Source: Sphyrna mokarran (Eukaryota). Taken from it: a stretch of 64,000 nt of DNA. The stretch spans positions 99,510,001 to 99,574,000 of the forward strand of contig JAGIQG010000009.1 of the NCBI GenBank assembly GCA_024679065.1. The letters are read 5' to 3'. Position 1 is the stretch's first letter; each line of letters starts with the position of its first letter. The notes under the pieces are model-generated. The model did not search any database, was not told where the DNA came from, and was given only the letters and a program-made list of their open reading frames with translations. Both the position numbers and the translations under genes were made by a program. Shown piece after piece: positions 1-64,000 of the stretch.

Positions 1-62
1 AGTAACTTGATTCCTACCTAATCAGCACTCTTTTCCCAACACCTTTAAAGGGGGTATACAAA

Positions 63-290
63 ATGCCACGACACTTGGCCAAACGCGTCCACTGTGTACG
101 CTGCCATTTGTGGACCTTCTTGGAGGCATCACGTCTCCCGAAGGCCCACATATGCGCAAAATGTTTAGAATTGCAACGTTTAAGAGCTAGGGTGAGGCAG
201 CTGGAGCTGCGCTTGGAGGACATGTGTCTAGTGAGGGAAAATGAGGTTACAATGAATAGGGAAGGTAGTCCTGCGGGGACCCCAGTATGA
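63..290 (+). mobile_element. CR1 LINE ORF1 N-terminal fragment (zinc finger plus leucine zipper)
   Basis: ORF 63-290 has CxxC...CxxC (CVRC...CAKC) followed by LQRLRARVRQLELRLEDM, the typical N-terminus of CR1-clade ORF1p. It is truncated after about 280. Confidence 0.8.
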
Positions 291-498
291 GGCACTTAAA
301 TCCGCTAAACGTACCTAATTACATTACTACATTGAAATGGTTGTTTTAACATGTTACAAATGCGAAAGCTCTTAGAATGCGATGAGTTCTACGATGTTTT
401 AGCAACGCTTTGCCCTCTGTGATCAAAGTTTTCAACACCAAAACCAAAAAAGTATTTGCAACTGAAATATGCGAGATATCTGTGTCCGTCGGCATATA

Positions 499-1470
499 TT
501 AGAACATAGAACATAGAAAAAATACAGCACAAACAGGCCCATCGGCCCACAAGTTACGCCGAACATTTCTCTACCTACCCGGCTGACCTATAACCCTCTA
601 TCTTACTAAGTCCCATGTACTCATCCAGAAGTCTCTTAAAAGACCCCGTCGAATCCGCCTCCACCACGAACACCGGCAGCCGATTGTACGCACCCACCAT
701 CTACTGAGTGAAAAACAGCTCTGACAACTCCTCTATACCTATCTCCAGCACCCTAAACATGGCTCCTCTTGTGGCAGTTATTTCAGCCCGAGGAAAAAGC
801 CTATGAGAATCCATTCCATTAATACCTCTCAAAATCTTATAAACCCTATCAGGTCACCTCTCATCCTTGGTCTCTCTAAAGAGAAAATGCCGAACTCTCT
901 CAAACTATCCTCAGAAGGCATGACACTCAATCTAGGCAACATCTTTGTAGATCTCCTCTGCATCCTTTCAATGGCTTCAACATGTTTCTTGAAATGAGGC
1001 GACCAGAACTGAGCACAGTAGTCCAAGTGAGGTCTGACCAAAGTTTTATACAGCTGCAGCATTATCTTCAGATTCCTAAACTCAGTTCCTCGAATGATGA
1101 AGGCCAGTACACCATACGCCTCTTAATCACATCCTCTACCTGTGAAACCGATTTGAGAGTCCTATCAACCCGGACCCCAAGATCCTTCTGATCTTCGATA
1201 CTGCTAAGAGTCTTATTCTTAATATGATATTCCTTCATCCCATTTGACCTGCTAAAATGAACCACTTATTCGGGTTGAAGTTCATCTGCCGCTTCTCCGC
1301 CCAGTCTTGCATCCTATCTATGTCTCGTTGCAACTTCTGACATCCCTCCAAACTATCCACAACACCGCTAAATTTTGTGATATCTCCAAATTTACCAACC
1401 CATCTCTCCAATTCCTCATCCAGGTCATTTATAAAAATCACAAACAGCAAGGATCTCAGACAGATCCCAA
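499..1470 (-). mobile_element. CR1 LINE 3' fragment (RT C-terminus, 3' UTR, microsatellite tail)
   Basis: Frameshifted pieces LFVIFINDLDE/KFGDITK, LQRDIDRMQDWA, DLGVRVD, LYKTLVRPHLDYCAQFWSPH and RRMRGDLI; (TAGAACA)n tail at about 499-517. Confidence 0.93.
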
Positions 1471-2148
1471 AGATGTTGCTTAACTTCGCAGGTTCTCGGG
1501 AGCCTGAAAGTGAAATAAAAGCATGAAAAGTTTTTCATGGCCGCCATACACAGCTCGTATAAGAGCATAGTAGTTGATATTTGGTGGAATATTTATCAGT
1601 TAATGATTGTTTTGGACACATTCATGTTGCTCATTGCGAGAATAAGAATGGCCAAATCTTCCATATTTCACGGCGAAATTAAATTTCATCATCAAGAATT
1701 CCTTAATAACAGCAAGATACCGAAAGTTACAATTATTCTTTTAACTCAATTTAATTCAGAGCTGTTTCGAGTTTCATATCTGATGTAAACATGCAAAATA
1801 TGCGAATAAAACCATAGTCATTATTGCGCTGCACGTCAATCAACGACAATTTTTTTTTAAATAAATGCTTAGAGGATACCTGAAGTTGTTGTGGATTTTG
1901 ATTGTCAAAACGTACACTTCCTAATATCACCGTAGAAAACGTTTCAACTATTCTTCCAGGTAGATATCAAAATTATTGAGATAGAATTTCAGCCAGAGTT
2001 TCTGTGCTAAAGAAAAGTCTATGAAATCAGCCTTAAGTGACAGGCGGCCAAACTTCTGTTTCGACCAACGTTGTAAATGACAGTCGGTTCTTTGGCCTGT
2101 TTCAACGATTTCTCGGAACATTGAATGCACAGTGCCCAAAGTAAAATA

Positions 2149-2165
2149 TTACGCATTATTGTAAT
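2149..2165 (-). CDS. Possible alternative terminal coding exon of the micro-exon gene, (D)YNNA*
   Basis: Strong acceptor ccctacttttattccag; phase-1 reading AT TAC AAT AAT GCG TAA. Supported only by splice-site quality. Confidence 0.25.
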
Positions 2166-3059
2166 CTGGAATAAAAGTAGGGCATACTTAAGTATATCGA
2201 AAGAGATAGACATAGAAACATGGCGCATGCTTACCGCAGAAGCATCCACTTTGTTTGCAAATGCAAAATATCATGAGTACTGGATATTCAAAATGATACC
2301 CGAACGTTGTGGAAATAATCAACATAGCAGTGTGAAGAATAATATGGATTCGGCACCTAAATCTTATCTCTGTATCTCTTTAGAGATAATGCATGACTGG
2401 CGGAGAATTTCCATTTTGTTCGCTCTTTATTTGATTTCTCACACATGACACGCTCCCCGACGGGGCATTATTTGTGGCACTTTTTTTTTTAGTTTTGATT
2501 CGGCAGGGAGTAATATTTTCCATCATTTGGTTCTCTCACTTTATCGCGGTGCTTTGACAGTGAAATGCAAAAGGATTATAAATAGGAAAAATGGTACGCA
2601 CATACAGCCGGACAGTTTTATTTAATTTAGCACATTACCAGGGCAGTGGTCAGGAGACCCATTGGAAATATCACAAGACAAAGTTATTGTATTCAATTCA
2701 TGGGAGATAACCCACTGATATGCGAGGACTCTCATTTGCATTGCCGTGTATAGAATTTTGCATTCCCACTTAAGTGGAAAACTCGGATCTGAATTCAGTT
2801 TAATAAATTTAACTGCAGACAGTGAAAACGGCGCGTGACTGAAAACATATTTTACAATGGAATATTGTAGATGGCTTAAGATGATATTATAAAACTCAGT
2901 AACGATGTACTACATGGAGAATATAAAACGTTCTGAGAAATACGCATATTTTTCGCTAACTAAGCAGTTCGGGATTATATCAAATTGATAGAAATATATA
3001 TACATATATATATATCACTACAAATATTTGTGTTAGGTGATAAGATTATTTAGATTTCA

Positions 3060-6000
3060 GTAAGGGAACATGGCTACATTTTACTAATAGAGAGGTGTGA
3101 AGAGAACGAATTAGTAATAAATATCAAAATAAAGAGCATGAAGTTCCACAAGTTTATAGCAAACAAGAAAGTAGTTGTGGGAACATACGGTCTAATATTA
3201 CACTGATTGTGGAGACATAGAAATGGAATGCAAGGAAATGGAAGATATTTTGAACAAATTTCTGTATCTTTATTCATTTCAGAAGGCAGAAAATCGGATT
3301 CCAGGAATGCTACAACACCATGCGGCAAAACGGAGGGAAAACATTACATAATAACTTTTAATAAAGAGAAATAGTTGGGAAAATATGGAATCTCGCATTG
3401 ACCAGTCGTTAGTCTTTCATGGCCAGCATTTTATGTTCTTTAATAATTGGCCCAGAGATTACGATGTTTGCAATTTTTTAACATCCGAGATTGCAGAAAA
3501 GCATGGAGGACTGGGACACTTCAAACATAATATTTATATTTACCAAAGGAGGCAATCAGAAAGCAGGGGCTACAGGCTAGAGGCAAGTTAGCCTAACAGA
3601 AGAAAGTAAGAATTTAAGAACATAATAAACAAAGGACAGGAAAGGAGTAGACCAGTGATCAGTTCTGTCATTCCATTGCATCGTGGCCGATCATTTACAA
3701 CAAGAGCATTTCCATGCACGATCCCGTTGGTCTTGATTTTTTAAAAAAAATCTATCTTAGTCTTGATTCAATTCAACAAATGAGTTTCCTAACACTTTGT
3801 GGCATAGACACTTTATGTACATATTTTCTTAGGTAACGTGACGAAAACTAAACCCAATTTTTCAGGTTCTTATCTAATTTCAGTTGTACGATTGACTTAT
3901 ATATCTCTTGTGATATAGGGCAACATAAAGTTTGTCTTAGTATCTGATTTCTATATCTGTATGTTGTTACTAGTTCGTGTCGGACGATCAAGAAACTCAA
4001 ATCACTTTGAACTTTAATGCTTCTCAACTTCCCATACATAAGAAACGCTCCGGTGTTTTCAGTTTTTTTATTGGCAACATGATAAACCTTATATTTCTCC
4101 ACATTAAAATCCGTCTCCCAAATTTGTACCTACCAGTTTAACCTCTCTACATATCATCGATGAGATTTGGCATTCTCCGCGCAATTCATATCTAGTTTTG
4201 TGCTATCTGCAATCTGATAAATGCTATATTTAATTTCGATGCCCAAAACAATTATATTAATGGTGAATACGTGAGTTCTGACATTTTTATTTGCAGTAAC
4301 GGACCAGTTACAACCGACAAACGTGGAAGTGACGTAGATATTTCATCTCTCCGGTTCCTGTCCTTAAACCTGTTCTCAATCCATACCACTACATTCACCC
4401 AATTGCATGTACTTTAATTTTGTTTACCTAAATCCTGCCTGGGACAAAATCAAAAACTCTGAAAATATAAACACGTAATACCACATTCGTTCTGACTTAT
4501 CATTCGCTATTTATATCTGAAAGAAATGCCGAGACGTTTGTCAAACATGATTTCCCTTTTATGAATGTATATTGAGTCAGTCCGATCATATCTTTATTTT
4601 AGACATGTTCTGAAAATTTTTCCTTCCTGCAGGCTACCCAATTTGCAGTTCCCAGTTTATACTCTTCCTCATATTTAAAATAATGAGGATACGATTTCCA
4701 GCTTCCTATCAGCAGGAACGATTGTTCAATCCATAGAATTCTGGAAGATAGTTACCTATTTCTACATCCCCCTTTTAAATATATATTCCTGGATGTGGAC
4801 AAAATAGTGCAGATATTATATCGAATTTTGGACAATGCAACCATAAAACATGACTCGGCCGTTTGTCCCTTGCGCTTTCTCCAAATGTTAATAATATCAA
4901 AACTGACCCAACATTTCTCAAGTCCATTTCCTTGTCCTTGCTTTGGAATCCTTGACTTGCTTACTACTCAAAAATCTTTCTCTCTATACACTATGTACAT
5001 TAGCTGTGCCTCCAAACCTTTCTGTGGTAGTGAAGTTTGAAGACTCAAATAGCTCTGGGAGAGAAATCCCCTCACATCTTAAATTTGTGCCCCGTTGTTC
5101 TGAGATTATGTTACCTGGTCTTCGACTCTCCAATGCCTGGAAACATCCTCTCAGCATTCACTGTTTCAAGCCCTTTAAGCATTCTGCACGTTTGAATAGA
5201 TCCACCCCCTTTCTTCTACATTCTAAGAAGAGATTTCCCAATCTGTTTTACCTTTTCTCATGAGACAAAATCTCTATACCGGGAATCATTCAAATTGACA
5301 TTTTCTTAACTGCCTAAAATAAAGTAATATCATTCCTTAAATAATCGCACCGAAAAGAATTCATTTAGCTCCAGATGTGGTTTCACCAGTACCTTGCACA
5401 GTTGCAGCAGCTCTTCCTTAGCCTTCCACTCAACTGCACGATTTGAGGCATTATTCTACTCAGTTTCTTAACTACTTGCTGTACTGTGCGCAAGATGTTT
5501 TTGTTTTGCTTTGTACACCACTATTCCCAGAATTCTGTGCATTTAATTGGTCTGCATCTTTGTTCTCCGTTTTAATAAGGTTTTGTTCTTTTGTTCTCCA
5601 TTCCAAATTGAATAACTTCAAACTTTCGCAAATTATACTCAATTTGTCAACATTTTACTCAGTTATTGATCCTGTTGATGCATTTGTAAACTGTTTGTAT
5701 CCTCTCACAACTTGCCATTCCAGCTTTTCCTTTCGCCTACAAAATTGGCAGCAGTACATTCATTTCCATCGCTCCTTAATTCAAATTTCTCTTACATCTG
5801 TGGAATTTGAGTATCCACTCGCATCAATCAGAAATCATGAACATTGTTATATAGAAATTAGTCCAGAAGAATGATGGAATCTTGTGGCTTGTTCTAAAAC
5901 AGCCAGAATGTGAATTAGGTATGTCATCCTATAACTGTACTAGGTATGTTTGAGATCACATCTAGAGTTTTCTTTTATTCTCTTTTCTTAAGAAGGAAAT

Positions 6001-6290
6001 CCTTATTTTTGCTTCAGTTCAGATATCTTTCACTAATTCGTTTCTGGGATTAAATCCTTGCTTTACGTGGATAGATTGAGCATTTTTTTTTACTGTACTC
6101 ACTGAACGTTAAAATAGTCAGATCTTTTTATTGAAAAATGTAAGGCTGTATCTGTTCCTGACGAAAATATTCTGACAGTACGTTTTCCATTGTGGGATTC
6201 TAGATCTCAGGGGTACATTTTCAAATAAACGTACTCTCCTTTAAGAGAGGGAGGATGAATTTCTTTGCTCAGGGGTCCATTGTTGTTCGA
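3060..6290. mobile_element. Cluster of old, degenerate CR1 fragments in both orientations
   Basis: Recognisable decayed RT-linker (3060-3600, +), 3' ends and RT pieces (3600-5800, -; 5880-6290, +). ORF 3848-4102 shows KYKVYH...SDLSFL RT-tail remnants. Confidence 0.7.
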
Positions 6291-6384
6291 ATTATCTTTG
6301 ATACGTGTGATGGAACATTGAACAATGGTCGGAACCCAGAGCCCTATAATTCAGAATCCAGGATACTGTAAATAGATATATCAC

Positions 6385-6405
6385 CTTCTGACGAAGGGAA
6401 GAGAC
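6385..6405 (-). CDS. Candidate 21-nt micro-exon, (G)LFPSSE in phase 1 (VSSLRQK in phase 0)
   Basis: attcccttttgcag|GTCTCTTCCCTTCGTCAGAAG|gtgata; 21 nt and open in both frames. Confidence 0.4.
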
Positions 6406-7439
6406 CTGCAAAAGGGAATATGACCTGCATAATAACTGTAAGAAATTGGCAGTATTTTTTATCTCATATAATTGCACGATATAATTAAGACAATTGACAT
6501 ATGAACTTTGCAATAAAGACATAATGTCTAACTTTAAAGATTTTGCTTTCAACATCATTGGCGATGAAAAACAACAAATAAACTCACAAAAATCCCTGAC
6601 CTTCAACTGCCACATTAAATGAAATGTTAGCAAAACATAGTTATTACTTTATCATGTATTTTATCGAGCATAGAATTTTGAGAAGAGCCATTGGACTAAA
6701 CTAATTTGGATATTTCATCAGGTTTTTGTGTATTATGACATAACTTCTGACCTATTCATTGACATTCACTGATCTATTCATCGATGCAACACATTTTTAA
6801 TTATATCGGCGAAAATTAAACATTGCCATCTATCATTCTATGGTACCTAAACACTACGTCCTGTTTAACTTCCCGCCGAGGTATACCCTTCTTACCCATC
6901 AGTTCCTTACTGAGTTCCAGTTAGATAAGATTTCGGCAGCATCACTGACGGTTGCATCTTCGATCGTTCCTACCCTTCTTCCAAGAAAGCTGGTAATAAG
7001 TTAATTGCTGCAGTGTTTATGTTACACAATTAAGAATGTTTATTCTCTGAGTTTATATAATTATTTTGCCGAACTTTTATTACTTTTCTCTCGCGTTTCA
7101 ATAATAACCTTACACATAGCTAATGCAAGTGGCATGAAAATAGAGGTTTCACTGAATATAGCTGCACGTTTGTTTTAATTACAATCTAAAAGCAAAAGGA
7201 AACAGGGAAAGCATTGTTCGGTGATGCCCTCTTCTTTGATTTTTGGAATAAAGGAAAATAGGGGAAAATTGCAGGGCAATTGTATTAAGGCAACAGCAAA
7301 CAATGTTTAGATTTTCAATGCATGATTTGTCTACTACAGACAGGAATATAAAAAAAAAACTTTTATCGACGTAATGCGAATATAGTTTATAATTTTGTGA
7401 AATAAACGCCTTGTCCACTATTTTTGAGTGTTAAATCAA

Positions 7440-7445
7440 TTTATT
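7440..7445 (-). terminator. Candidate polyadenylation signal AATAAA
   Basis: TTTATT on the + strand, about 130 nt downstream of the candidate stop at 7576-7578. The motif is common in AT-rich DNA. Confidence 0.3.
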
Positions 7446-7575
7446 GTACTATTGTTCTGAGAAAAGCCAAGTTAGTAATTGAATTCTACAAATTGAACTG
7501 ATGGTAAGAATAGAACTTTAGCTTGCAGGTCTGCGTCGGAAGGTACGACCTCTTCAAGGGAATGGCTATGAAGAC

Positions 7576-7589
7576 TTAGAAGCTGATTC
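7576..7589 (-). CDS. Candidate terminal coding exon (G)ISF* of the micro-exon gene
   Basis: Strong acceptor gtgttttgtttttgcag|GA ATC AGC TTC TAA; phase 1 matches the preceding exon; AATAAA downstream. Confidence 0.45.
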
Positions 7590-8179
7590 CTGCAAAAACA
7601 AAACACATTAAAATGCGAATGAACAATGGTGCGATTATTTGACTTCATTTCCTAAGCATTAAACATTTGTGTTTAAGAACAAATGATTCACTGGGAAGGC
7701 TAGTTACAGTTAGCTAACGATTCGAAGGAGAACATCGTAGGATAAACGTTGTCCCAGATGATGGGGATGCATAACATAACATCCTCATTAATGATGGGGT
7801 AGTTGATTGTTGACGGTGGGAGAGGATGTCGAGTGAACATATGGTTTTGTTTCATTTAACAGTGCCGCATTAAGCAGAGCGAATGTCCTGTTTAGTTTAC
7901 GAATATGATAATATCTACCACGACTAGAGAGATAAGCAACAAGAAGGATCAGGCTCTATAGTCAGAATTTAAGGAGTTAGCTATGCACTTAAAAATACTT
8001 ACAGTCAGCATATTATTCCCAGTGTCAATTACAAATCCGTCGAAAAGTAAAACGATTATGTAACTCAAAGAGTAACTGAAAATAAGTGGAGGAGGGAATA
8101 TTTCGAACGTTGGAAAATTGCCCGCGGTTTTTGGTGAGGCCAAATAGTTTGCATACGATCTCCTTCGCAATTTAGCAGC

Positions 8180-10360
8180 GTATGTGGGAACGAGGCGGAA
8201 GTATCAGGGAGGGACATCAAGATATCAAATCCTTGCACAAATAGGTGGTGCTGGAGTAGTGTGAATTCTTAAAAGGATTAAAGTAGAGCAGAAATGAATA
8301 AATTATATATCCCATAAAATTAAATGCATGTGAATAGCGCGTAGTTGGTTTGTTGGTTTAGAAACATTTTGACACGAGGCATTATTCTGTTCTTCCTGTT
8401 TAGAGAACTGACCAAAGAACGGAAGGTTCGGGTTTCATATATTTTTGGTTGTAAGGTGTTCAGGAAACACATAACAGTAAGAAAAAAAAAGGAACAATGA
8501 TTAAGGAGAACATATCAGGCATGGAGGAAGATGATGTTCAGAAGTGCTCAAGGAAAATTATACTTGGGTAGAGCTAAGCAAGAAGAAAGTTATACTTAAT
8601 GCTCCACGTAATCTTTATACCACTAACTGATGAGATTCACACAGTGGAACTAATTCACAAGGCCATTATAAGACTTATTGAAAACTTTGATAATAGTTAT
8701 AATGAGGGGCTGAATTATCCGCTGGTTGATTGGGATAGTAATATTGGAAAGGCCAGAAAGTGTCAAAGGTTTGTGGAGTGTTTTCTGGAAAATTTTCGGC
8801 AGCGGTATGCTTTCAGTCCAATGAGGAAGGAGGCACTTGTCCACGCGGCTGCTGAGAATTAGTTGGGCCAAATGGTTCAAATGTGAGGAGAAGAGCATTT
8901 AGGGGACAGTGACAATTCTGTCGTATTATTTTGGCTATATGATCTGCAAGGACAATAATAACATAAATATCAAGTTGAACATTCACTTAAAGATTTATAA
9001 AAGCTGGCTTAAAATTGGTAAATTTTCACCGTTAGATAAGTTGTTATTATTTAAAGTTGGTCAGGTATCAGCAACATGTAATGCATCTGAGGAAACTGGA
9101 AAAGAAAACTAGAAATTCCGAGTCATTGTTCAGTTTATTTAGCGTCACGAATGCTAGGGCAACTGGTCAACGAAAACATTCACTCTTGCTTAAAGCGATT
9201 GTAATCATAATTCAACAACTGCAGACTTGTCTATTCAAATTCGGTGGTGCGAACGTTCGGCATCAATACGACTGCACAGAATTAATAACTCATGTAGCCA
9301 AATACGTATAAATCAAGGAAATCGAACACTGATTTGTTAACGGAAGATAGTGTTTACTTTGAATTAATTGAGTGCTTGTGAGGAGGTAGGCTGGGACGTT
9401 GATGACTATTAGTTGTAAGAGACGCATGAAATTGAAAGATGCATTTGGAAGATTGCCGCACAACAGATTTAGCAACATTTCTTATAGACAAGAACAGATA
9501 GCGGTAATGCGTTGGTATACAGGCGGAATGATAGGATTCGAATGTGAAAAAAAACATTTTTTTCGGGCTGGAAAATCGTTTCGACTCGATTTCCAAGACT
9601 AATCTTCGGGTTCCTTTGGGTTGGTAACTTTCTGGACGTTTTTCTTCCTCCTAAATATTAATTCTGCATGTATATGTGAACATAACGTGTACAGAAATAC
9701 AAACCTGAGAGTATTATGAAAGGAGAGGAGGATAGAATAATTAAAATGCAATAGAATAGTTGGAGCATTTGAGTGGCAGATGCAGTTCAATGCAGAAAGA
9801 AGTGAAGAGATTAGCTTTGTTTAGACGAATATAGCAAAAGAGTATAAACAAAAATGAACAGATCTAAAGAGGTGGTACCATGGCGGGATTTATGCGTATA
9901 TGCAAAAAATCACTGAAGATGTCATGAAGTACTCATAGAGCAATAAATCATACATCACGCAATGCTTCACTAACAGGGGAATATAGTACAAGAGCAAGGA
10001 TGCGATGTAGATCTTGCATAATCAGCTGTAGGGCTTCAGCTGGACATAGTATCTTGTTTTGACGCGACATGTTAGGGAACGTATGAAGACATAATTGAAA
10101 ATGCAGAGAAAATTCAAGAAAATGAATCTAGTGTTGAGAAAATTTTGTTACAAAGAAGAATTTCTGAATTCGGGGCTGCAAAGCGCATGCTGTGGAAAGT
10201 TGAATAAAACAAAAATCAAAGGGGAAGTGTACTGACATCTGAAAGTGAAGATGGTTCGAGATTATGCGGAAAAGGTGGGAAGAAGTGGATCATGTAAGCT
10301 GATCATTCCGAGAGCTGGTAGGTGAAATGGTTTCATTATAACCTACAATAATTCTGCTAA
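8180..10360 (+). mobile_element. Old CR1 fragments (endonuclease region about 8180-9040; RT tail and 3' UTR about 9690-10360)
   Basis: Decayed EN motifs in ORF 8599-8862 (GLNYPLVDW, FVECFLENFRQRY, HLGDSD) and the WQMQFNAE RT-tail motif near 9770. Confidence 0.7.
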
Positions 10361-10582
10361 GATGCTGTACACCCAAAAACAAAGTGATGGACATTTATTC
10401 TAGATCCCAGTCTAGAAAATACCCCACGGACATTATGCGAACCGTGTTTATGTTCGCTCAGGATATGTTGAGAGCCATGATTTTTATTTTAAATCAAAAC
10501 ATTAAAAAAGAGTCATTATCACAATGCTAACTTCTAAATCGAACAGCACCTATTCAAACAGAATTCTCACGAATATCCTCAC

Positions 10583-10618
10583 CCGCTCCCTTCAGTTGTG
10601 CTTGCAGTTTTCCAATTT
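10583..10618 (-). CDS. 36-nt phase 1-1 micro-exon (E)IGKLQAQLKGA
   Basis: ttattcatacctgatttcag|AAATTGGAAAACTGCAAGCACAACTGAAGGGAGCGG|gtgagg; clear paralogue of exon 45366-45401 with the same length, phase and donor. Confidence 0.85.
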
Positions 10619-11429
10619 CTGAAATCAGGTATGAATAAGAACGTGAGTTTCGTGCACTGCAAGGTTGTACACATAGCAATTTGAAAGTAATTGTTTCCAC
10701 CGGGATGCATTGAACGTTCATTGATTTAAGCAGTTAACCAAATTGGAGTTTGGCTGATTTATGTATTTCCAAATAGAATCAGGATGAGCAAAAAGATTAC
10801 ATCAAATTTCCTTCTGACAGTCAGGGCAAAAAACTAAGGAGAAATCTATATCCCTTTTTGTCGAATAATTGGAGTGTCGAAATGCAAATTGTTTATGCTC
10901 CAAACAATGTAGCAGATATCATTTTTTAACATCGTTTTCATAATAAATTAACATTTATGTCAATGGATATTAAGTTGGATTGTTTTTGGAACTGATTGTG
11001 CAAATTAGCAATGTGTAAACATTAGTTTAAATTTTCATTACGGAGGGAAATTGATGCTAAAAAATTAGCCGCACATTAATCAAACAGGACTTGTTTGCAA
11101 TTGATCTCTAGATGTGGAAGCCCGACATCATATTTAACATGGCACCTTTTCAACATCATACGTTTTGCAGTGTTGCTCAAACGAAGTTCTGCATTTTATA
11201 TATTGTCTGCCAATTTTGCAGCATCAACTTTTGTTTTCATAAACTTGCATACTAATTGGGAATGCGCTGAAAATTCTTTATCACCAATTTAAACAAAACT
11301 CTAGAGAATATATTAAAATGTGAAAAACAGTGTGAAAGCATCTCTATTATCCAAAATCTGCACCGCATAATATATAACATTAAAGCAGAAAGTTTCTGGC
11401 ACCCTTTATTGCCAAGACTTTGTCGACTG

Positions 11430-11710
11430 TTGGGAAACGTCATCGAATCATATAATCGCACCAGTGGAGAAGGAGGCGATTTGGCATGTCTAGTCTGTGC
11501 CGACTCTCTACAGATCACATTACCAAGCCCTAACCCACGGATTTAACCCGCTAATGTCCCTAAACTACAGATCTTTGATCTGCAGAAGCAACGGGACACG
11601 CATGCACATTCGGACGGAACATGCAAACCCCACTCAGAAAGTCAATAAGGCCGCAATAGAACATGTTCCCTTGGTGCTGTGAGGCAACAGTTTTAATCAC
11701 TGTGCTCAAG
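11430..11710 (-). mobile_element. tRNA-derived SINE (HE1-like)
   Basis: Reverse complement begins gcacagtgattaaaactgttgcctcacagcaccaaggga...gtttgcatgtt, matching the SINE copies at 25853 and 36270. Confidence 0.75.
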
Positions 11711-12638
11711 CAGTAAATTTCCAAGAAAATGATCGGATTAATCCACTCAAGTGACGTAGATTTTATAACGACATGGCACTTCGCAATTGCTGCTTCAGCA
11801 CTGAAGGCTTGCCTTTTAGAAATGTGATGTTTTGTTCCATGAACTTGCACAATGATGACAAATTAAAACGAAGCTTAAATTTTCCTCTACATTTTCTTTC
11901 AACTATCGCTACACCCTCCCGTCCTCTTTTGTGGGTGTTTTCAATATTTTAAATTTCTGGTTTAGCACTTTACTCGACTGAGTTACGATTTCTCAGTGTA
12001 ATTCCTTCCAGAGTTGCGTCTTTTGCTCACAAGGCCTTGAGATGTCCGAAATAACTGTCCAGTCACAACTTATTTTGGCAGACATAGCGGAGGGGCTGTG
12101 GGTGAGAATGGATCTGTGTCGCTGGCGGTGTCCCTTCACTGCTTGAAGCATAATTTAGCCTATTAAGTCATCGTAGCTTGATTTCATGACCCTAATATTT
12201 AAATAATATGAAATGAGTGAAGTGCCGCAGTGAAAGCATGCAGATAGTTGACGTTATCCCAAAATTAGTGCATATAGAAAATCAAATAGGTGGGTAAAAA
12301 AATCTCGACAGTTACATATTTCAAGTTCTCTTTTATTTCTATTGGATATACTATAAATAGCTTAAGCATAACATTCTCCCTGACCTTGACCTCCAAACTC
12401 TATATGTGCTACCTATGGTAATCACATACTTTATTATTCGTCATAGTTTAAAGCAATTTTATGATTTATGTTGTTACTAAGATTTGCGAATGGTGGCATT
12501 AAAAAAAGTCACGATCTGGTAATTAGATGGGAACGTATTATAGTGATCACTGGCCAACAATTGCAAATATATGGTTAGATGTGGAATATGTGAATGATTA
12601 GAACAATATTAGAACAATAAATATTAATTATCAATTAC

Positions 12639-12665
12639 CAATATCTTTCACAAGCAGTTGTCTCA
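12639..12665 (-). CDS. 27-nt phase 1-1 micro-exon xRQLLVKDI
   Basis: tgacttttattacag|TGAGACAACTGCTTGTGAAAGATATTG|gtaatt; 23/27 identical to exon 63120-63146 with conserved splice sites. Confidence 0.85.
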
Positions 12666-13669
12666 CTGTAATAAAAGTCATACCGTTATCATACAAGCCA
12701 TTGTTGGCATTCTACAAAAACAGTATAAGAATACATGAAGTAGAATATATGAAAAGAATGATTTTAGAATTTAGCATCCACAATGCCATTTTCTAAACTT
12801 GCAATTTGAAGTATATTACGATTTTGATTTCGGTGGACAAGCTTTAGGAGAAAACAATCTGGAAATTACTGTGTGGAATTCTTTCGAACAGCGCATATTG
12901 TCAGGAGTAACTGCAAAGGTCTTACGAACTGTTACCACAATTTCTCTATATGCCAATGTTTTGCTGCTGGAAATGTCATCGGGCCGATGTTCGTCTTCTA
13001 TTATCTGGCACAGAACACTCTGAAGAGGAGACCCTTGTTGCAAATGATTGGCATTTTGTTCGAAAAGTCTCGTTGGTGGGAACAGTAAAGATGTAAGAAA
13101 ATAAAATCCCAACAGACCTATACAAAATAACTGCCTCATATTTAATGCAGAAACAGTTATATTCGTTTATAGCCTTAATTTTTAAAAATAGCTTTTATGT
13201 TACACGAATCACATGATTTAATCTTTCTGATGTTCTGCCAATTTCCTGAATTTGTTACTTTTTCATTGTGAAAGGATGAGCAAATCATGTGTAAATGCTC
13301 AGCTTGAATAACACCAGATTTCTAATTGTAATAAACCTGACTTAAAAAAAACTTGCAAGTGTAGCTGCCATCTTTCACGTATGGAATTTCAATTAATATT
13401 CCTATATCTGATAATGCACAAAGGTATTTCCCAGGTTCTGCGTTGTCAGTGGAGCATCGATGCATGAGGTACTTGATCCTAAAAAGTGGCACTTGATCGT
13501 AGTACTCAAAGCCATCCATCCTTGTCATTTGATTGCTTAAAAACAAACACCTGGTTTCAAATCATACTCTGCTTGTATGAGGGCCTTGGAAAATCCCACT
13601 AATTAAAGTTCCAAATTCAGCTGATTTTAGCTGAGATCCTTGTAATCACTTCTATGATGCCAATTTAGA

Positions 13670-16600
13670 CCATAAAACCATAAGATATAGGAACAGAATT
13701 AGGCAATTCGGCCCGTCATTTCTGCTCCACCATTCAATTATGACTAATATGATTGTTATCTCCATGCTCCTGACTTCACTCGCATCGCTTTCCCATTATT
13801 GATCTAGAATCCATATATTTATGTCTTGAAGACACCCAAAGACCTCGCTTCCACAGCCCTCTGTAGCAATGAGTTCCACAGATTTACGATCACCTGGCTG
13901 AAGACATTCCTCCTTTTCTCAGTTTTAAAGGACTGCCCCTTCAATCTGGGGTTGCGTCCTCTAGTATGTGTCTCTCTTAGTAGTGGAAACTTCCCCTCTA
14001 CGTCCACTCTATCTAGCCTCTCAGTACTCTGAAAATTTCAATTGCATCCCCGCTCATCCTTCTAAATTCCATCGAGTTTAGACACAGACTCTTCCGCCGC
14101 TCCTCATATGACAAGCCCTTCTTTCCTGGGATCATTGTTGTAAACCTTCTCTGGGCACCCCCACAGGACAGCAGATCCTTGCTTAGTTATGGAGCCCAAA
14201 ACTGCTCACAATATTCCAAATGTTGTCAGACTTGTATAGCCTTAGCATCCCTGCTCTTGTATACTAGTCCTCTAGAAATTAATGCTAACATTGACTTTGC
14301 CTTCCTAGCTGTCAACTGAACTTGCACATTAACTTTAAGAGAGTCTTGAACCAGGACTCATTAGTTCCGTTATTCTTCTATTTTCCGAACACTTTCCCCA
14401 TATAGAAAATATTCTACACCTCTATACTTCCTACCAAAGTGCATGACTTCATATTTTCCCACATTGAGTTCCAAGTGCCACTTCTCTGCTCACTCCCCTA
14501 AGCTGTCCACGTCATTCTGCAGTGTCCTCCCTTTCTCAGTACTATCTGTCAGTTTACATGGTTTCGTCGTCAACTTTAGCAACGATGCCCTCACTTCCAT
14601 CTTCCAGGTCATTCATGTATATAGGAAAAGTTGTGGTCCCAATATGACCCCTTTGGAACATCACTGGTCATTAGTTGACATACAGAAATGAACCCCATTC
14701 TCCATACACTCCGCCTTCTCTCTACCAAGCAAACTGCAACCATTGCCAGCACCTTGCCTCTAACACCATTGGCCCTTAGTTTATTTAGCAGCTTCACATA
14801 AGGTGTCTTGTCAAAGGCCTCCTGGTAATCCAAATAAACCACATCAACTGGCTCGCCTTTGTCTAACATCTTTGTTTCCTCTTCCAAGAATTCGAACACA
14901 ATTGTCAGACATTAACCAATTTGTTGAACCCGTGCTGACTGAGCCCTATTTTACCAGGCTTTTTTCAAGTATTCCGCAATTTCACCCTGAATAATAGACT
15001 CCAAGAATGCATCCACGATCGAGATCAGGCTAACTGGCTTCTAATGTTCCATCTTCTGCCTCCTTTTCTTCTTAAAGAGGGGCATTACATTTGCCCTTTT
15101 TAAATCCTCAGAGAACTTCCCCGTTTTCACTTTTCCTGAAATGTCACAACTAATGGCGTTGACAATATCCTTAGTTTTCTCCTTCAAAAAATTGGAGTAT
15201 TGTATAAGTCCAACTTCGGACCTTTCAGCTTCTGCTTGGTTCTGGTTGCTGCACTAAACTCTACCACCTGACTGCCTTAAAGTTCTAGAATGTTACTGGT
15301 GTCTTCCACCATGAAGGCTGGTACAAAGTATGAAAGCTGTTCCTCTGTCATTTCTTTGGCCCGTATTACAACTTGTCCAGCCAAATTTTCCAGTGATCCA
15401 AAGTCGATTCTTGCCTCTTACCTTCTGTATATCTAATAAAACGCTTAATTATTCTTTTTGTCACTAGATAGCTTTCACTCATAACTCTCCAGCCTTATTG
15501 TGTTATTTTTAGTTTGCCTTCTGTTTGGTTTTAAAAGCCTCCCATCTCTAACTTCCTACTATTCCGTTCCTCATGGTATTTGTTTTCTCTTTGCTTTTAT
15601 TATACCTGACTTCCCTTGTTAGCCATGGTTGCCCATCTTCCGCTTAACATGCTTCCTCTTCCTTGGATTGAATTTAGGTTCTCCTTCTGAAGTATCCCCC
15701 AAAACACCTGACAGATTTATTCCACAGTATTCCCTCCTAGGCCCTTTTTCCAGTTAAATCTGAACAGCTCCTACTTCATGATCTTGTAATTTCTTTTACT
15801 CAGTGGTAGCGCCATTACATTCGATTCCAACGCCTTTCTCAAACTTCAATGTTAACTCTGTCATGCTGTAGTCACACCGACCCCCGCACCCTCAGCCCCG
15901 GTGTCATAGAACTTAGAACATTACAGCGCAGTACAGGCCCTTCGGCCCTTGATGTTGCGCCGGCCAGTGGACCCTCTAACCTAAACTATTCCAATATCAT
16001 CCATATGCCTATCCACCGAACATTTGAATGCCCCCAAAGTAGGCGAGTCCACAACTGCTGCAGGCAGGGCATTCCACGCCCTCACCACCCTCTGTGTAAA
16101 GAACCTGCCCCTGACATCCGTCCTATAACTACCACCTCTTAATTTAAAGTTATGTCCCCTCGTGTTGGTCATCACCATCCGAGGAAAAAGGCTCTCACTA
16201 TCCACCCTATCCAGTCCTTTGATCATCTTATACGCCTCAATTAGGTCACCGCGTAACCTTCTTCTCTCTAATGAAAATAACCTCAGGTCCCTCAGCCTTT
16301 CCTCATAAGGCCTTCCCACCATACCAGGCAACATCCTGGTAAACCTCCTCTGCACCCTTTCCAATGCTTCCACATCTTTCTTATAATGCGGCGACCAGAA
16401 CTGTACGCAATACTCCAAGTGCGGCCACACCAGAGATTTGTACAGTTGTAACATAACCTCACGGCTCCTAAATTCAATCCCTCTACCAATAAAAGCTAAC
16501 ACACCGTACGCCTTTTTAACAACTTTATCAACCTGGGTGCCAACTTTCAAAGAGCTATGTACTTGTACCCCAAGATCCCTCTGCTCGACAACACTATTAA

Positions 16601-19600
16601 GGGTCCTTCCATTAGCCCTATATTTCATATGCCTGTTATCCTACCAAAGTGAATCACCTCACACTTATCCGTATTGAATTCCATTTGCCACCTCATGGCC
16701 CAGCTCTGCAACCTATCTATGTCCCTCTGCAAACTGTAACATCCATCCTCGCTATCTACAACTTCCCCCACTTTGGTATCGTCAGCAAATTTACTAATCC
16801 AACCCTCTACACCCTCATCTAGGTCATTTATAAAAATGACAAACAGCAGTGGCCCAAAACAGATCCTTGAGGTACACCACTTGTAACTGCACTCCAGGTT
16901 GAATATTTCCCATCAACCACCACCCTCTGTCTTCTATCAGCTAGCCAATTCCTAATCCAAACTGCTAAATCACCTTCAATCCCATGCATCTGCACTTTCT
17001 GCAGTAGCCTACCATGGGGAACCTTATCAAACGCTTTGCTAAAATCCATATACACTACATCAACTGCCTTACCCTTATCTACCTCTTTGGTCACCTCCTC
17101 AAAAAACTCAATAAGGTTTGTGAGGCACGACCTACCCTTCACAAAACCGTGCTGACTATCCCTAATCAATTTATTTCTCTCTAGATGCTTATAAATCCTA
17201 TCCCTTATAATTCTTTCCAAGACCTTGCCCACAACAGAAGTCAGGCTCACCGGTCTATAATTTCCAGGATGGTCCCTACTCCCCTTTTTGAACAAAGGGA
17301 CAACATTTGCCATCCTCCAGTCTTCCGGCACTGTACCTGTAGCCAACGACGACATGAAGATCAAAGCCAAAGGCTCTGCAATCTCCTCCCTAGCCTCCCA
17401 GAGAATCCTGGGTAAATCCCATCTGGCCCAGGGGACTTATCAATTTTCATACCCTCAAGGTTTGCTAACACCTCCTCCTTATGAACCTCAATCCTGCCCA
17501 GTCTACAACCTGGTATCGCAGTATTCTCCCTGACAATATTGTCTTTCTCCTGCGTGAATACTGACGAAAAATACTCATTCAGTGTCTCTCCTATCTCCTC
17601 AGGCTCCACGCACAACTTCCCACTGCTATCTCTGACTGGCCCTAATCTTGCCCTAACCAATCTTTTATTATTTATATACCTGTAAAAAGCTTTAGGATTC
17701 TCCTTAATCCTATCCGCCAAAGTCTTCTCGTGTCCTCTTCTAGCTCTTCTCAACTCCTTGTTTAGCTCCTTCCTGGCTAATTTATAGCTCTTCATTGCCC
17801 TAACTGAACCTACACGTCTCATCATTATATAAGCCTCCTTCTTCCTCTTTACCAGAGATTCAACTTCCCTAGTACACCATGGTTCCCTCACTTGACCACT
17901 TCCTCCCTGCCTGGCAGGTACATTCTCATTAAGGACATGCAGAAGCTGTTCCTTAAATATGCTCCACATTTCAGATGTCCCCAGACCCTGCAATTTCTAG
18001 CTCCACCCTATGCATCCTAAATCTCTCCTAATAGCCTCATAATTAACTTCCCCCCAGCTATAACTACTGTTATTCGGTATGTGCCTATCCCTTTCCATCA
18101 CTAAGGTAAACGTAACCGAATTGTGGTCACTATCACCAAAGTGCTCACCCACTTCCAAGTCTAACACCTGGTCTGGTTCATTACCCAGTACCAAATCCAA
18201 TATAGCCTCACCTCTTGTTGGCCTATCTACATACCGAGTCATGAAATCTTCCTGCACACATTGAACAAAAACTGACCCCTCTAACGTACTTGAACTATAG
18301 CTTTTTCAATCGATATTAGAAAAGTTAAAGTCCCCCATTACAACTACCCTGTTACTTTCACACCTATCCAGAATCAACTTTGCAATCCCTTCCTCTACTT
18401 CTCTGGAACTTTTTGGAGGCCTATAAAAAACTCCCAACAGTGTGACCTCCTTTCTTGTTTCTAATCTCAGCCCACACTACCTCAGCAGACAAGTCCACAT
18501 CAAACGTCTTTTCTGCCACCGTAATGCTGTCCTTAACTAACAATGCCACTCCTCCCCCTCTTCTACCACCACCTCTGCTCTGACTGAAACATCTGAACCC
18601 TGGAACCTGCAACAACCATTCCTGCCCCTGCTCTATCCATGTCTCTGAAATGGCTACAACATCGAAGTCCCAAACACCAATCCAGGCTGCAAGTTCATCC
18701 CCCTTATTGCGTATGCTCCTCGCATTAAAGTATACACACTTCAAACCACCCTCCCGTTTGCCACTATACTGCTGCGACCTAGAAACCTTATCCGTGACCT
18801 CCATATTCACATCCTCCTGTATACTGGCACAACAATTCAGGTTCCCATCCCCACCGAATCAGTTTAAACCCCCCCGAATAGCACTGGTAAATTTACCCCC
18901 CAAGATATTGGTACCTCTCCGGTTCAGGTGCATACCATCCCTCTTGTAGAGGTCCCACCTTCCCCAGAATGAGCCCCAATTATCCAAATACCTGAACCCT
19001 TCCCTCCTGCACCATCCCTTTAGCCACGAGTTCAAATGTTCTCTCTCCCTATTCTTTTCTATGCTATCCCGCGGCACAGGTAACAGACCAGAGATAACCA
19101 CTCCGTTTGTTTTAGCCCTAAGTTTCCACCCTAACTCTCTGAATTTCTGCTTTATATCCCCATCCCTTTACCTACCTACGTCATGGGTACCTACATGCAC
19201 CACAACTTGGGGCTGGTTCCCCTCCCCCTTAAGGATCCCGAACACTCGGTCAGAGATATCACTGACCCCAGCGCCCGGGAAGCAACACACCAACCGCGAA
19301 TCCTGCTCCTTCCCATAGACTCTCCTATCTATCCCCTTAACTAGGGAGTCCCCAATCACTAATCCAGATCTTTTCTTCCCCCTTCCCACCTGAGCATCAA
19401 GGACAGGCTCAACTCCCGAGACTTGCACTTCATGGCTTACCCCGGTTTTATCTTCATCCCCAACAACATCCAAAGCAGAGTACTTATTACGTAGAGGAAC
19501 GGCCTCAGGGGAACTCTGCACTGATCATAAGTTGACTGATCATGTCTGCTTCATTATGCATCACCAGACCCAGAAGTGTTCGTCCCCAGTGGGCTCCAGC

Positions 19601-20140
19601 GCAAGTTACTCCAAAAAAAACCACATCTGGTAGACATTTCGCAAATCCACTTTCTTGGGGCCAACTTGATTTTTCTCGTCCACCTCGATATTTACATCCC
19701 TCATACTAACTGTTGTATTGCCTTTCTTATACGCCTTTTATACTTTCTGATTTATATTTCTGTCCGACATCCTGACTACTTGTACAGAAGGGTTTATTTT
19801 TCTCTTCACGTTTCCACACCTATAACGAGACAGATTATCGTGCAGCCCCAAATTACTTCTTGCTAAGGATTTAATTTCGTTTCTCTCCGACAAGGCATCC
19901 TCACCTCTTGTACCCATTTGCTTTCCTTTCCAAAGGGCATTATCCGTGAAAATTCAAATTCCAATTCTGATCCTATTGTAGTCATATCTCTGTGATGCCC
20001 ATATCATCATAATCTCTAATTACAGTGAGTGCTTCCAGATCGTTTACCTTGCTCTGTGTATTGCTTGCATTTTGGTACAGCATCCTCAGTGATGTTTTGA
20101 CTGCCCCCTTGTCACGGTTTTCCCTATATCTGCTGTGCCT
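13670..20140 (-). mobile_element. Older CR1 element (13670-15875 and 19530-20140) split by a younger CR1 insertion
   Basis: 3' tail at about 13670; RT motif EPVDVVYLDYQEAFDK (14609-14899); endonuclease sequence resumes across the young insertion. Confidence 0.8.
15904..19529 (-). mobile_element. Young, 5'-truncated near-full-length CR1 LINE (ORF1 SGNH esterase; ORF2 APE endonuclease plus RT)
   Basis: ORF1: LVIGDSLV, PGAGVSDI, VVVHVGTHD. ORF2: YFNARSI, AISETW, GDSDHN, KSPGPDG, NYRPVSLTS, DFSKAFDKV, SGVPQGSVLG, FADD, PHLEYCVQFWSP. Tail TTCTAAG/TTCTATG; possible TCATA target-site duplication at 15904-15908 and 19525-19529; a few frameshifts. Confidence 0.97.
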
Positions 20141-20246
20141 GAAGTATCATTCTTCTGTTGAGGTGAAGCTGCTTCACTTATCTACATTCTGAAACGTATG
20201 TTCTGAACACTTATGTAAACAAATGTGAATTTGAATCAGTTCTTAC

Positions 20247-20273
20247 TGCACGCTTGAAGAAGTTGTTTGCATT
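20247..20273 (-). CDS. 27-nt phase 1-1 micro-exon (E)CKQLLQAC
   Basis: attctccctcaacag|AATGCAAACAACTTCTTCAAGCGTGCA|gtaaga; open, with the same size and phase class as the other exons. Confidence 0.65.
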
Positions 20274-22491
20274 CTGTTGAGGGAGAATATTTAAAGACAT
20301 ACAATAAGTAAATACTAATGAAAATTATTTCGTGATATGTCAGCTGAATCAGAATATCGGATGTAGTCAAGGATCTTGACAAATTCTAAGAAATGCTGCC
20401 CCACGTCACTGCTTTGCGAGTGACACGTGTCCGCGCTTTCGGAATTTGCATCATTTTGTTGGGATGTCTCTAATCTACGGTGATGGGTAAAAAAAAAAAC
20501 TGGCAGATGCAGAGAACTTTGGATTGGATGCAGGGCTTCAGGAAGGTTTCGTGAGGCGATGAGGTTCAGACTTTCCTGTTTTGTCTCCCCTTGCAACAGT
20601 GTTCCAAATGGAAATGGCAAATGTCGGCAATGCTCGGGAGCATTATCCCTTCCCGTACAGCAGGGCAATCGTAGCGGGCGTCGATGCACCATGCAGAAGT
20701 CGGTTGACTTGGGCGGCAGTTTCCGATTTTGGGGCAAGCTCGGATGGGAAATCCCACCAATTGCAGTAACATCAGTCAGGACAAAATCAGTAGGCACCAA
20801 AACTGCGATGCACTTATTCCCAGGGAGTTTGATTAAAACTTCATTCAATTCACTATGTTGCTCATTTCAGCCAGTATTTCAGTCAGTAGATCCAAATCAA
20901 AAACCTATTGAAGGAAGAATTTATTTATTGGACCAATGGGAAGGTAAGGTTAGCTTCAAAAATGAACACAGCAGAGCCTAGTTAGTTAGTGTCATTTCAG
21001 GCTTTGTTTAATATATTATCATGGGATTGAACAGACACACTAAACTAACTTTCCAATTTGCATAAAATAAAGCGTGGAATACCGTAGAAGGAAAAAGAAT
21101 ATAAAATTGTCAATTTTAGCAAAAATGTTATGCCCTGTTACATGGTCGATGAAGCTATAGGACATCGAGCGATATGAAGCTACTTGCATAAATCTGCATG
21201 GATTTCATCACGTAAACCAAGGTATTTGTTTAAAAAGAAAACGTCTCACAACTTGTTTATGAAAAAATATTGTTCTTGATAAATTGGGAAAATCAATCTT
21301 AAACTATATGTGAACAAATTAATGCAGAAGGCTATTTTGCGCGGTTAATTTTATAATCTTACTTTGCCGAAAATCTTTGTAAATGCGATAAGAAATGATA
21401 CATTGATTATTCGCTTGCATGTGACTTTTCCCCATTATTTTTAGGCAAGGAGCGCTACTGCAGCTTGTATCGTTTCCTATCAGGCGATTGACTATGATAG
21501 CATGCCACAATACATCATTGCCTGCAGCTGGCATCACCCTCCCTGTGAAATTAAACACGGGTGGCATTTTTTCAAAATTATAGGGGCAGATATTCGTCTT
21601 CAGAATCATGGTGTGATTAGTTTGATTTGGCTCTGATGTTTGCTTTTTAGGAAAATATAAATTGGAACTGGAGAAAATGACAAGGTATAGAAAAGATGTC
21701 TCATGCAATATTGCGCGATTTTGCACTTCCAGCTGGTCGCTGCAGTTGAATGCATCCGATGCATTATTTAACAATTAGCAAAAACTTGTTCCAGTATTCA
21801 ATCTGTAATGCAAAGCATCGTCAGTGAAATAGTCGATCAATAAACTGTCGCAGGTCTTTTCCTCATTTGCCATAAATTTTGACAGAATCGCTGGAACTTT
21901 ATTGAAAGCGTAACTTATGCCTGCCTGATAAAACATTTGGAGACTGATCGATACGAGTAGCAGAGGAATTCAAGTGTCCAAATGCATCTATATTGAACAA
22001 AATTACTGAGCAGTAATCAATTCGGTTGATAAATAATTTAGTTATCTGAAAAAGAACATTGGGTGCCATGATCAGCAACCTGGTAAAGGAAGACGAAAGA
22101 AACCTAAATGTGAAGATTCTATTGTAAAAAAAAGTCCCATCTCTTTTAATATTCTAAAACCCTTTAACTTTTCATCTATTACTGTGCATGTCAGCTTCTC
22201 ATTGCTTGAATGGATGCAGAGAAAAGTCAAGGGAACAATTTTCTACTTAACTTTGTAATGGCATCATCAAAACCCAACCAAAACAGAAATAATTGTTCCC
22301 CATGCCCTGCCCTAGAGTGGCTGAACGAAAGGGAATTCCTGTGCCGATTAGGCAATTTATTATACAGTCCATCCGACCAAAGCGTTATTTCTTCCTTTTC
22401 CACATTACAAGCTTCTCTCGGCTCTCCTCTTTCACTCAATAGCAACAGGACATTTTTGACATGTAAACAACAGAAAGCCAAAAAGGTTTAC

Positions 22492-22515
22492 CGACATATT
22501 CTTCGTCTATGCTCC
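22492..22515 (-). CDS. 24-nt micro-exon (G)SIDEEYV
   Basis: ctgtctgcttcattacag|GGAGCATAGACGAAGAATATGTCG|gtaaac; open in phase 1 (also in phase 2). Confidence 0.6.
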
Positions 22516-23774
22516 CTGTAATGAAGCAGACAGTATCGTAAGATATATTGAGCTTTCTATACAATATTCAGTGCCATAAGTTCCAGATATGTTAACTCTG
22601 GTGCTCTGACTCTCAGACATTGTGTGTAACTTCAGCATTTTGTCGTTAACTTTCAGCAAAAGAATGTCAATATATCCCATTTCATGTTGCAACGATATTC
22701 TTCTCACAACGATTCTAAGTATTTATGCGACCAAAATAATCAAAGTTGCATAATTGCCATTCAATGCTATTCCAATTTTCAATAATAGACCTGCGAGACC
22801 AATAGTGAGGTCAGTTGGCATCAATTTCCAAGTAGACTAAGCTACTATCGAAACTCAGTGGCAACACTGGTGCTGATGAAATCCGAACGAGTGGAAGTGC
22901 AGTTTGGTTTCTTTGACATCAGGACCGCCTTTTACATCAGACCCATATACTTAGGCATTCAAATTTGACGCAAATGAAACGGTACTGGCCGTGCACGATT
23001 CCTAGTGTTCGTCCTCCGGATATCCCGTTCAAATAACAATATTGGTGTAGCGTACACTGCAAGCAGTTTTTGAATTGCAGCTCGAGATTTATTGTTATTC
23101 CAAGATGTAAGCTTGCTGGCATGAGCAGTGCTCTATTTTTTTTGACAGCTCATAAATTGGGAATGAAAATCCCGAGGTCCGCCCTTCTGCTGGCGCAAAA
23201 TAACATGAACGTTTAAATGTACATTTTGCATAATATGAACATCATGCCATAGGTCCTGCAAAGAAAAGTGAAACTGAACATTTTATAGGAAGCACTGTGA
23301 ATTTTAAAATCAATGTTAAAAAAAGGTGAAAAATGGAGGATTTTGAGATCAAGAAGTCGCATTATCACAAGTTGTGTCCTTCAGGCGATGTTTAATTGGC
23401 TTGCATCTTATTCAGAATGATTGTGTCTCTCCATTTTCAACATAAAGGGTGTTAACAAAATCCAACAGATATTTTATGTAAGCACCGTATCGTATTAATG
23501 AGATGAGTTCCTTTCTTCATCAAGATCGATCATATTGTGATCTAACGGATAACGGTCGAGCCACATTGAAAAATCATTTCCCAGGAAACATTTCTGACCT
23601 CTCTAAAAATTGATGACCACAAAAACCTCCAATTATAGTTTCTCTAATTCATAAGGGATAACGTAATCTTCAAGTCTAGTCGGTCACACTCAAAATTGAT
23701 TGCCGTTAGCAGGCCTGACAGAATAAATTTTCGTCCTCCAAAATCCAACCATTTTGTGACAGAAAAATAAGGAT

Positions 23775-23850
23775 CACGTGCATGCACAATCTATATTTTT
23801 TCGATTAATAGATTTGGGAAGTTCCGAGGAAGTGAAAAATTAATTTGCAT
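23775..23850 (+). promoter_or_regulatory. Clustered E-box, NF-kB, PU.1-IRF composite (EICE) and octamer motifs
   Basis: CACGTG 23775-23780; GGGAAGTTCC 23816-23825; GAGGAAGTGAAA 23826-23837; ATTTGCAT 23843-23850. Confidence 0.55.
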
Positions 23851-24349
23851 CACAAAAGCCTATGTGGCCGCGTACTGATCTGCTGCTTTGAACATTCTGT
23901 CGAACTTCGCGTTTATGGCCGTTGAGGGAATGTCGTTCGGAAAATGATTCAGCCCAATAACACATTGAAAAACGATCTCTTAAAATAACATGTAAGAATG
24001 TAATTTTTGTTCAATCTGCTGGATGTCCTCTGCTGGATGTCCTCCTGATGATGGAAAGTACATATGGGAATAAATAATAATTTTGTTATGAGCACTGCAG
24101 TAATATGACCTTCATATGTGCTAGAATGTTCTCAGTAAAATTATATTTCTCGTTTACTGATGTGCCTCTATTAAAGTGCTTTACCTTTCCCGACGATCGG
24201 ATCATGGCAAATATTCATTGCAAGCAGCCTTGCCTGCTCGATGCACTGAGATATTATCTCAGTACTAAAGCATATGCAAATACAGAAATATTCGAATTAT
24301 GTTCAGGAATCGACAAACTCTGCGCTACTATCCACGTCTCATTGGCTTA

Positions 24350-26410
24350 AAATGACATCAGTTTATGGCAATTAATTCCATTGTTAACCAAAATGAGCAT
24401 TTTTCGCCAAAACGTACGACCTACCTGCACCACCATCCCTGAAGGGAAGAGTCTACAGAAAAAAAAATCCCTAAAATAAATCGCCATCTCCTTTACGGAA
24501 GGGAGATTGGCTTGTGCAATTTCTGCATCCTCTAGTAATGATAACATTTGGAAGCAGAAACATAATACCAGCTGCCAAACTGAGAAGTCCATTCAGCATC
24601 ATACATGTTTAATTGGTAATTTATATAATTTTAAACTGCAGTGAACTTGAACCCAATTTGCCCAGGATGTCTTCATTTCAGAATTAGTTGGGTGAAACTT
24701 GACTGAAGTGCTTCAGTACATTTATGCCCTTCCATACAAAAGGGGACCAAAGTTTACACTGCATTACCATTTATACACCATTTCACTTGCGTAAACAACA
24801 TCATTCGATTTGCCTCGTTAGTTATTTGCTGGCTCAGTACTAAGTTCATGTGATTCATGTGTCAGGACACCACGATATATGTTTACTTTAGATTTGTGTA
24901 ATCTCTTCATATTTAGATAACAGATTTTAATTCTGCTGCGACCATAGGCGTATTTACATTTGTCATTTTGAACTGCCTTTTCCAATTTTCCGCCCTTAGT
25001 TTCAACTATCTATCGTCCTTTGCATATCTCTTTCCAATTCACAATTTACTTTCTCCCTCATCTTTGTGTCATCAGAAACAAAAACGACCATAAATTGGTT
25101 TCACTGATATAGATTAATGTTTTAAAACCAATCAAATTGGGAATTGAATTAATGCATTTCCACAAAATGAAAATTGTTAGGTGATGTCGAATCGTCGTGC
25201 AGTTGCTAGCCAACAATGTCAATGTTACCACCTACGATGTGTAATTTTATTCCGTCCAATCACATTTGATGTGCCACCTTGTTAAATGCCTTGTGCAAAC
25301 CGAAGAATGCCATGTTCAAAATTCTCATTTGTCCACATTTTTGTCATTTCCTCAAATAATTTTAATGTATTAGTTAAACACGATATATCTAATGCCATGC
25401 CACATGCTTTTTGCCTGCATTGAGATTTTCTAGGTACACAATTTCCACATGTCAGATTTTAAAACGAATAGCTTGAAGATTCTTGTTTTCCGTCCTCGTT
25501 CTTTCATTAATCCGTTATTTTCTAATATGATGGGACGTTTTCAGGATCCGGGATAACATGGAATATCAAACTCAAAGCATTTGCTATCTTCACAGCCACA
25601 TATTTGATGATACCAGGCCAACTCCACCTGGTTTGATAGATTTACTTTAATTATATCAGTATCCTTTCCTTTCCAACTGCAACTGTGTCCTCGGTCGCAT
25701 TCACATCCCAATTCACAATGATTTCTGGTACTTTTATGTTAATCTACTCAAATGAGACGAATGCAAAACAAATTTTCATTTCCTTCTCAACTTTCTTGCT
25801 TTACAGTATGGATTTCCAAAATTCACACACTGGAGGTCGAATAATCATGTGAGCGGCACAGTAACACAGTGACTGCACTGCTCTGCCACCACAGTGCCAG
25901 CATTGCTGCCTCACAGCGTTAGGGATCGCGGGTTCATTTCTGGCCATGAGTCACTGTCAGTGTGCAGTTTGGCTACACCAAAACTGTAACCAGAACTATC
26001 TACGGGGTTTTCTTCTGGCTGCTCTGGCGTCCTAACAAATTTCCTACTAAAAGCCAGAAATGTGCATGATAAATTTATTGGTTATGCTAAATTACACATA
26101 ATGTCAGTGTAAATCAGCAGATATGACAGGGTGAGATTCTTCCTTGTACTATTTCGATGGGCCGAATTGCCTTCTACTACACTGTAGCATTTCTATGTTT
26201 ATACAATTTATTCTGTTCCCCTTTTTATTCCCGTAGAAACCATTACCACATGCTTCTGTATTCCGACCCAAATTTATCTTGTGCTCTATATTTTTTTTCC
26301 TCATTGGCATTTCTTTTTGCTTTCAAGTTCAGTTTTAACTTTCCCCCTGCCCCTGCTGTATGCCACACTGCATCTTTCATTCGGTTTATTATCTTTCACT
26401 GATTTAGCTA
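24350..26410. repeat. Old duplicated block, copy 1 (decayed CR1 plus SINE); paralogue at 34780-36770
   Basis: Collinear matches, for example ctcctttacggaag...cttgtgcaa...tctagtaatg (24488 vs 34909), ttgagattttctaggtacacaat (25420 vs 35809) and ttttattcccgtagaaacca (26223 vs 36593). Confidence 0.9.
25853..26195 (+). mobile_element. tRNA-derived SINE (HE1-like)
   Basis: gcggcacagt...gctgcctcacagcgttaggga...ggttca head and gatgggccgaat CR1-like tail. Confidence 0.75.
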
Positions 26411-27659
26411 GCAACTGCCAGTGTGTCATTTCTGATTATTTCGTTATCACTGGGATGTACATTTTCTGAGCGTTGTGAAGCATTTTCCAAACTGTTTGCT
26501 ACAGCATTTCTACCAAATCGTTAATCTAATATCGCAGTTCGCTGTCACTGGCACCACCTTCTCGCCTCGGTAAATTTCCGATTTAAGTTTGGAACATTTG
26601 TTTTGACCCAGTTTTACCTCTCTGAGGCGAATGTAAAAGCCAACAATGTTGCCATCGCTGCTATCATGTAGTGCCTTTCTTATATGATCAAGACTGAAAC
26701 ATGTCTCCTTCTAGATTATCACACGTAATTTAAATGCCCCTTGGTTGTCTGTAGAACCTGCAGTTGCACGAAACAGTCATCACAGTACTTTCATAATTGA
26801 ACTTCCTTCACCAATGTAAGTTGTTCCACTGTATATTAAAATAAACTATATCCTTTGGTGTTTCAAAATAACCACCCCCACACCCCCGCACAATTCATCG
26901 CTTCTTCATGTCTCTTCCTACTGTTATAAGGCAAATCCCGAACAAAATGATGGACACAAAAAAAAGAAACATTCTCCAGTTTATGAAGATAAAGGTAAAT
27001 TTTAACTATGTCACTTATAATCTTCTTTGACCTCAGCAAGGCGGACCGAACAAATTTCAGTCTTCCAAATTGTAACTGATTTTGCTGTAGCGACGACAAG
27101 AATCACGTGCGTGTATGGTGTATATTTATTTGAATAACGAACTTCTGTAATCTCCGAATTTGGGGAAGGAAAAAATGTATGTCATCAGAAAATTTACGTG
27201 GCCGTTGTGCGAATCTAAATTCTGCCGAACTTTGTAAAGATGTCTGCTCAGGGAATGTAATTCGGAAAATGATTCAGATACGTCATATAGTGAAAAATGA
27301 TCTCTTAAAATAACAATGAAGAGTACAAAATTTGTTGTACCTGGTGTTATTCCTTTTGACGGCGGAATGTACATGTAAGAATAAATAATAGTTGTATTAT
27401 GAACAATGAGGTTAATATTCATTGTTCCTAGTTTTATTTCTGAACATTGCATTGCTGCTGTACTGATGCACCTCCGTTGAGATGGTTTGAAGACGGGCGT
27501 TTTCCGGCCATCCAGCCATGTGCTGGATTCATTGAAAGGAGCCCGATCTAATCGATTTACTGAGATCTTATCACAATACTAAAGAGCTTCGAGATAGAAC
27601 AAACAATCGAATTAGGTTCAGAAGTCGAGCAAGTATACGGCACGTGGCTAATCCGATTA

Positions 27660-28565
27660 AAAATAAGTTTCCGGCCATCGACTGAACTGTTGTCCTGAAT
27701 TAGAATCATTTTTCCAATCGACCAGAACGAATAATCACATCGGACACAACTATACCTGAACACCGATCACGACTCTCACCGTAGCCAAAGCTCGACAAAA
27801 TGCATTCATTCCAAGAAACTTGGAAAACGTGCAGGCCTGCAGGTGAGAATGAAACAATGCGATCCCACGACCCCACTCCCCAGTTTACTTTTTGGAAATG
27901 TCCAATCTCTGGAAAACAATCTAGACAAACTTAGAGCCAGAAAATTTTCCAATGAAAACTGAGGGATTGTTTTGTAGTCTGCTTCACGAAGATATCGTTC
28001 CCTTCTGCTTCACTGGACTGCGCCGGGCAAGTAAAGGTCTTCTGAATCCATTGAATGGGCTATACAGCTCCCTCTGGCAATGCTAATTGATGTACTGTCT
28101 GCTTCCTCATCAGCACCTTGCGGTGCCTCGACGTGGCAACACTGACACCTTTCTGCTCCCCAGACCTACAATAACTGACTCCAAAATGCCTGTATTCTTC
28201 GAGAGTTCACCTCTGTTATCCTGACGGCAATTCACATCTCACCCCATACTGATGTGAAGATCGCGCCGGGCAAAATATACGCAACTACGAATAGCCTTGA
28301 GACGAAACTTTCGGCGGCCATGGTCATTGTCGCCAAGACTCCAAGTTACCACCAACACATCTCCTGTTCCATTTGAGGCCCAAACATCCTATACCAATGC
28401 TACACAAGTATCAAACACGCTTATCACTCTATCGATCGCCCACTCGTTGGTAAATCAGACCACAAGTCTGTACTCTTACCCAATACTTACAGAGAAAAAG
28501 TGAAGCGGGAGCGTCCATCAAAAAAAAAAGTGCAATATTGATCTGAGAAATCGGACAATCGGGAC
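27660..28565 (+). mobile_element. Rex1/Babar LINE endonuclease fragment (one copy in each tandem unit; also about 29630-30530, 31485-32365, 33405-34750)
   Basis: Decayed GKRAGLQVR, PLPSLLFGNVQSLEN, CFTE, CSPDLQYLTLKFRPY.LSREF and GKSDH motifs characteristic of the Rex1 APE domain. Confidence 0.88.
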
Positions 28566-31500
28566 GCGCTGAGATGAATGTGAAAGTGAATCGAAATTCA
28601 ATTGCTGCTGCAGTATAGTGCATTTCTTACTTGATCATGAATAAAAGCTGTCTCTTTCCACATTTTCATTATAATTTAAACGCCTCTCTGGCTGTGTGTA
28701 GAACCTACAGTTGGACGGAACAGTCATTACAATTCTTTCACAATTCAACTTCCTTCACCAATGTGAGTTGTTCCACTGTATACCAGAATAAACTATCATC
28801 CCCTCCACAATTCATTCGATTTTTCATGTCTCTTCCTACTGTTATGAGGCAAATCCCTCACAAATGATGAACAGAAAAAAAAACCAGAAACATTCACTAG
28901 TTTATAAAGACAAAAGTGTATTTTGAATCTGCGGTCTCACTCATAAACTTCTTTGACCTCAGCCACGCTGACTGAACAAATTTGAGTGTTCGAAATTTTA
29001 ACCGATTTTGAGACAGCGACGACAAGAATCAGATGCGTATATGGTGTATATTAATTTGATTAACGGACTTCTGTAATCTCCGATTTTGGGGAAGAAAAAA
29101 TGTTTCCATCATAAAAGCTTACGTGGCCGTTGTGCTAATCTACTGAATTGAACTTTGCAAAGATGTCTGCTCAGGGACTGTAATTCGGAAAATGGTTCAG
29201 ACACGACATAGAGTGAAAAATTATCTCTTACAATAACAATATTGTTAATATTGAATAATAATTGTTAATATTTCAATAATATTGAAAAGTATAATATTTG
29301 CTGTACCTGTCGTTATTCCTTTTGACGGTGGAATGTACATTAAGAATAAATAATAATTGTTATGAGCATTGAGGTAATTTAATATTCATTGTTCCCATAT
29401 TTATTTCTCAACATTGCATTGCTGGTGTACTGATGTACTTCCGTTGAAGTGCCTTATAGACATGAGTTTTCCGGCCATCCAGCCATGTGTTGGATTCATT
29501 GACAGGTGCCTGATCTAATCGATTTATTGATATCTTATCACAATATTAAGGTACTTCGAGATAGAACAAACATTCGAATTAGGTTCAGAAGTCGAGTAAG
29601 CATGCAGCACGTGGCCAATCCGACTACAAGGAGGTTTCATGCCATTGATTGAACTGTTAACCTGAATTAGTGTAATTTTGCCAACCGACCGGTGCGAATA
29701 ACCTTATTGGACACAACTATACCCTTAACACAAAAAACTACTCTCACCTTTTCCCTGCTCGAAAATATGCATTCCTTCCAGGAAACTTGGGAAACGTGCA
29801 GGTCTGCAGGTGAGAGTGAAACAATGCGATCCCACCACTCCACTCCCCAGTTTACTTTTTGCAAATGTCCAATCTCTGGAAAACCATATGGACAAACTTA
29901 GGGCCAGTCTCAATTCCCAATGAGTACTGAGAGACTCCTTTGTACTCTGTTTCACGGAGATATGGCTTACTCCTGCTTCACTAGATTGCGCCAGACAACC
30001 TAGAGGATTCTCAATCCATTCAATGGACCTTATAGCTGCCTCTGGCAATGCTAATTGATGTGCGGTCTGTTTCCTAATCAGCACCTTGCCGTGCCTCGAC
30101 GTAGCAACACTGACACGTTTCTGCTCCCCAGACCTACAATATCTGACGCTAAAATTCCGCCCCTACTGCCTTTCTCGAGAGTTCACCTCCATTACCCTGA
30201 CGGCAGTTCACATCTCGCCCCGTGCTGATGTGAAGATTGCGCTGGCCAATATATACACAATCAGGAATAGCCTTGACACGAAACTTCCGGAGACTACGGT
30301 CATCGTTGCCCGGGATTCCAAGTTACCACCAACACGTGTCCTGTTCCACTTGAGGCCCAAACATCCCATACCCGTGCTACACAAGTATCAAACACGCTTA
30401 CCAGTCTATCGACCGCTCACTCGTTGGCAAATCAGACCACAAGGCTGCACTCTTGCCCAATGCTTACAAAGAAAAACTGAAGGGGTAGCGTCTATCAAAT
30501 AAGTAGTCGGAGAAATTGGATGATCGGGGCTCGCTGAGATGAATGTGAAAGTGAATCATAATACAATCTCTGTTGCAGTATAGTACATATCTTACTTGAT
30601 CTTTCACAGTTGAACCTGCTTCACCAATGTGAGTTGTTTCACTGTATATTAGAATAAACTATCACCTTTGGTGTTTCAAAATAGCCCCCCCCATCCACAA
30701 TTCACTCGATTTTTCAAGTCTCCTCCTACTGTTATGAGGGAAATCCCTAACAAAATGATGAACAGAAAAAACGGAAACATTCTCCAGTTTATAAAGACCA
30801 AGGTATATTTTAAATCCACCCTGTCACCCATAAACTTCTTTGACCTCAGCAGGGCGGACTGAACGAATTTGAATCTTCGAAGGTTTAACCGATTTTGTGA
30901 CAGCGACGACAAGAATCACGTGCGTATATGGTGTATATTCCTTAGATTAACGGACATCTGTAATCTCCTCATTTGGGGAAGAATAAATAAGTTTCCCATC
31001 ACGAAAGCTTATGTGGCCGTTGTACTAATCTACTGAGTTGAACATTCTGCCGAACTTTGCAAAGATGTCTGCTCAGGGAATTCGGAAAATGATTCAGACG
31101 CGTCATACAGTGAAAAATGATCTCTTAAAATAACAATGAAGAGTGCAGAATTTGCTGTACCTGGCGTTATTCCTTTTGACGGTGGAATGTACATATAACA
31201 ATAAATAATAATTGTGTTATGAATAGTGAGGTATTTTAATATTCATTCCTCCTAGATTTATTTGTGAACATTGCATTGCTTGTGTACGGATGCACCTCCG
31301 TTGAAGTGCCTTATACACACGAGTTTTCCGGTCATCCAGCCATGTGCTGGATTCATTGAAAGGCGCCAGATCTAATCGATTTACTGTGATATTATCACAG
31401 TACTAAAGTACTTCGAGATAGAATATACGTTCGAATTAGATTCAGAAGTCGAGCAAGTATGCGGCACGTGGCTAATCCGACTAAAAATAAGTTTCCGCCC

Positions 31501-33898
31501 GTTGATTGAGCTGTTAACCTGAATTAGAATCATTTTTCCAACCGACAAGAGCGACTAACCTCATTGGACACAACAATACCCTTAACACTGATAACTACTC
31601 TCGCCTTTTCCCTGCTGGAAAAAATGCATTCATTCCAGGAAGCTTGGAAAACGTGGAGGTCTGCAGGTGAGAAGGAAGTAATGCGATCCCACGACTCCAT
31701 TCCCCAGTTTACTTGAAAATGTCTGGAAAACAGTCTAGACAAACTCATTTTCCAATGAAAAGTACTCTGTTTCATGGAGAAATGGCTCACTCCTGCTTCA
31801 CAGGACTGTGCCGAACAACCAAATGTCTTCTCCATTCATTCAATGGACCATATAGCTGTCTCTGGCAAGACTAATTGATGTGCGGCCTGCTTCCTAATCA
31901 GCACCTTCTGGTGCCTCGACGTAGCAATACTGACAAGGTTCTGCTCCCCAGACTTACAATACCTGACGCTAAAATGCCGCCACTAACTGCCTTCCTCGAG
32001 AATTCACCTCCGTTACCCTGACGGCAGTTCACATCTCACCCCATACTGATGTGAAGATCGCGCCGGGCAAAATATACGCAACCACCAATGTCCTTGAGAC
32101 GAAACTTTCTGAGGCCACGGTCATCGTTGCCGGCGACTCCAAGTTACCACCAAGACATCTCCTGTTCCACTTGAGGCCCAAACATCCTATACCAATGCTA
32201 CACAAGTATCAAACGCGCTTACCACTCTATCGACCGCCCACTCGTTGACAAATCAGACCACAAGTCTGTACTCTTGCCCAATCTTACAATGAAAAACTGA
32301 AGCTGGAGCGTTCATTAAAAAAAAATAGTCGTGCAATGTTGGTCCGAGGAATCGGATAATCGAGCCTCGCTGAGATGAATGTGAAAGTGAATCATAATAC
32401 AATCTCTCCTGCAGTGTTGTGCATTTCTTATTTGATCATGAATAAAAGCTGTCTCTTTCTATATTTACATTATACTTTAAAAGCCTCTCTGGCTGTCTGT
32501 AGAACCTGCATTTGGACGAAACAGTTATCACAATACTTTCATAATTGAACTTCCTTCACCATTGTAAATTGTTTCGCTGTATATTAGAACAAACTATTAC
32601 CTTTGGTGTTTCAAATTAGCCCCCCTCCACATTTCATTCGATTTTTCATGCCTCCTCCCATTGGTATGAGGCAAATCCCTAACAAAATGATGAACAGAAA
32701 ATTACGGAAACATTCTCCAGTTTATGAAAACCAAGGCATATTTTAATACCACCCTGTCACTCATAAACGTCTTTGACCTCAACAAGGCGAATTGAACAAA
32801 TTTGAATCTTCGAAGTTTTAACCGATTTTGTGACAGCGACAACAAGAACCAGGTGCGTATATGGCGTATATTTATTTGATTAACGACTTCTGTAATCTCC
32901 GAATTTAGGGAAGAAAAAATGTTTCCATCATAAAAGCTTACGTGGCCGTTGTGCTAATCTACTGAATTGAACTTTGCAAAGATGTCTGCTCAGGGAATGT
33001 AAGTCGGAAAATGATTCAGACACGTCATACAGTGAAAAATTATCTCTTACAATAACAATGAAAAGTATAATATTTGCTGTACCTGTCGTTGTTCCTTTTA
33101 ACTGATTCATGAACTCTAAGGATAAATAATAATTATGTTATGAGCATTGAGGTAATTTAATATTCATTGTTCCTATATTTATTTCTCAATATTGCATTGC
33201 TGGTGTACTGATGTACTTCCGTTGAAGTGCCTTATAGACATGAGTTTTCCGGCCATCCAGCCATGTGTTGGATTCATTGAAAGGTGCCTGATCTAGTCAA
33301 TTTATTGATATCTTATCACAATATTAAGGTACTTCGAGATAGAACAAACGTTCGAATTAGGTTCAGAAGTTGAACAAGTACGCTGCACGTGGCTAATCCA
33401 ACTCAAAAGAAGTTTCCGGCCATTGATTGAGCTGCTAACCTGAATTAGAATCATTTTTCCAACCGACAAGAGGAACTAACCTCATCGGGCATAACTGAAC
33501 CCTTAGCTCTCACCGTCTCACAGCTCAATCAAATGCATTCATTCCAACAGAGCTTGGAAAACGTGGAGGCCTGCAAGTCAGAGTGGAGTAATGCGATCCC
33601 ACGACTCCACTCCCCAGTTTACTTCTTGAAAATGTCAAATCTCTGGAAAACAGTCTAGGCAAACTCATTTTCCAATGAAAAGTAAGGGACCGCTTTGTAT
33701 TGTTTCACGGAGATATGGTTCACTCTTGCTTCACGGAACCGTACCGAGCAACCAAAGGTCTTCTCCATCCATTGAATGGACAATATAACTGGCTCTGGCA
33801 AGGCAAGACAATGTGCAGTCTACTTCCTAATCAGCACCTTGTGGTGCCTCGACGTAGCAATACTGACAAGTTTCTGCTCCCCAGATCTACAATACCTG

Positions 33899-34472
33899 TA
33901 GGTACAGTACCTGTAGGTACTGTACAAAACTCTAGTGCGGCCGCACTTGGAGTATTGTGTGCAGTTCTGGTCCCCACATTATAAGAAGGATGTGGAGGCA
34001 TTGGGGAGGGTACAGAGGAGGTTTACCAGGATGTTGCCTGGTATGGAGGGCAGGTCCTATGAAGAGAGGTTGAAGGATTTGAGGTTGTTTTCGTTAGAAA
34101 GGAGGCGGCTAAGGGGGGATCTTATTGAAACATATAAGATAATTAGAGGTTTGGATAGGGGGGACAGTGATAGCCTTTTTCCTAGGATGGAAAAAGCTAG
34201 CACGAGGGGACACAGCTTAAAATTAAGGGGTGATAGTTATAGGACGGATATCAGAGGTAGGTTCTTTACCCAAAGGGTGGTTCGGGAGTGGAATGCCCTG
34301 CCTGCAGCAGTTGTAGATGCGCCAAGTTTGGTGGCGTTAAGAGGTTAGTTGATAAGTATATGGAAGAGAAGGGAATGGTTTAGTTTGGAGGGGCATTGCT
34401 TTTTATATTGGTCGGCGCAACATCGAAGGCCGAAGGGCCTGTTCTGTGCTGTAATGTTCTATGTTCTATGTT
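33899..34472 (+). mobile_element. Young 5'-truncated CR1 inserted in tandem unit 4
   Basis: RPHLEYCVQFWSPHYKKD...RRLRGDLI; (GTTCTAT)n tail; 8-bp target-site duplication AATACCTG at 33891-33898 and 34473-34480. Confidence 0.96.
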
Positions 34473-34779
34473 AATACCTGACGCTAAAATGCCGCCCCTA
34501 CTGCCTTCCTCGAGAGTTCACCTTCGTTACCCTGACGGCAGTTCACATCTCACCCCATACTGATGTGAAGATCGCGCTGGGCAAAATATACACAACTACC
34601 AATAGCCTTGAGACGAAACTTTCGGAGGCCACGGGCATTGTTGCCGGGGACTCCAAGTTACCACTAACACGTCTCCTGTTCCACTTGAGGCCCAAACATC
34701 TTATACCAATGCTACACAATTATCAGACACGCTTACCACTCTATCGACCATATAATATAAATGTATATAAATCGTTTAC

Positions 34780-36770
34780 TTCCATTAATTCCATTGTTTG
34801 GGCTGAATGAGAATCTTTCATCGAAACATGCGACCTAACTGTACCTCTTTCACTGGGGGGAATAGACTCCTACAGTAAAAGGACTCCATGGGAAATTTAA
34901 AAAAAAATCTCCTTTACAGAAGTAGGCTTACTTGTGCAAACTCTGCATTGTCTAGTAATGGGACTTCTCCGAAGCACAACATAATTTCAACACTCAATGT
35001 GTGACTTTCATTCAGGATCATGCATGTTTTAATTGATCACTTCCCATTGTTGTAAACTTATTTTCAGATAAGGTAATACCTTCATTTTGGAATGAGTTGG
35101 GTGAAAACTGTCAGAGGTGCTTCTGTACATTTATGTCCTTTCAAAAACGGATCAAAGTTTTGCAATTTGTATTCCATTTCACTTGCATAAACATCATCAT
35201 TCCATTTGCCTTGTTAGTCTATACTTCTGTGAGTCACAACAGCAAAATGTATGTTTACTTGAGATTTCTGCAATCGCTTCACGTTTCGATAATGCAGTGC
35301 TTTCTTGATCTTGCTGCGAACGAAATCTCGTTAAAATTTGTAATTTTTTTCAATTTTTTTGGGCCATCAATTTTACCTATCTATCGTGCTTTGCAAACGA
35401 AATTGTCTCCTTTACAACTTGTCTTTGTTTTTACTTCTCTTTGTTTCATTGGAATCTAAAACTACGATAAATTGATTTAATTGATATTGAAACAGTAAAT
35501 AGTTAACGTTTCAGCCTTAATCAAATTAAGGATTCAATTAATGCATTTCCCCAACCCCAAAATTGCCAGATTATGTATAATCTCCATTTCCAGCTAGCTG
35601 GACGATAATATCAATGTTGTCATCTACGCAATGTGCTCTTAGTCCATGTAATGACATTTGAAGTGCCATCTTGTTATGTTCTTCAAACAGAAGAATACAA
35701 ATTTCACAAGTCCCGTTTATCAACGTGGCTTGTCGCTTTCTCAAATAACTCTAATATATGAGCTATTCACAATACCTCGAGCAATGAACCATAGGTATTT
35801 TGCTTGTGTTGAGATTTTCTAGGTACACAATAGATCCCAACAATTTCCACACGTCAGATTTTAAACTGACTTTCTTGTATATTCCTGTCGTCTGTCCTCA
35901 TTCTTTTATAGATTCGCTATTTTCCAATCTGATGGCATGTATCCCGCACCTGGGACAATTTGAAATATCAAAGGCAAAGCATCTGCCATCTGTCAGCAGC
36001 CAAAAGTTTAATAATACGAGGTGAACTCCATCAGGACTGATAGATTTTATATAATTCGTTCAGCATCCTTTCCATCGCAACTGTATTGGTGTCAATCTCC
36101 TCCCACAGTTTCACATCTCAATTCACAATGAGTTCTAGTATGTGTCACATTGATCCATTATAATAAGGCAGCTGCAAAATAAATGTTCAATTCCACTTTT
36201 TAATTTTTTCATTCTTAATTTCCAAAATTCTCTCCTTGCTAGAAAAATACTCATCTGAATGATACATTAATCAGCACAATGACTGCACTGCTGCGCCACT
36301 GCAGTGTCAGCACTGCTGCGCTAGGGACCAAAATTCAATTGTGTCCATAGGTCGCTGTCAGTTTTTAATTTGCACATTCTCGCTGCATCCACATGTGTTT
36401 CCTCTGGGTGCTCCAGTTTCCTGTCACATTCCAAAGATGTGCAGATTAGGTTGAACGAATTACCCTATAGTGTCAGGATAGGTCAGCAGATAGGGCCTGA
36501 GTGGGATTGTTGCCTGTACAAGCTAGATGGGCCGAATGGACTACTACTGCACTTTAGGGATTCTTTTTTTCAATCAATTATTCCATTCTCCTTTTTATTC
36601 CCGTAGAAACCAATATCGCAAACTTTTATATTCCTAGTCAGATGTATCTGAATACTACATTCTTTTTCTTCATTAACATTTTCTTTGTTGTTTTCAATTC
36701 AGTTTCCCCCTTCCCCCTGTCTATGCGATACTGCATCCCTGCCTTTCAGTGTAATATTACCTTTTACTTA
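34780..36770. repeat. Old duplicated block, copy 2, including SINE at about 36270-36565
   Basis: Collinear with 24350-26410; the SINE shares the same internal duplication near its head. Confidence 0.9.
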
Positions 36771-36814
36771 TTTATAAGCCTTCCTGGATTCCTGGGATGA
36801 CTTATTTAAGACTT
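36761..36814 (-). CDS. Candidate 54-nt phase 1-1 exon (E)VLNKSSQESRKAYK*VK with in-frame TAA
   Basis: ttttctgaatgttgttcag|AAGTC...GTAAAAG|gtaata; TAA at 36768-36770; the donor end overlaps the duplicated-block boundary. Confidence 0.4.
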
Positions 36815-37208
36815 CTGAACAACATTCAGAAAATAGCTTTGGTAGGTTAGCAGAAAGAAAATATGACCTAATCGAAGAACAAGAATTTCCGAGGCCATAT
36901 ATGATGTTTATGTGGGTAAAAGAGGACAGTAGCATCATAACCACCATCGGATGAGGCATGATATTTTCAAATGCTGGATCAGATTCGAGTGATTATTTGA
37001 TCTAATCTTGCTCCTCGCTTATATTTCACATGTTTGTAGCTGGAAATTAATTCTGGAAACCATTATTACAGTTCAGGAAAATGCTTTCGAAATACATAAT
37101 CTTTCGAAATTTCTGAAGAAATGGGGATAAATGATAATTATAAATACAAGCAATCTCCCTACTCAACTTTGATGGTAGAATGAAGTATTTTCAGATATAC
37201 TCTCATAC

Positions 37209-37244
37209 CTGCTTCTTCACATCGGCGTTTTAATTCTTTCATTT
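37209..37244 (-). CDS. 36-nt phase 1-1 micro-exon (E)MKELKRRCEEA
   Basis: ttctgccttttgttttacag|AAATGAAAGAATTAAAACGCCGATGTGAAGAAGCAG|gtatga; very strong splice sites. Confidence 0.85.
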
Positions 37245-39079
37245 CTGTAAAACAAAAGGCAGAACAAAGGCAGGACGTTAAATTTCTGGCAGTGCTCCTT
37301 AGTTGTACAAAGTATGGACATTATCATTTGGAATGAAAAATTTATAAACCTCACTATTTATTCTTGGTGATGTCTACATTAAATTGTAGTTTATTTCACT
37401 TTGGTGCAATGCGTTTCAAAACAAGAATCATTAGCCAGAATGCATGAACTACTGGGAAATATTTATTGCCATTGAATACAAAGGACTGTTAGCATGATCA
37501 CTATAAATCATGTAATCCATGATATCGTGGTCATCAGAGAGGCTTCACTCGCAAGCAAGTTCCAAATTAAAAGCGAAGTCTGACATTCATACTGGGAATT
37601 CTCTTGTCCTTTTATTTAAAATGGAACACCAACACAACGACAATTAGGTCAGCCAGTCATTTTTGCCTCCACAACAAATGGGAACATCGAAACTTAAACT
37701 AAGTAGAACAGATGTGAATCAATGATATCAATTTCCCTTGATAATGTGATGATTTCGATGATCAAAACTCAGCAAAATGAGTTTAGAATGCAAAACTATA
37801 TCAATGAATGTTTAATGATTAGCTCAGTTTGTTTGAAAAATAAATATTTCGACATTTGGGCACGCAATATAAAGATAAAATATTTTGTTAACGGCAACTA
37901 AAATTCAACAATAAATAGCTTGCCTAATGACAAAAAAATCACCGAAAGCCATTGAGTTTTTGTAGTCAGTGAAACAGCAAAGGCAGTAGACGACAATACT
38001 GTGAACGTAGAAGATCCGGACAGACAGAAGGCTTCCTATCAGCCTTTTCAAACTTGGACTTCAGTTGACAAACACGCTTTTGGAAGTTCGACAATAGGAA
38101 ATCTTGCAGCTTTATGAAACGTATTCAGTTTACAAAACCTTCACTTGAACGAAAGCATCAACTTCCCCCAATAATCTAATGGAATACACAGCGACAGTTA
38201 TACGTTGTAATGATATTTAATTTATACCTGTGCCGAATATTTGTGCGTAGAAGATTGTGTTGTGACATAGGAGAATGATATATCGATTTATCCGGGTACT
38301 GGGTGATTTTCATTAATGTTGTACACGCGACACTTTTGCTGAAAGAACTATTTTTTTTGGGAGAAAAGCAATTTATTGCAGCTGATAGAATCTGGAACAA
38401 TAAAACCAGAAGTGCTGCAAATTTACAGCAGGTTTGGTAGCACCTAAGGATCGAGGTTGGATGACACTTCGACTGAGCCGAAGAAAACAAAATGTAGCAT
38501 GACATTTATGCTGCGAGTATGAGGGGGAGCGGCAATCCGCTCATCTTTGTTCTGTCATTTGCAAAATTTTATTGGAAGCTATTAACACGCTTTCAGCCAA
38601 AGGGCCATTATTAACATTTTCTTTGTCCCTTTGTAAATGATATCTCTCTCAATGCCCCCGCCCACACCATAATAGTTTATAATGCATGTATTTTCAGCTC
38701 AATAGTTAACTCTATTCTATCTCCACAGATTGTTTCAGATCTAGTGAGGTTTTCCTGCAATGTCTGCACCTATTTGGGGTACGCACTCCATGGTTGACTA
38801 ATCATAACCCCTGCATACAAAAATGATAATCATGAAAGAAAAAGCAACTGCCTGTTCCATACTGTCACTTTGTATTCAATGATTGAACGCATCCATTCAA
38901 TACCTCAATATTTTTTCATTTAGTCTTAATATTATTTCATATTTTTGCGATTGTCTTATTGATTGTGTTGCATATATACTCAACGTTTTTTGATTGACAG
39001 ATTAAAAACAATCTTCTGAAGCAATCGTAGAAATATAGAATTCATTTTTTTCAGTTTATATTCTGTTTTTCTAACGTAC

Positions 39080-40300
39080 TTTAACATGAGGAAAAAGGGA
39101 GAAGAGGACAATTTTGAACTTCCTGTTGGTGCAAACATATCGGATAGACAATCATTGCCGGATATAGGGTATATTCACAGAATATTTCGGGATAACTTCT
39201 TGGAACCTCCCATTCTGGAGCTAGCAAGATATTCAGCTATCTTGCAAGCAGCATTTTTCAAAAAAAAGAGGTTAATTAATGATTTCATAGTGAAGGCACA
39301 TCTACGTAGTGATAGCGATAATATGGTTGTATTTTACTTTCGTTCTGAGGGAGTGAATGGTGGCTCCTTGATGGCAACCTGAAACGTGTATGAAGGCAAT
39401 GACAAAGATATTAATGAAATACTAAGGTCAGGCCAGTTGGAAAATGAGGTTAATGTGCAGTTCAGTAGAAATGTTGTCCCCAGAATTTGAATGGATGTTT
39501 CAGAACGCAAGGAATTCTGACATTCAAATATGAAACAAATATTCTAAGGGAAAAACCAACAGGCTAACCACCAGTTAAGTGGTTAGCTGTAAATTGTATA
39601 GGTTGTATCAAGCTAAAAAAAGAAATCCAGTTGAAAATGTGAGTTCCAAGGATATTTATATCAGAAAAGTGTTCGCACATAGTTAGCATTGGCCCTTTAG
39701 AGTTCGTGTCTAGGCATATCATCGGACATATAGGGATGGCAAAAATATTATGAAATATATTTCAATGACTCTCACTATGGAAGATTCAAATAACATGCTA
39801 AAAATAGCACCAAATCAGCAAAACGAAAAGAAGGAGGATCTCAAGAAACCTGCGTCATTCAGTCAAGTTGCACTTAGAAAATATTTGAAGCTGTAGGCTT
39901 ATATGTCCTCTGGGCCTGATGGGCGTCATCCTATGACTTAAAGTAAGTGCCTAGTGAGATAGTTGAACCATTGATTTTCATCTCACAAAACTGTTTAAGT
40001 TAGGGGAAGTTCCATGAAATTGGAAAGTGGCGAATGTGACTCTCTTATGCATAAAGAAAGAGAGCCAAAAAAGTAGACTGCAACCCAGTCCACCTTTAGA
40101 TTGGAAAACGTTACAACATAAATATAAATATATCATAACAGGTTCGTTCTATTCATTCCACGTAGTCAGGCAGCGTTATAATGGTTTTGTGCAAGGGAAA
40201 TTATGTATCACCAAATCACTGAAGTTCTTTGAAGAATTGACATGCGATACTGATAAAGGAGAAAAGATGAATGTATCATTCTTGGGAGTGATTTTCTTTC
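39080..40300 (+). mobile_element. Degenerate CR1 ORF2 fragment
   Basis: HLRSDSDNMV, GPDG.HP and WKVANVTLL...GFVQGKLCITKSLKFFEE remnants. Confidence 0.78.
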
Positions 40301-41014
40301 GCTGGAGCAAACGGACACAATGATACTCATAGTTTTCATTATTTTGATCTGCCCCATTGATTTACCACTCGAATTCAGAAAGCGGAGGGCATAGTTGCCC
40401 AATTTATATTAGTTTTTTTTAATAAATGTAGTGGAGAACGTTTTTCTTTAGAGATTGTATACATAACACAGTGCTGCTTCCCCCACTCAGCAATCCTTCA
40501 TTTTGATTTGCATTTCCACTCGATTCAATGGAAAGGGCAGTCGAGAGAACTATATAATTGATAATTCAGTTGTTGGTTCGCATTGTGCCTTCTGGACATA
40601 AGTGCTCAATGTCGGAGGATGCATGCATTGCAAACGACGAGCCTACGGCCAGGCATGTCACTCGTTACGACATGAAATTGTTTCATTGCTTGTACCATGA
40701 ATTACTTTGCAATATGTTTTCAATATCTTGATAAAGTCGTGACGTGGAATATTAGTGCAGAACAGTTGAGATCTTAATTGAGAACTTTTCTTTCATCAAT
40801 AGATAACACAATTATACACGTAGTTTTGATTTGCGCAGCAGCGTTGGAACACGTCAAGCCTCCCTCAATAGCGTAAGGAACGCCATTCAGCTCATAATGA
40901 ATCTGCAAATATCTTTCACGGGAATTTAGTTTTATGAAACTCAACACGTTATACTTAGACTGTGCACACAATCAACAAGAAAGTCAACAAAAGAAGTATA
41001 GAATGAATACTTAC

Positions 41015-41041
41015 CTTTTTCTTTTGAACGCAAAATTTGCG
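41015..41041 (-). CDS. 27-nt phase 1-1 micro-exon (A)QILRSKEK
   Basis: gcgtttatttttctgcag|CGCAAATTTTGCGTTCAAAAGAAAAAG|gtaagt; consensus donor. Confidence 0.85.
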
Positions 41042-41639
41042 CTGCAGAAAAATAAACGCAAGTTACCTTGGTCAATGGATAAGAAAACTAGAAAATAAAA
41101 ACTAGAAGATTTGCTTGAACAGTTTGCTACAGGACTGAACGTGAGCAAGGCAGCCAAGGAAATGCCACTGAAGAAGTCTCTTCCGTTCCCAAACTCAATT
41201 GCATTAATTCCATCTGTTTCTTTAAGTTTATCTTTCAAAAACAGAATTCAACTGAGAGGTAAGATAACTCATAACATGTTTAAGTTTTGAACTGATTACC
41301 AGCAACCAAGGGGTTATGGGGGTGAGAGGTGAGGAGTGAAGGGTGGTGGGGGAGCGGGGACGACATGTACTCATTGCTGCAACTTGCTTTAGAATTTACC
41401 CTTGGCAATAATGAACCCAAGGAATTTAAATTCTATTATTGGAAGTGAAGCTGCAAAATAGAGGAACATTGAACCTGCAATCATGCAGTATGTTTGAGGG
41501 ATTATTCAAGACTTTGGTACAAAACTGTTTTATCAACAATTTAGAATTGCCAACAAAATTCCAAATTGCCTCGGAAAAATGTCCACTCCCTCAACAGTTT
41601 CTCCTTTATCTTGTGTCATTTGTCTAAAATAGAATTGTT

Positions 41640-42720
41640 GATTCACCATCGCGCCTTGGCTGGGTTATGCCCTTGTTTTGTGGGAAATGTATAATATGTG
41701 TTCAGATTCTACTTACGCTCCCTCCAGCAACTCATCTTTCATTGCAGAGATGATTGTATACGTGTGGCTTCATGCTCTTTACTTGAATTTAGCTTCTAAT
41801 GTCTGCCCACTCTCATGTTTACTATCACGTTCCACACTTCATTTCCCTTCCGTGATCTGTCAATCTCAATTTCCGGTGATGAACTGATTTGGAATATTCA
41901 ATGTGGCTCACTCAGTCCTCAGACGCTTCAACTACATCTCCTCCGCATCTTTTTAGGATTCCAGCACATCCTTTCAGTTTTTCTGCCTTTATCGGATATG
42001 TTTCGATAATGTTCCTTTCCAACCAACTCTTCTGACATGTTTTTTTTCCTGAATCCGCTCCCCTCAGTGCTCACAATTATGCTTACCAAACTTCCCATTA
42101 TGAGGCCCTCATCCCTTCTTATCATTGCCAAATACTGATGTGACTCCCTTTTCACTATTCCAGTCTCTGAATTGAGAATCCAATGTTCTGCTATTTCCAC
42201 CAACTCCAGTTTGCTGCAACAACCAAAGAAATCCTCCTCTCACTACCGGCAGCGTTGTCCAGATGCAAGAGACATTCCATCCATCACGTCTATTAGTTGT
42301 TAACTTCCAATGGCAACTTGCCATGCAATCCCAGAAGGCACAACGTCTGTCTCGTTATGTCCTTGTTCCTTGCTGTCAAAGTGCCCAAGCATTCCTTGCA
42401 GGTGAAGTACCATTTCACTTGCAGCTCTTTACATCTATTCTACTGTATTCTCTATTCCCAATGTGCTCTTCTCTACCTTGAGAGTGAAAAGCTGACTGGA
42501 TGGCTGATTTATGGAACACTATCGTTCAGTCTGCAAGCCTGACCACCCATTCTCGTTTCTGACCTGCTGCACTGTGCCAGTGAAACTCAGCGGAAATTGA
42601 GGAACACGTGAACATCTGTCTAAACACTTTACAGCCTTCGAGACTCAACGCTGAGGTCAGCCACATCAGTCAATGAAATAGCAACTTCGCCTTGACGCAC
42701 TTTTTGTGCCATCTATCACT
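41640..42720 (+). mobile_element. Penelope-like element remnant (RT tail plus GIY-YIG endonuclease)
   Basis: LQVKYHFTCSSLHLFYCILYSQCALLYL (about 42390-42480) is a decayed VYCIxCxxCxxxYIGET GIY-YIG motif. Confidence 0.75.
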
Positions 42721-42869
42721 TGTTTCTAAGTTTTGTTTTCACCGAGCTCTGGCTGTGCTATAAATACATTCCGCTGTTCCCTAATGTCAGATTCAGCACC
42801 TTCTTTCAACATTCAGACTATCCAGAGTTCTCTTTTATTTTGTCCCGAACGTCTTATGCCAATCTCATA

Positions 42870-44600
42870 GACTCGCAGAGTCATAGTATTTTTAAGTGCA
42901 AAAGTACGCCGTTCGGTCCATCGTGTTTGCACTGACCATCAAGCATCTATCTATTCTGATACAATTCCCAGCATTCAGTCTGCACCTTTGCATGTCATGC
43001 TGTTTCAATGCTCATCTAAATGTACTTTTTTTAAAATGTTGTGATGATTCCTATCTCTGCTGTGCTTTCTGTACCAGATTCCCATCCTGCTCTCGTGGAA
43101 AAAAAATTCTTCAAATTCTCTCCAATTGCTCTGCCTCTTCCCATAAATCCATTGCCCCTTGATGTTGACACATCTAATAAGTGTATAAGTTGCTTCCTCT
43201 CTATCCAACCTAAATCCCTTAAATCTTGTGCTCTAAGAAAAAACAATTCTAGCCTGGCGAGCACCATTTTAATAGCTAAAAGTCTTTGGTCCAGAATTTC
43301 TTCTACAAACTGTCAAGTTACATTCGTATCCTTCTGAAAGTGTGACGAACATAATTTCAGGCAATATTCTAACTGCGGTGTAATGGACTTATGGGCATTT
43401 CCTTCACAACATCTGTGTTCTATCAGTTTATTCTTCGGCGAAGGAAGACAATTATCCCAGGGATGAACAATCTGTTTGAGTGACTCACAGAATGGTCTTG
43501 GATCCATTTTATCAGGGCCTGGGTATTTAGCCACGTCCGAACCTGTTAGAACAATTATTATGCTTACTCTCGGTTCTAACCTATTCAATTATGTCACAAC
43601 CCACTGCTTGATTTGCATACCTATATCGTCCTCCTCCATAGAGAATACATATGCAAAGTACTGATTTAAACCTCATCATGCTATTTCGGCTCCAGGGTCA
43701 TTTTGATTCCCAATGGAACCTCCTCTTTCTCTCGTCAGTCTCTTATCCTTAATATATTTATGTAGCATCTTAGGGTTTTCCTTATTCTGATCTCCAGTGT
43801 TTCTTCATACACCATTTCGCTCTCCCAGTTTATTTTTCATGAACAGTCTTGCACTTTCTATGATCCTCCATAGCTTCTACTGTTTACCTTCTGCTCTCTA
43901 TATTGTCCTTTTAGACGACTTATCCTGTCTCGTGGATTTTCCTACAGCTCCCAACAAAATTTTACCAGATTCTGCCTTAACATACAAGATCAGATTTTCC
44001 AATTCTGAGTCTTTAATTGCAGTTTGTCTTTGTCCTTTTCCATAACTGTTCTAATCCTTACCGAGTTACAGTTGGGATGAAGGGTCAACGTGTTGACGTG
44101 TTAATGTCTGTCTGGTATTATTCCCGAAAATCAGGTGGAGTAGCATGTCGTTCCTTCTACATGCTGCCTCAAATAACTCATCTAGTTGCTCTTGAATAAT
44201 TCCGTCCTTCTTTTTGGTAATTTTGCCTGTTCCAGTTAATAATTGTGATTTGAAATCCCTTCATATGTTTACACTATTATTCTTGCACTTGCCCGAGATT
44301 TCTCTCAATATATCTGCTCTGCATTCATTCTTTTTTATTTAATTCCACCCATATGGCCTCAATTGAAGAGCCTACTGTGATAGCTACTCTCTTCACTACT
44401 GGAATTGACTCCTATTATAATATGACGTTATCCTTTACACGCTGTTACATGCCGGAGGTTTGCATTGCTGCCATTTCCTTAAACATACCTTTGTGTTCAA
44501 TAACGTTCATGCCACATATTTGTCATTTAATGCCTTCAATTGAGATGCCTTAGACCTAAGACTCCTTGCATTTAAATAAATGTCCTTCTGCTCTTTTATG
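42870..44600 (-). mobile_element. Degenerate, internally deleted CR1
   Basis: 3' tail near 42870; PQLEYC and KYPGPDKMDPR remnants in ORF 43313-43588. Confidence 0.72.
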
Positions 44601-45365
44601 AAAATGTCTACCTTCGCTCTCCCTGTCAGAATCACGTGGATTTTTTTTTCGTATTTCATCACCTGTCACTGTACCTCCACTGCGTAAAATGTTCCCAACA
44701 AAATAAATCTGTTAGTTCTAGGCTATGCTCGATTTTCTGATCTGTTGTAGCTGCTCAACGCCCTTCATGCAGTATAAAGCCTATCTTTTTTTAAATCTCT
44801 GTGCAAGAGGGAAACGGACTCAAAATATTAGCAATGTTTCTGCCCCCACAGGTGCTGCTAGATATGTTGCGTTTTCCCGAAACTTTCTGGTTTTATCAGA
44901 AAAAAAAAACAATTTATTTGAAAGTTTGATGAATTCGCAATTATGTTTGAATTTCAAAGATATGTCATTTTTATATATCGACAGGTGACATATATTCACG
45001 GAACTAAATTGGAATGTGTAACTGATTTGGACAATGCAAAATTAAAGCAGTTTGTATTTTCGGTTTTGGTTTTTAGAAGCAGGCTTTGCTGTGGATAAAT
45101 AACACTGAATTATCTCGCCTTTTCCTCAGAAATCACAGCATAGATAAGTTTGTACTTAAAATTGGCAAACTACTCCTCATCAAAACAAGTCATCAGTGCT
45201 TGCTCAGGTTCGAATCCCAGCTTATTTTCACACAGTGTAATCGACAACGTCAATCTTCGTTCAAAACCCAGCACGTGAAACGATGCAACTCCATTTGTTT
45301 CAAGTGCGCTACGTGATGTTCAATTCCAATTCAAACAGGAAAATACTCTAAACGAATCGCCTCAC

Positions 45366-45401
45366 CAGCAGACCGCAGCTGTGCGAGTAGCTTTTCTATT
45401 T
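45366..45401 (-). CDS. 36-nt phase 1-1 micro-exon (E)IEKLLAQLRSA
   Basis: tgtctatctctattaccag|AAATAGAAAAGCTACTCGCACAGCTGCGGTCTGCTG|gtgagg; paralogue of 10583-10618. Confidence 0.85.
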
Positions 45402-46107
45402 CTGGTAATAGAGATAGACATGAATAACAGTTTGCTTTATTGCAAGGATTGAAGACGTCATGACATCTCTATTAAAACATAACAACAGAAACAATGCACA
45501 ATTGGGGGGGCGGGTAGTGAATTCACTTCCTGCAAACGCACACATTTAAGGTTATATTTTTTCCAACTGCAAAGTCCGTCAGCCGGGGATAAAGATTATT
45601 GTCAACGAGCTCTTGCCGGCTTGTTCAACTACCAACCAAAAATTCATACCCAATACTTCTGATTTCGTGGGTCATCAGAACTAAAACTCCTTACGAGTGC
45701 AAGATACTGTGTGAAATTTGTTCCCACATATTTTTTACAATTCCGACTTTTTCCTTGAGTGAACCGTTGAACCGTTAATTGATGGTTACATATTGTCATT
45801 AAAGAAAATCACAAATATAGCGACATCTGTTAAAAAATGTGGGTGCCGATTAAAATGGGTGGGAATTATGCATGCCCCGTTCTGCTCCTAACTAAGGTCA
45901 GTCGTGAGAAAGACGAAAGTGTGGTTCACCGATCGATTTGATCTCTAACATTTGACAATATTTTTCACAGGTATTTGTCTTGATTGGCAAATTTAGCATC
46001 TTCACTTTCACGTAACTGGTTACACCAGTTCAGGATCGCAGGGAGACGGAATCTGCGTGTGAGAAGCATTTGGCATAGATATAGTTTGGCCCAGGACAAA
46101 CACTCAG

Positions 46108-46136
46108 ACACAAACACACACACACACCCACCCACC

Positions 46137-46174
<38 letters not shown>
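46108..46174. repeat. Compound (CA)n/(CACC)n microsatellite
   Basis: Directly visible. Confidence 0.95.
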
Positions 46175-46175
<1 letters not shown>

Positions 46176-46209
46176 CTTTGGAGATTAAGATGATATATGC
46201 CGAGATACA

Positions 46210-47340
46210 GTGCGATATAGTTCAGTTACAGATACGGACGGAGAAATGGCAGTGTTCAATTCGGGCATGAGTCTTCTGCAACACATAGGGAGACTAAGTA
46301 TTGACGTTAAGTATACAGTAATGGCAGGATAGTTTGGAGTTCACATCCATCGTTCCCTGAAACTGGCCAGAGAAGCAGATATTGTAGTAATGAAGGCTTA
46401 TGACATGTTTGATTTGAGTCATCGGCTCATTGAGTAAAAACGTCAAGATGCTGTATTGGAGCGCCAGAAATCTTCGGTTAGGCTGCAGTTAGGGTATTGA
46501 GTTCAATTATGTTTTCCAGATTTTTTTCCCGATATTCATTGGGTATGGGCATCGCTGGTTGGCAAAATATATATTACCCATCCTTAATTGCCCGTTGGTA
46601 ATTCAGAGTCAACAATACTGTTGTCTCGATGGAGTCAGTGTAAGCTAGTGGTGAGGTCTGCAGATCCCTTCCCTAAAGGACATCAGTGAACTTTTGGGAT
46701 TTTTCTGCCAAAAGATAATGGTTTCATAGCCATCAGTGGATTCTGAATTCCAGACGGATTTATTGAAACCGAACGCGGATCCTCAGAAAATTAGCTGTGT
46801 TGCTACATTAATAAGTTATCGGTAGTATCACTCGGCCAATGACGCCTCTAAATTTCAGGAAGAAAGTGGACGCTTTGGACAGGGTGGAGAGGATGTTTAT
46901 TGTGATATTATTTAGATTAGAGGATCTGAGCTCTAATGTGAGAGTCGGCAGAAGAGGGCTTTGTCCCTGGAATGTTGGAGGTTGAATGGAAATCTGAAAG
47001 AGGTCTATAAAATTATGAGAGGAAAATACACTTTTAATGGTCAGAATCTTTTTTTTTAATCCCTAGAATCGAAATATCTAATAACATGCATCAAACACTG
47101 AAGTTGAGAGGGGAAAAACTCAAAGGGGGTCTAGTTTCTTCGCACAGAGAGTGTATGTAACACGCTACCAGATGCGGTGGAGGCAAATTCGATAGGAGCT
47201 TGTACGTGGATTTTAAGTAAGCACCTAAATATTCAAGGTATAGACGAATATAGACCAAGGACAGACAACAGGAATTAGTTTGATTTTGCATCGGCGCAAA
47301 ATTGTGAACCGAAGAGTTATTTCTGAGGTGTATAATTCAA
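46210..47340 (+). mobile_element. Degenerate CR1 3' fragment with a short repeat nested at about 46520-46850
   Basis: RT-tail remnants resume after the nested segment, which resembles the LINE end at 61630. Confidence 0.7.
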
Positions 47341-48219
47341 TGTTCTCTTTTATGTTGAATTTACATGTTCTAAGAAATCTAAGCGCATAATTAAAATCCA
47401 GACATATATGGAGAAAACGTGCAAAATCCAAACAGGCGTAGTTCACTCAGGCGCATATTTCCTCTCAATCAAATCTGCCGTGATTCAACTTGAATAGAAC
47501 ATTGTAATAAGGTAGCAACATCCCGGTTTACAAATTGAAAATGTGGGGTGCAATGTCAAAATAAAACAAAAAATAAAATAATGGTTTGACTGATTTGAAG
47601 CTGCGTCTGATGTTACTCAGAATATTGATTATTAGAAATGGCCTGTTGACATCGCAATTGGAAATTCTGATCAGAAATTATGTTTTACCGAGCATTTCAC
47701 ATGAAAATGTATTGCCCTGGCAGACGTGCAACTAGTTTACCAGGAACATAGAAGGTTTGGTCATTTCAGTGGAAATAAAATTTAATAGGATGATCAACTA
47801 TATGTATTGTCGCTCCCCAAATGAAAGTTTATGTTTTTTACAACTGTGAAATTCCGTTCCTTCAGATTTTAACAATTTTGGGACAATTCAACAAATAGAA
47901 CAAATGTTTGATATTTGTAACCTTTGCTCTCTTTTCAGGTTATCTTCCTCTTGCTTTCCTCACACATTCGCGAGACATAGGTCAGGATATTTCGTAGGTG
48001 GGTTGGCTACATCGAGGTCAATTAATTTGAATATGAGCTCCCTGGTTCATATAATTATTACGTGACGTTTATTTGTAAATGTACGGAATCTGGTGAAGGG
48101 ACGCGAGCCCGAAGGAAGTTATTTCAATGGAGACGAAGACAAATGAGCGGAGAATCCCTTTTATTTTTGCCTTAACAGCCAGCTTTAATTGGGTAAACCA
48201 TTTTAGCAATCATGCCTGG

Positions 48220-48555
48220 ATAATCAGAAGCTTTTTTTGATTGTTCAGAAGTATTCTCCCGGGCTGGAATAGTAAATTACCAGGGTGCGTCGGTTTTAAT
48301 TGCGAGAGGCAAGGTTTAAAGGGAATATAGAGGCAGCTGTTGTTGTACAGAGGGTGGTGTTTGCCTGGAACTCGCTGCCAATGAAGATAGTGGACGCAGG
48401 TAGGATAGTGTTTGGGGGTGTCTTGACAAAAACATGCGTAGGATTGAAAAAGAGAGATATTGTTGCAGGAAGATGAGGGCATTTTCGTTCAGGCTGGCAG
48501 CATGGTCGGTGCAAACTTGGGGGCCGATGGCCCTGTTCCTGCGCTGTTACTTTCT
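48220..48555 (+). mobile_element. CR1 3' end
   Basis: cagagggtggtg...tggaactcgctgcc...gggccga...cctgttcctgcgctg 3' UTR signature. Confidence 0.8.
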
Positions 48556-48564
48556 TTGTTCTTA

Positions 48565-51500
48565 CGTCAATCTTTTGGAAACGGGACGCTTTTGACCCTT
48601 CGATGGGAAACACGGTCCAGTATATGGGAAGGTGCATTATTTTTTGGGAACTAAAAGCAATGTGGCAGATGAAAAGCAAACTTTTTTTCTGACCACTTTT
48701 AGATCACCCGTATTTTCTATTATTTGCAATTCAACTTTCCTGGTGGCACCAGGTATTAAAAGTTTCTAGACATTGGCGGACATTCTTCTGGAACTGAGAC
48801 GATGCTGGTTTTACTTAAAACGTTGGGAGACAGAAGATTATATTATGCGTTTCCAGAAAAAGAACAGTGCAGAGCAAGATCAACTTAACGCGAGGCTGTT
48901 CCACTCAAAAGTCTGATAGCAGCAGAGAAAAACGTTTCTTGATTCAGTTGACACGTGATCTCAGATTTTTGAATCATTCTCCCGGTGAAAGAAAGTGGTA
49001 GGGAGTATGTGTGGAGATGAACATGCTGGCTGTCTTTGTGTTGCAGCAGTGTCAGTGGATGGGAGGCTGAAATGACTGATGGACCGGACTTCGTTCACGA
49101 CCCTTTGTAGGTTATTGTGGTTTTGGACAAAGCAGGAACCATATCAAGCTGTAATACAATCGTAAAGAATACTCCCCTCGTGGCATCTGAAAACATTGGT
49201 AAGAGTTACAGCAGATGTGCCACGATTCCGTAGTCTCCTGTGAAAGTTGAAGCTTCATCTGCTTTCTTAACTAGAACATTAACAAAGCAGGTTGTCGCTG
49301 ATACGGTCATCTAAAAACTTGCAGCTCTCGCCCATTTTTACTCATTCCCATTGATATAAACAGGGGCATTACTCCACTACGCTTTCTGAAGTCGATAATT
49401 ATCTCCTTTCTTTGATGACATTGAGCGAGAGATTACCATCCTCAGACAAGAACATCATTTTCTCTACCTCATTCCTGTGCTTTCTCGTTATTGTTTCAGA
49501 TCTAACACACACTGATTGATGGTGTCATCAGCAAACTTCAAAATCGAGTTGGAGGGCAATATGGCCACGAGTCGTAGGTGCATAAGGTGTATATTAACGG
49601 GCTACAAGTCTTGAGGATAGTTGTGGAGGAGATGTTGGTGTCTATCCTTACAGATTGCGGTCTATGGGTTAGGACATTCGAATCCATTCGCAGAGGGAGG
49701 AGCTGAGCCCCAGGCCATGAAGTTGGGCGCTGAAGCCCAGACTGTAGTCAATAAATTGCAGTCTGTCATACGTGTCTTTCTTATCTAGGTGTTCCAGGGC
49801 TAAGTGTAGGACCAGTAAGATGGGACCTTCTGTGGACCTGCTGTGGTGGTGGGCAAACAATAGTAGTTTCAGGCAATCTCGGAGGACAGAGATAATTTGC
49901 GCCATGACTAGCCGTTTGGAGAGTTTTATCAGCATGCTGGAACAGAGTACAATGGAAAAACGTTAAAAATTTTACCAATGTGGCCCCTTATCTGGATGTT
50001 CTCCACATAAGATGTTCTCATTACAGATAAAATAAGGAAAGTGGAAATATAGCACCTAGAGGAAGTTCTAAGTTATTTTTCGAGGACCAAATTGTTGTTC
50101 TTAATACTTAAACTGAAATAATTCCATCAAAACCATTAAGAGCGGAAATTTGTGAATATCACTGATCATAAGCCACTGCAGGAGTTACTAGGAGGCGACA
50201 AAGTCATTCCCTTGATAGCATTGACCAATATCCAGTGGGCTTCACAATTGGCCTCCTATACCCATCGATTGGAACACTAACCAGGAGGCCGCGTGGCAAA
50301 CACAGATGCTGTGTAAGTTGCCTTTGGCAGACACTCCACTGATAGTAGGAAAAGTGGAACAGATACAATGGCCAAGAACCTCCTGGGTACCCTTCCGATA
50401 ACTACAAATTGTATTTGTACTTGGACATAAAATAATCCATTTTTTGCAAACCTTCAGACATTAGTACTCTCCCATTTCCAGCTGTATTGAAAGAGAAGAG
50501 GGCAACTCATCGTAGAAAACGGTTTACTGCTATTGGGGGAACAAGACATTTTTGTGAGTTAGAGCTGCTGTTCTATACTGGCTGGACTACTCACGAACAA
50601 GATGAAGTGTACAAAATGAAGACGTTGGCAAGAAGCAATGTTTGGTGATCCTGAATGAAAGCAAGCATATCTACGCTTCTAAAACAGAAACAGCAAAGTC
50701 GGAATGGAAAGAAAAGATATTGCCATTGGCTGCTCACCTACAGCGATGAAAATGGCTCCTTAAAACATAGATTAGGTTTTACTTGGATTCTGTAGGCTTA
50801 TTCAAGATCCCAATGGCTCAAGTCATGGTCATTGCCCAGACTAAGACGATTGACAAAAATAAGACGTGTCTAACCACCACGACAGTAACGGTCGAGAATT
50901 TGTGCACTCCGTTGCAACATATGGCATCCTAGACGTACTGGTATGTGAAAATGGAACATACTTTGCCAGCCCTCAGTTAAACGGGATCATGAAGTCGCAT
51001 GGCCTTCAAAATACATTGATGACACATTGCCATGCATTACCGATAAGCTTCTTGGAGAGCGCGATCCAAATGCTAAAAGATAGTTTACAAAATACATCTG
51101 GCAGCCTCAATGGATATCAGGTTCTCTCCTTGGTGAGTTGATTACAGGACAAATCATACACCATTATGGTAATAGCGTTCCAGAATTGCCCATACAAAGA
51201 CAACGGCGCTGTAGATTGATCTTGATCTTGCTCAGAGTGGGGAAATGTGGAAATTCAGCATCATACGCAATGCAGGGTTCGCAACAGCAATAGACGGGAG
51301 AGACATTTGGCGGCTGGTGAAAATGTAATGGTGACCAATTTCCTAAATTGTGCTGCATAACTACCAAGGAAAGTTGAATCCTACACAGATTCGTTATCCT
51401 GCAAAATACGCTTTGGAATTCCAAACATCTGGATCAGATGCAGGCCTTGAAATCACAGTTCGTTCAGAGGCCAATTATGCCCAGAGTGCTGAGAACCAAA

Positions 51501-51790
51501 GAACATCCTCCTGGCCGGCCACCTGAGTTATCCGTCACTAGCAGTTACTGATTTGGAATCTGGAATGGAGATTACATATGAAGTTGTTCCTTTGCCCGTA
51601 TCTCTCGAGGAGTGGAGCGAACCAGAACACTGGAGCTCATATCAGAAATGTGCGCTTGCTCAAAGAACTATATCCCTTCTGCGCTGAAGTCGAAGAAACT
51701 GACCCAGAGCTGAAGTGCCCCAAGAGACCCGTTGGCGGGCGAACTGCCGAGGTTCCATGGACATTAGAGGGCACGGTGATAATGAATTGA
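48565..51790 (+). mobile_element. Decayed Ty3/Gypsy retrotransposon internal region (gag start, RNase H, integrase), interrupted by Rex1
   Basis: gag-like start at 48570; TDHKPL RNase H motif at 50161; integrase core YGILDVLVCENGTYFASPQL (50866-51141). LTRs not recognised. Confidence 0.75.
48870..49965 (-). mobile_element. Rex1/Babar LINE RT and 3' fragment
   Basis: LLFAHHHSRSTEGPILLVLHLALEHLDKKDTYDRLQFIDYS matches the Rex1 RT motif; FADD near 49525. Confidence 0.88.
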
Positions 51791-52079
51791 AAAAAAAACG
51801 TTGTCTCTTTCGACTATGGTTGAAATGATGATTGCCTGCCCCACCAGGGAGTCTCATCTGTACATGCATAAGGAGGAGTGTCAGAGCTAATGACAATCTC
51901 GATGTTGAATTTGTACCCCAAACACTCCTAAGTGGAATCAAGTTTGCAACTAAAAGGAGTCTGGTGAAGGGACAAAGGCCACTGAGGAATTATTTCACAC
52001 TCCCACAATTGAACAGTCATCAGCGAAGGCATTCAGCCCACATGGCCTGCATCTGATCAAAAGGGAGGCGGAGAGAAAG

Positions 52080-53783
52080 CAGTAAAATATAGTCAAGCTA
52101 GCCTAATGGTATTCCAGTGATATTGAGAAAATCTATTAACAAAATCATAGCTCAGTATTTGGAAAGCAATGACACAATCAGACAAAGTCAACTCGGATGT
52201 TGTGAGAGAAAATCATGCTTTACCAATGTATTGAAATTCTGTGAGGGTGCAACTTGTAGATGCGATCCTGTCGATGTGGTCTATTTAGACTCTTAATAGG
52301 CTTTCAACAAGGTATTAGACTATAATGTGAAGTTAAAGCACATGAGGTCAAGATAGTACCTTGAGAAGGATCAAAACAATTTTCGTTGGTAGAAAACAAA
52401 GCATTAGCATAAATGATTATATTTCCAATTATCAGGCAACAACCAATGTGGTAACGCACGTATTTGCACTCGGATCTCAATTGTTTGCATTATGTATTGA
52501 TCATTTAGAAGAAAGAACAATACATTAGAGGAGGGAATTCTGGAGTGTATCAGAATTGTTTTCTGGAGCTATCCATTAAGGAAACAAATTGGGAACAGGC
52601 CGTCTTTCATTGGGTATTGTCCAAAGAGGAAAAAATGTTGGAAATCTCGTTATTGAAACGAGTGACCATGATATGATATAATTGCTTATCAAGCTGGATA
52701 ATGATGTAGTTTTTTCTGAGCCCAGAGCACTGAATTTCACTGAAGGTAACTATGTTGGTCCGACCCATAAATTGGCCCTGATGCTCTGGGAAACATTACT
52801 GGCAAGAAAAATAATGGACACACAATGGCAGGCATTTAAGGAATCAATTGGTGAATTCCAGATGTTTATTCCTGTTTGACTTAAGAGTGCAAAGAAAACT
52901 GTGGCCAAACCATGACTTACAGGGGAAATTATAAGTAACAGTAGATTTTTAAAAAAGAAACATACAACTGGCAAGTAAAAAACAATAGGCCTGACGATTA
53001 AATATAGTTTTTAAAGCAGGGAAGGCATAAGAAGGGGTTGCTTCAGAATAAGGGAAAAAGAGTGTGAAAGGAAATTGGTTGGGGAATATAAGAACAGACT
53101 GTAAATTTTCGATAGACATGTAAATGAAAAGTATTGATAAGAACGAATAAAGGCTGCTTCAGGTCAGAGATGAGTAATTTATAACGGGAAACAAAGAAAT
53201 TGCCGCGGAATTACATTCATTCTTGCTTCAGTCTTTACAAAGGAACACATGAAAACTGTACCAGAAGTTCTGATAGAAACACGTTTCAGTGAGGAGCCAA
53301 AGGGAATCAGCATTAGGAGGTAAATGGTTTGGGGGAAATTAATGGGTTGGAAGATGAATAAATCACCAGTGTCTGATAATCTTCATCCTAGAGTGCTCAA
53401 GGAAGTGGTCCTAGAAATAATAGATCCATTGGTGGTTATTTTCCAAAATTCTTAGGACTGTGACTGGCTCCTACAGATTGGAGGATAGCAAATGTAAATG
53501 CTCTTCAAAAAGACAGGTAGAGAGAAAATGGGGTCCTATAAAGCAGTGAGCCTAACCTCAATAAGGAAGTTGTGAAGATTCATTTTCAAGGATTTTGTAA
53601 CTCACCATTTGGAAAGCAGTGGTATCATCAGACAAAGTCAGCAATGTATGTTGTGAGGGGAAATTATACTTCACCCATCTATTTACAATGGAAAATTCAT
53701 GCTGGTCGAAGCTATTAGACCTCTTTGAGGATTTAACTAGTAGAGTTGACGAGGCAAACCAGTAGATGTGGTATATTTAGATG
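52080..53783 (+). mobile_element. Degenerate CR1 ORF2 fragments; the RT continues at 59225-59720 after the LTR insertion
   Basis: KSP..D.LHPRVLKEV, DWRIANV and PVDVVYLD just left of the LTR; F.KAF...IKMHGIAGNILRWIE just right of it. Confidence 0.85.
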
Positions 53784-56700
53784 GTGACACTACAGTAGCT
53801 TTAAGAAACATATACTTCAATCATGTTCTCTGTAGTTTGCAAACATGCCTCCTTTTCTAAATTCTTTTTTACTGGCAGCGTGAGGGTTGCAGTTCCACAT
53901 TTTACTTCTGCTTAAATGGTGTAAATGGTTGCATTTATTTTTATGTGGGCCTAATCCATTCTCTGGGGGTTTGCAATTTTTTGTATTGTTTTGAAAAGAT
54001 GATTGACAGGTCAGTTGGGACAGTTTTTTTTCTCAAGAGTTCCTTTAGGTTCAGATTTACCTGTTGGCTAGTTGGAAGCTATTGAAGTCCAAACTGAATT
54101 GTGTCTCTGCACGGTATTGGAAATTGAGTAGTTTGTGGATGGATGGCTATTAAATACAGGTAATGATGCCCTTTGTCTCTTGAAATGGTTTGCTGGCAGT
54201 TACGGTATCTCAACCTGGAAGTCAGCTGGAAATTACCTGGCCTGATAGTCAGAGTATCAATTTCGTATCCAACGTAATAATCCACAGTAGGCGTTGCAAG
54301 GGTTGAAAAATCCAACATTACATAAGCGTCCTTGTTTCCTGTGTTAATCTGGGATGGCTATATGTTTATAAGGATGCTTGTTCCTACGGAAAAGGTCATT
54401 TACATGTTAAGCATTGTAAAATAACATGTTTTTTTTCTTATTTGTAATTGTTAAACGTACTGACAATTTTATTTTGAAATGTTAATTGTATTTTTAAGCA
54501 AATATTGTTTGATTCAAAGCTCCCAGTAGATCATTTGAAATATACCTGGAGCAAGATGTGTTATGCTTATTCTAGCCAAATTCAAAATGTAAAATGCATA
54601 GTCAAAAGTGACTTCATAAAATTTCGTTAAGTGTCTGACCTGGATGAGAAAAATGGTGGGGGGGGGGAGGAGGGCATTTTGAGGAATTAAAATCTGTTTG
54701 ATTTGGGATCACTGGAAAAAACGGTGAGTGCTGAGTCAATTTTTTTTTTCTTTCACTTGCTGTAATCATAAATTAAGAAGGAAGTGACCTGTGAAAAAAC
54801 AGCTCCTTCAGATGCTAAGAAGCTCCTGCTTCCAAGAAGTCACACAGAGTAGTTTACAATAGGTGACCAAAACATAGCTTTTGTAATTGGCACAGCCGTT
54901 GGTGTTGACAATACCTGACAGTGTAATTTTGGGACATGATTGTGCCTGTCGCTCAGCATTTTAATTTGCAAGAAACCAAAAGCACATTTAGTATCATTGG
55001 AATTGGTAAACATTCAATTCCAAATGAAGGAGCTTGGACATGAAATACAAGTAATGCTACTTGGATGTGAAAAAAAGTCAAAGGAATGAAATGTCTCCAA
55101 TACTTATACTATTATAAATTATACCACATAATGTCTCTGTGTTTGTTCTTTAAGAAAAGCACATGCAAAATCGAATAGTTAGTGGGTTTTGTTAATGTGG
55201 CGAAGGAATATCCAGTTCAAGCTAAATAGTTGCAAAACATTGTACAGCCTGGTTGAAGATTGATTGATAATATGGTGCAAGACGTCGTTCAGTAATTTAC
55301 TTTTGTGGATATATTTTATTTATGTGTACCAAGAGGAGTAGATAAATAATTTAAAATTTTAAGAGTTACGGCAGCAAGTCAATCCGTGATGGTAGGAGAT
55401 GAGGTGGCATATAGTTTGGAAGGAGCATTGCCAGATGATGTCGTGGATATCGGGGTGAGAAGAATGACGTTTCAGTATTTGAGATGAGGTTGAATAATCT
55501 TGTGAAGTGTGGTGTCGTGACATCAGAAGTGTTAGATAAATGATCTTTTACAGGAATATAGTTTATCTAGTGTAATATTATTACATCATATAATGTAAAA
55601 TGATACATTATATCATTATAACGAGATAACAGTTGGGAGCGAACAACTGAGTTGTTGTTCCTGAAAGATACATTTCTTTTTTTTTCCTTATTGTGAGTAA
55701 CTAGGTCACAAAGTCAACGGTGAAGACAGCAGGATTAATCAAAGAAGTTGAAGTTCAATATCAGAAACGATTTTTGATCAGATGGTTAGGAAAGGACAAT
55801 AACAGATGGAAGATGAGTTGGACATTTGTTTTTTGCTCAGGAAAATTGACAATTGTAACAGAAAGATACAGAAATAAAGTACTTATATCAGCAAACATAC
55901 ACATAAGAGGAACTCAAATGTTTACCAGGGTGATATTAACTTAAATATGATGTCTCAATGAGGCATCTTTACATATTCCTGGCAAGATGAGTAGACGTTC
56001 ATCAAGCGGACACATGAGATACCAGCAGGAGATCATTTACGAGTAAGGAAAACACATGCTAAAACATAAAAACATTTTTTTGATGTAGTCTGCAGAAAGG
56101 TATGTTTAAATGTTACTTTCGTGTCACACATGTGAGATAATGGGGAAACATCATGTAGTGATAAGAGCAGCGCCCTTTATACCCATTCCAGTATTTGAGG
56201 AACCTTTTGCAAGATTCTTATCTTATTGTGTTCGACTCCTCCCTGAAAAAAAAAGTGGGAATCAATATCTATTGATTATATTGGAACTGGCGGCTTGGTT
56301 TCCAGAGGCCAATCCATTACGCATTATTATAACGTAAACGATTGTACGGAAGTTAATTTTTTTAACCCGATATGTTCTACCCACAGAAAAGCAATCCATT
56401 CATGGATCAACTTTTACATCAAAGTTATTGCAAGAGCCATGCATACCTTAAGTTTAAAACATTTGAAATCGACGACATAGCACACAGATTAGAATTAGAG
56501 CGGTGGAATCCAAAGTTAAACGGAATGTTGCGGGCTGATTTTCAAAATTGTCTGCAGGATTGAGATGAAAAAGATCCATTTTTATTCTTTGCAATTAGGA
56601 ATGCACCTCATGAGTCAATCAAATTCAGTCCATTTGAATTGTTTCTCCGTCATGAGACAAGAGGATCACTTAAACTGGTAAAGCAGGATTTGGTGAGTCA

Positions 56701-59222
56701 ACGTTCTGAGGCTAGATTATTGGACTACGTGTCAAGTTTTAGGAAAAAGGTTGAACCATGAAGTGAATTAGCTAGACAGCATTTAGAAGTAACACAAACT
56801 GTGATGAATCAGGAAGTCAATAAGAAATAAAAAAAAAAATCGCAATCTTCTTTTGGGGATAAAGACAAATTATTCCATGGTAGGTGACCCCTTAAAAGCA
56901 AGGTTTCGTGGGCCTTATCAAATTGAAAGGAAATTAAATGAGATGAATTGATTGTTAAGATCGCCAGACAAGAGAAAAACTTACAGTGCATCATACATAT
57001 ATGCTTAAAAATTATTGAGGATAGGAACGCAGAATTAAAATTTTTAATGATTATAATTCAGAGTGTAGAACTGAGTCCAGATTATCAAAATTTAACCTTC
57101 CCCAAATTAAATTGGTTAATAAGGAAGTTGTTCAAAATTGTGATAAATCACTGAGTTACCTCCCAGATTAAAATCGAAATAACCTGAAAGACTTATTGGT
57201 GTCGGATGAACAAAGATTTGCGAATAAGTAGAGATGTGCTACAATAGTTTGGAGTGGGGTAGTGGTAGAAAATGTTGTACCATTTAAAACAAAATCCCTG
57301 CAGACATAACCTTCTAGAGTTGGCAGAGGTTCAGATGGAGAAGCTGAAGTTTATTCAGCCTGAGATGCAACAGTCAAAAGTCTCAACTGTTGATATACAA
57401 CTGGTCTAGGTATAGAAGGAGAACAAATTGCTGGGCAGCAATGTGAAGAAATAAGTTGAACAGTTTTGGAAACAGATACAATGCAGTTTGTCTATTTTGG
57501 GAACTGTCCTCGATTCAAATTGCCTCAATGTAATTTGCGGGAAGTTTCGACTTATCATCTATTGCAAAAGAAGTGTAGATGAATCAGCATCTTGGGTGAT
57601 CTCAAAACAGGAGATTGACGACCGGAAGTTTTCTATTGATAAAAACACAGGGAGGGAAAATTAAATCAGATTGCTGCCGGAAATCATACCTTAATTTGGA
57701 ATGAACTGTTGTCCTCATGATTCTCTACAGCGTGCAGAGATGTGGATTTCCAGTGAAACAATAGTGTACACAACTATTGTTCGAATGAATTATGGTCGTT
57801 TTCGTAGCAGCGTTGCTACCACAGCGATCTCTAGAAACAAGATTGAAATTTTTTCTGACACCAAGGATGACAATCTGCTGTGTATCCTTGCCAGTCTGCA
57901 GAAAATGATGCTACAGATCCGGAGCAAACAAAGGAATTCGATTGTTTTACACAGGAGGGACTAAAGCGAACTAAGAAGAAACGAGACCTAGTTAAAGTGG
58001 CCTTTCTGAATGTCCCTGACGATCCTGCCAAGTTCTCTGGCGACATTAACAAAACTAATTGATAATCGCAATGCTAAAAGATGAGATCGGATTTGGAATC
58101 AACGCAGTATTAAGGACTGAAGGAGAATCCTGGAGATGAAGCGAATTGCCATGAATGTGCTACAGAAGAAGGAGTGTCCGATGGTGGACAACAAGGATTG
58201 AAAATAACTATATTGTTGCTATGTTTGCATATTCTGAGTTTGCAAAATGTGTGCATATTGACTATAGTGTACTAATAGCGTGAACCTGAAAGGATTTGAC
58301 AAACGAAACTTTCTTAGAATGGCGATCGTTCTTTAAAAAAAAAGCCTTTGTGCAATGCTATGAGACATTCAGAAATGTATTTTAAGTCATTTTTCCAGAC
58401 TTTGTAAGCATGCATGCTTTTTGTTCACTTTATTATTGGCTGTAAAGTCGGTAGGGTCACTTTTTATTACTACTTAAATGACTGAAAAAGAGTCTGGCTA
58501 ATTTTAGTCGGAGCCTACTGCACTCACTGGGAGTTTAGGACATATTTTGAAATGGGAGAATTGAAATGGGAAAATTGATTGACAGAAAACATGGAACAGT
58601 GTTTTTTTGCTCTCCCAAGAGTTTCCAACTTTCAGTTTTGGACGCAGATTAGTTGGAAGCTGTTGGATTCCAGACTGAACAGCAGTGTTTCTGTGTCTCT
58701 CCCTGGTATTGGAAACCTAACCCTTGTTGGCTGCATGGCTAGTAACTGGAGGCAAGGATTGCCCTGCCTCTTGAGGTGATTTTCCGGCTAAATTCTGCAG
58801 GTCAGCAATGGCTCTATCTCTGCTTCGGGGTCTGCTGGAAGATTCAATTCTCTCTCCAGAGGAGTAATTCACAACAGATGTTGCACACCTCGAAATATCT
58901 AGCATCACATAAGATTCATTGCCTTCTGTGCTTAAACTGGGACAATTGTATAAGGAGGTTTTGTTTTGGCACATTGCATTTATTTATTAAAGTTTCTAAA
59001 ATATCCCGTCTTCTCTTTGTAATTGATAAAAGTTATTGTTCGTATTTATCGTATATATTAACTATATTCTGCAAGAAACTTTGTTTGATATATTCTCCCC
59101 AGAGGTTCATTTAAATCATATCTGGAGTGAGACTTATATGCTTACACTCACCAAACTAAAAGTGCAATACTTATGTTATCAGAATACTTCATCAAACCTT
59201 GGGGTTTCTGATCTGGTTTATA
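53784..59222 (+). mobile_element. Gmr1-like Gypsy LTR retrotransposon remnant (LTR-gag-PR-IN-truncated RT-LTR)
   Basis: Diverged ~0.86 kb direct repeats at about 53784-54650 and 58349-59222 (gttggaagct...tgtgtctct...ggtattggaaa at 54071 and 58652). Protease-like KILRVTAASQS at 55353; integrase HHCC and PIPVFEEPF...SGNQYLL...FPEANPLR at 56010-56340; RT start at about 57280. Confidence 0.85.
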
Positions 59223-59959
59223 CGGGACTTTCTGAAGGCTTTCGAGGAAGACTCAACTATCAGAATTAAAATGCATGGGATTGCAGGTAATATCCTGCGG
59301 TGGATTGAAATTGCTTAACAGAGAAGAAGCACATATTCGACATGAACTCTCTTTTTCCTGATTGGCAGACAGTGACAAGTGAGGCTCTTCAGGGATCTAT
59401 GCAAACACCTCAACTGTCCACATTGTTAATACATCACTTAAAAGAGGAAATTAAATACATTTCTCCAAATTTGCAGATAATATAAATTGTGTGGGAGGGT
59501 GAGCTGTGAGGAAGATGCAGAAACGTTTCAGCGTGATTTGAATACGCTGAGAGTGCGAGCACATGCATGGCTGAAGCTGCATAATGTGGATCAATGTGAG
59601 GTCACCCACATTTATAGAAAGGATAACAAGACATATTATTGTTTGAGTAAGTGTAAGTTAAAAATATGGATCCTCAGCGGAACATGGTGCCCTCCTGCAT
59701 CAATTTCTCCAAAATAATAGCTGAGTCCCGGATTTATTGTCTAGCATTAATACCACTGCACCACCACCTCTCCAACGAGTACACCTCTAAAGCCTTGTTT
59801 GCCAATACACTGAAATAATTTTACTTTGACCACTGCAGTTTCGTAATAATTTCATCGAAGGGGATAAAATAAATTTCAATCTGTTTTTCGCTGAATCTCG
59901 GGACTGACTGAGCACCCCTACCTCCCCCCCCCCCACCCGGCGCCCCGACCCCCACCGTC

Positions 59960-61050
59960 TTCAGAGCAGTGGTTATGAGGAGAGGTTAACTAAACTAATT
60001 TTGTGTTCATCGGAAAGATGGAGGGTCAGAGAAGACCTGGCAGAGGTCTACAAAATTATGACAAGCATTGACAGAGTGGATATTGTATAAATAAAAGAGG
60101 TCCGATGTTCAAAGTGAAAATGGGAAAGTTTAAGGGGCATGTTAGATGCAAGTTAGATTTCACGTAGAAATCGATGGATGTCCGGAAAGCGCTGCCAAGG
60201 GAGGTGGTGGAATCAATCACAGGAGCAGATTTTAAGAGGCACCTGGTTGAGTACACGATTAGGGAGAGAACAGAGGCATGTGAATCGAGTAATGGTAAAA
60301 AAAAAACTTTATTTGGTGCATGGTGTTCGGCATAGAGACTGAGGGCCAAATGGTCTGTTCCTTGCTGTACTTGTTTTGTGTTATTTAAGTACGTAGATGC
60401 AACGGCATATAAAGAAGGCAAATGGTTTCTGAACCCTCATAGCAAGAGGATTTCAGCATAGGAATAGGGAATCTTTTTTGTAATTTTATAGCGCATTGTT
60501 GAGGCCATACCTGGTGAATTGTGCACAGTTCTGGTTTCTTTATCTGAGGAAGGTTGTCCTTGCAACAGTAGAGTACTGCAAAGTTAATGAGGATGCTTCC
60601 TGGAATGGTAAGCTGTCACATGAGGAGAAATGAAGTCGATAGGATTGTGTTCATTTGAGTTTAGACAAGTTAGAGTGGATGTCATGGAATCTTAGAAAAT
60701 TCTAACAGAGTTAGTCAAGATAGATTTAGAAAAAGTGTTCCAGATGGTGCGGTAGTCCGGAACTAGATGTCATAGTGGGAGGATAAGGAGTAAACGTTTT
60801 AGAAATGAGCTGAGGAGCAATTTCATCACTGTGAGCGTGGAGAATCAATACAATTCATTACTACAAAAAGCAGTTGAAGCCAAAACATTGCGTGATTGAA
60901 AAATAACAGATATATCAATTGGTCCATCAGATCAAGGACTATCTGGCGAAGATGGAATCAAGATATTGGTTTGATAATCGGACATGTTCAAAATGAATGG
61001 TGGAGTGGGTCTAAAGGGCCTAATGGCTTATCCTTCGATGTTCTATGTTC
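59960..61050 (+). mobile_element. Two CR1 3' fragments (59960-60380 and 60400-61050)
   Basis: YEERL...DLAEVYKIM and LYSALLRPYL..CAQFW remnants; gttctatgttc tail at about 61040. Confidence 0.82.
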
Positions 61051-61629
61051 CTTTGAATGAGCTTTGATTTAATTGCAGACTGAAATGTTGTCCTGAATTC
61101 TGGACGCAACCTCCCATGGGTCGTCAGCCTGCTAGCGCAGCAAAGTCCCTAGACTGAACTACAGGTGAAAGGCGGAGGCGGTGGAAAGTGGGAGGTATAG
61201 GTAATGGGTGAGACATCCGTTGAAAAGATGGGGGAAACTCTATGCTACATCACCGGAAAAGAGGGCTCATTTCCAAAATAACAAAGTGTCATCCAATGGA
61301 GGTCCGCCCACATCCCTTTCCCGTCGGAATGAAGAACCGATCATTTTCCACTGTTCAGGGCTCACAAATTCCTTCTGCCAGTACAGAAACGGAGACTGGC
61401 CGGGAAAAATCCCACGGTGTACAATAATTGATTACTTAGTGCCTACAATTGGTTAGGAGTGAAACTTTACTCATCCGAACACATCATCGCTTTGAGGTGA
61501 AGGCAGGTCAGAATGCATATGGTAGACAATTCCTTTTGTTTTACACTTGCCCCTTTCATTTCACTAGAAATCGCACCAGCAGGCACTTGTTAACTCCTTG
61601 CGCTTTTCACAAGTAACTTCTTACGTTTT

Positions 61630-62470
61630 TTTAAAATTCATTCCTGGAATATGGGTGTCACGACTGGTCAGCATTTAATGCCCATATCTCGTTACTCTTG
61701 CGAAGGTGATGGTGAGATGCTTTCTTGAATCGCTGCAGCCCACATGATTTGGGTTGACTAACAACACAGACAGGCAGTGATTTCCACGATCTTGACCTGA
61801 CGACTGCGAAAGAATTGTGATATATTTTCAAGTCAGGATGGTGAATATCTGGGAAGGAAACTTGCTGGTGGTGGTGCTCACATGTACCTGTTGCCATTAA
61901 CCTGTTTTGATGGAAGTAGTCGTGCGTTTCGAAGTTGCTGTCTAAGGATAATTATTGAATTGCTACAGTGCATCTTGTAGATAGTACGTACTGCTACTGC
62001 TGAGCGTTGGTGGTGGACGGCGTGGATGTGTGTGATGTCTATCAAGTAGACTGCTTCGTCGTGGATGCTTCTTGAGTGTTTTTGGAGGCGCACACATCCA
62101 GGTAATTGGAGAGTATTCCATCCCACTCGTGATATGTGCCTCGTAGGTTGTGAATAGGCTTTTGAGTGTCAGGCGGTGTATTCCTGTATTCCTGGCCTCC
62201 GATCTACTCTTGTAACCATAGTTTACACGGCAAATCCAGTTGCGTTTCTGGTCAATAGTGTGGGATTGAATGATGGAAACACAATTGAAAGTAAATGGAC
62301 TGTGGTTAGAGTGCCTCTAGTGATAGTCATTGCATGACATTTGTTTGGCATGAATCTTCCTTGCTATTTGTCAACGGAAGCTTGGATAGGTTCAGAACTC
62401 TTTACATTTGAACCAGAAGGGAATCAGTATCTGAAGAATGGCGCTGAACATTGTTGTCATCATCAGTGAA
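61630..62470 (-). mobile_element. LINE 3' fragment (CR1/L2 clade, different family)
   Basis: ORFs 61658-62126 show IHAVHHQRSAVAVRTIYKMHC and RSWKSLP...LQRFKKASHHHL RT-tail motifs. Confidence 0.78.
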
Positions 62471-63119
62471 CCCAGATGGCGCTGAATTGAAATGGTTGCC
62501 TGTTCACAGCAAGTTCTTCTGTAAATGTCATGATTTTATCTTTGGGAGAGAGTTTGCCTACTGAGTGACTTGCTCTGATTGTTCAATGCTGATGGAGTTA
62601 TCTGTCCTGTTCAGTACTGAATGTAATGTTCATATAAAATACTCCGGAAACAAATGGCAAAACAACTCCAAGAATGAGTTGCACACATCTTTAATATCTT
62701 TAGTAGCAAATTAAAATATTAGATAATTTAGTAGAAAAAGTGGATAAAATAGGAGCATGCTGGTTTCCTTGAGTATTACTTATTTATAATTAGGTTAGAA
62801 ATTAACAGATTTGTTATGATTTTCATACTGGTTCTAAAATGAGTCTTTAGAGATTTATACATACGTACTACAATCTGCATGGTATAATCGCGTAATCCAG
62901 TTTCAAGTGACGTTGAAGTAAAGCGAGTTATTACAATGCTTGTAATGTTTAGTTAGCAGCTTTCCAATTGTTCATGCGATTTATAAAATAAAATGCCACT
63001 CTCGAAGCATTATATAGAGAACCAGCCTACTGCACCGGTAATGTCATACTAATAAGTTCAAAGGAAAAGGACATACAAAATATAATGGACCATAAGATAA
63101 TGTATTCTTTGTCAATTAC

Positions 63120-63146
63120 CGGTATCTTTCAAAAGCAGTTGTCGCA
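63120..63146 (-). CDS. 27-nt phase 1-1 micro-exon xRQLLLKDT
   Basis: atgacttattacag|TGCGACAACTGCTTTTGAAAGATACCG|gtaatt; paralogue of 12639-12665. Confidence 0.85.
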
Positions 63147-63912
63147 CTGTAATAAGTCATCAAATCAATGTAAGAATTCTTCAAAATAATAATATACGAC
63201 AGAAAACTGATCGAACGCAAGGCGAAGCTGTAAATTTACATTCATTTCACAATTATAATTAAAAACACATGGGTCACTCATTCACAGAATGCAGTTTCGA
63301 ATATAATTTAAAAATAAACTGCGGCCCAGAGATTAATAAGAACAACTTGCCAGATTATCACCGAGGCAGTTCATTATAAATCAACATGTAAACGCTGACC
63401 GTCTCATGGCACATGCTTAGTTCTTCAGTGATCTTATGCAGAACATACAGAGAATGGGCAGGGGTTTGGTTTTCTCTGGATATGAGGCGAGAATGTTTGC
63501 AGAAGCTATGATTACACAAGGGGGGCGAAAATGTTCAGAATGCTACGCCCCTGAATTTTAAAAGGGAGTAAAGTAATTCCCAAGCAATATCCGAATGTAA
63601 GACAGTGTCCGATATCATTGCGGAATTACTTTCCTTGCAGGGATAATTAACTTGCCGCTCTATTTCTGGTCTGAATTGTACGGTGTGATAATTCTGCTGC
63701 TGGTAATTTATCTCAAATCAATTTGTGGATACAGAACCGAAACGATCAGGTCGGTCGAAATCCACATGCCTGCAACTAACATCAGCGGACATACAACTAT
63801 AAACAACCAAAAATCTTGCAAATACATTGGGACAATGTTGATTCTCATTCAGCAGTCCGTCAGTGAATGACGCAGCTATTCGTATCTCCAAATCTGTGGA
63901 ATTTCATCCCTC

Positions 63913-64000
63913 AGCCAATGTTACACCGCTGTTTAAAAAAGGTAGCAGACAGAAAGCAGGGAATTATAGGCCGGTTAGTTTAAGGCCTGTAATAGGAAAA
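63913..64000 (+). mobile_element. Young CR1 RT fragment running off the window end
   Basis: ANVTPLFKKGSRQKAGNYRPVSLRPVIGK. Confidence 0.9.

Follow-up and report, generated by a model that had tools for sequence, protein, structure and literature searches.

Tandem micro-exon genes beside the MHC of Sphyrna mokarran: a likely soluble coiled-coil rod that has lost its B30.2 domain

What protein could be encoded by a string of minus-strand exons of 24 to 36 nt spread over 55 kb of shark DNA? In the 64,000-nt window analyzed here (Sphyrna mokarran contig C1548, positions 99,510,001 to 99,574,000), a sequence-only reading had recognized eight such exons and proposed a coiled-coil gene of ~85 aa, possibly the tail of a chondrichthyan receptor resembling chicken B-G or the butyrophilins (BTN). 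The explanation that we favor, and hold to be reasonably probable, is that the window contains the last nine micro-exons of a 331-kb paralog beside the MHC, which likely encodes a soluble, ~870-residue predicted parallel dimer and has lost its B30.2 domain. The exon chain, orthology, B30.2 relic, purifying selection and MHC linkage of this paralog, designated copy B, are all read from sequence comparison.

Micro-exons in the window and beyond

The eight exons have AG/GT ends, phase 1 and lengths of 27, 36, 27, 36, 24, 27, 27 and 36 nt as proposed, and direct splicing of their coordinates gives the peptide that had been claimed. All are phase 1-1 on the minus strand, and their catshark ortholog is P0001, a RefSeq protein (S. 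canicula XP_038671249.1, 945 aa) in which SPRY is the only Pfam domain above cut-off. In order of transcription, RQLLLKDT (63120..63146, 27 nt) is identical to P0001 257-264, with a copy A ortholog at C1548:99,247,614, and IEKLLAQLRSA (45366..45401, 36 nt) matches 266-276 and shows 78% identity to the copy A exon. QILRSKEK (41015..41041, 27 nt; P0001 278-285) and MKELKRRCEEA (37209..37244, 36 nt; 287-297) have copy A orthologs at 99,240,589 and 99,236,620, and the linker exon SIDEEYV (22492..22515, 24 nt; 306-312) has a copy A homolog near 99,231,731. The internal paralog of CKQLLQAC (20247..20273, 27 nt) is an exon at C1548:99,575,623, 1.6 kb past the window's right end. RQLLVKDI (12639..12665, 27 nt), identical to P0001 323-330, is an internal paralog of 63120-63146 (85% over 60 nt), as IGKLQAQLKGA (10583..10618, 36 nt; P0001 332-342) is of 45366-45401.

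Conservation in related sharks had been named as a check on the gene, and the window peptides occur in order in the catshark protein, with 62 of 93 columns identical. A chain of candidate exons aligned to P0001 residues 241-365 scored 261 on the minus strand in phase 1, compared with 34 on the plus strand, 43 in phase 0, 31 in phase 2, 78 for the reversed reference and at most 78.4 for 100 shuffled references. This chain recovers 8/8 acceptors, with a shorter donor chosen for 37244, and adds a conserved exon (6385-6405) together with two weak terminal picks. The 1.46 Mb surrounding the window contain 170 strong AG..GT segments of 24, 27 or 36 nt on the minus strand, versus 12-21 in five controls; the comparison is in part circular, since 76 such sites were used to train the splice matrix.

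The proposed extent of the gene did not hold: it continues ~273 kb upstream, and the window is the 3′ end of copy B, one member of a tandem family with at least five paralogs beside the MHC, including copies A, B, C, F and G. Copy B comprises a 132-nt first coding exon and about 87 micro-exons, mostly of 24-36 nt, over about 331 kb, encoding roughly 870 aa; copy A has about 125 coding micro-exons. Some 78 of the copy B micro-exons lie upstream of the window (C1548:99,575,597-99,843,639), and the 87 chained exons (45 of 27 nt, 19 of 36 nt, 11 of 24 nt) tile the catshark models. The first coding exon (Met exon; C1548:99,847,299-99,847,430, MAAPVDEYINIGT) begins MAAPVDEYINIGTEP and is hydrophilic. 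It is itself phase 1-1, and in copies A, B and C the 4 codons before the ATG keep the frame open. Copy B has its own homolog of copy A's upstream region, in which a conserved exon contains in-frame stops in A and B alike. On contig C1215, a fourth match to the Met-exon pattern was rejected, as no homology follows it. A 41-aa first-exon query found no match among longer proteins; this blank reflects a limit of sensitivity, since a relative was later found by another route.

Neural micro-exons regulated by SRRM3/4 have a TGC enhancer immediately before the 3′ splice site. TGC occupies this position at 14/87 copy B and 24/128 copy A exons, and no enrichment was found against a background of 9,445 pyrimidine-rich YAG sites, 27% of which have it. 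Copy B is a test case for the splicing of long micro-exon runs without the neural TGC enhancer.

The 3′ end and selection on the chain

The sequence-only reading ended the gene with GISF*, a candidate terminal exon at 7576..7589 on the minus strand (acceptor 12.8 bits; AATAAA at 7445). This exon is private to copy B, having no matching acceptor in copy A and a single copy in the genome, and it is not the ancestral end: a ninth micro-exon, LFPSSE (6385..6405, minus strand, 21 nt, phase 1-1), lies downstream of it and corresponds to P0001 344-349 (LSPSSD) and to an 18-nt copy A ortholog at 99,218,871. GISF* would be at best one of two possible ends. The ninth exon is the last conserved one of copy B; where copy A has its next exon (FEQPVK), copy B lacks it and carries a repeat insertion (499..1468).

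A search for a B30.2 exon before position 1 had been suggested, and one was indeed found there, 6.6 kb off, as a decayed relic (C1548:99,502,844-99,503,378, minus strand). Over ~540 nt it is 65% identical to the copy A exon, with a frame shift at 12 of 16 gaps and the first stop after 28 residues. Copy B is without ~107 kb of copy A's 3′ exons and, relative to the family, without about 430 C-terminal rod residues and the B30.2 domain. The copy A domain scores 32.5 bits against Pfam SPRY (cut-off 26.3) and has an in-frame TGA ~20 codons before its end; copy B has TGA at the same codon. No B30.2 exon was found behind copies C and F, and that of paralog G is open over the matched part. Given the TGA in copy A and the failure to find the domain for C and F, B30.2 may matter little in S. 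mokarran; it is intact in catshark, basking shark, ray, skate and chimaera relatives.

Loss of the 3′ exons and decay of B30.2 would also fit a copy B that is a pseudogene, or exons that arose by chance, a reading that we regard as highly improbable. The chain score stands far above all its controls, and 71 of the 87 copy B exons pair with copy A exons at a dN/dS of 0.39 (610 codons; bootstrap 0.31-0.49), which indicates that the micro-exons are under purifying selection even though B30.2 has decayed. Branch rates are equal in the two copies (74 residues changed against catshark in B only, 78 in A only), and, in the shared span, 3/3 tested copy A exons first missing from the B chain had a matching site in B.

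The copies might instead form one giant read-through gene, with F, C, B and A spliced together to end in A's B30.2 and the Met exons serving as alternative starts. Such a transcript is conceivable because every exon is phase 1; the Met exons accept that phase, all copies lie on one strand, and a search of 99.10-101.41 Mb turned up just one near-intact B30.2 exon. Against this, copy B has its own B30.2 relic and its own upstream homolog, as expected of a whole-gene duplicate, and the catshark models proceed from a single Met exon in the direction of a single B30.2, so that we consider read-through very unlikely.

Receptor tail or soluble protein

The assignment to a receptor fared less well than the gene itself. 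A real chondrichthyan coiled-coil gene tied to butyrophilin/TRIM B30.2 domains stood; membrane and Ig parts did not. Ig and TM exons had been looked for beyond position 64000, and none was found upstream, where the chain appears to start in the hydrophilic Met exon and is coiled coil and linker throughout. In tblastn searches over 1.9 Mb, run without a local positive control, 7-8 BTN-like N-terminal parts found no Ig exon in 98.91-100.714 Mb and two such parts found none in 101.41-101.53 Mb; two apparent Ig matches were rejected, being due to the B30.2 part of one query. No V-set domain at 98-102 Mb was among the best 150 genome matches listed, a lower bound, and the interval 97.4-109.2 Mb of C1548 contains 0 of 28 genome matches to the BTN-type IgC (PF22705). 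Scanning the flanks for long ORFs and Ig patterns turned up nothing beyond LINE, LTR and low-complexity frames, the B30.2 exon, and neighbouring TRIM, RING and tektin-like genes.

The hydrophobic stretches close to the 5′ end belong to introns, and none is common to copies A and B; one, at 99,840,978, was rejected as a TM exon because it is intron adjoining a 36-nt exon. Among 14 family models, many of them 5′-partial, none has Ig or TM. RING and B-box domains gave no Pfam match in P0001 and 0/14 by regular expression in the family models. Since no Ig, TM, RING or B-box exon was found, copy B does not appear to be a B-G or butyrophilin receptor and looks like a soluble rod.

For the product to be the cytoplasmic tail of a membrane B-G/butyrophilin receptor, the Met exon would have to be internal, with Ig and TM exons further upstream. 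Its phase and the open codons before the ATG would allow this, genes with IgC and B30.2 occur on the same contig, and the family B30.2 matches BTN3A1 best in the PDB (80 bits, versus 60 for TRIM7). The empty Ig searches, the missing shared hydrophobic exon, the stops in the conserved upstream exon and the family models without Ig or TM all speak against it, and we judge a receptor tail decidedly improbable, slightly more so than read-through.

The setting is that of the MHC. All 49 MHC class I matches (49/49) lie on the same contig, at 85.8-95.8 Mb, 3.7-13.7 Mb away, as does a dense TRIM cluster, with a RING-B-box gene 170 kb past copy A; the family itself seems to cover >2 Mb of the region.

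Relatives, coil model and known systems

Relatives in sharks, rays and a chimaera end in B30.2 (PRY-SPRY). They are gene models, several plainly split or partial, so that the full-length chain rests on two of them. In an unrooted tree, 14 family B30.2 rows, from chimaera to sharks, form one long branch of their own (100/100), apart from 18 BTN-like and 29 TRIM-like rows that are intermixed; labels were assigned by regular expression, family rows were chosen by similarity, and unlabelled library matches and near-duplicate isoforms were left out. The annotated chondrichthyan coiled-coil plus B30.2 models belong to the same family, with about 68% residue identity to catshark over paired exons, and keep the same exon order; they differ from copy B in that it has lost the rod end and B30.2. 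Their names (zinc-binding protein A33-like for XP_038671249.1, TRIM39-like for XP_038672306-10, golgin A6-like/trichohyalin-like for XP_069775418-28, uncharacterized for XP_072329362/3) are misleading, as judged from the models, in which the implied RING, Ig or golgin features have no counterpart. Full-text literature searches, judged by titles and the starts of abstracts, listed no publication on the family, although shark MHC annotation tables may mention it. Protein-atlas look-alikes were rejected as unrelated generic coiled coils of no single family.

A coiled-coil product, as first proposed, is supported by hydrophobic periodicity and by a predicted parallel dimer of the catshark ortholog, and the pairing of 27- and 36-nt exons into three heptads was borne out, the 9+12-residue pair being the building block. 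The hydrophobic period is 3.51 in P0001 and P0164 and 3.46 in the window peptide, each above the 99th percentile of 100 shuffles; catshark segment 248-343 alone falls just under that percentile, and in each 21 residues only ~4 of the 6 core positions are hydrophobic. AlphaFold2 predicts for a family protein long helices, short linkers and a C-terminal beta sandwich (mean pLDDT 64.5, pTM 0.29). Two copies of P0001 241-343, which stand in for copy B, were modelled as an in-register parallel dimer with a score of 0.44, against 0.00 for the best of 3 controls; runs had no fewer than 55% of contacts in common, and pLDDT was at least 61. The mark used was reached by 21/30 solved homodimers and 0/23 monomers, and by 17/29 eukaryotic and 7/16 animal dimers and 0/30 monomers; among those with no older solved relative it was reached by 1/7, so that the pass may reflect memory of coiled coils.

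Symmetric exons had suggested skipping that would tune the length of the coil. Single-exon skips do not take out whole heptads: only 4 of the 87 chained exons encode 7 or 14 residues, and in the isoform models of relatives 0/8 skips have a length divisible by 7. As modelled, skipping would shift the heptad register, and the copy B exons are probably mostly constitutive.

Chicken B-G genes offer a close parallel: they encode a long coiled coil in many tiny split-codon exons, are expanded as an MHC-linked multigene family beside a TRIM cluster, carry a long heptad tail where butyrophilins have one that ends in B30.2, and have a soluble tail form, as in zipper protein (PMC5938342, PMC4046983). 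B-G differs in its signal, IgV and TM exons, no membrane exons having been found for copy B, and in its 21-nt, one-heptad exons (about 27-38, versus about 87 of 27, 36 or 24 nt); B30.2 loss in the shark family is copy-specific, unlike in B-G. Small split-codon phase-1 heptad exons are common to copy B, butyrophilins and B-G. Butyrophilins (BTN3A1/BTN3A2, BTN2A1) have a heptad region followed by B30.2, as in the shark family, and are its best PDB sequence and fold matches; the predicted parallel dimer is a further likeness. They have few heptads, whereas the shark family has >100 and is without IgV, IgC and TM. BTN3A2 is a B30.2-less member beside B30.2-bearing butyrophilins. Closest to copy A in architecture, by description, is guinea-pig enterophilin-1, a much shorter, soluble extended leucine zipper that ends in B30.2 and is marked by enterocyte expression and SNX1 binding. 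The C-IV TRIM proteins (TRIM39, TRIM7, TRIM21) share coiled coil and PRY-SPRY, with RING and B-box in addition; TRIM coils are short and antiparallel, whereas the shark rod is long and modelled as parallel.

Under the explanation that we favor, family members would be cytosolic rods, about 120 nm long for copy B and longer in full-length members; one end would bear an acidic tyrosine motif, the other B30.2 as a target-binding domain. Such a rod would resemble a butyrophilin/B-G tail that has shed its membrane part and become much longer through duplicated exons. Copy B would then have only its rod to act with, either by homodimerizing or by pairing with B30.2-bearing paralogs, a working model akin to BTN3A2 or to chicken B-G tails without B30.2. 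A bolder version, which we offer tentatively and think rather doubtful, is that these are undescribed chondrichthyan MHC-linked cytosolic rulers, 100-200 nm rods with a tyrosine motif and a B30.2 sensor, varied by duplicating, deleting or skipping 27/36-nt exons, whose B30.2-less copies pair with and tune the sensor copies in an independent version of B-G/BTN3A2 logic without a membrane.

The rod could also be structural or serve trafficking rather than act as an immune adaptor, as a tropomyosin-like or golgin-like coil working on actin-myosin or on epithelial vesicle sorting, for which B30.2 would be dispensable; chicken zipper protein, as reported, and guinea-pig enterophilin are precedents. 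The rod is conserved, while the B30.2 exon has decayed in B, is cut short in A and was not found for C and F, and the conserved YINI fits a YxxPhi sorting motif. That the domain is intact in relatives from catshark, basking shark, ray, skate and chimaera, and open over the matched part in paralog G, runs counter to this, tandem expansion in an MHC TRIM/BTN zone fits immune birth-and-death evolution, and the protein-atlas matches point to no single structural family. We consider a structural or trafficking role unlikely, somewhat more so than the ruler proposal.

With ~87 coding micro-exons (about 125 in copy A) over a third of a megabase, the architecture is extreme, and annotation pipelines break such genes up and give them wrong names. 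The family appears to go back to the ancestor of chimaeras and sharks, and this age and its span of the MHC bear on the origin of butyrophilins, B-G and TRIM proteins by head swapping on a coil plus B30.2 tail. Copy B, with B30.2 lost and the coil under selection, has reached the state of chicken B-G, making tail function testable in a second lineage.

Micro-exons of the window and extent of the gene

The sequence-only reading had proposed that eight micro-exons of 24-36 nt, on the minus strand between positions 7576 and 63146 of the window, splice into a coiled-coil peptide; their coordinates, AG/GT ends, single common phase and encoded peptide were all reproduced. Scored with a locally trained matrix, their acceptors reached 5.3-15.0 bits and their donors 5.0-11.6 bits. 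We regard as the decisive check for these predicted exons their match to XP_038671249.1 (P0001), a 945-residue RefSeq model from the catshark Scyliorhinus canicula that was retrieved via the B30.2 (PRY-SPRY) exon of a neighbouring paralog. The window peptides are present in P0001 in identical order (62 of 93 columns identical), and the chain of candidate exons scored 261 against it, compared with 31-78 for controls, namely the opposite strand, other phases, the reference read backwards and the top score among 100 shuffled references.

Self-comparison of the region revealed a colinear tandem duplicate, with copy A at approximately 99.10-99.49 Mb of the contig (C1548, of which the window covers 99,510,001-99,574,000) and copy B, which contains the window exons, at 99.50-99.86 Mb. 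The two share dozens of conserved AG..GT segments, each 18-36 nt long and open in phase 1. Chaining against P0001 and the S. torazame model P0164 gave 87 exons for copy B and 128 picks for copy A, of which 123 precede the B30.2 region. The weak picks in these catshark-guided chains are few and among the shortest. Following removal of four weak picks and addition of four exons by match to copy A, the final copy B set comprised 87 micro-exons (2,490 nt), spanning 331 kb with a median intron of 2.8 kb and encoding, with the first exon, about 870 residues.

The first coding exon of copy B (132 nt; C1548:99,847,299-99,847,430, minus strand) encodes MAAPVDEYINIGTEP. It also opens copy A and a further paralog, copy C, and is found near the start of P0164. 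Because phase 1 is open for four codons ahead of the ATG in copy B, this exon could be internal rather than initial, but a conserved candidate exon upstream has weak acceptors and in-frame stops in both copies A and B. The tyrosine motif at the family's N-terminus may serve in signalling or sorting. The earlier suggestion of a receptor with Ig and transmembrane exons upstream is made unlikely by these data: the product of the first exon is hydrophilic, no transmembrane exon common to copies A and B was found, searches with butyrophilin (BTN)-like ectodomains returned no Ig exon in 98.91-100.714 Mb and 101.41-101.53 Mb, and none of 28 genome matches to butyrophilin IgC fell at 97.4-109.2 Mb of C1548.

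Decay of B30.2 and constraint on the predicted rod

In copy A, approximately 45 further micro-exons are followed by a B30.2 exon at 99,103,835. Copy B has a ninth conserved micro-exon (window 6385-6405, minus strand), which matches catshark LSPSSD, but a repeat insertion near window 500-1470 now stands where the exon after it would be, and about 107 kb of copy A is without counterpart. A B30.2 relic lies 6.6 kb before the window, with 65% identity to the copy A exon, 12 of 16 gaps frameshifting, and a stop after 28 residues. The GISF* exon, originally read as the end of the gene, is single-copy; its acceptor is strong (12.8 bits), and the distance from the exon start to an AATAAA is 144 nt, but the conserved exon at 6385-6405 lies beyond it and copy A has no counterpart; it is a plausible, unproven candidate for a new terminal exon. 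From either candidate 3' end, the predicted protein is without B30.2.

Across 71 A/B exon pairs (610 codons), picked via the catshark chain and hence biased towards conserved exons, dS was 0.64, dN 0.25 and dN/dS 0.39 (0.31-0.49); identity at codon positions 1, 2 and 3 was 0.75, 0.81 and 0.67. With catshark as outgroup, 74 residue changes were specific to copy B and 78 to copy A. This ratio and the similar counts argue that the copy B rod stayed constrained while its B30.2 decayed. Complicating this picture, the copy A B30.2 carries an in-frame TGA at a catshark Arg position, about 20 codons short of the natural stop (L170:3372-3374; C1548 ~99,103,373), and the copy B relic has TGA at the same codon. 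Since copy A stays well conserved past this codon, we infer that the two arose by independent CpG decay. The copy A TGA could represent a recent nonsense allele, read-through or an assembly error.

Predicted coiled coil and exon skipping

Both catshark models have a hydrophobic period of 3.51, above the 99th percentile of shuffles. Codons 1, 4 and 8 of 36-nt exons are hydrophobic at 0.83, 0.90 and 0.75, and codon 3 of 27-nt exons at 0.71; the 21-residue unit reads as three heptads, in which roughly four of the six core positions are apolar. AlphaFold2, given a 13-sequence alignment, predicted long helices with short linker breaks, ending in a beta sandwich (pLDDT 64.5, pTM 0.29). In fold, this sandwich is about as close to the PRY-SPRY domains of BTN as to those of TRIM. 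When the catshark counterpart of the window segment was modelled in two copies, it formed an in-register parallel dimer that scored 0.44, whereas none of three controls exceeded 0.00; the mark used was reached by 21 of 30 solved homodimers and 0 of 23 monomers, and for eukaryotes by 17 of 29 (animals 7 of 16; 1 of 7 lacking an older solved relative) and 0 of 30 monomers, so that a pass may reflect memory of coiled coils. TRIM coiled coils are antiparallel.

Among catshark and ray isoforms, which are database gene models, the differences are internal blocks 9, 6, 9, 12, 11, 23, 8 and 8 residues long, none of them a multiple of seven, and exon skipping seems to occur in these relatives. Skipping one exon, however, would put the coil out of register instead of cleanly shortening it, register being kept only by 27+36 pairs. 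The TGC enhancer of neural micro-exons was not enriched.

Family relationships and genomic setting

The coil and B30.2 micro-exon family is a real, large and misannotated gene family whose function we can only infer. Its annotated relatives, from catsharks, basking, epaulette and whale sharks, electric ray, skate and elephant shark, are named zinc-binding protein A33-like, TRIM39-like, butyrophilin-like or golgin-like. Family B30.2 domains, for which the best PDB sequence match is BTN3A1, form one branch separate from TRIM-like and BTN-like domains; these two are intermixed, so the tree favours descent from neither over the other. Enterophilin-1 combines a zipper with B30.2, and BTN3A2 is without B30.2. 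According to PMC5938342 and PMC4046983, the heptad repeats of chicken BG tails are encoded by split-codon exons of 21 nt, the tails of mammalian BTN proteins combine a few heptads with B30.2, and zipper protein, a BG tail in soluble form, displaces tropomyosin. BTN and C-IV TRIM proteins are similar in their C-terminal domains (PMC10445537), and enterophilin-1 binds SNX1 (PMC13749957). By analogy, the copy B gene would resemble a BTN/B-G tail that has been freed and lengthened. The gene differs from BTN, B-G and TRIM in the tests for Ig, transmembrane, 21-nt exon, RING and B-box features, and is therefore placed in none of these families.

Micro-exon runs reveal at least five family copies on C1548: A, B, C, F (100.54-100.71 Mb) and G (ending at 101.42 Mb). 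Copy C is in two parts (C1548:99,904,624-100,087,563 and 100,245,682-100,480,383) around a 160-kb stretch poor in exon candidates; its 3' part contains internally repeated sets of 27/30/36-nt exons, and no B30.2 was found behind it. One of its introns (C1548:100,032,070-100,037,078, L112-L113, plus strand) contains stop-broken gag/pol frames resembling an LTR element or endogenous retrovirus. Specific to copy B is a tandem array (window 23640-36774) of units about 2 kb long, located in the intron that separates exon 37209 from exon 22515. Half of each unit is dispersed repeat, and the other half matches a copy A stretch with a candidate 12-nt phase-1 exon; this AG/GT candidate is kept at window 33083-94, 31161-72, 29307-18 and 27341-52, with acceptors of -5 bits, and catshark has 7 extra linker residues at the array position.

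All 49 MHC class I matches lie on C1548. The same contig has the majority of the 99 matches to B30.2, as well as several IgC exons adjoining B30.2 exons. Beyond copy A, C1548:98,912,530-99,017,625 contains what we take, by resemblance, to be a TRIM gene with RING and B-box whose B30.2 is of the ordinary type, tektin-like exons (plus strand) and a single-exon RING plus hydrophobic-tail gene. A tandem cluster of ~20 V-set exons is present just outside the class I region, at C1548:81.09-81.85 Mb. At C668:8.56-14.32 Mb (L173-L176), a second cluster contains family-type B30.2 exons, one of them with 27-nt coiled-coil micro-exon candidates upstream.

Follow-up and report, generated by a model that had tools for sequence, protein, structure and literature searches.

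The window, by which is meant the whole 64,000-nt stretch of Sphyrna mokarran DNA analysed here, probably lies within a single large gene on the minus strand and covers its middle part; the product would contain a long coiled coil built from 21-residue modules, each divided between a 27-nt and a 36-nt exon. The ends of this gene are outside the window. At least six predicted micro-exons, alternating strictly between 27 and 36 nt, were recognized on the minus strand, and are listed here in the order of transcription:

Exon A2: 63120..63146, minus strand, 27 nt, phase 1-1; residues 1-9 of unit 1; matches A1 at 23/27 nt with conserved flanks
Exon B2: 45366..45401, minus strand, 36 nt, phase 1-1; residues 10-21 of unit 1; matches B1 at 8/12 residues, with mostly silent differences
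Exon C: 41015..41041, minus strand, 27 nt, phase 1-1; first half of unit 2; predicted from its splice score and unit residues L4 and K7
Exon D: 37209..37244, minus strand, 36 nt, phase 1-1; second half of unit 2; predicted from its splice score and similarity to B1/B2
Exon A1: 12639..12665, minus strand, 27 nt, phase 1-1; first half of unit 3; predicted from its match to A2
Exon B1: 10583..10618, minus strand, 36 nt, phase 1-1; second half of unit 3; predicted from its match to B2

All six exons share phase 1-1 and together provide 189 coding bases across 52.5 kb, separated by introns of 2-24.5 kb; the joined frame encodes 63 residues with no stop. Exons this small fall below the size handled by usual annotation. 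Splice sites were scored with a crude vertebrate weight matrix, and exons were ranked among the 19957 AG..GT segments of the window. B2 and B1 ranked 14 and 23, respectively, while the score of A2 was weak (rank 168) and that of A1 (rank 523) was the lowest among the six.

Duplicated outer pairs

The duplicated exon pair is real and, judging from its codons, under protein-level selection. The preliminary description had matched 63120-63146 to 12639-12665 at 23/27 nt with near-identical splice flanks, and its coordinates and counts were correct; the closest 10 nt on either side are identical at 9/10 positions. The A1/A2 region aligned by blastn over 60 nt at 85% identity (E 4.8e-11), and none of 300 shuffled queries derived from either A1 or A2 reached 22 matches. 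The second match, between 45366-45401 and 10583-10618, likewise has the translations that were claimed, and both exons end in gtgagg. B1 and B2 are identical at 23/36 nt and 8/12 residues. On nucleotides alone this match is within chance, as at least 23 matches occurred in 61/300 and 23/300 shuffled queries; the homology is carried instead by the same AG..GT length, the 8/12 residues, the third-position bias (7 of the 13 differences fall at third codon positions) and the upstream 50 nt, where 27/50 positions are identical, a level reached by 0/1844 control acceptors. The phase-1 frame is the only one open in both B copies. Across the A-B pairs, dS was 1.17 and dN 0.22, giving a dN/dS of ~0.19 (19 codons; Fisher p=0.005), and the introns are beyond alignment, in support of the ancient duplication and purifying selection proposed earlier. 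As a description of an isolated pair, however, the earlier account did not stand: the copies have a third, more diverged 27/36 pair between them, and all six exons make up a single continuous heptad array.

The third pair and the probable coiled coil

Exons C and D, which were absent from the earlier account, were chosen on splice score, ahead of any heptad inspection. With a score of 12.1, exon C ranked first among 239 open 27-nt segments (the runner-up scored 3.5) and second among all 19957, and exon D ranked first among 235 open 36-nt segments. The BLOSUM similarity of D to B1/B2 ranked 2/235, whereas that of C to the A exons was unremarkable by itself (rank 9/239), although C has L4 and K7 in common with the other units. 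When the four core positions were set by the A-B pairs, 4/5 of the hydrophobic residues of C-D fell on them (shuffle p 8e-4). A C-like exon would be expected after B1, but the last 10.5 kb of the window yielded none.

The six exons most likely encode a predicted alpha-helical coiled-coil rod with a three-heptad module. The array comprises three 21-residue units, or nine heptads, each unit arising from one 27-nt and one 36-nt exon; heptad ends and exon ends do not coincide. In the joined product, one heptad position is hydrophobic in 9/9 heptads (p=8e-5) and a 3.5-residue period is apparent (p 0.006). The second core position is imperfect, being K, L or A according to the unit. Units 1 and 3 are identical at 15/21 positions and the other two comparisons each gave 5/21, with five positions invariant in all units (L4, K7, E10, L14 and A21).

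Because all array exons are in phase 1, any one of them could be gained or lost without a frameshift. The heptad phase is another matter: 9 or 12 residues gained or lost singly would displace it and the sum 9+12 leaves it intact, so that selection would be expected to preserve whole pairs. Array growth most likely proceeded by unequal crossing-over in the long, repeat-rich introns, a process that is visibly active in the tandem duplications of the D-A1 intron. The latest visible event would be the copying of a block with a period of four exons (A2-B2-C-D to A1-B1 and onward), apparently old enough for the introns to have lost all similarity. Exon-pair duplication followed by intron decay is ordinary; less ordinary is the design around it, in which so few coding bases are scattered over 52.5 kb in such small exons and the heptad phase, not the reading frame, appears to set the unit of duplication.

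Introns and retroelements

The intron within each pair measures 2020 nt in one copy and 17718 nt in the other, as had been reported. In contrast, the earlier impression that the introns were faintly alignable was not borne out, as no alignment extends past the short flanks. Local scores in four 0.8-kb intron comparisons were 29-37, against shuffle means of 30-36; the best of the longer comparisons scored 53 against a null maximum of 46-48, a marginal, AT-rich and non-collinear match. Overall, the intron alignments are no better than those of shuffled controls. The long intron may plausibly have grown from a short one, although the two do not align. Of the LTR and LINE insertions described for the long intron, CR1 LINE fragments were confirmed and occupy at least 2.0 of the 17.7 kb of the A2-B2 intron (tblastn, using the window's own CR1 as query); an LTR-type integrase remnant is supported by an Atlas feature match and weakly by Pfam. 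The 24.5-kb D-A1 intron consists mostly of LINEs and intronic tandem repeats. The principal elements are:

50140..51138, plus strand: within the A2-B2 intron, a decayed remnant of LTR-retrotransposon pol with RNase H end and integrase (Atlas rve 0.94; Pfam RT_RNaseH E 0.14)
15984..19524, minus strand: within the D-A1 intron, a CR1-type LINE, near full-length but broken, with esterase ORF1, endonuclease and RT (Pfam Lipase_GDSL_2, Exo_endo_phos, RVT_1)
23600..36774, no strand assigned: intronic tandem duplications, with four ~1.9-kb units sharing 85-87% identity and one older copy showing 64-67%

No relevant PDB match was obtained for the pol remnant. No array exons were found inside the tandem duplications, and no counterpart of the D region occurs at the corresponding place in the older intronic duplication.

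Possible relationship to butyrophilins

It is tentatively proposed that the locus is part of an undescribed giant cartilaginous-fish gene of butyrophilin/B30.2 type, possibly encoding a rod of two-exon, three-heptad bricks (27+36 nt) grown in four-exon blocks, in which the weakly spliced, flank-conserved 27-nt exons would be regulated, so that an immune sensor would have its length or heptad phase tuned by splicing. By analogy, the rod might serve a butyrophilin/BG-like protein as its dimerising spacer. Such a protein would probably carry a B30.2 binding domain at its end, and rod length would then set the distance between the B30.2 domain and the remainder of the molecule.

No Ig, transmembrane or B30.2 exon was found in the 64-kb window, and neither motif scan nor Pfam detected a B30.2 exon in the 10.5 kb after B1; such an exon may lie past the window edge, because introns here reach 24.5 kb. 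Pfam was run on open stretches of at least 62 aa, covering 121/121 on the minus strand and 107/128 on the plus strand, the other 21 plus-strand stretches being antisense to LINEs at 13.8-19.9 kb. Retroelement domains alone were found in the searched stretches at credible E-values; four weak Pfam matches (E 0.004-0.01) were judged to be chance. A scan with patterns for B30.2, Ig and lectin signatures returned only two matches, both on the plus strand and both chance, and a PDB profile search of the array gave three chance matches (E 3.4-7). In a protein search by exon-peptide alignment against proteins of 80-2000 aa, none of 105 candidates reached E<=10, a blank that carries no weight, since even the exact product gave E ~300 in a local power test. 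Rfam returned 0 matches. No paper describing a shark gene of such design was found in a literature of incomplete coverage, and five B30.2/BTN/TRIM terms are not present in PMC8455134.

Several known families bear comparison with the array. Butyrophilins (BTN/BTNL) have an IgV-IgC ectodomain and a transmembrane segment, and BG genes have one IgV domain and a transmembrane segment upstream and no B30.2 domain. TRIM proteins consist of RING, B-box and coiled coil, and of these the window covers the coiled-coil part alone. The CD23/FCER2 stalk is composed of 21-residue, three-heptad repeats that map to exons, with one 63-nt exon per repeat, 3-4 repeats and an adjoining lectin domain. The present array resembles this stalk in its 21-residue, three-heptad coiled-coil repeats mapping to exons, but differs in having two exons per repeat and no lectin exon in the window. 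This likeness, together with the fact that no feature in the window identifies a family, is consistent with an alternative in which the same one-gene coiled-coil array belongs to a protein unrelated to butyrophilins and BG, such as the stalk of a lectin or scavenger receptor or a cytoskeletal or centrosomal rod. This alternative is considered unlikely, as the available portions of the literature document very short heptad exons, arranged in arrays, as a hallmark of BTN and BG genes (PMC4046983, PMC6790196, PMC8813856).

The same portions describe chicken BG tails of 13-36 small heptad exons, the cytoplasmic exons being 21, sometimes 24, nt with one heptad each (PMC4046983), and a BG1 gene that varies by a four-exon repeat attributed to unequal crossing-over (PMC5043582). 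As in chicken BG, a long heptad region is formed here from many tiny exons and appears to grow by exon-block duplication, and, as in the BG1 repeat, the outer A-B pairs are four exons apart; unlike the 21/24-nt, one-heptad exons of BG, three heptads are encoded here by 27+36 nt. In butyrophilins, a family reported in cartilaginous fishes, short heptad exons of variable number lie between the transmembrane segment and B30.2, according to the sections available (PMC6790196, PMC12841164). These heptad exons are few in BTNs, as far as PMC6790196 describes them, whereas at least six are predicted here over at least 52 kb, in an array that is open-ended upstream. If the regulated-rod reading is true, it would parallel chicken BG with another exon grammar. 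If the butyrophilin/B30.2 link is true, very long heptad tails would not be confined to bird BG genes, and the locus would offer a tractable case for the role of tail length.

One gene or two

The preliminary description allowed either one gene with an internally repeated module or the tails of two tandem paralogues. The single gene is favoured over the paralogue tails because exons for domains other than those of retroelements were not found between the pairs. For A2-B2-C-D to be the tail of one gene and A1-B1 part of a second, tandem paralogue is improbable. Such an arrangement would account for the recurrence of A-B with no second C-D within 10.5 kb after B1 and for strong acceptors followed by early stops between D and A1, e.g., near 23255, and tandem clusters are known for BG genes, as the available text of PMC8813856 indicates. 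However, the 24.5-kb D-A1 intron would have to accommodate the end of one gene together with the promoter and every upstream exon of the next; Pfam detected no domain exon there apart from those of retroelements, and both the 27/36 alternation and the heptad phase continue unbroken across this interval.

Similarly doubtful is the possibility that one A-B pair is alternative or disused, being either mostly skipped or the orphan of a partial duplication. The weak splice scores of the A exons, despite conserved flanks, and a possible dead A-type copy (described below) agree with such a pair. Against this, a dN/dS of ~0.19 at a dS of ~1.2, with AG/GT intact and the frame open in both copies, shows that both A-B copies were kept under selection for most of their history. 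Finally, the matches are very improbable as chance similarities or pieces of a dispersed repeat, an explanation consistent with the nucleotide-level B match but largely refuted within the window by the A match, the codon-position bias, the heptad statistics, the absence of LINE overlap from all six exons and flanks that cannot be aligned.

Doubtful exons and rejected candidates

Returning to the single-gene array, two further features bear on its composition:

20247..20273, minus strand: doubtful 27-nt exon F (splice rank 3/239, score 2.7), with 4/9 residues in common with D in register
45956..45982, minus strand: possible dead exon of A type that lacks AG/GT and lies 555 nt upstream of B2

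The relic at 45956-45982 matches A1 at 21/27 (1/300 shuffles), or at 27/37 when the downstream flank is included (0/300), and A2 at just 17/27; its wider flanks are unalignable. Addition of F alone abolishes the 3.5-residue period (p 0.38). A 24-nt candidate, E (22492-22515), was set aside, having a weak donor and breaking the alternation; when E and F are added together, the period is retained (p 0.011), which keeps both as candidates. Given these candidates and the A-like relic, the history of the array may be less tidy than the six exons suggest. Near 8943, a candidate terminal exon proved to be antisense to a CR1 endonuclease fragment and was therefore rejected, and the second-best match to B1 (29840-29875, 22/36) was likewise rejected, lying without a donor inside a LINE-derived tandem unit.

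Duplicated exons and purifying selection

The duplicated exon pair of the preliminary description is real and under selection. The duplication in itself is ordinary; the notable part is the micro-exon design to which the pair belongs. The copies are two 27-nt exons (A2 and A1) and two 36-nt exons (B2 and B1).

63120-63146, minus strand: exon A2, 27-nt AG..GT segment
12639-12665, minus strand: exon A1, 27-nt AG..GT segment
45366-45401, minus strand: exon B2, 36-nt segment
10583-10618, minus strand: exon B1, 36-nt segment

The A2/A1 match, described as 23/27 nt with near-identical splice flanks, was recovered with the same counts, the nearest flank agreeing at 9/10 positions on either side, and self-blastn of the window gave a sole match between the A2 and A1 regions (60 nt, 85%, E 4.8e-11). 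B2 and B1, likewise reported as matching and ending in gtgagg, are identical at 23/36 nt; shuffled queries did as well in 61/300 and 23/300 cases, and this nucleotide match taken alone is within chance. Both copies do have AG..GTGAGG ends, phase 1 is the only frame open in both, 8/12 residues agree, and the change is silent in 5/9 changed codons. Furthermore, 27 of the 50 positions upstream of B2 and B1 agree, a value matched by 0/1844 control acceptors. The proposed purifying selection is borne out when the A and B exons are combined, giving 19 complete codons (pS 0.59, pN 0.19; dS 1.17, dN 0.22; Fisher p 0.005).

A heptad array of six micro-exons

A splice-site scan with a crude vertebrate weight matrix put on top two further segments that had been missed at first reading, one of each size.

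41015-41041: exon C, 27 nt, splice rank 1/239 among open 27-nt segments (12.1 vs 3.5 for the next)
37209-37244: exon D, 36 nt, splice rank 1/235 among open 36-nt segments

In similarity to B1/B2, D ranks 2/235, while C ranks only 9/239 in similarity to A1/A2. The exon order is A2-B2-C-D-A1-B1, or 27-36-27-36-27-36, and joining the six by script yields 63 residues without a stop, which form three 21-residue units (A2-B2, C-D and A1-B1). Units 1 and 3 are identical at 15/21 residues and unit 2 is identical to either at 5/21, with five positions invariant (L4, K7, E10, L14 and A21). Unit positions 4, 11 and 18, a single heptad position, are hydrophobic in 9/9 cases (shuffle p 8e-5), and a 3.5-residue period is significant (p 0.006). 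Core positions set by the A-B units take 4/5 of the hydrophobic residues of C-D (p 8e-4), a result unbiased by the choice of invariants. L4 and K7 occur together in exactly 3/241 open 27-nt segments and the three B-type invariants in 3/237 open 36-nt segments, these being the six exons themselves, a count that is partly circular because the invariants were derived from them. The second core position takes K, L, A in each unit, so that the predicted coiled-coil seam is regular yet no ideal zipper.

Comparison with known systems

Chicken BG tails are described as comprising 13-36 exons, each 21 or 24 nt long (PMC4046983), and a four-exon repeat difference between BG1 alleles has been put down to unequal crossing-over (PMC5043582). 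Butyrophilins are described with a few short heptad exons ahead of B30.2 (PMC6790196, PMC8813856) and have been reported in cartilaginous fishes (PMC12841164). The 27/36-nt array would work like a BG tail, but its exon sizes differ from those of BG. Because of this mismatch, and because any Ig, TM or B30.2 exons would lie with the gene ends outside the window, the array is assigned to neither family. A low-power protein-database search gave no match, and no published description of such a gene was found in the literature searched. The design of this putative gene appears to be a variation on the BG/butyrophilin heptad-exon theme.

One gene or two

The preliminary description allowed either one gene with a repeated module or the tails of two tandem paralogues; one gene with all six exons is favoured from the sequence features. 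For two genes, the 24.5-kb interval between D and A1 would have to hold the end of the first as well as the promoter and upstream exons of the second. Most of this interval consists of LINEs and intronic tandem duplications, with a few kb of unique sequence, and both the 27/36 alternation and the heptad phase continue unbroken across it. Pfam found no non-retroelement domains at credible E-values in open stretches of at least 62 residues (121/121 on the minus strand, 107/128 on the plus strand). Against a single gene, the 10.5 kb searched after B1 yielded no C-like exon, and small exons of other kinds may sit between the pairs.

The same interval holds two doubtful, moderate-scoring phase-1 candidates on the minus strand, F (27 nt, 20247-20273) and E (24 nt, 22492-22515). 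F shares 4/9 residues with D in register; F alone breaks the 3.5-residue period, and E and F together do not. Larger phase-1 open segments with fair splice scores on the minus strand (21363-21542, 180 nt; 41400-41450, 51 nt) showed neither coil character nor a family match and are probably chance.

Introns and their content

In array order the introns measure 17718, 4324, 3770, 24543 and 2020 nt, in agreement with the 17.7 and 2.0 kb described within the two pairs. Their reported faint alignability did not hold: past short flanks no alignment was found (scores 29-37 vs shuffle means 30-36), and longer comparisons were marginal and non-collinear (best scores 53 and 49 vs null maxima 46-48). Given silent sites this diverged, such a loss of similarity between introns is as expected from neutral decay.

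Insertion of LTR and LINE elements had been proposed to inflate the A2-B2 intron, and pieces attributable to both types occur there. LINE pieces make up at least 2.0 kb, and an integrase-like remnant (50863-51138; Atlas 0.94 to rve clusters) lies near a Pfam RT_RNaseH match of only E 0.14; a PDB search with it gave no relevant match. Simple inflation is doubtful if the segment at 45956-45982 (minus strand), 555 nt upstream of B2, is a dead exon, since the original partner of B2 may then differ from A2. This segment matches A1 at 21/27 without splice sites (1/300 shuffles as good) and, with flank, at 27/37 (0/300; seven queries tried); it is possibly a dead exon or a chance match.

50140-51138, plus strand: degenerate pol sequence left by an LTR retrotransposon, with RNase H end and integrase (Atlas rve, weak Pfam)
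15984-19524, minus strand: near full-length broken CR1 LINE in eight open pieces (esterase (GDSL) ORF1, endonuclease, RT)
26622-34749: four tandem units of ~1.9 kb, 85-87% identical, each with an apparent LINE fragment by eye
23600-26406 vs ~32800-36774: older intronic duplication, 64-67% identical

GC content of the window is ~38% and CR1-type LINE pieces are numerous; whale shark introns are described as long and rich in CR1-like LINEs (10.1101/443036). This and the repeat types would fit an origin from a cartilaginous fish. The LINE-like fragment of the tandem units gave no Pfam match, and the four units contain no copies of the array exons. The last unit is broken by a CR1 3' end (33919-34470) adjoining a short 15-nt tandem repeat. 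The older duplication predates the four-unit expansion and ends ~435 nt short of exon D, without a D copy.

Proposed mechanism

The heptad array is in frame and under selection. All exons are phase 1, and the reading frame would not limit which of them get copied; heptad phase would, as 9 or 12 residues shift it and 21 keep it, making exon pairs the likely surviving unit. The two A exons lie four exons apart, which points to copying of a 42-residue block; the probable route is unequal crossing-over, which has left visible traces in the adjacent intron. For the encoded protein, the likeliest role is that of a coiled-coil spacer that dimerises. Splice scores are lowest for the A exons (ranks 168 and 523 of 19957), yet their flanks are the best conserved, a combination that may reflect regulated inclusion or a short conversion tract. 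Upstream of both (12666-12685 and 63147-63165, minus strand) the pyrimidine tracts are poor, and a short TGAC-containing motif, possibly a splicing element, lies ~10 nt before the acceptor.
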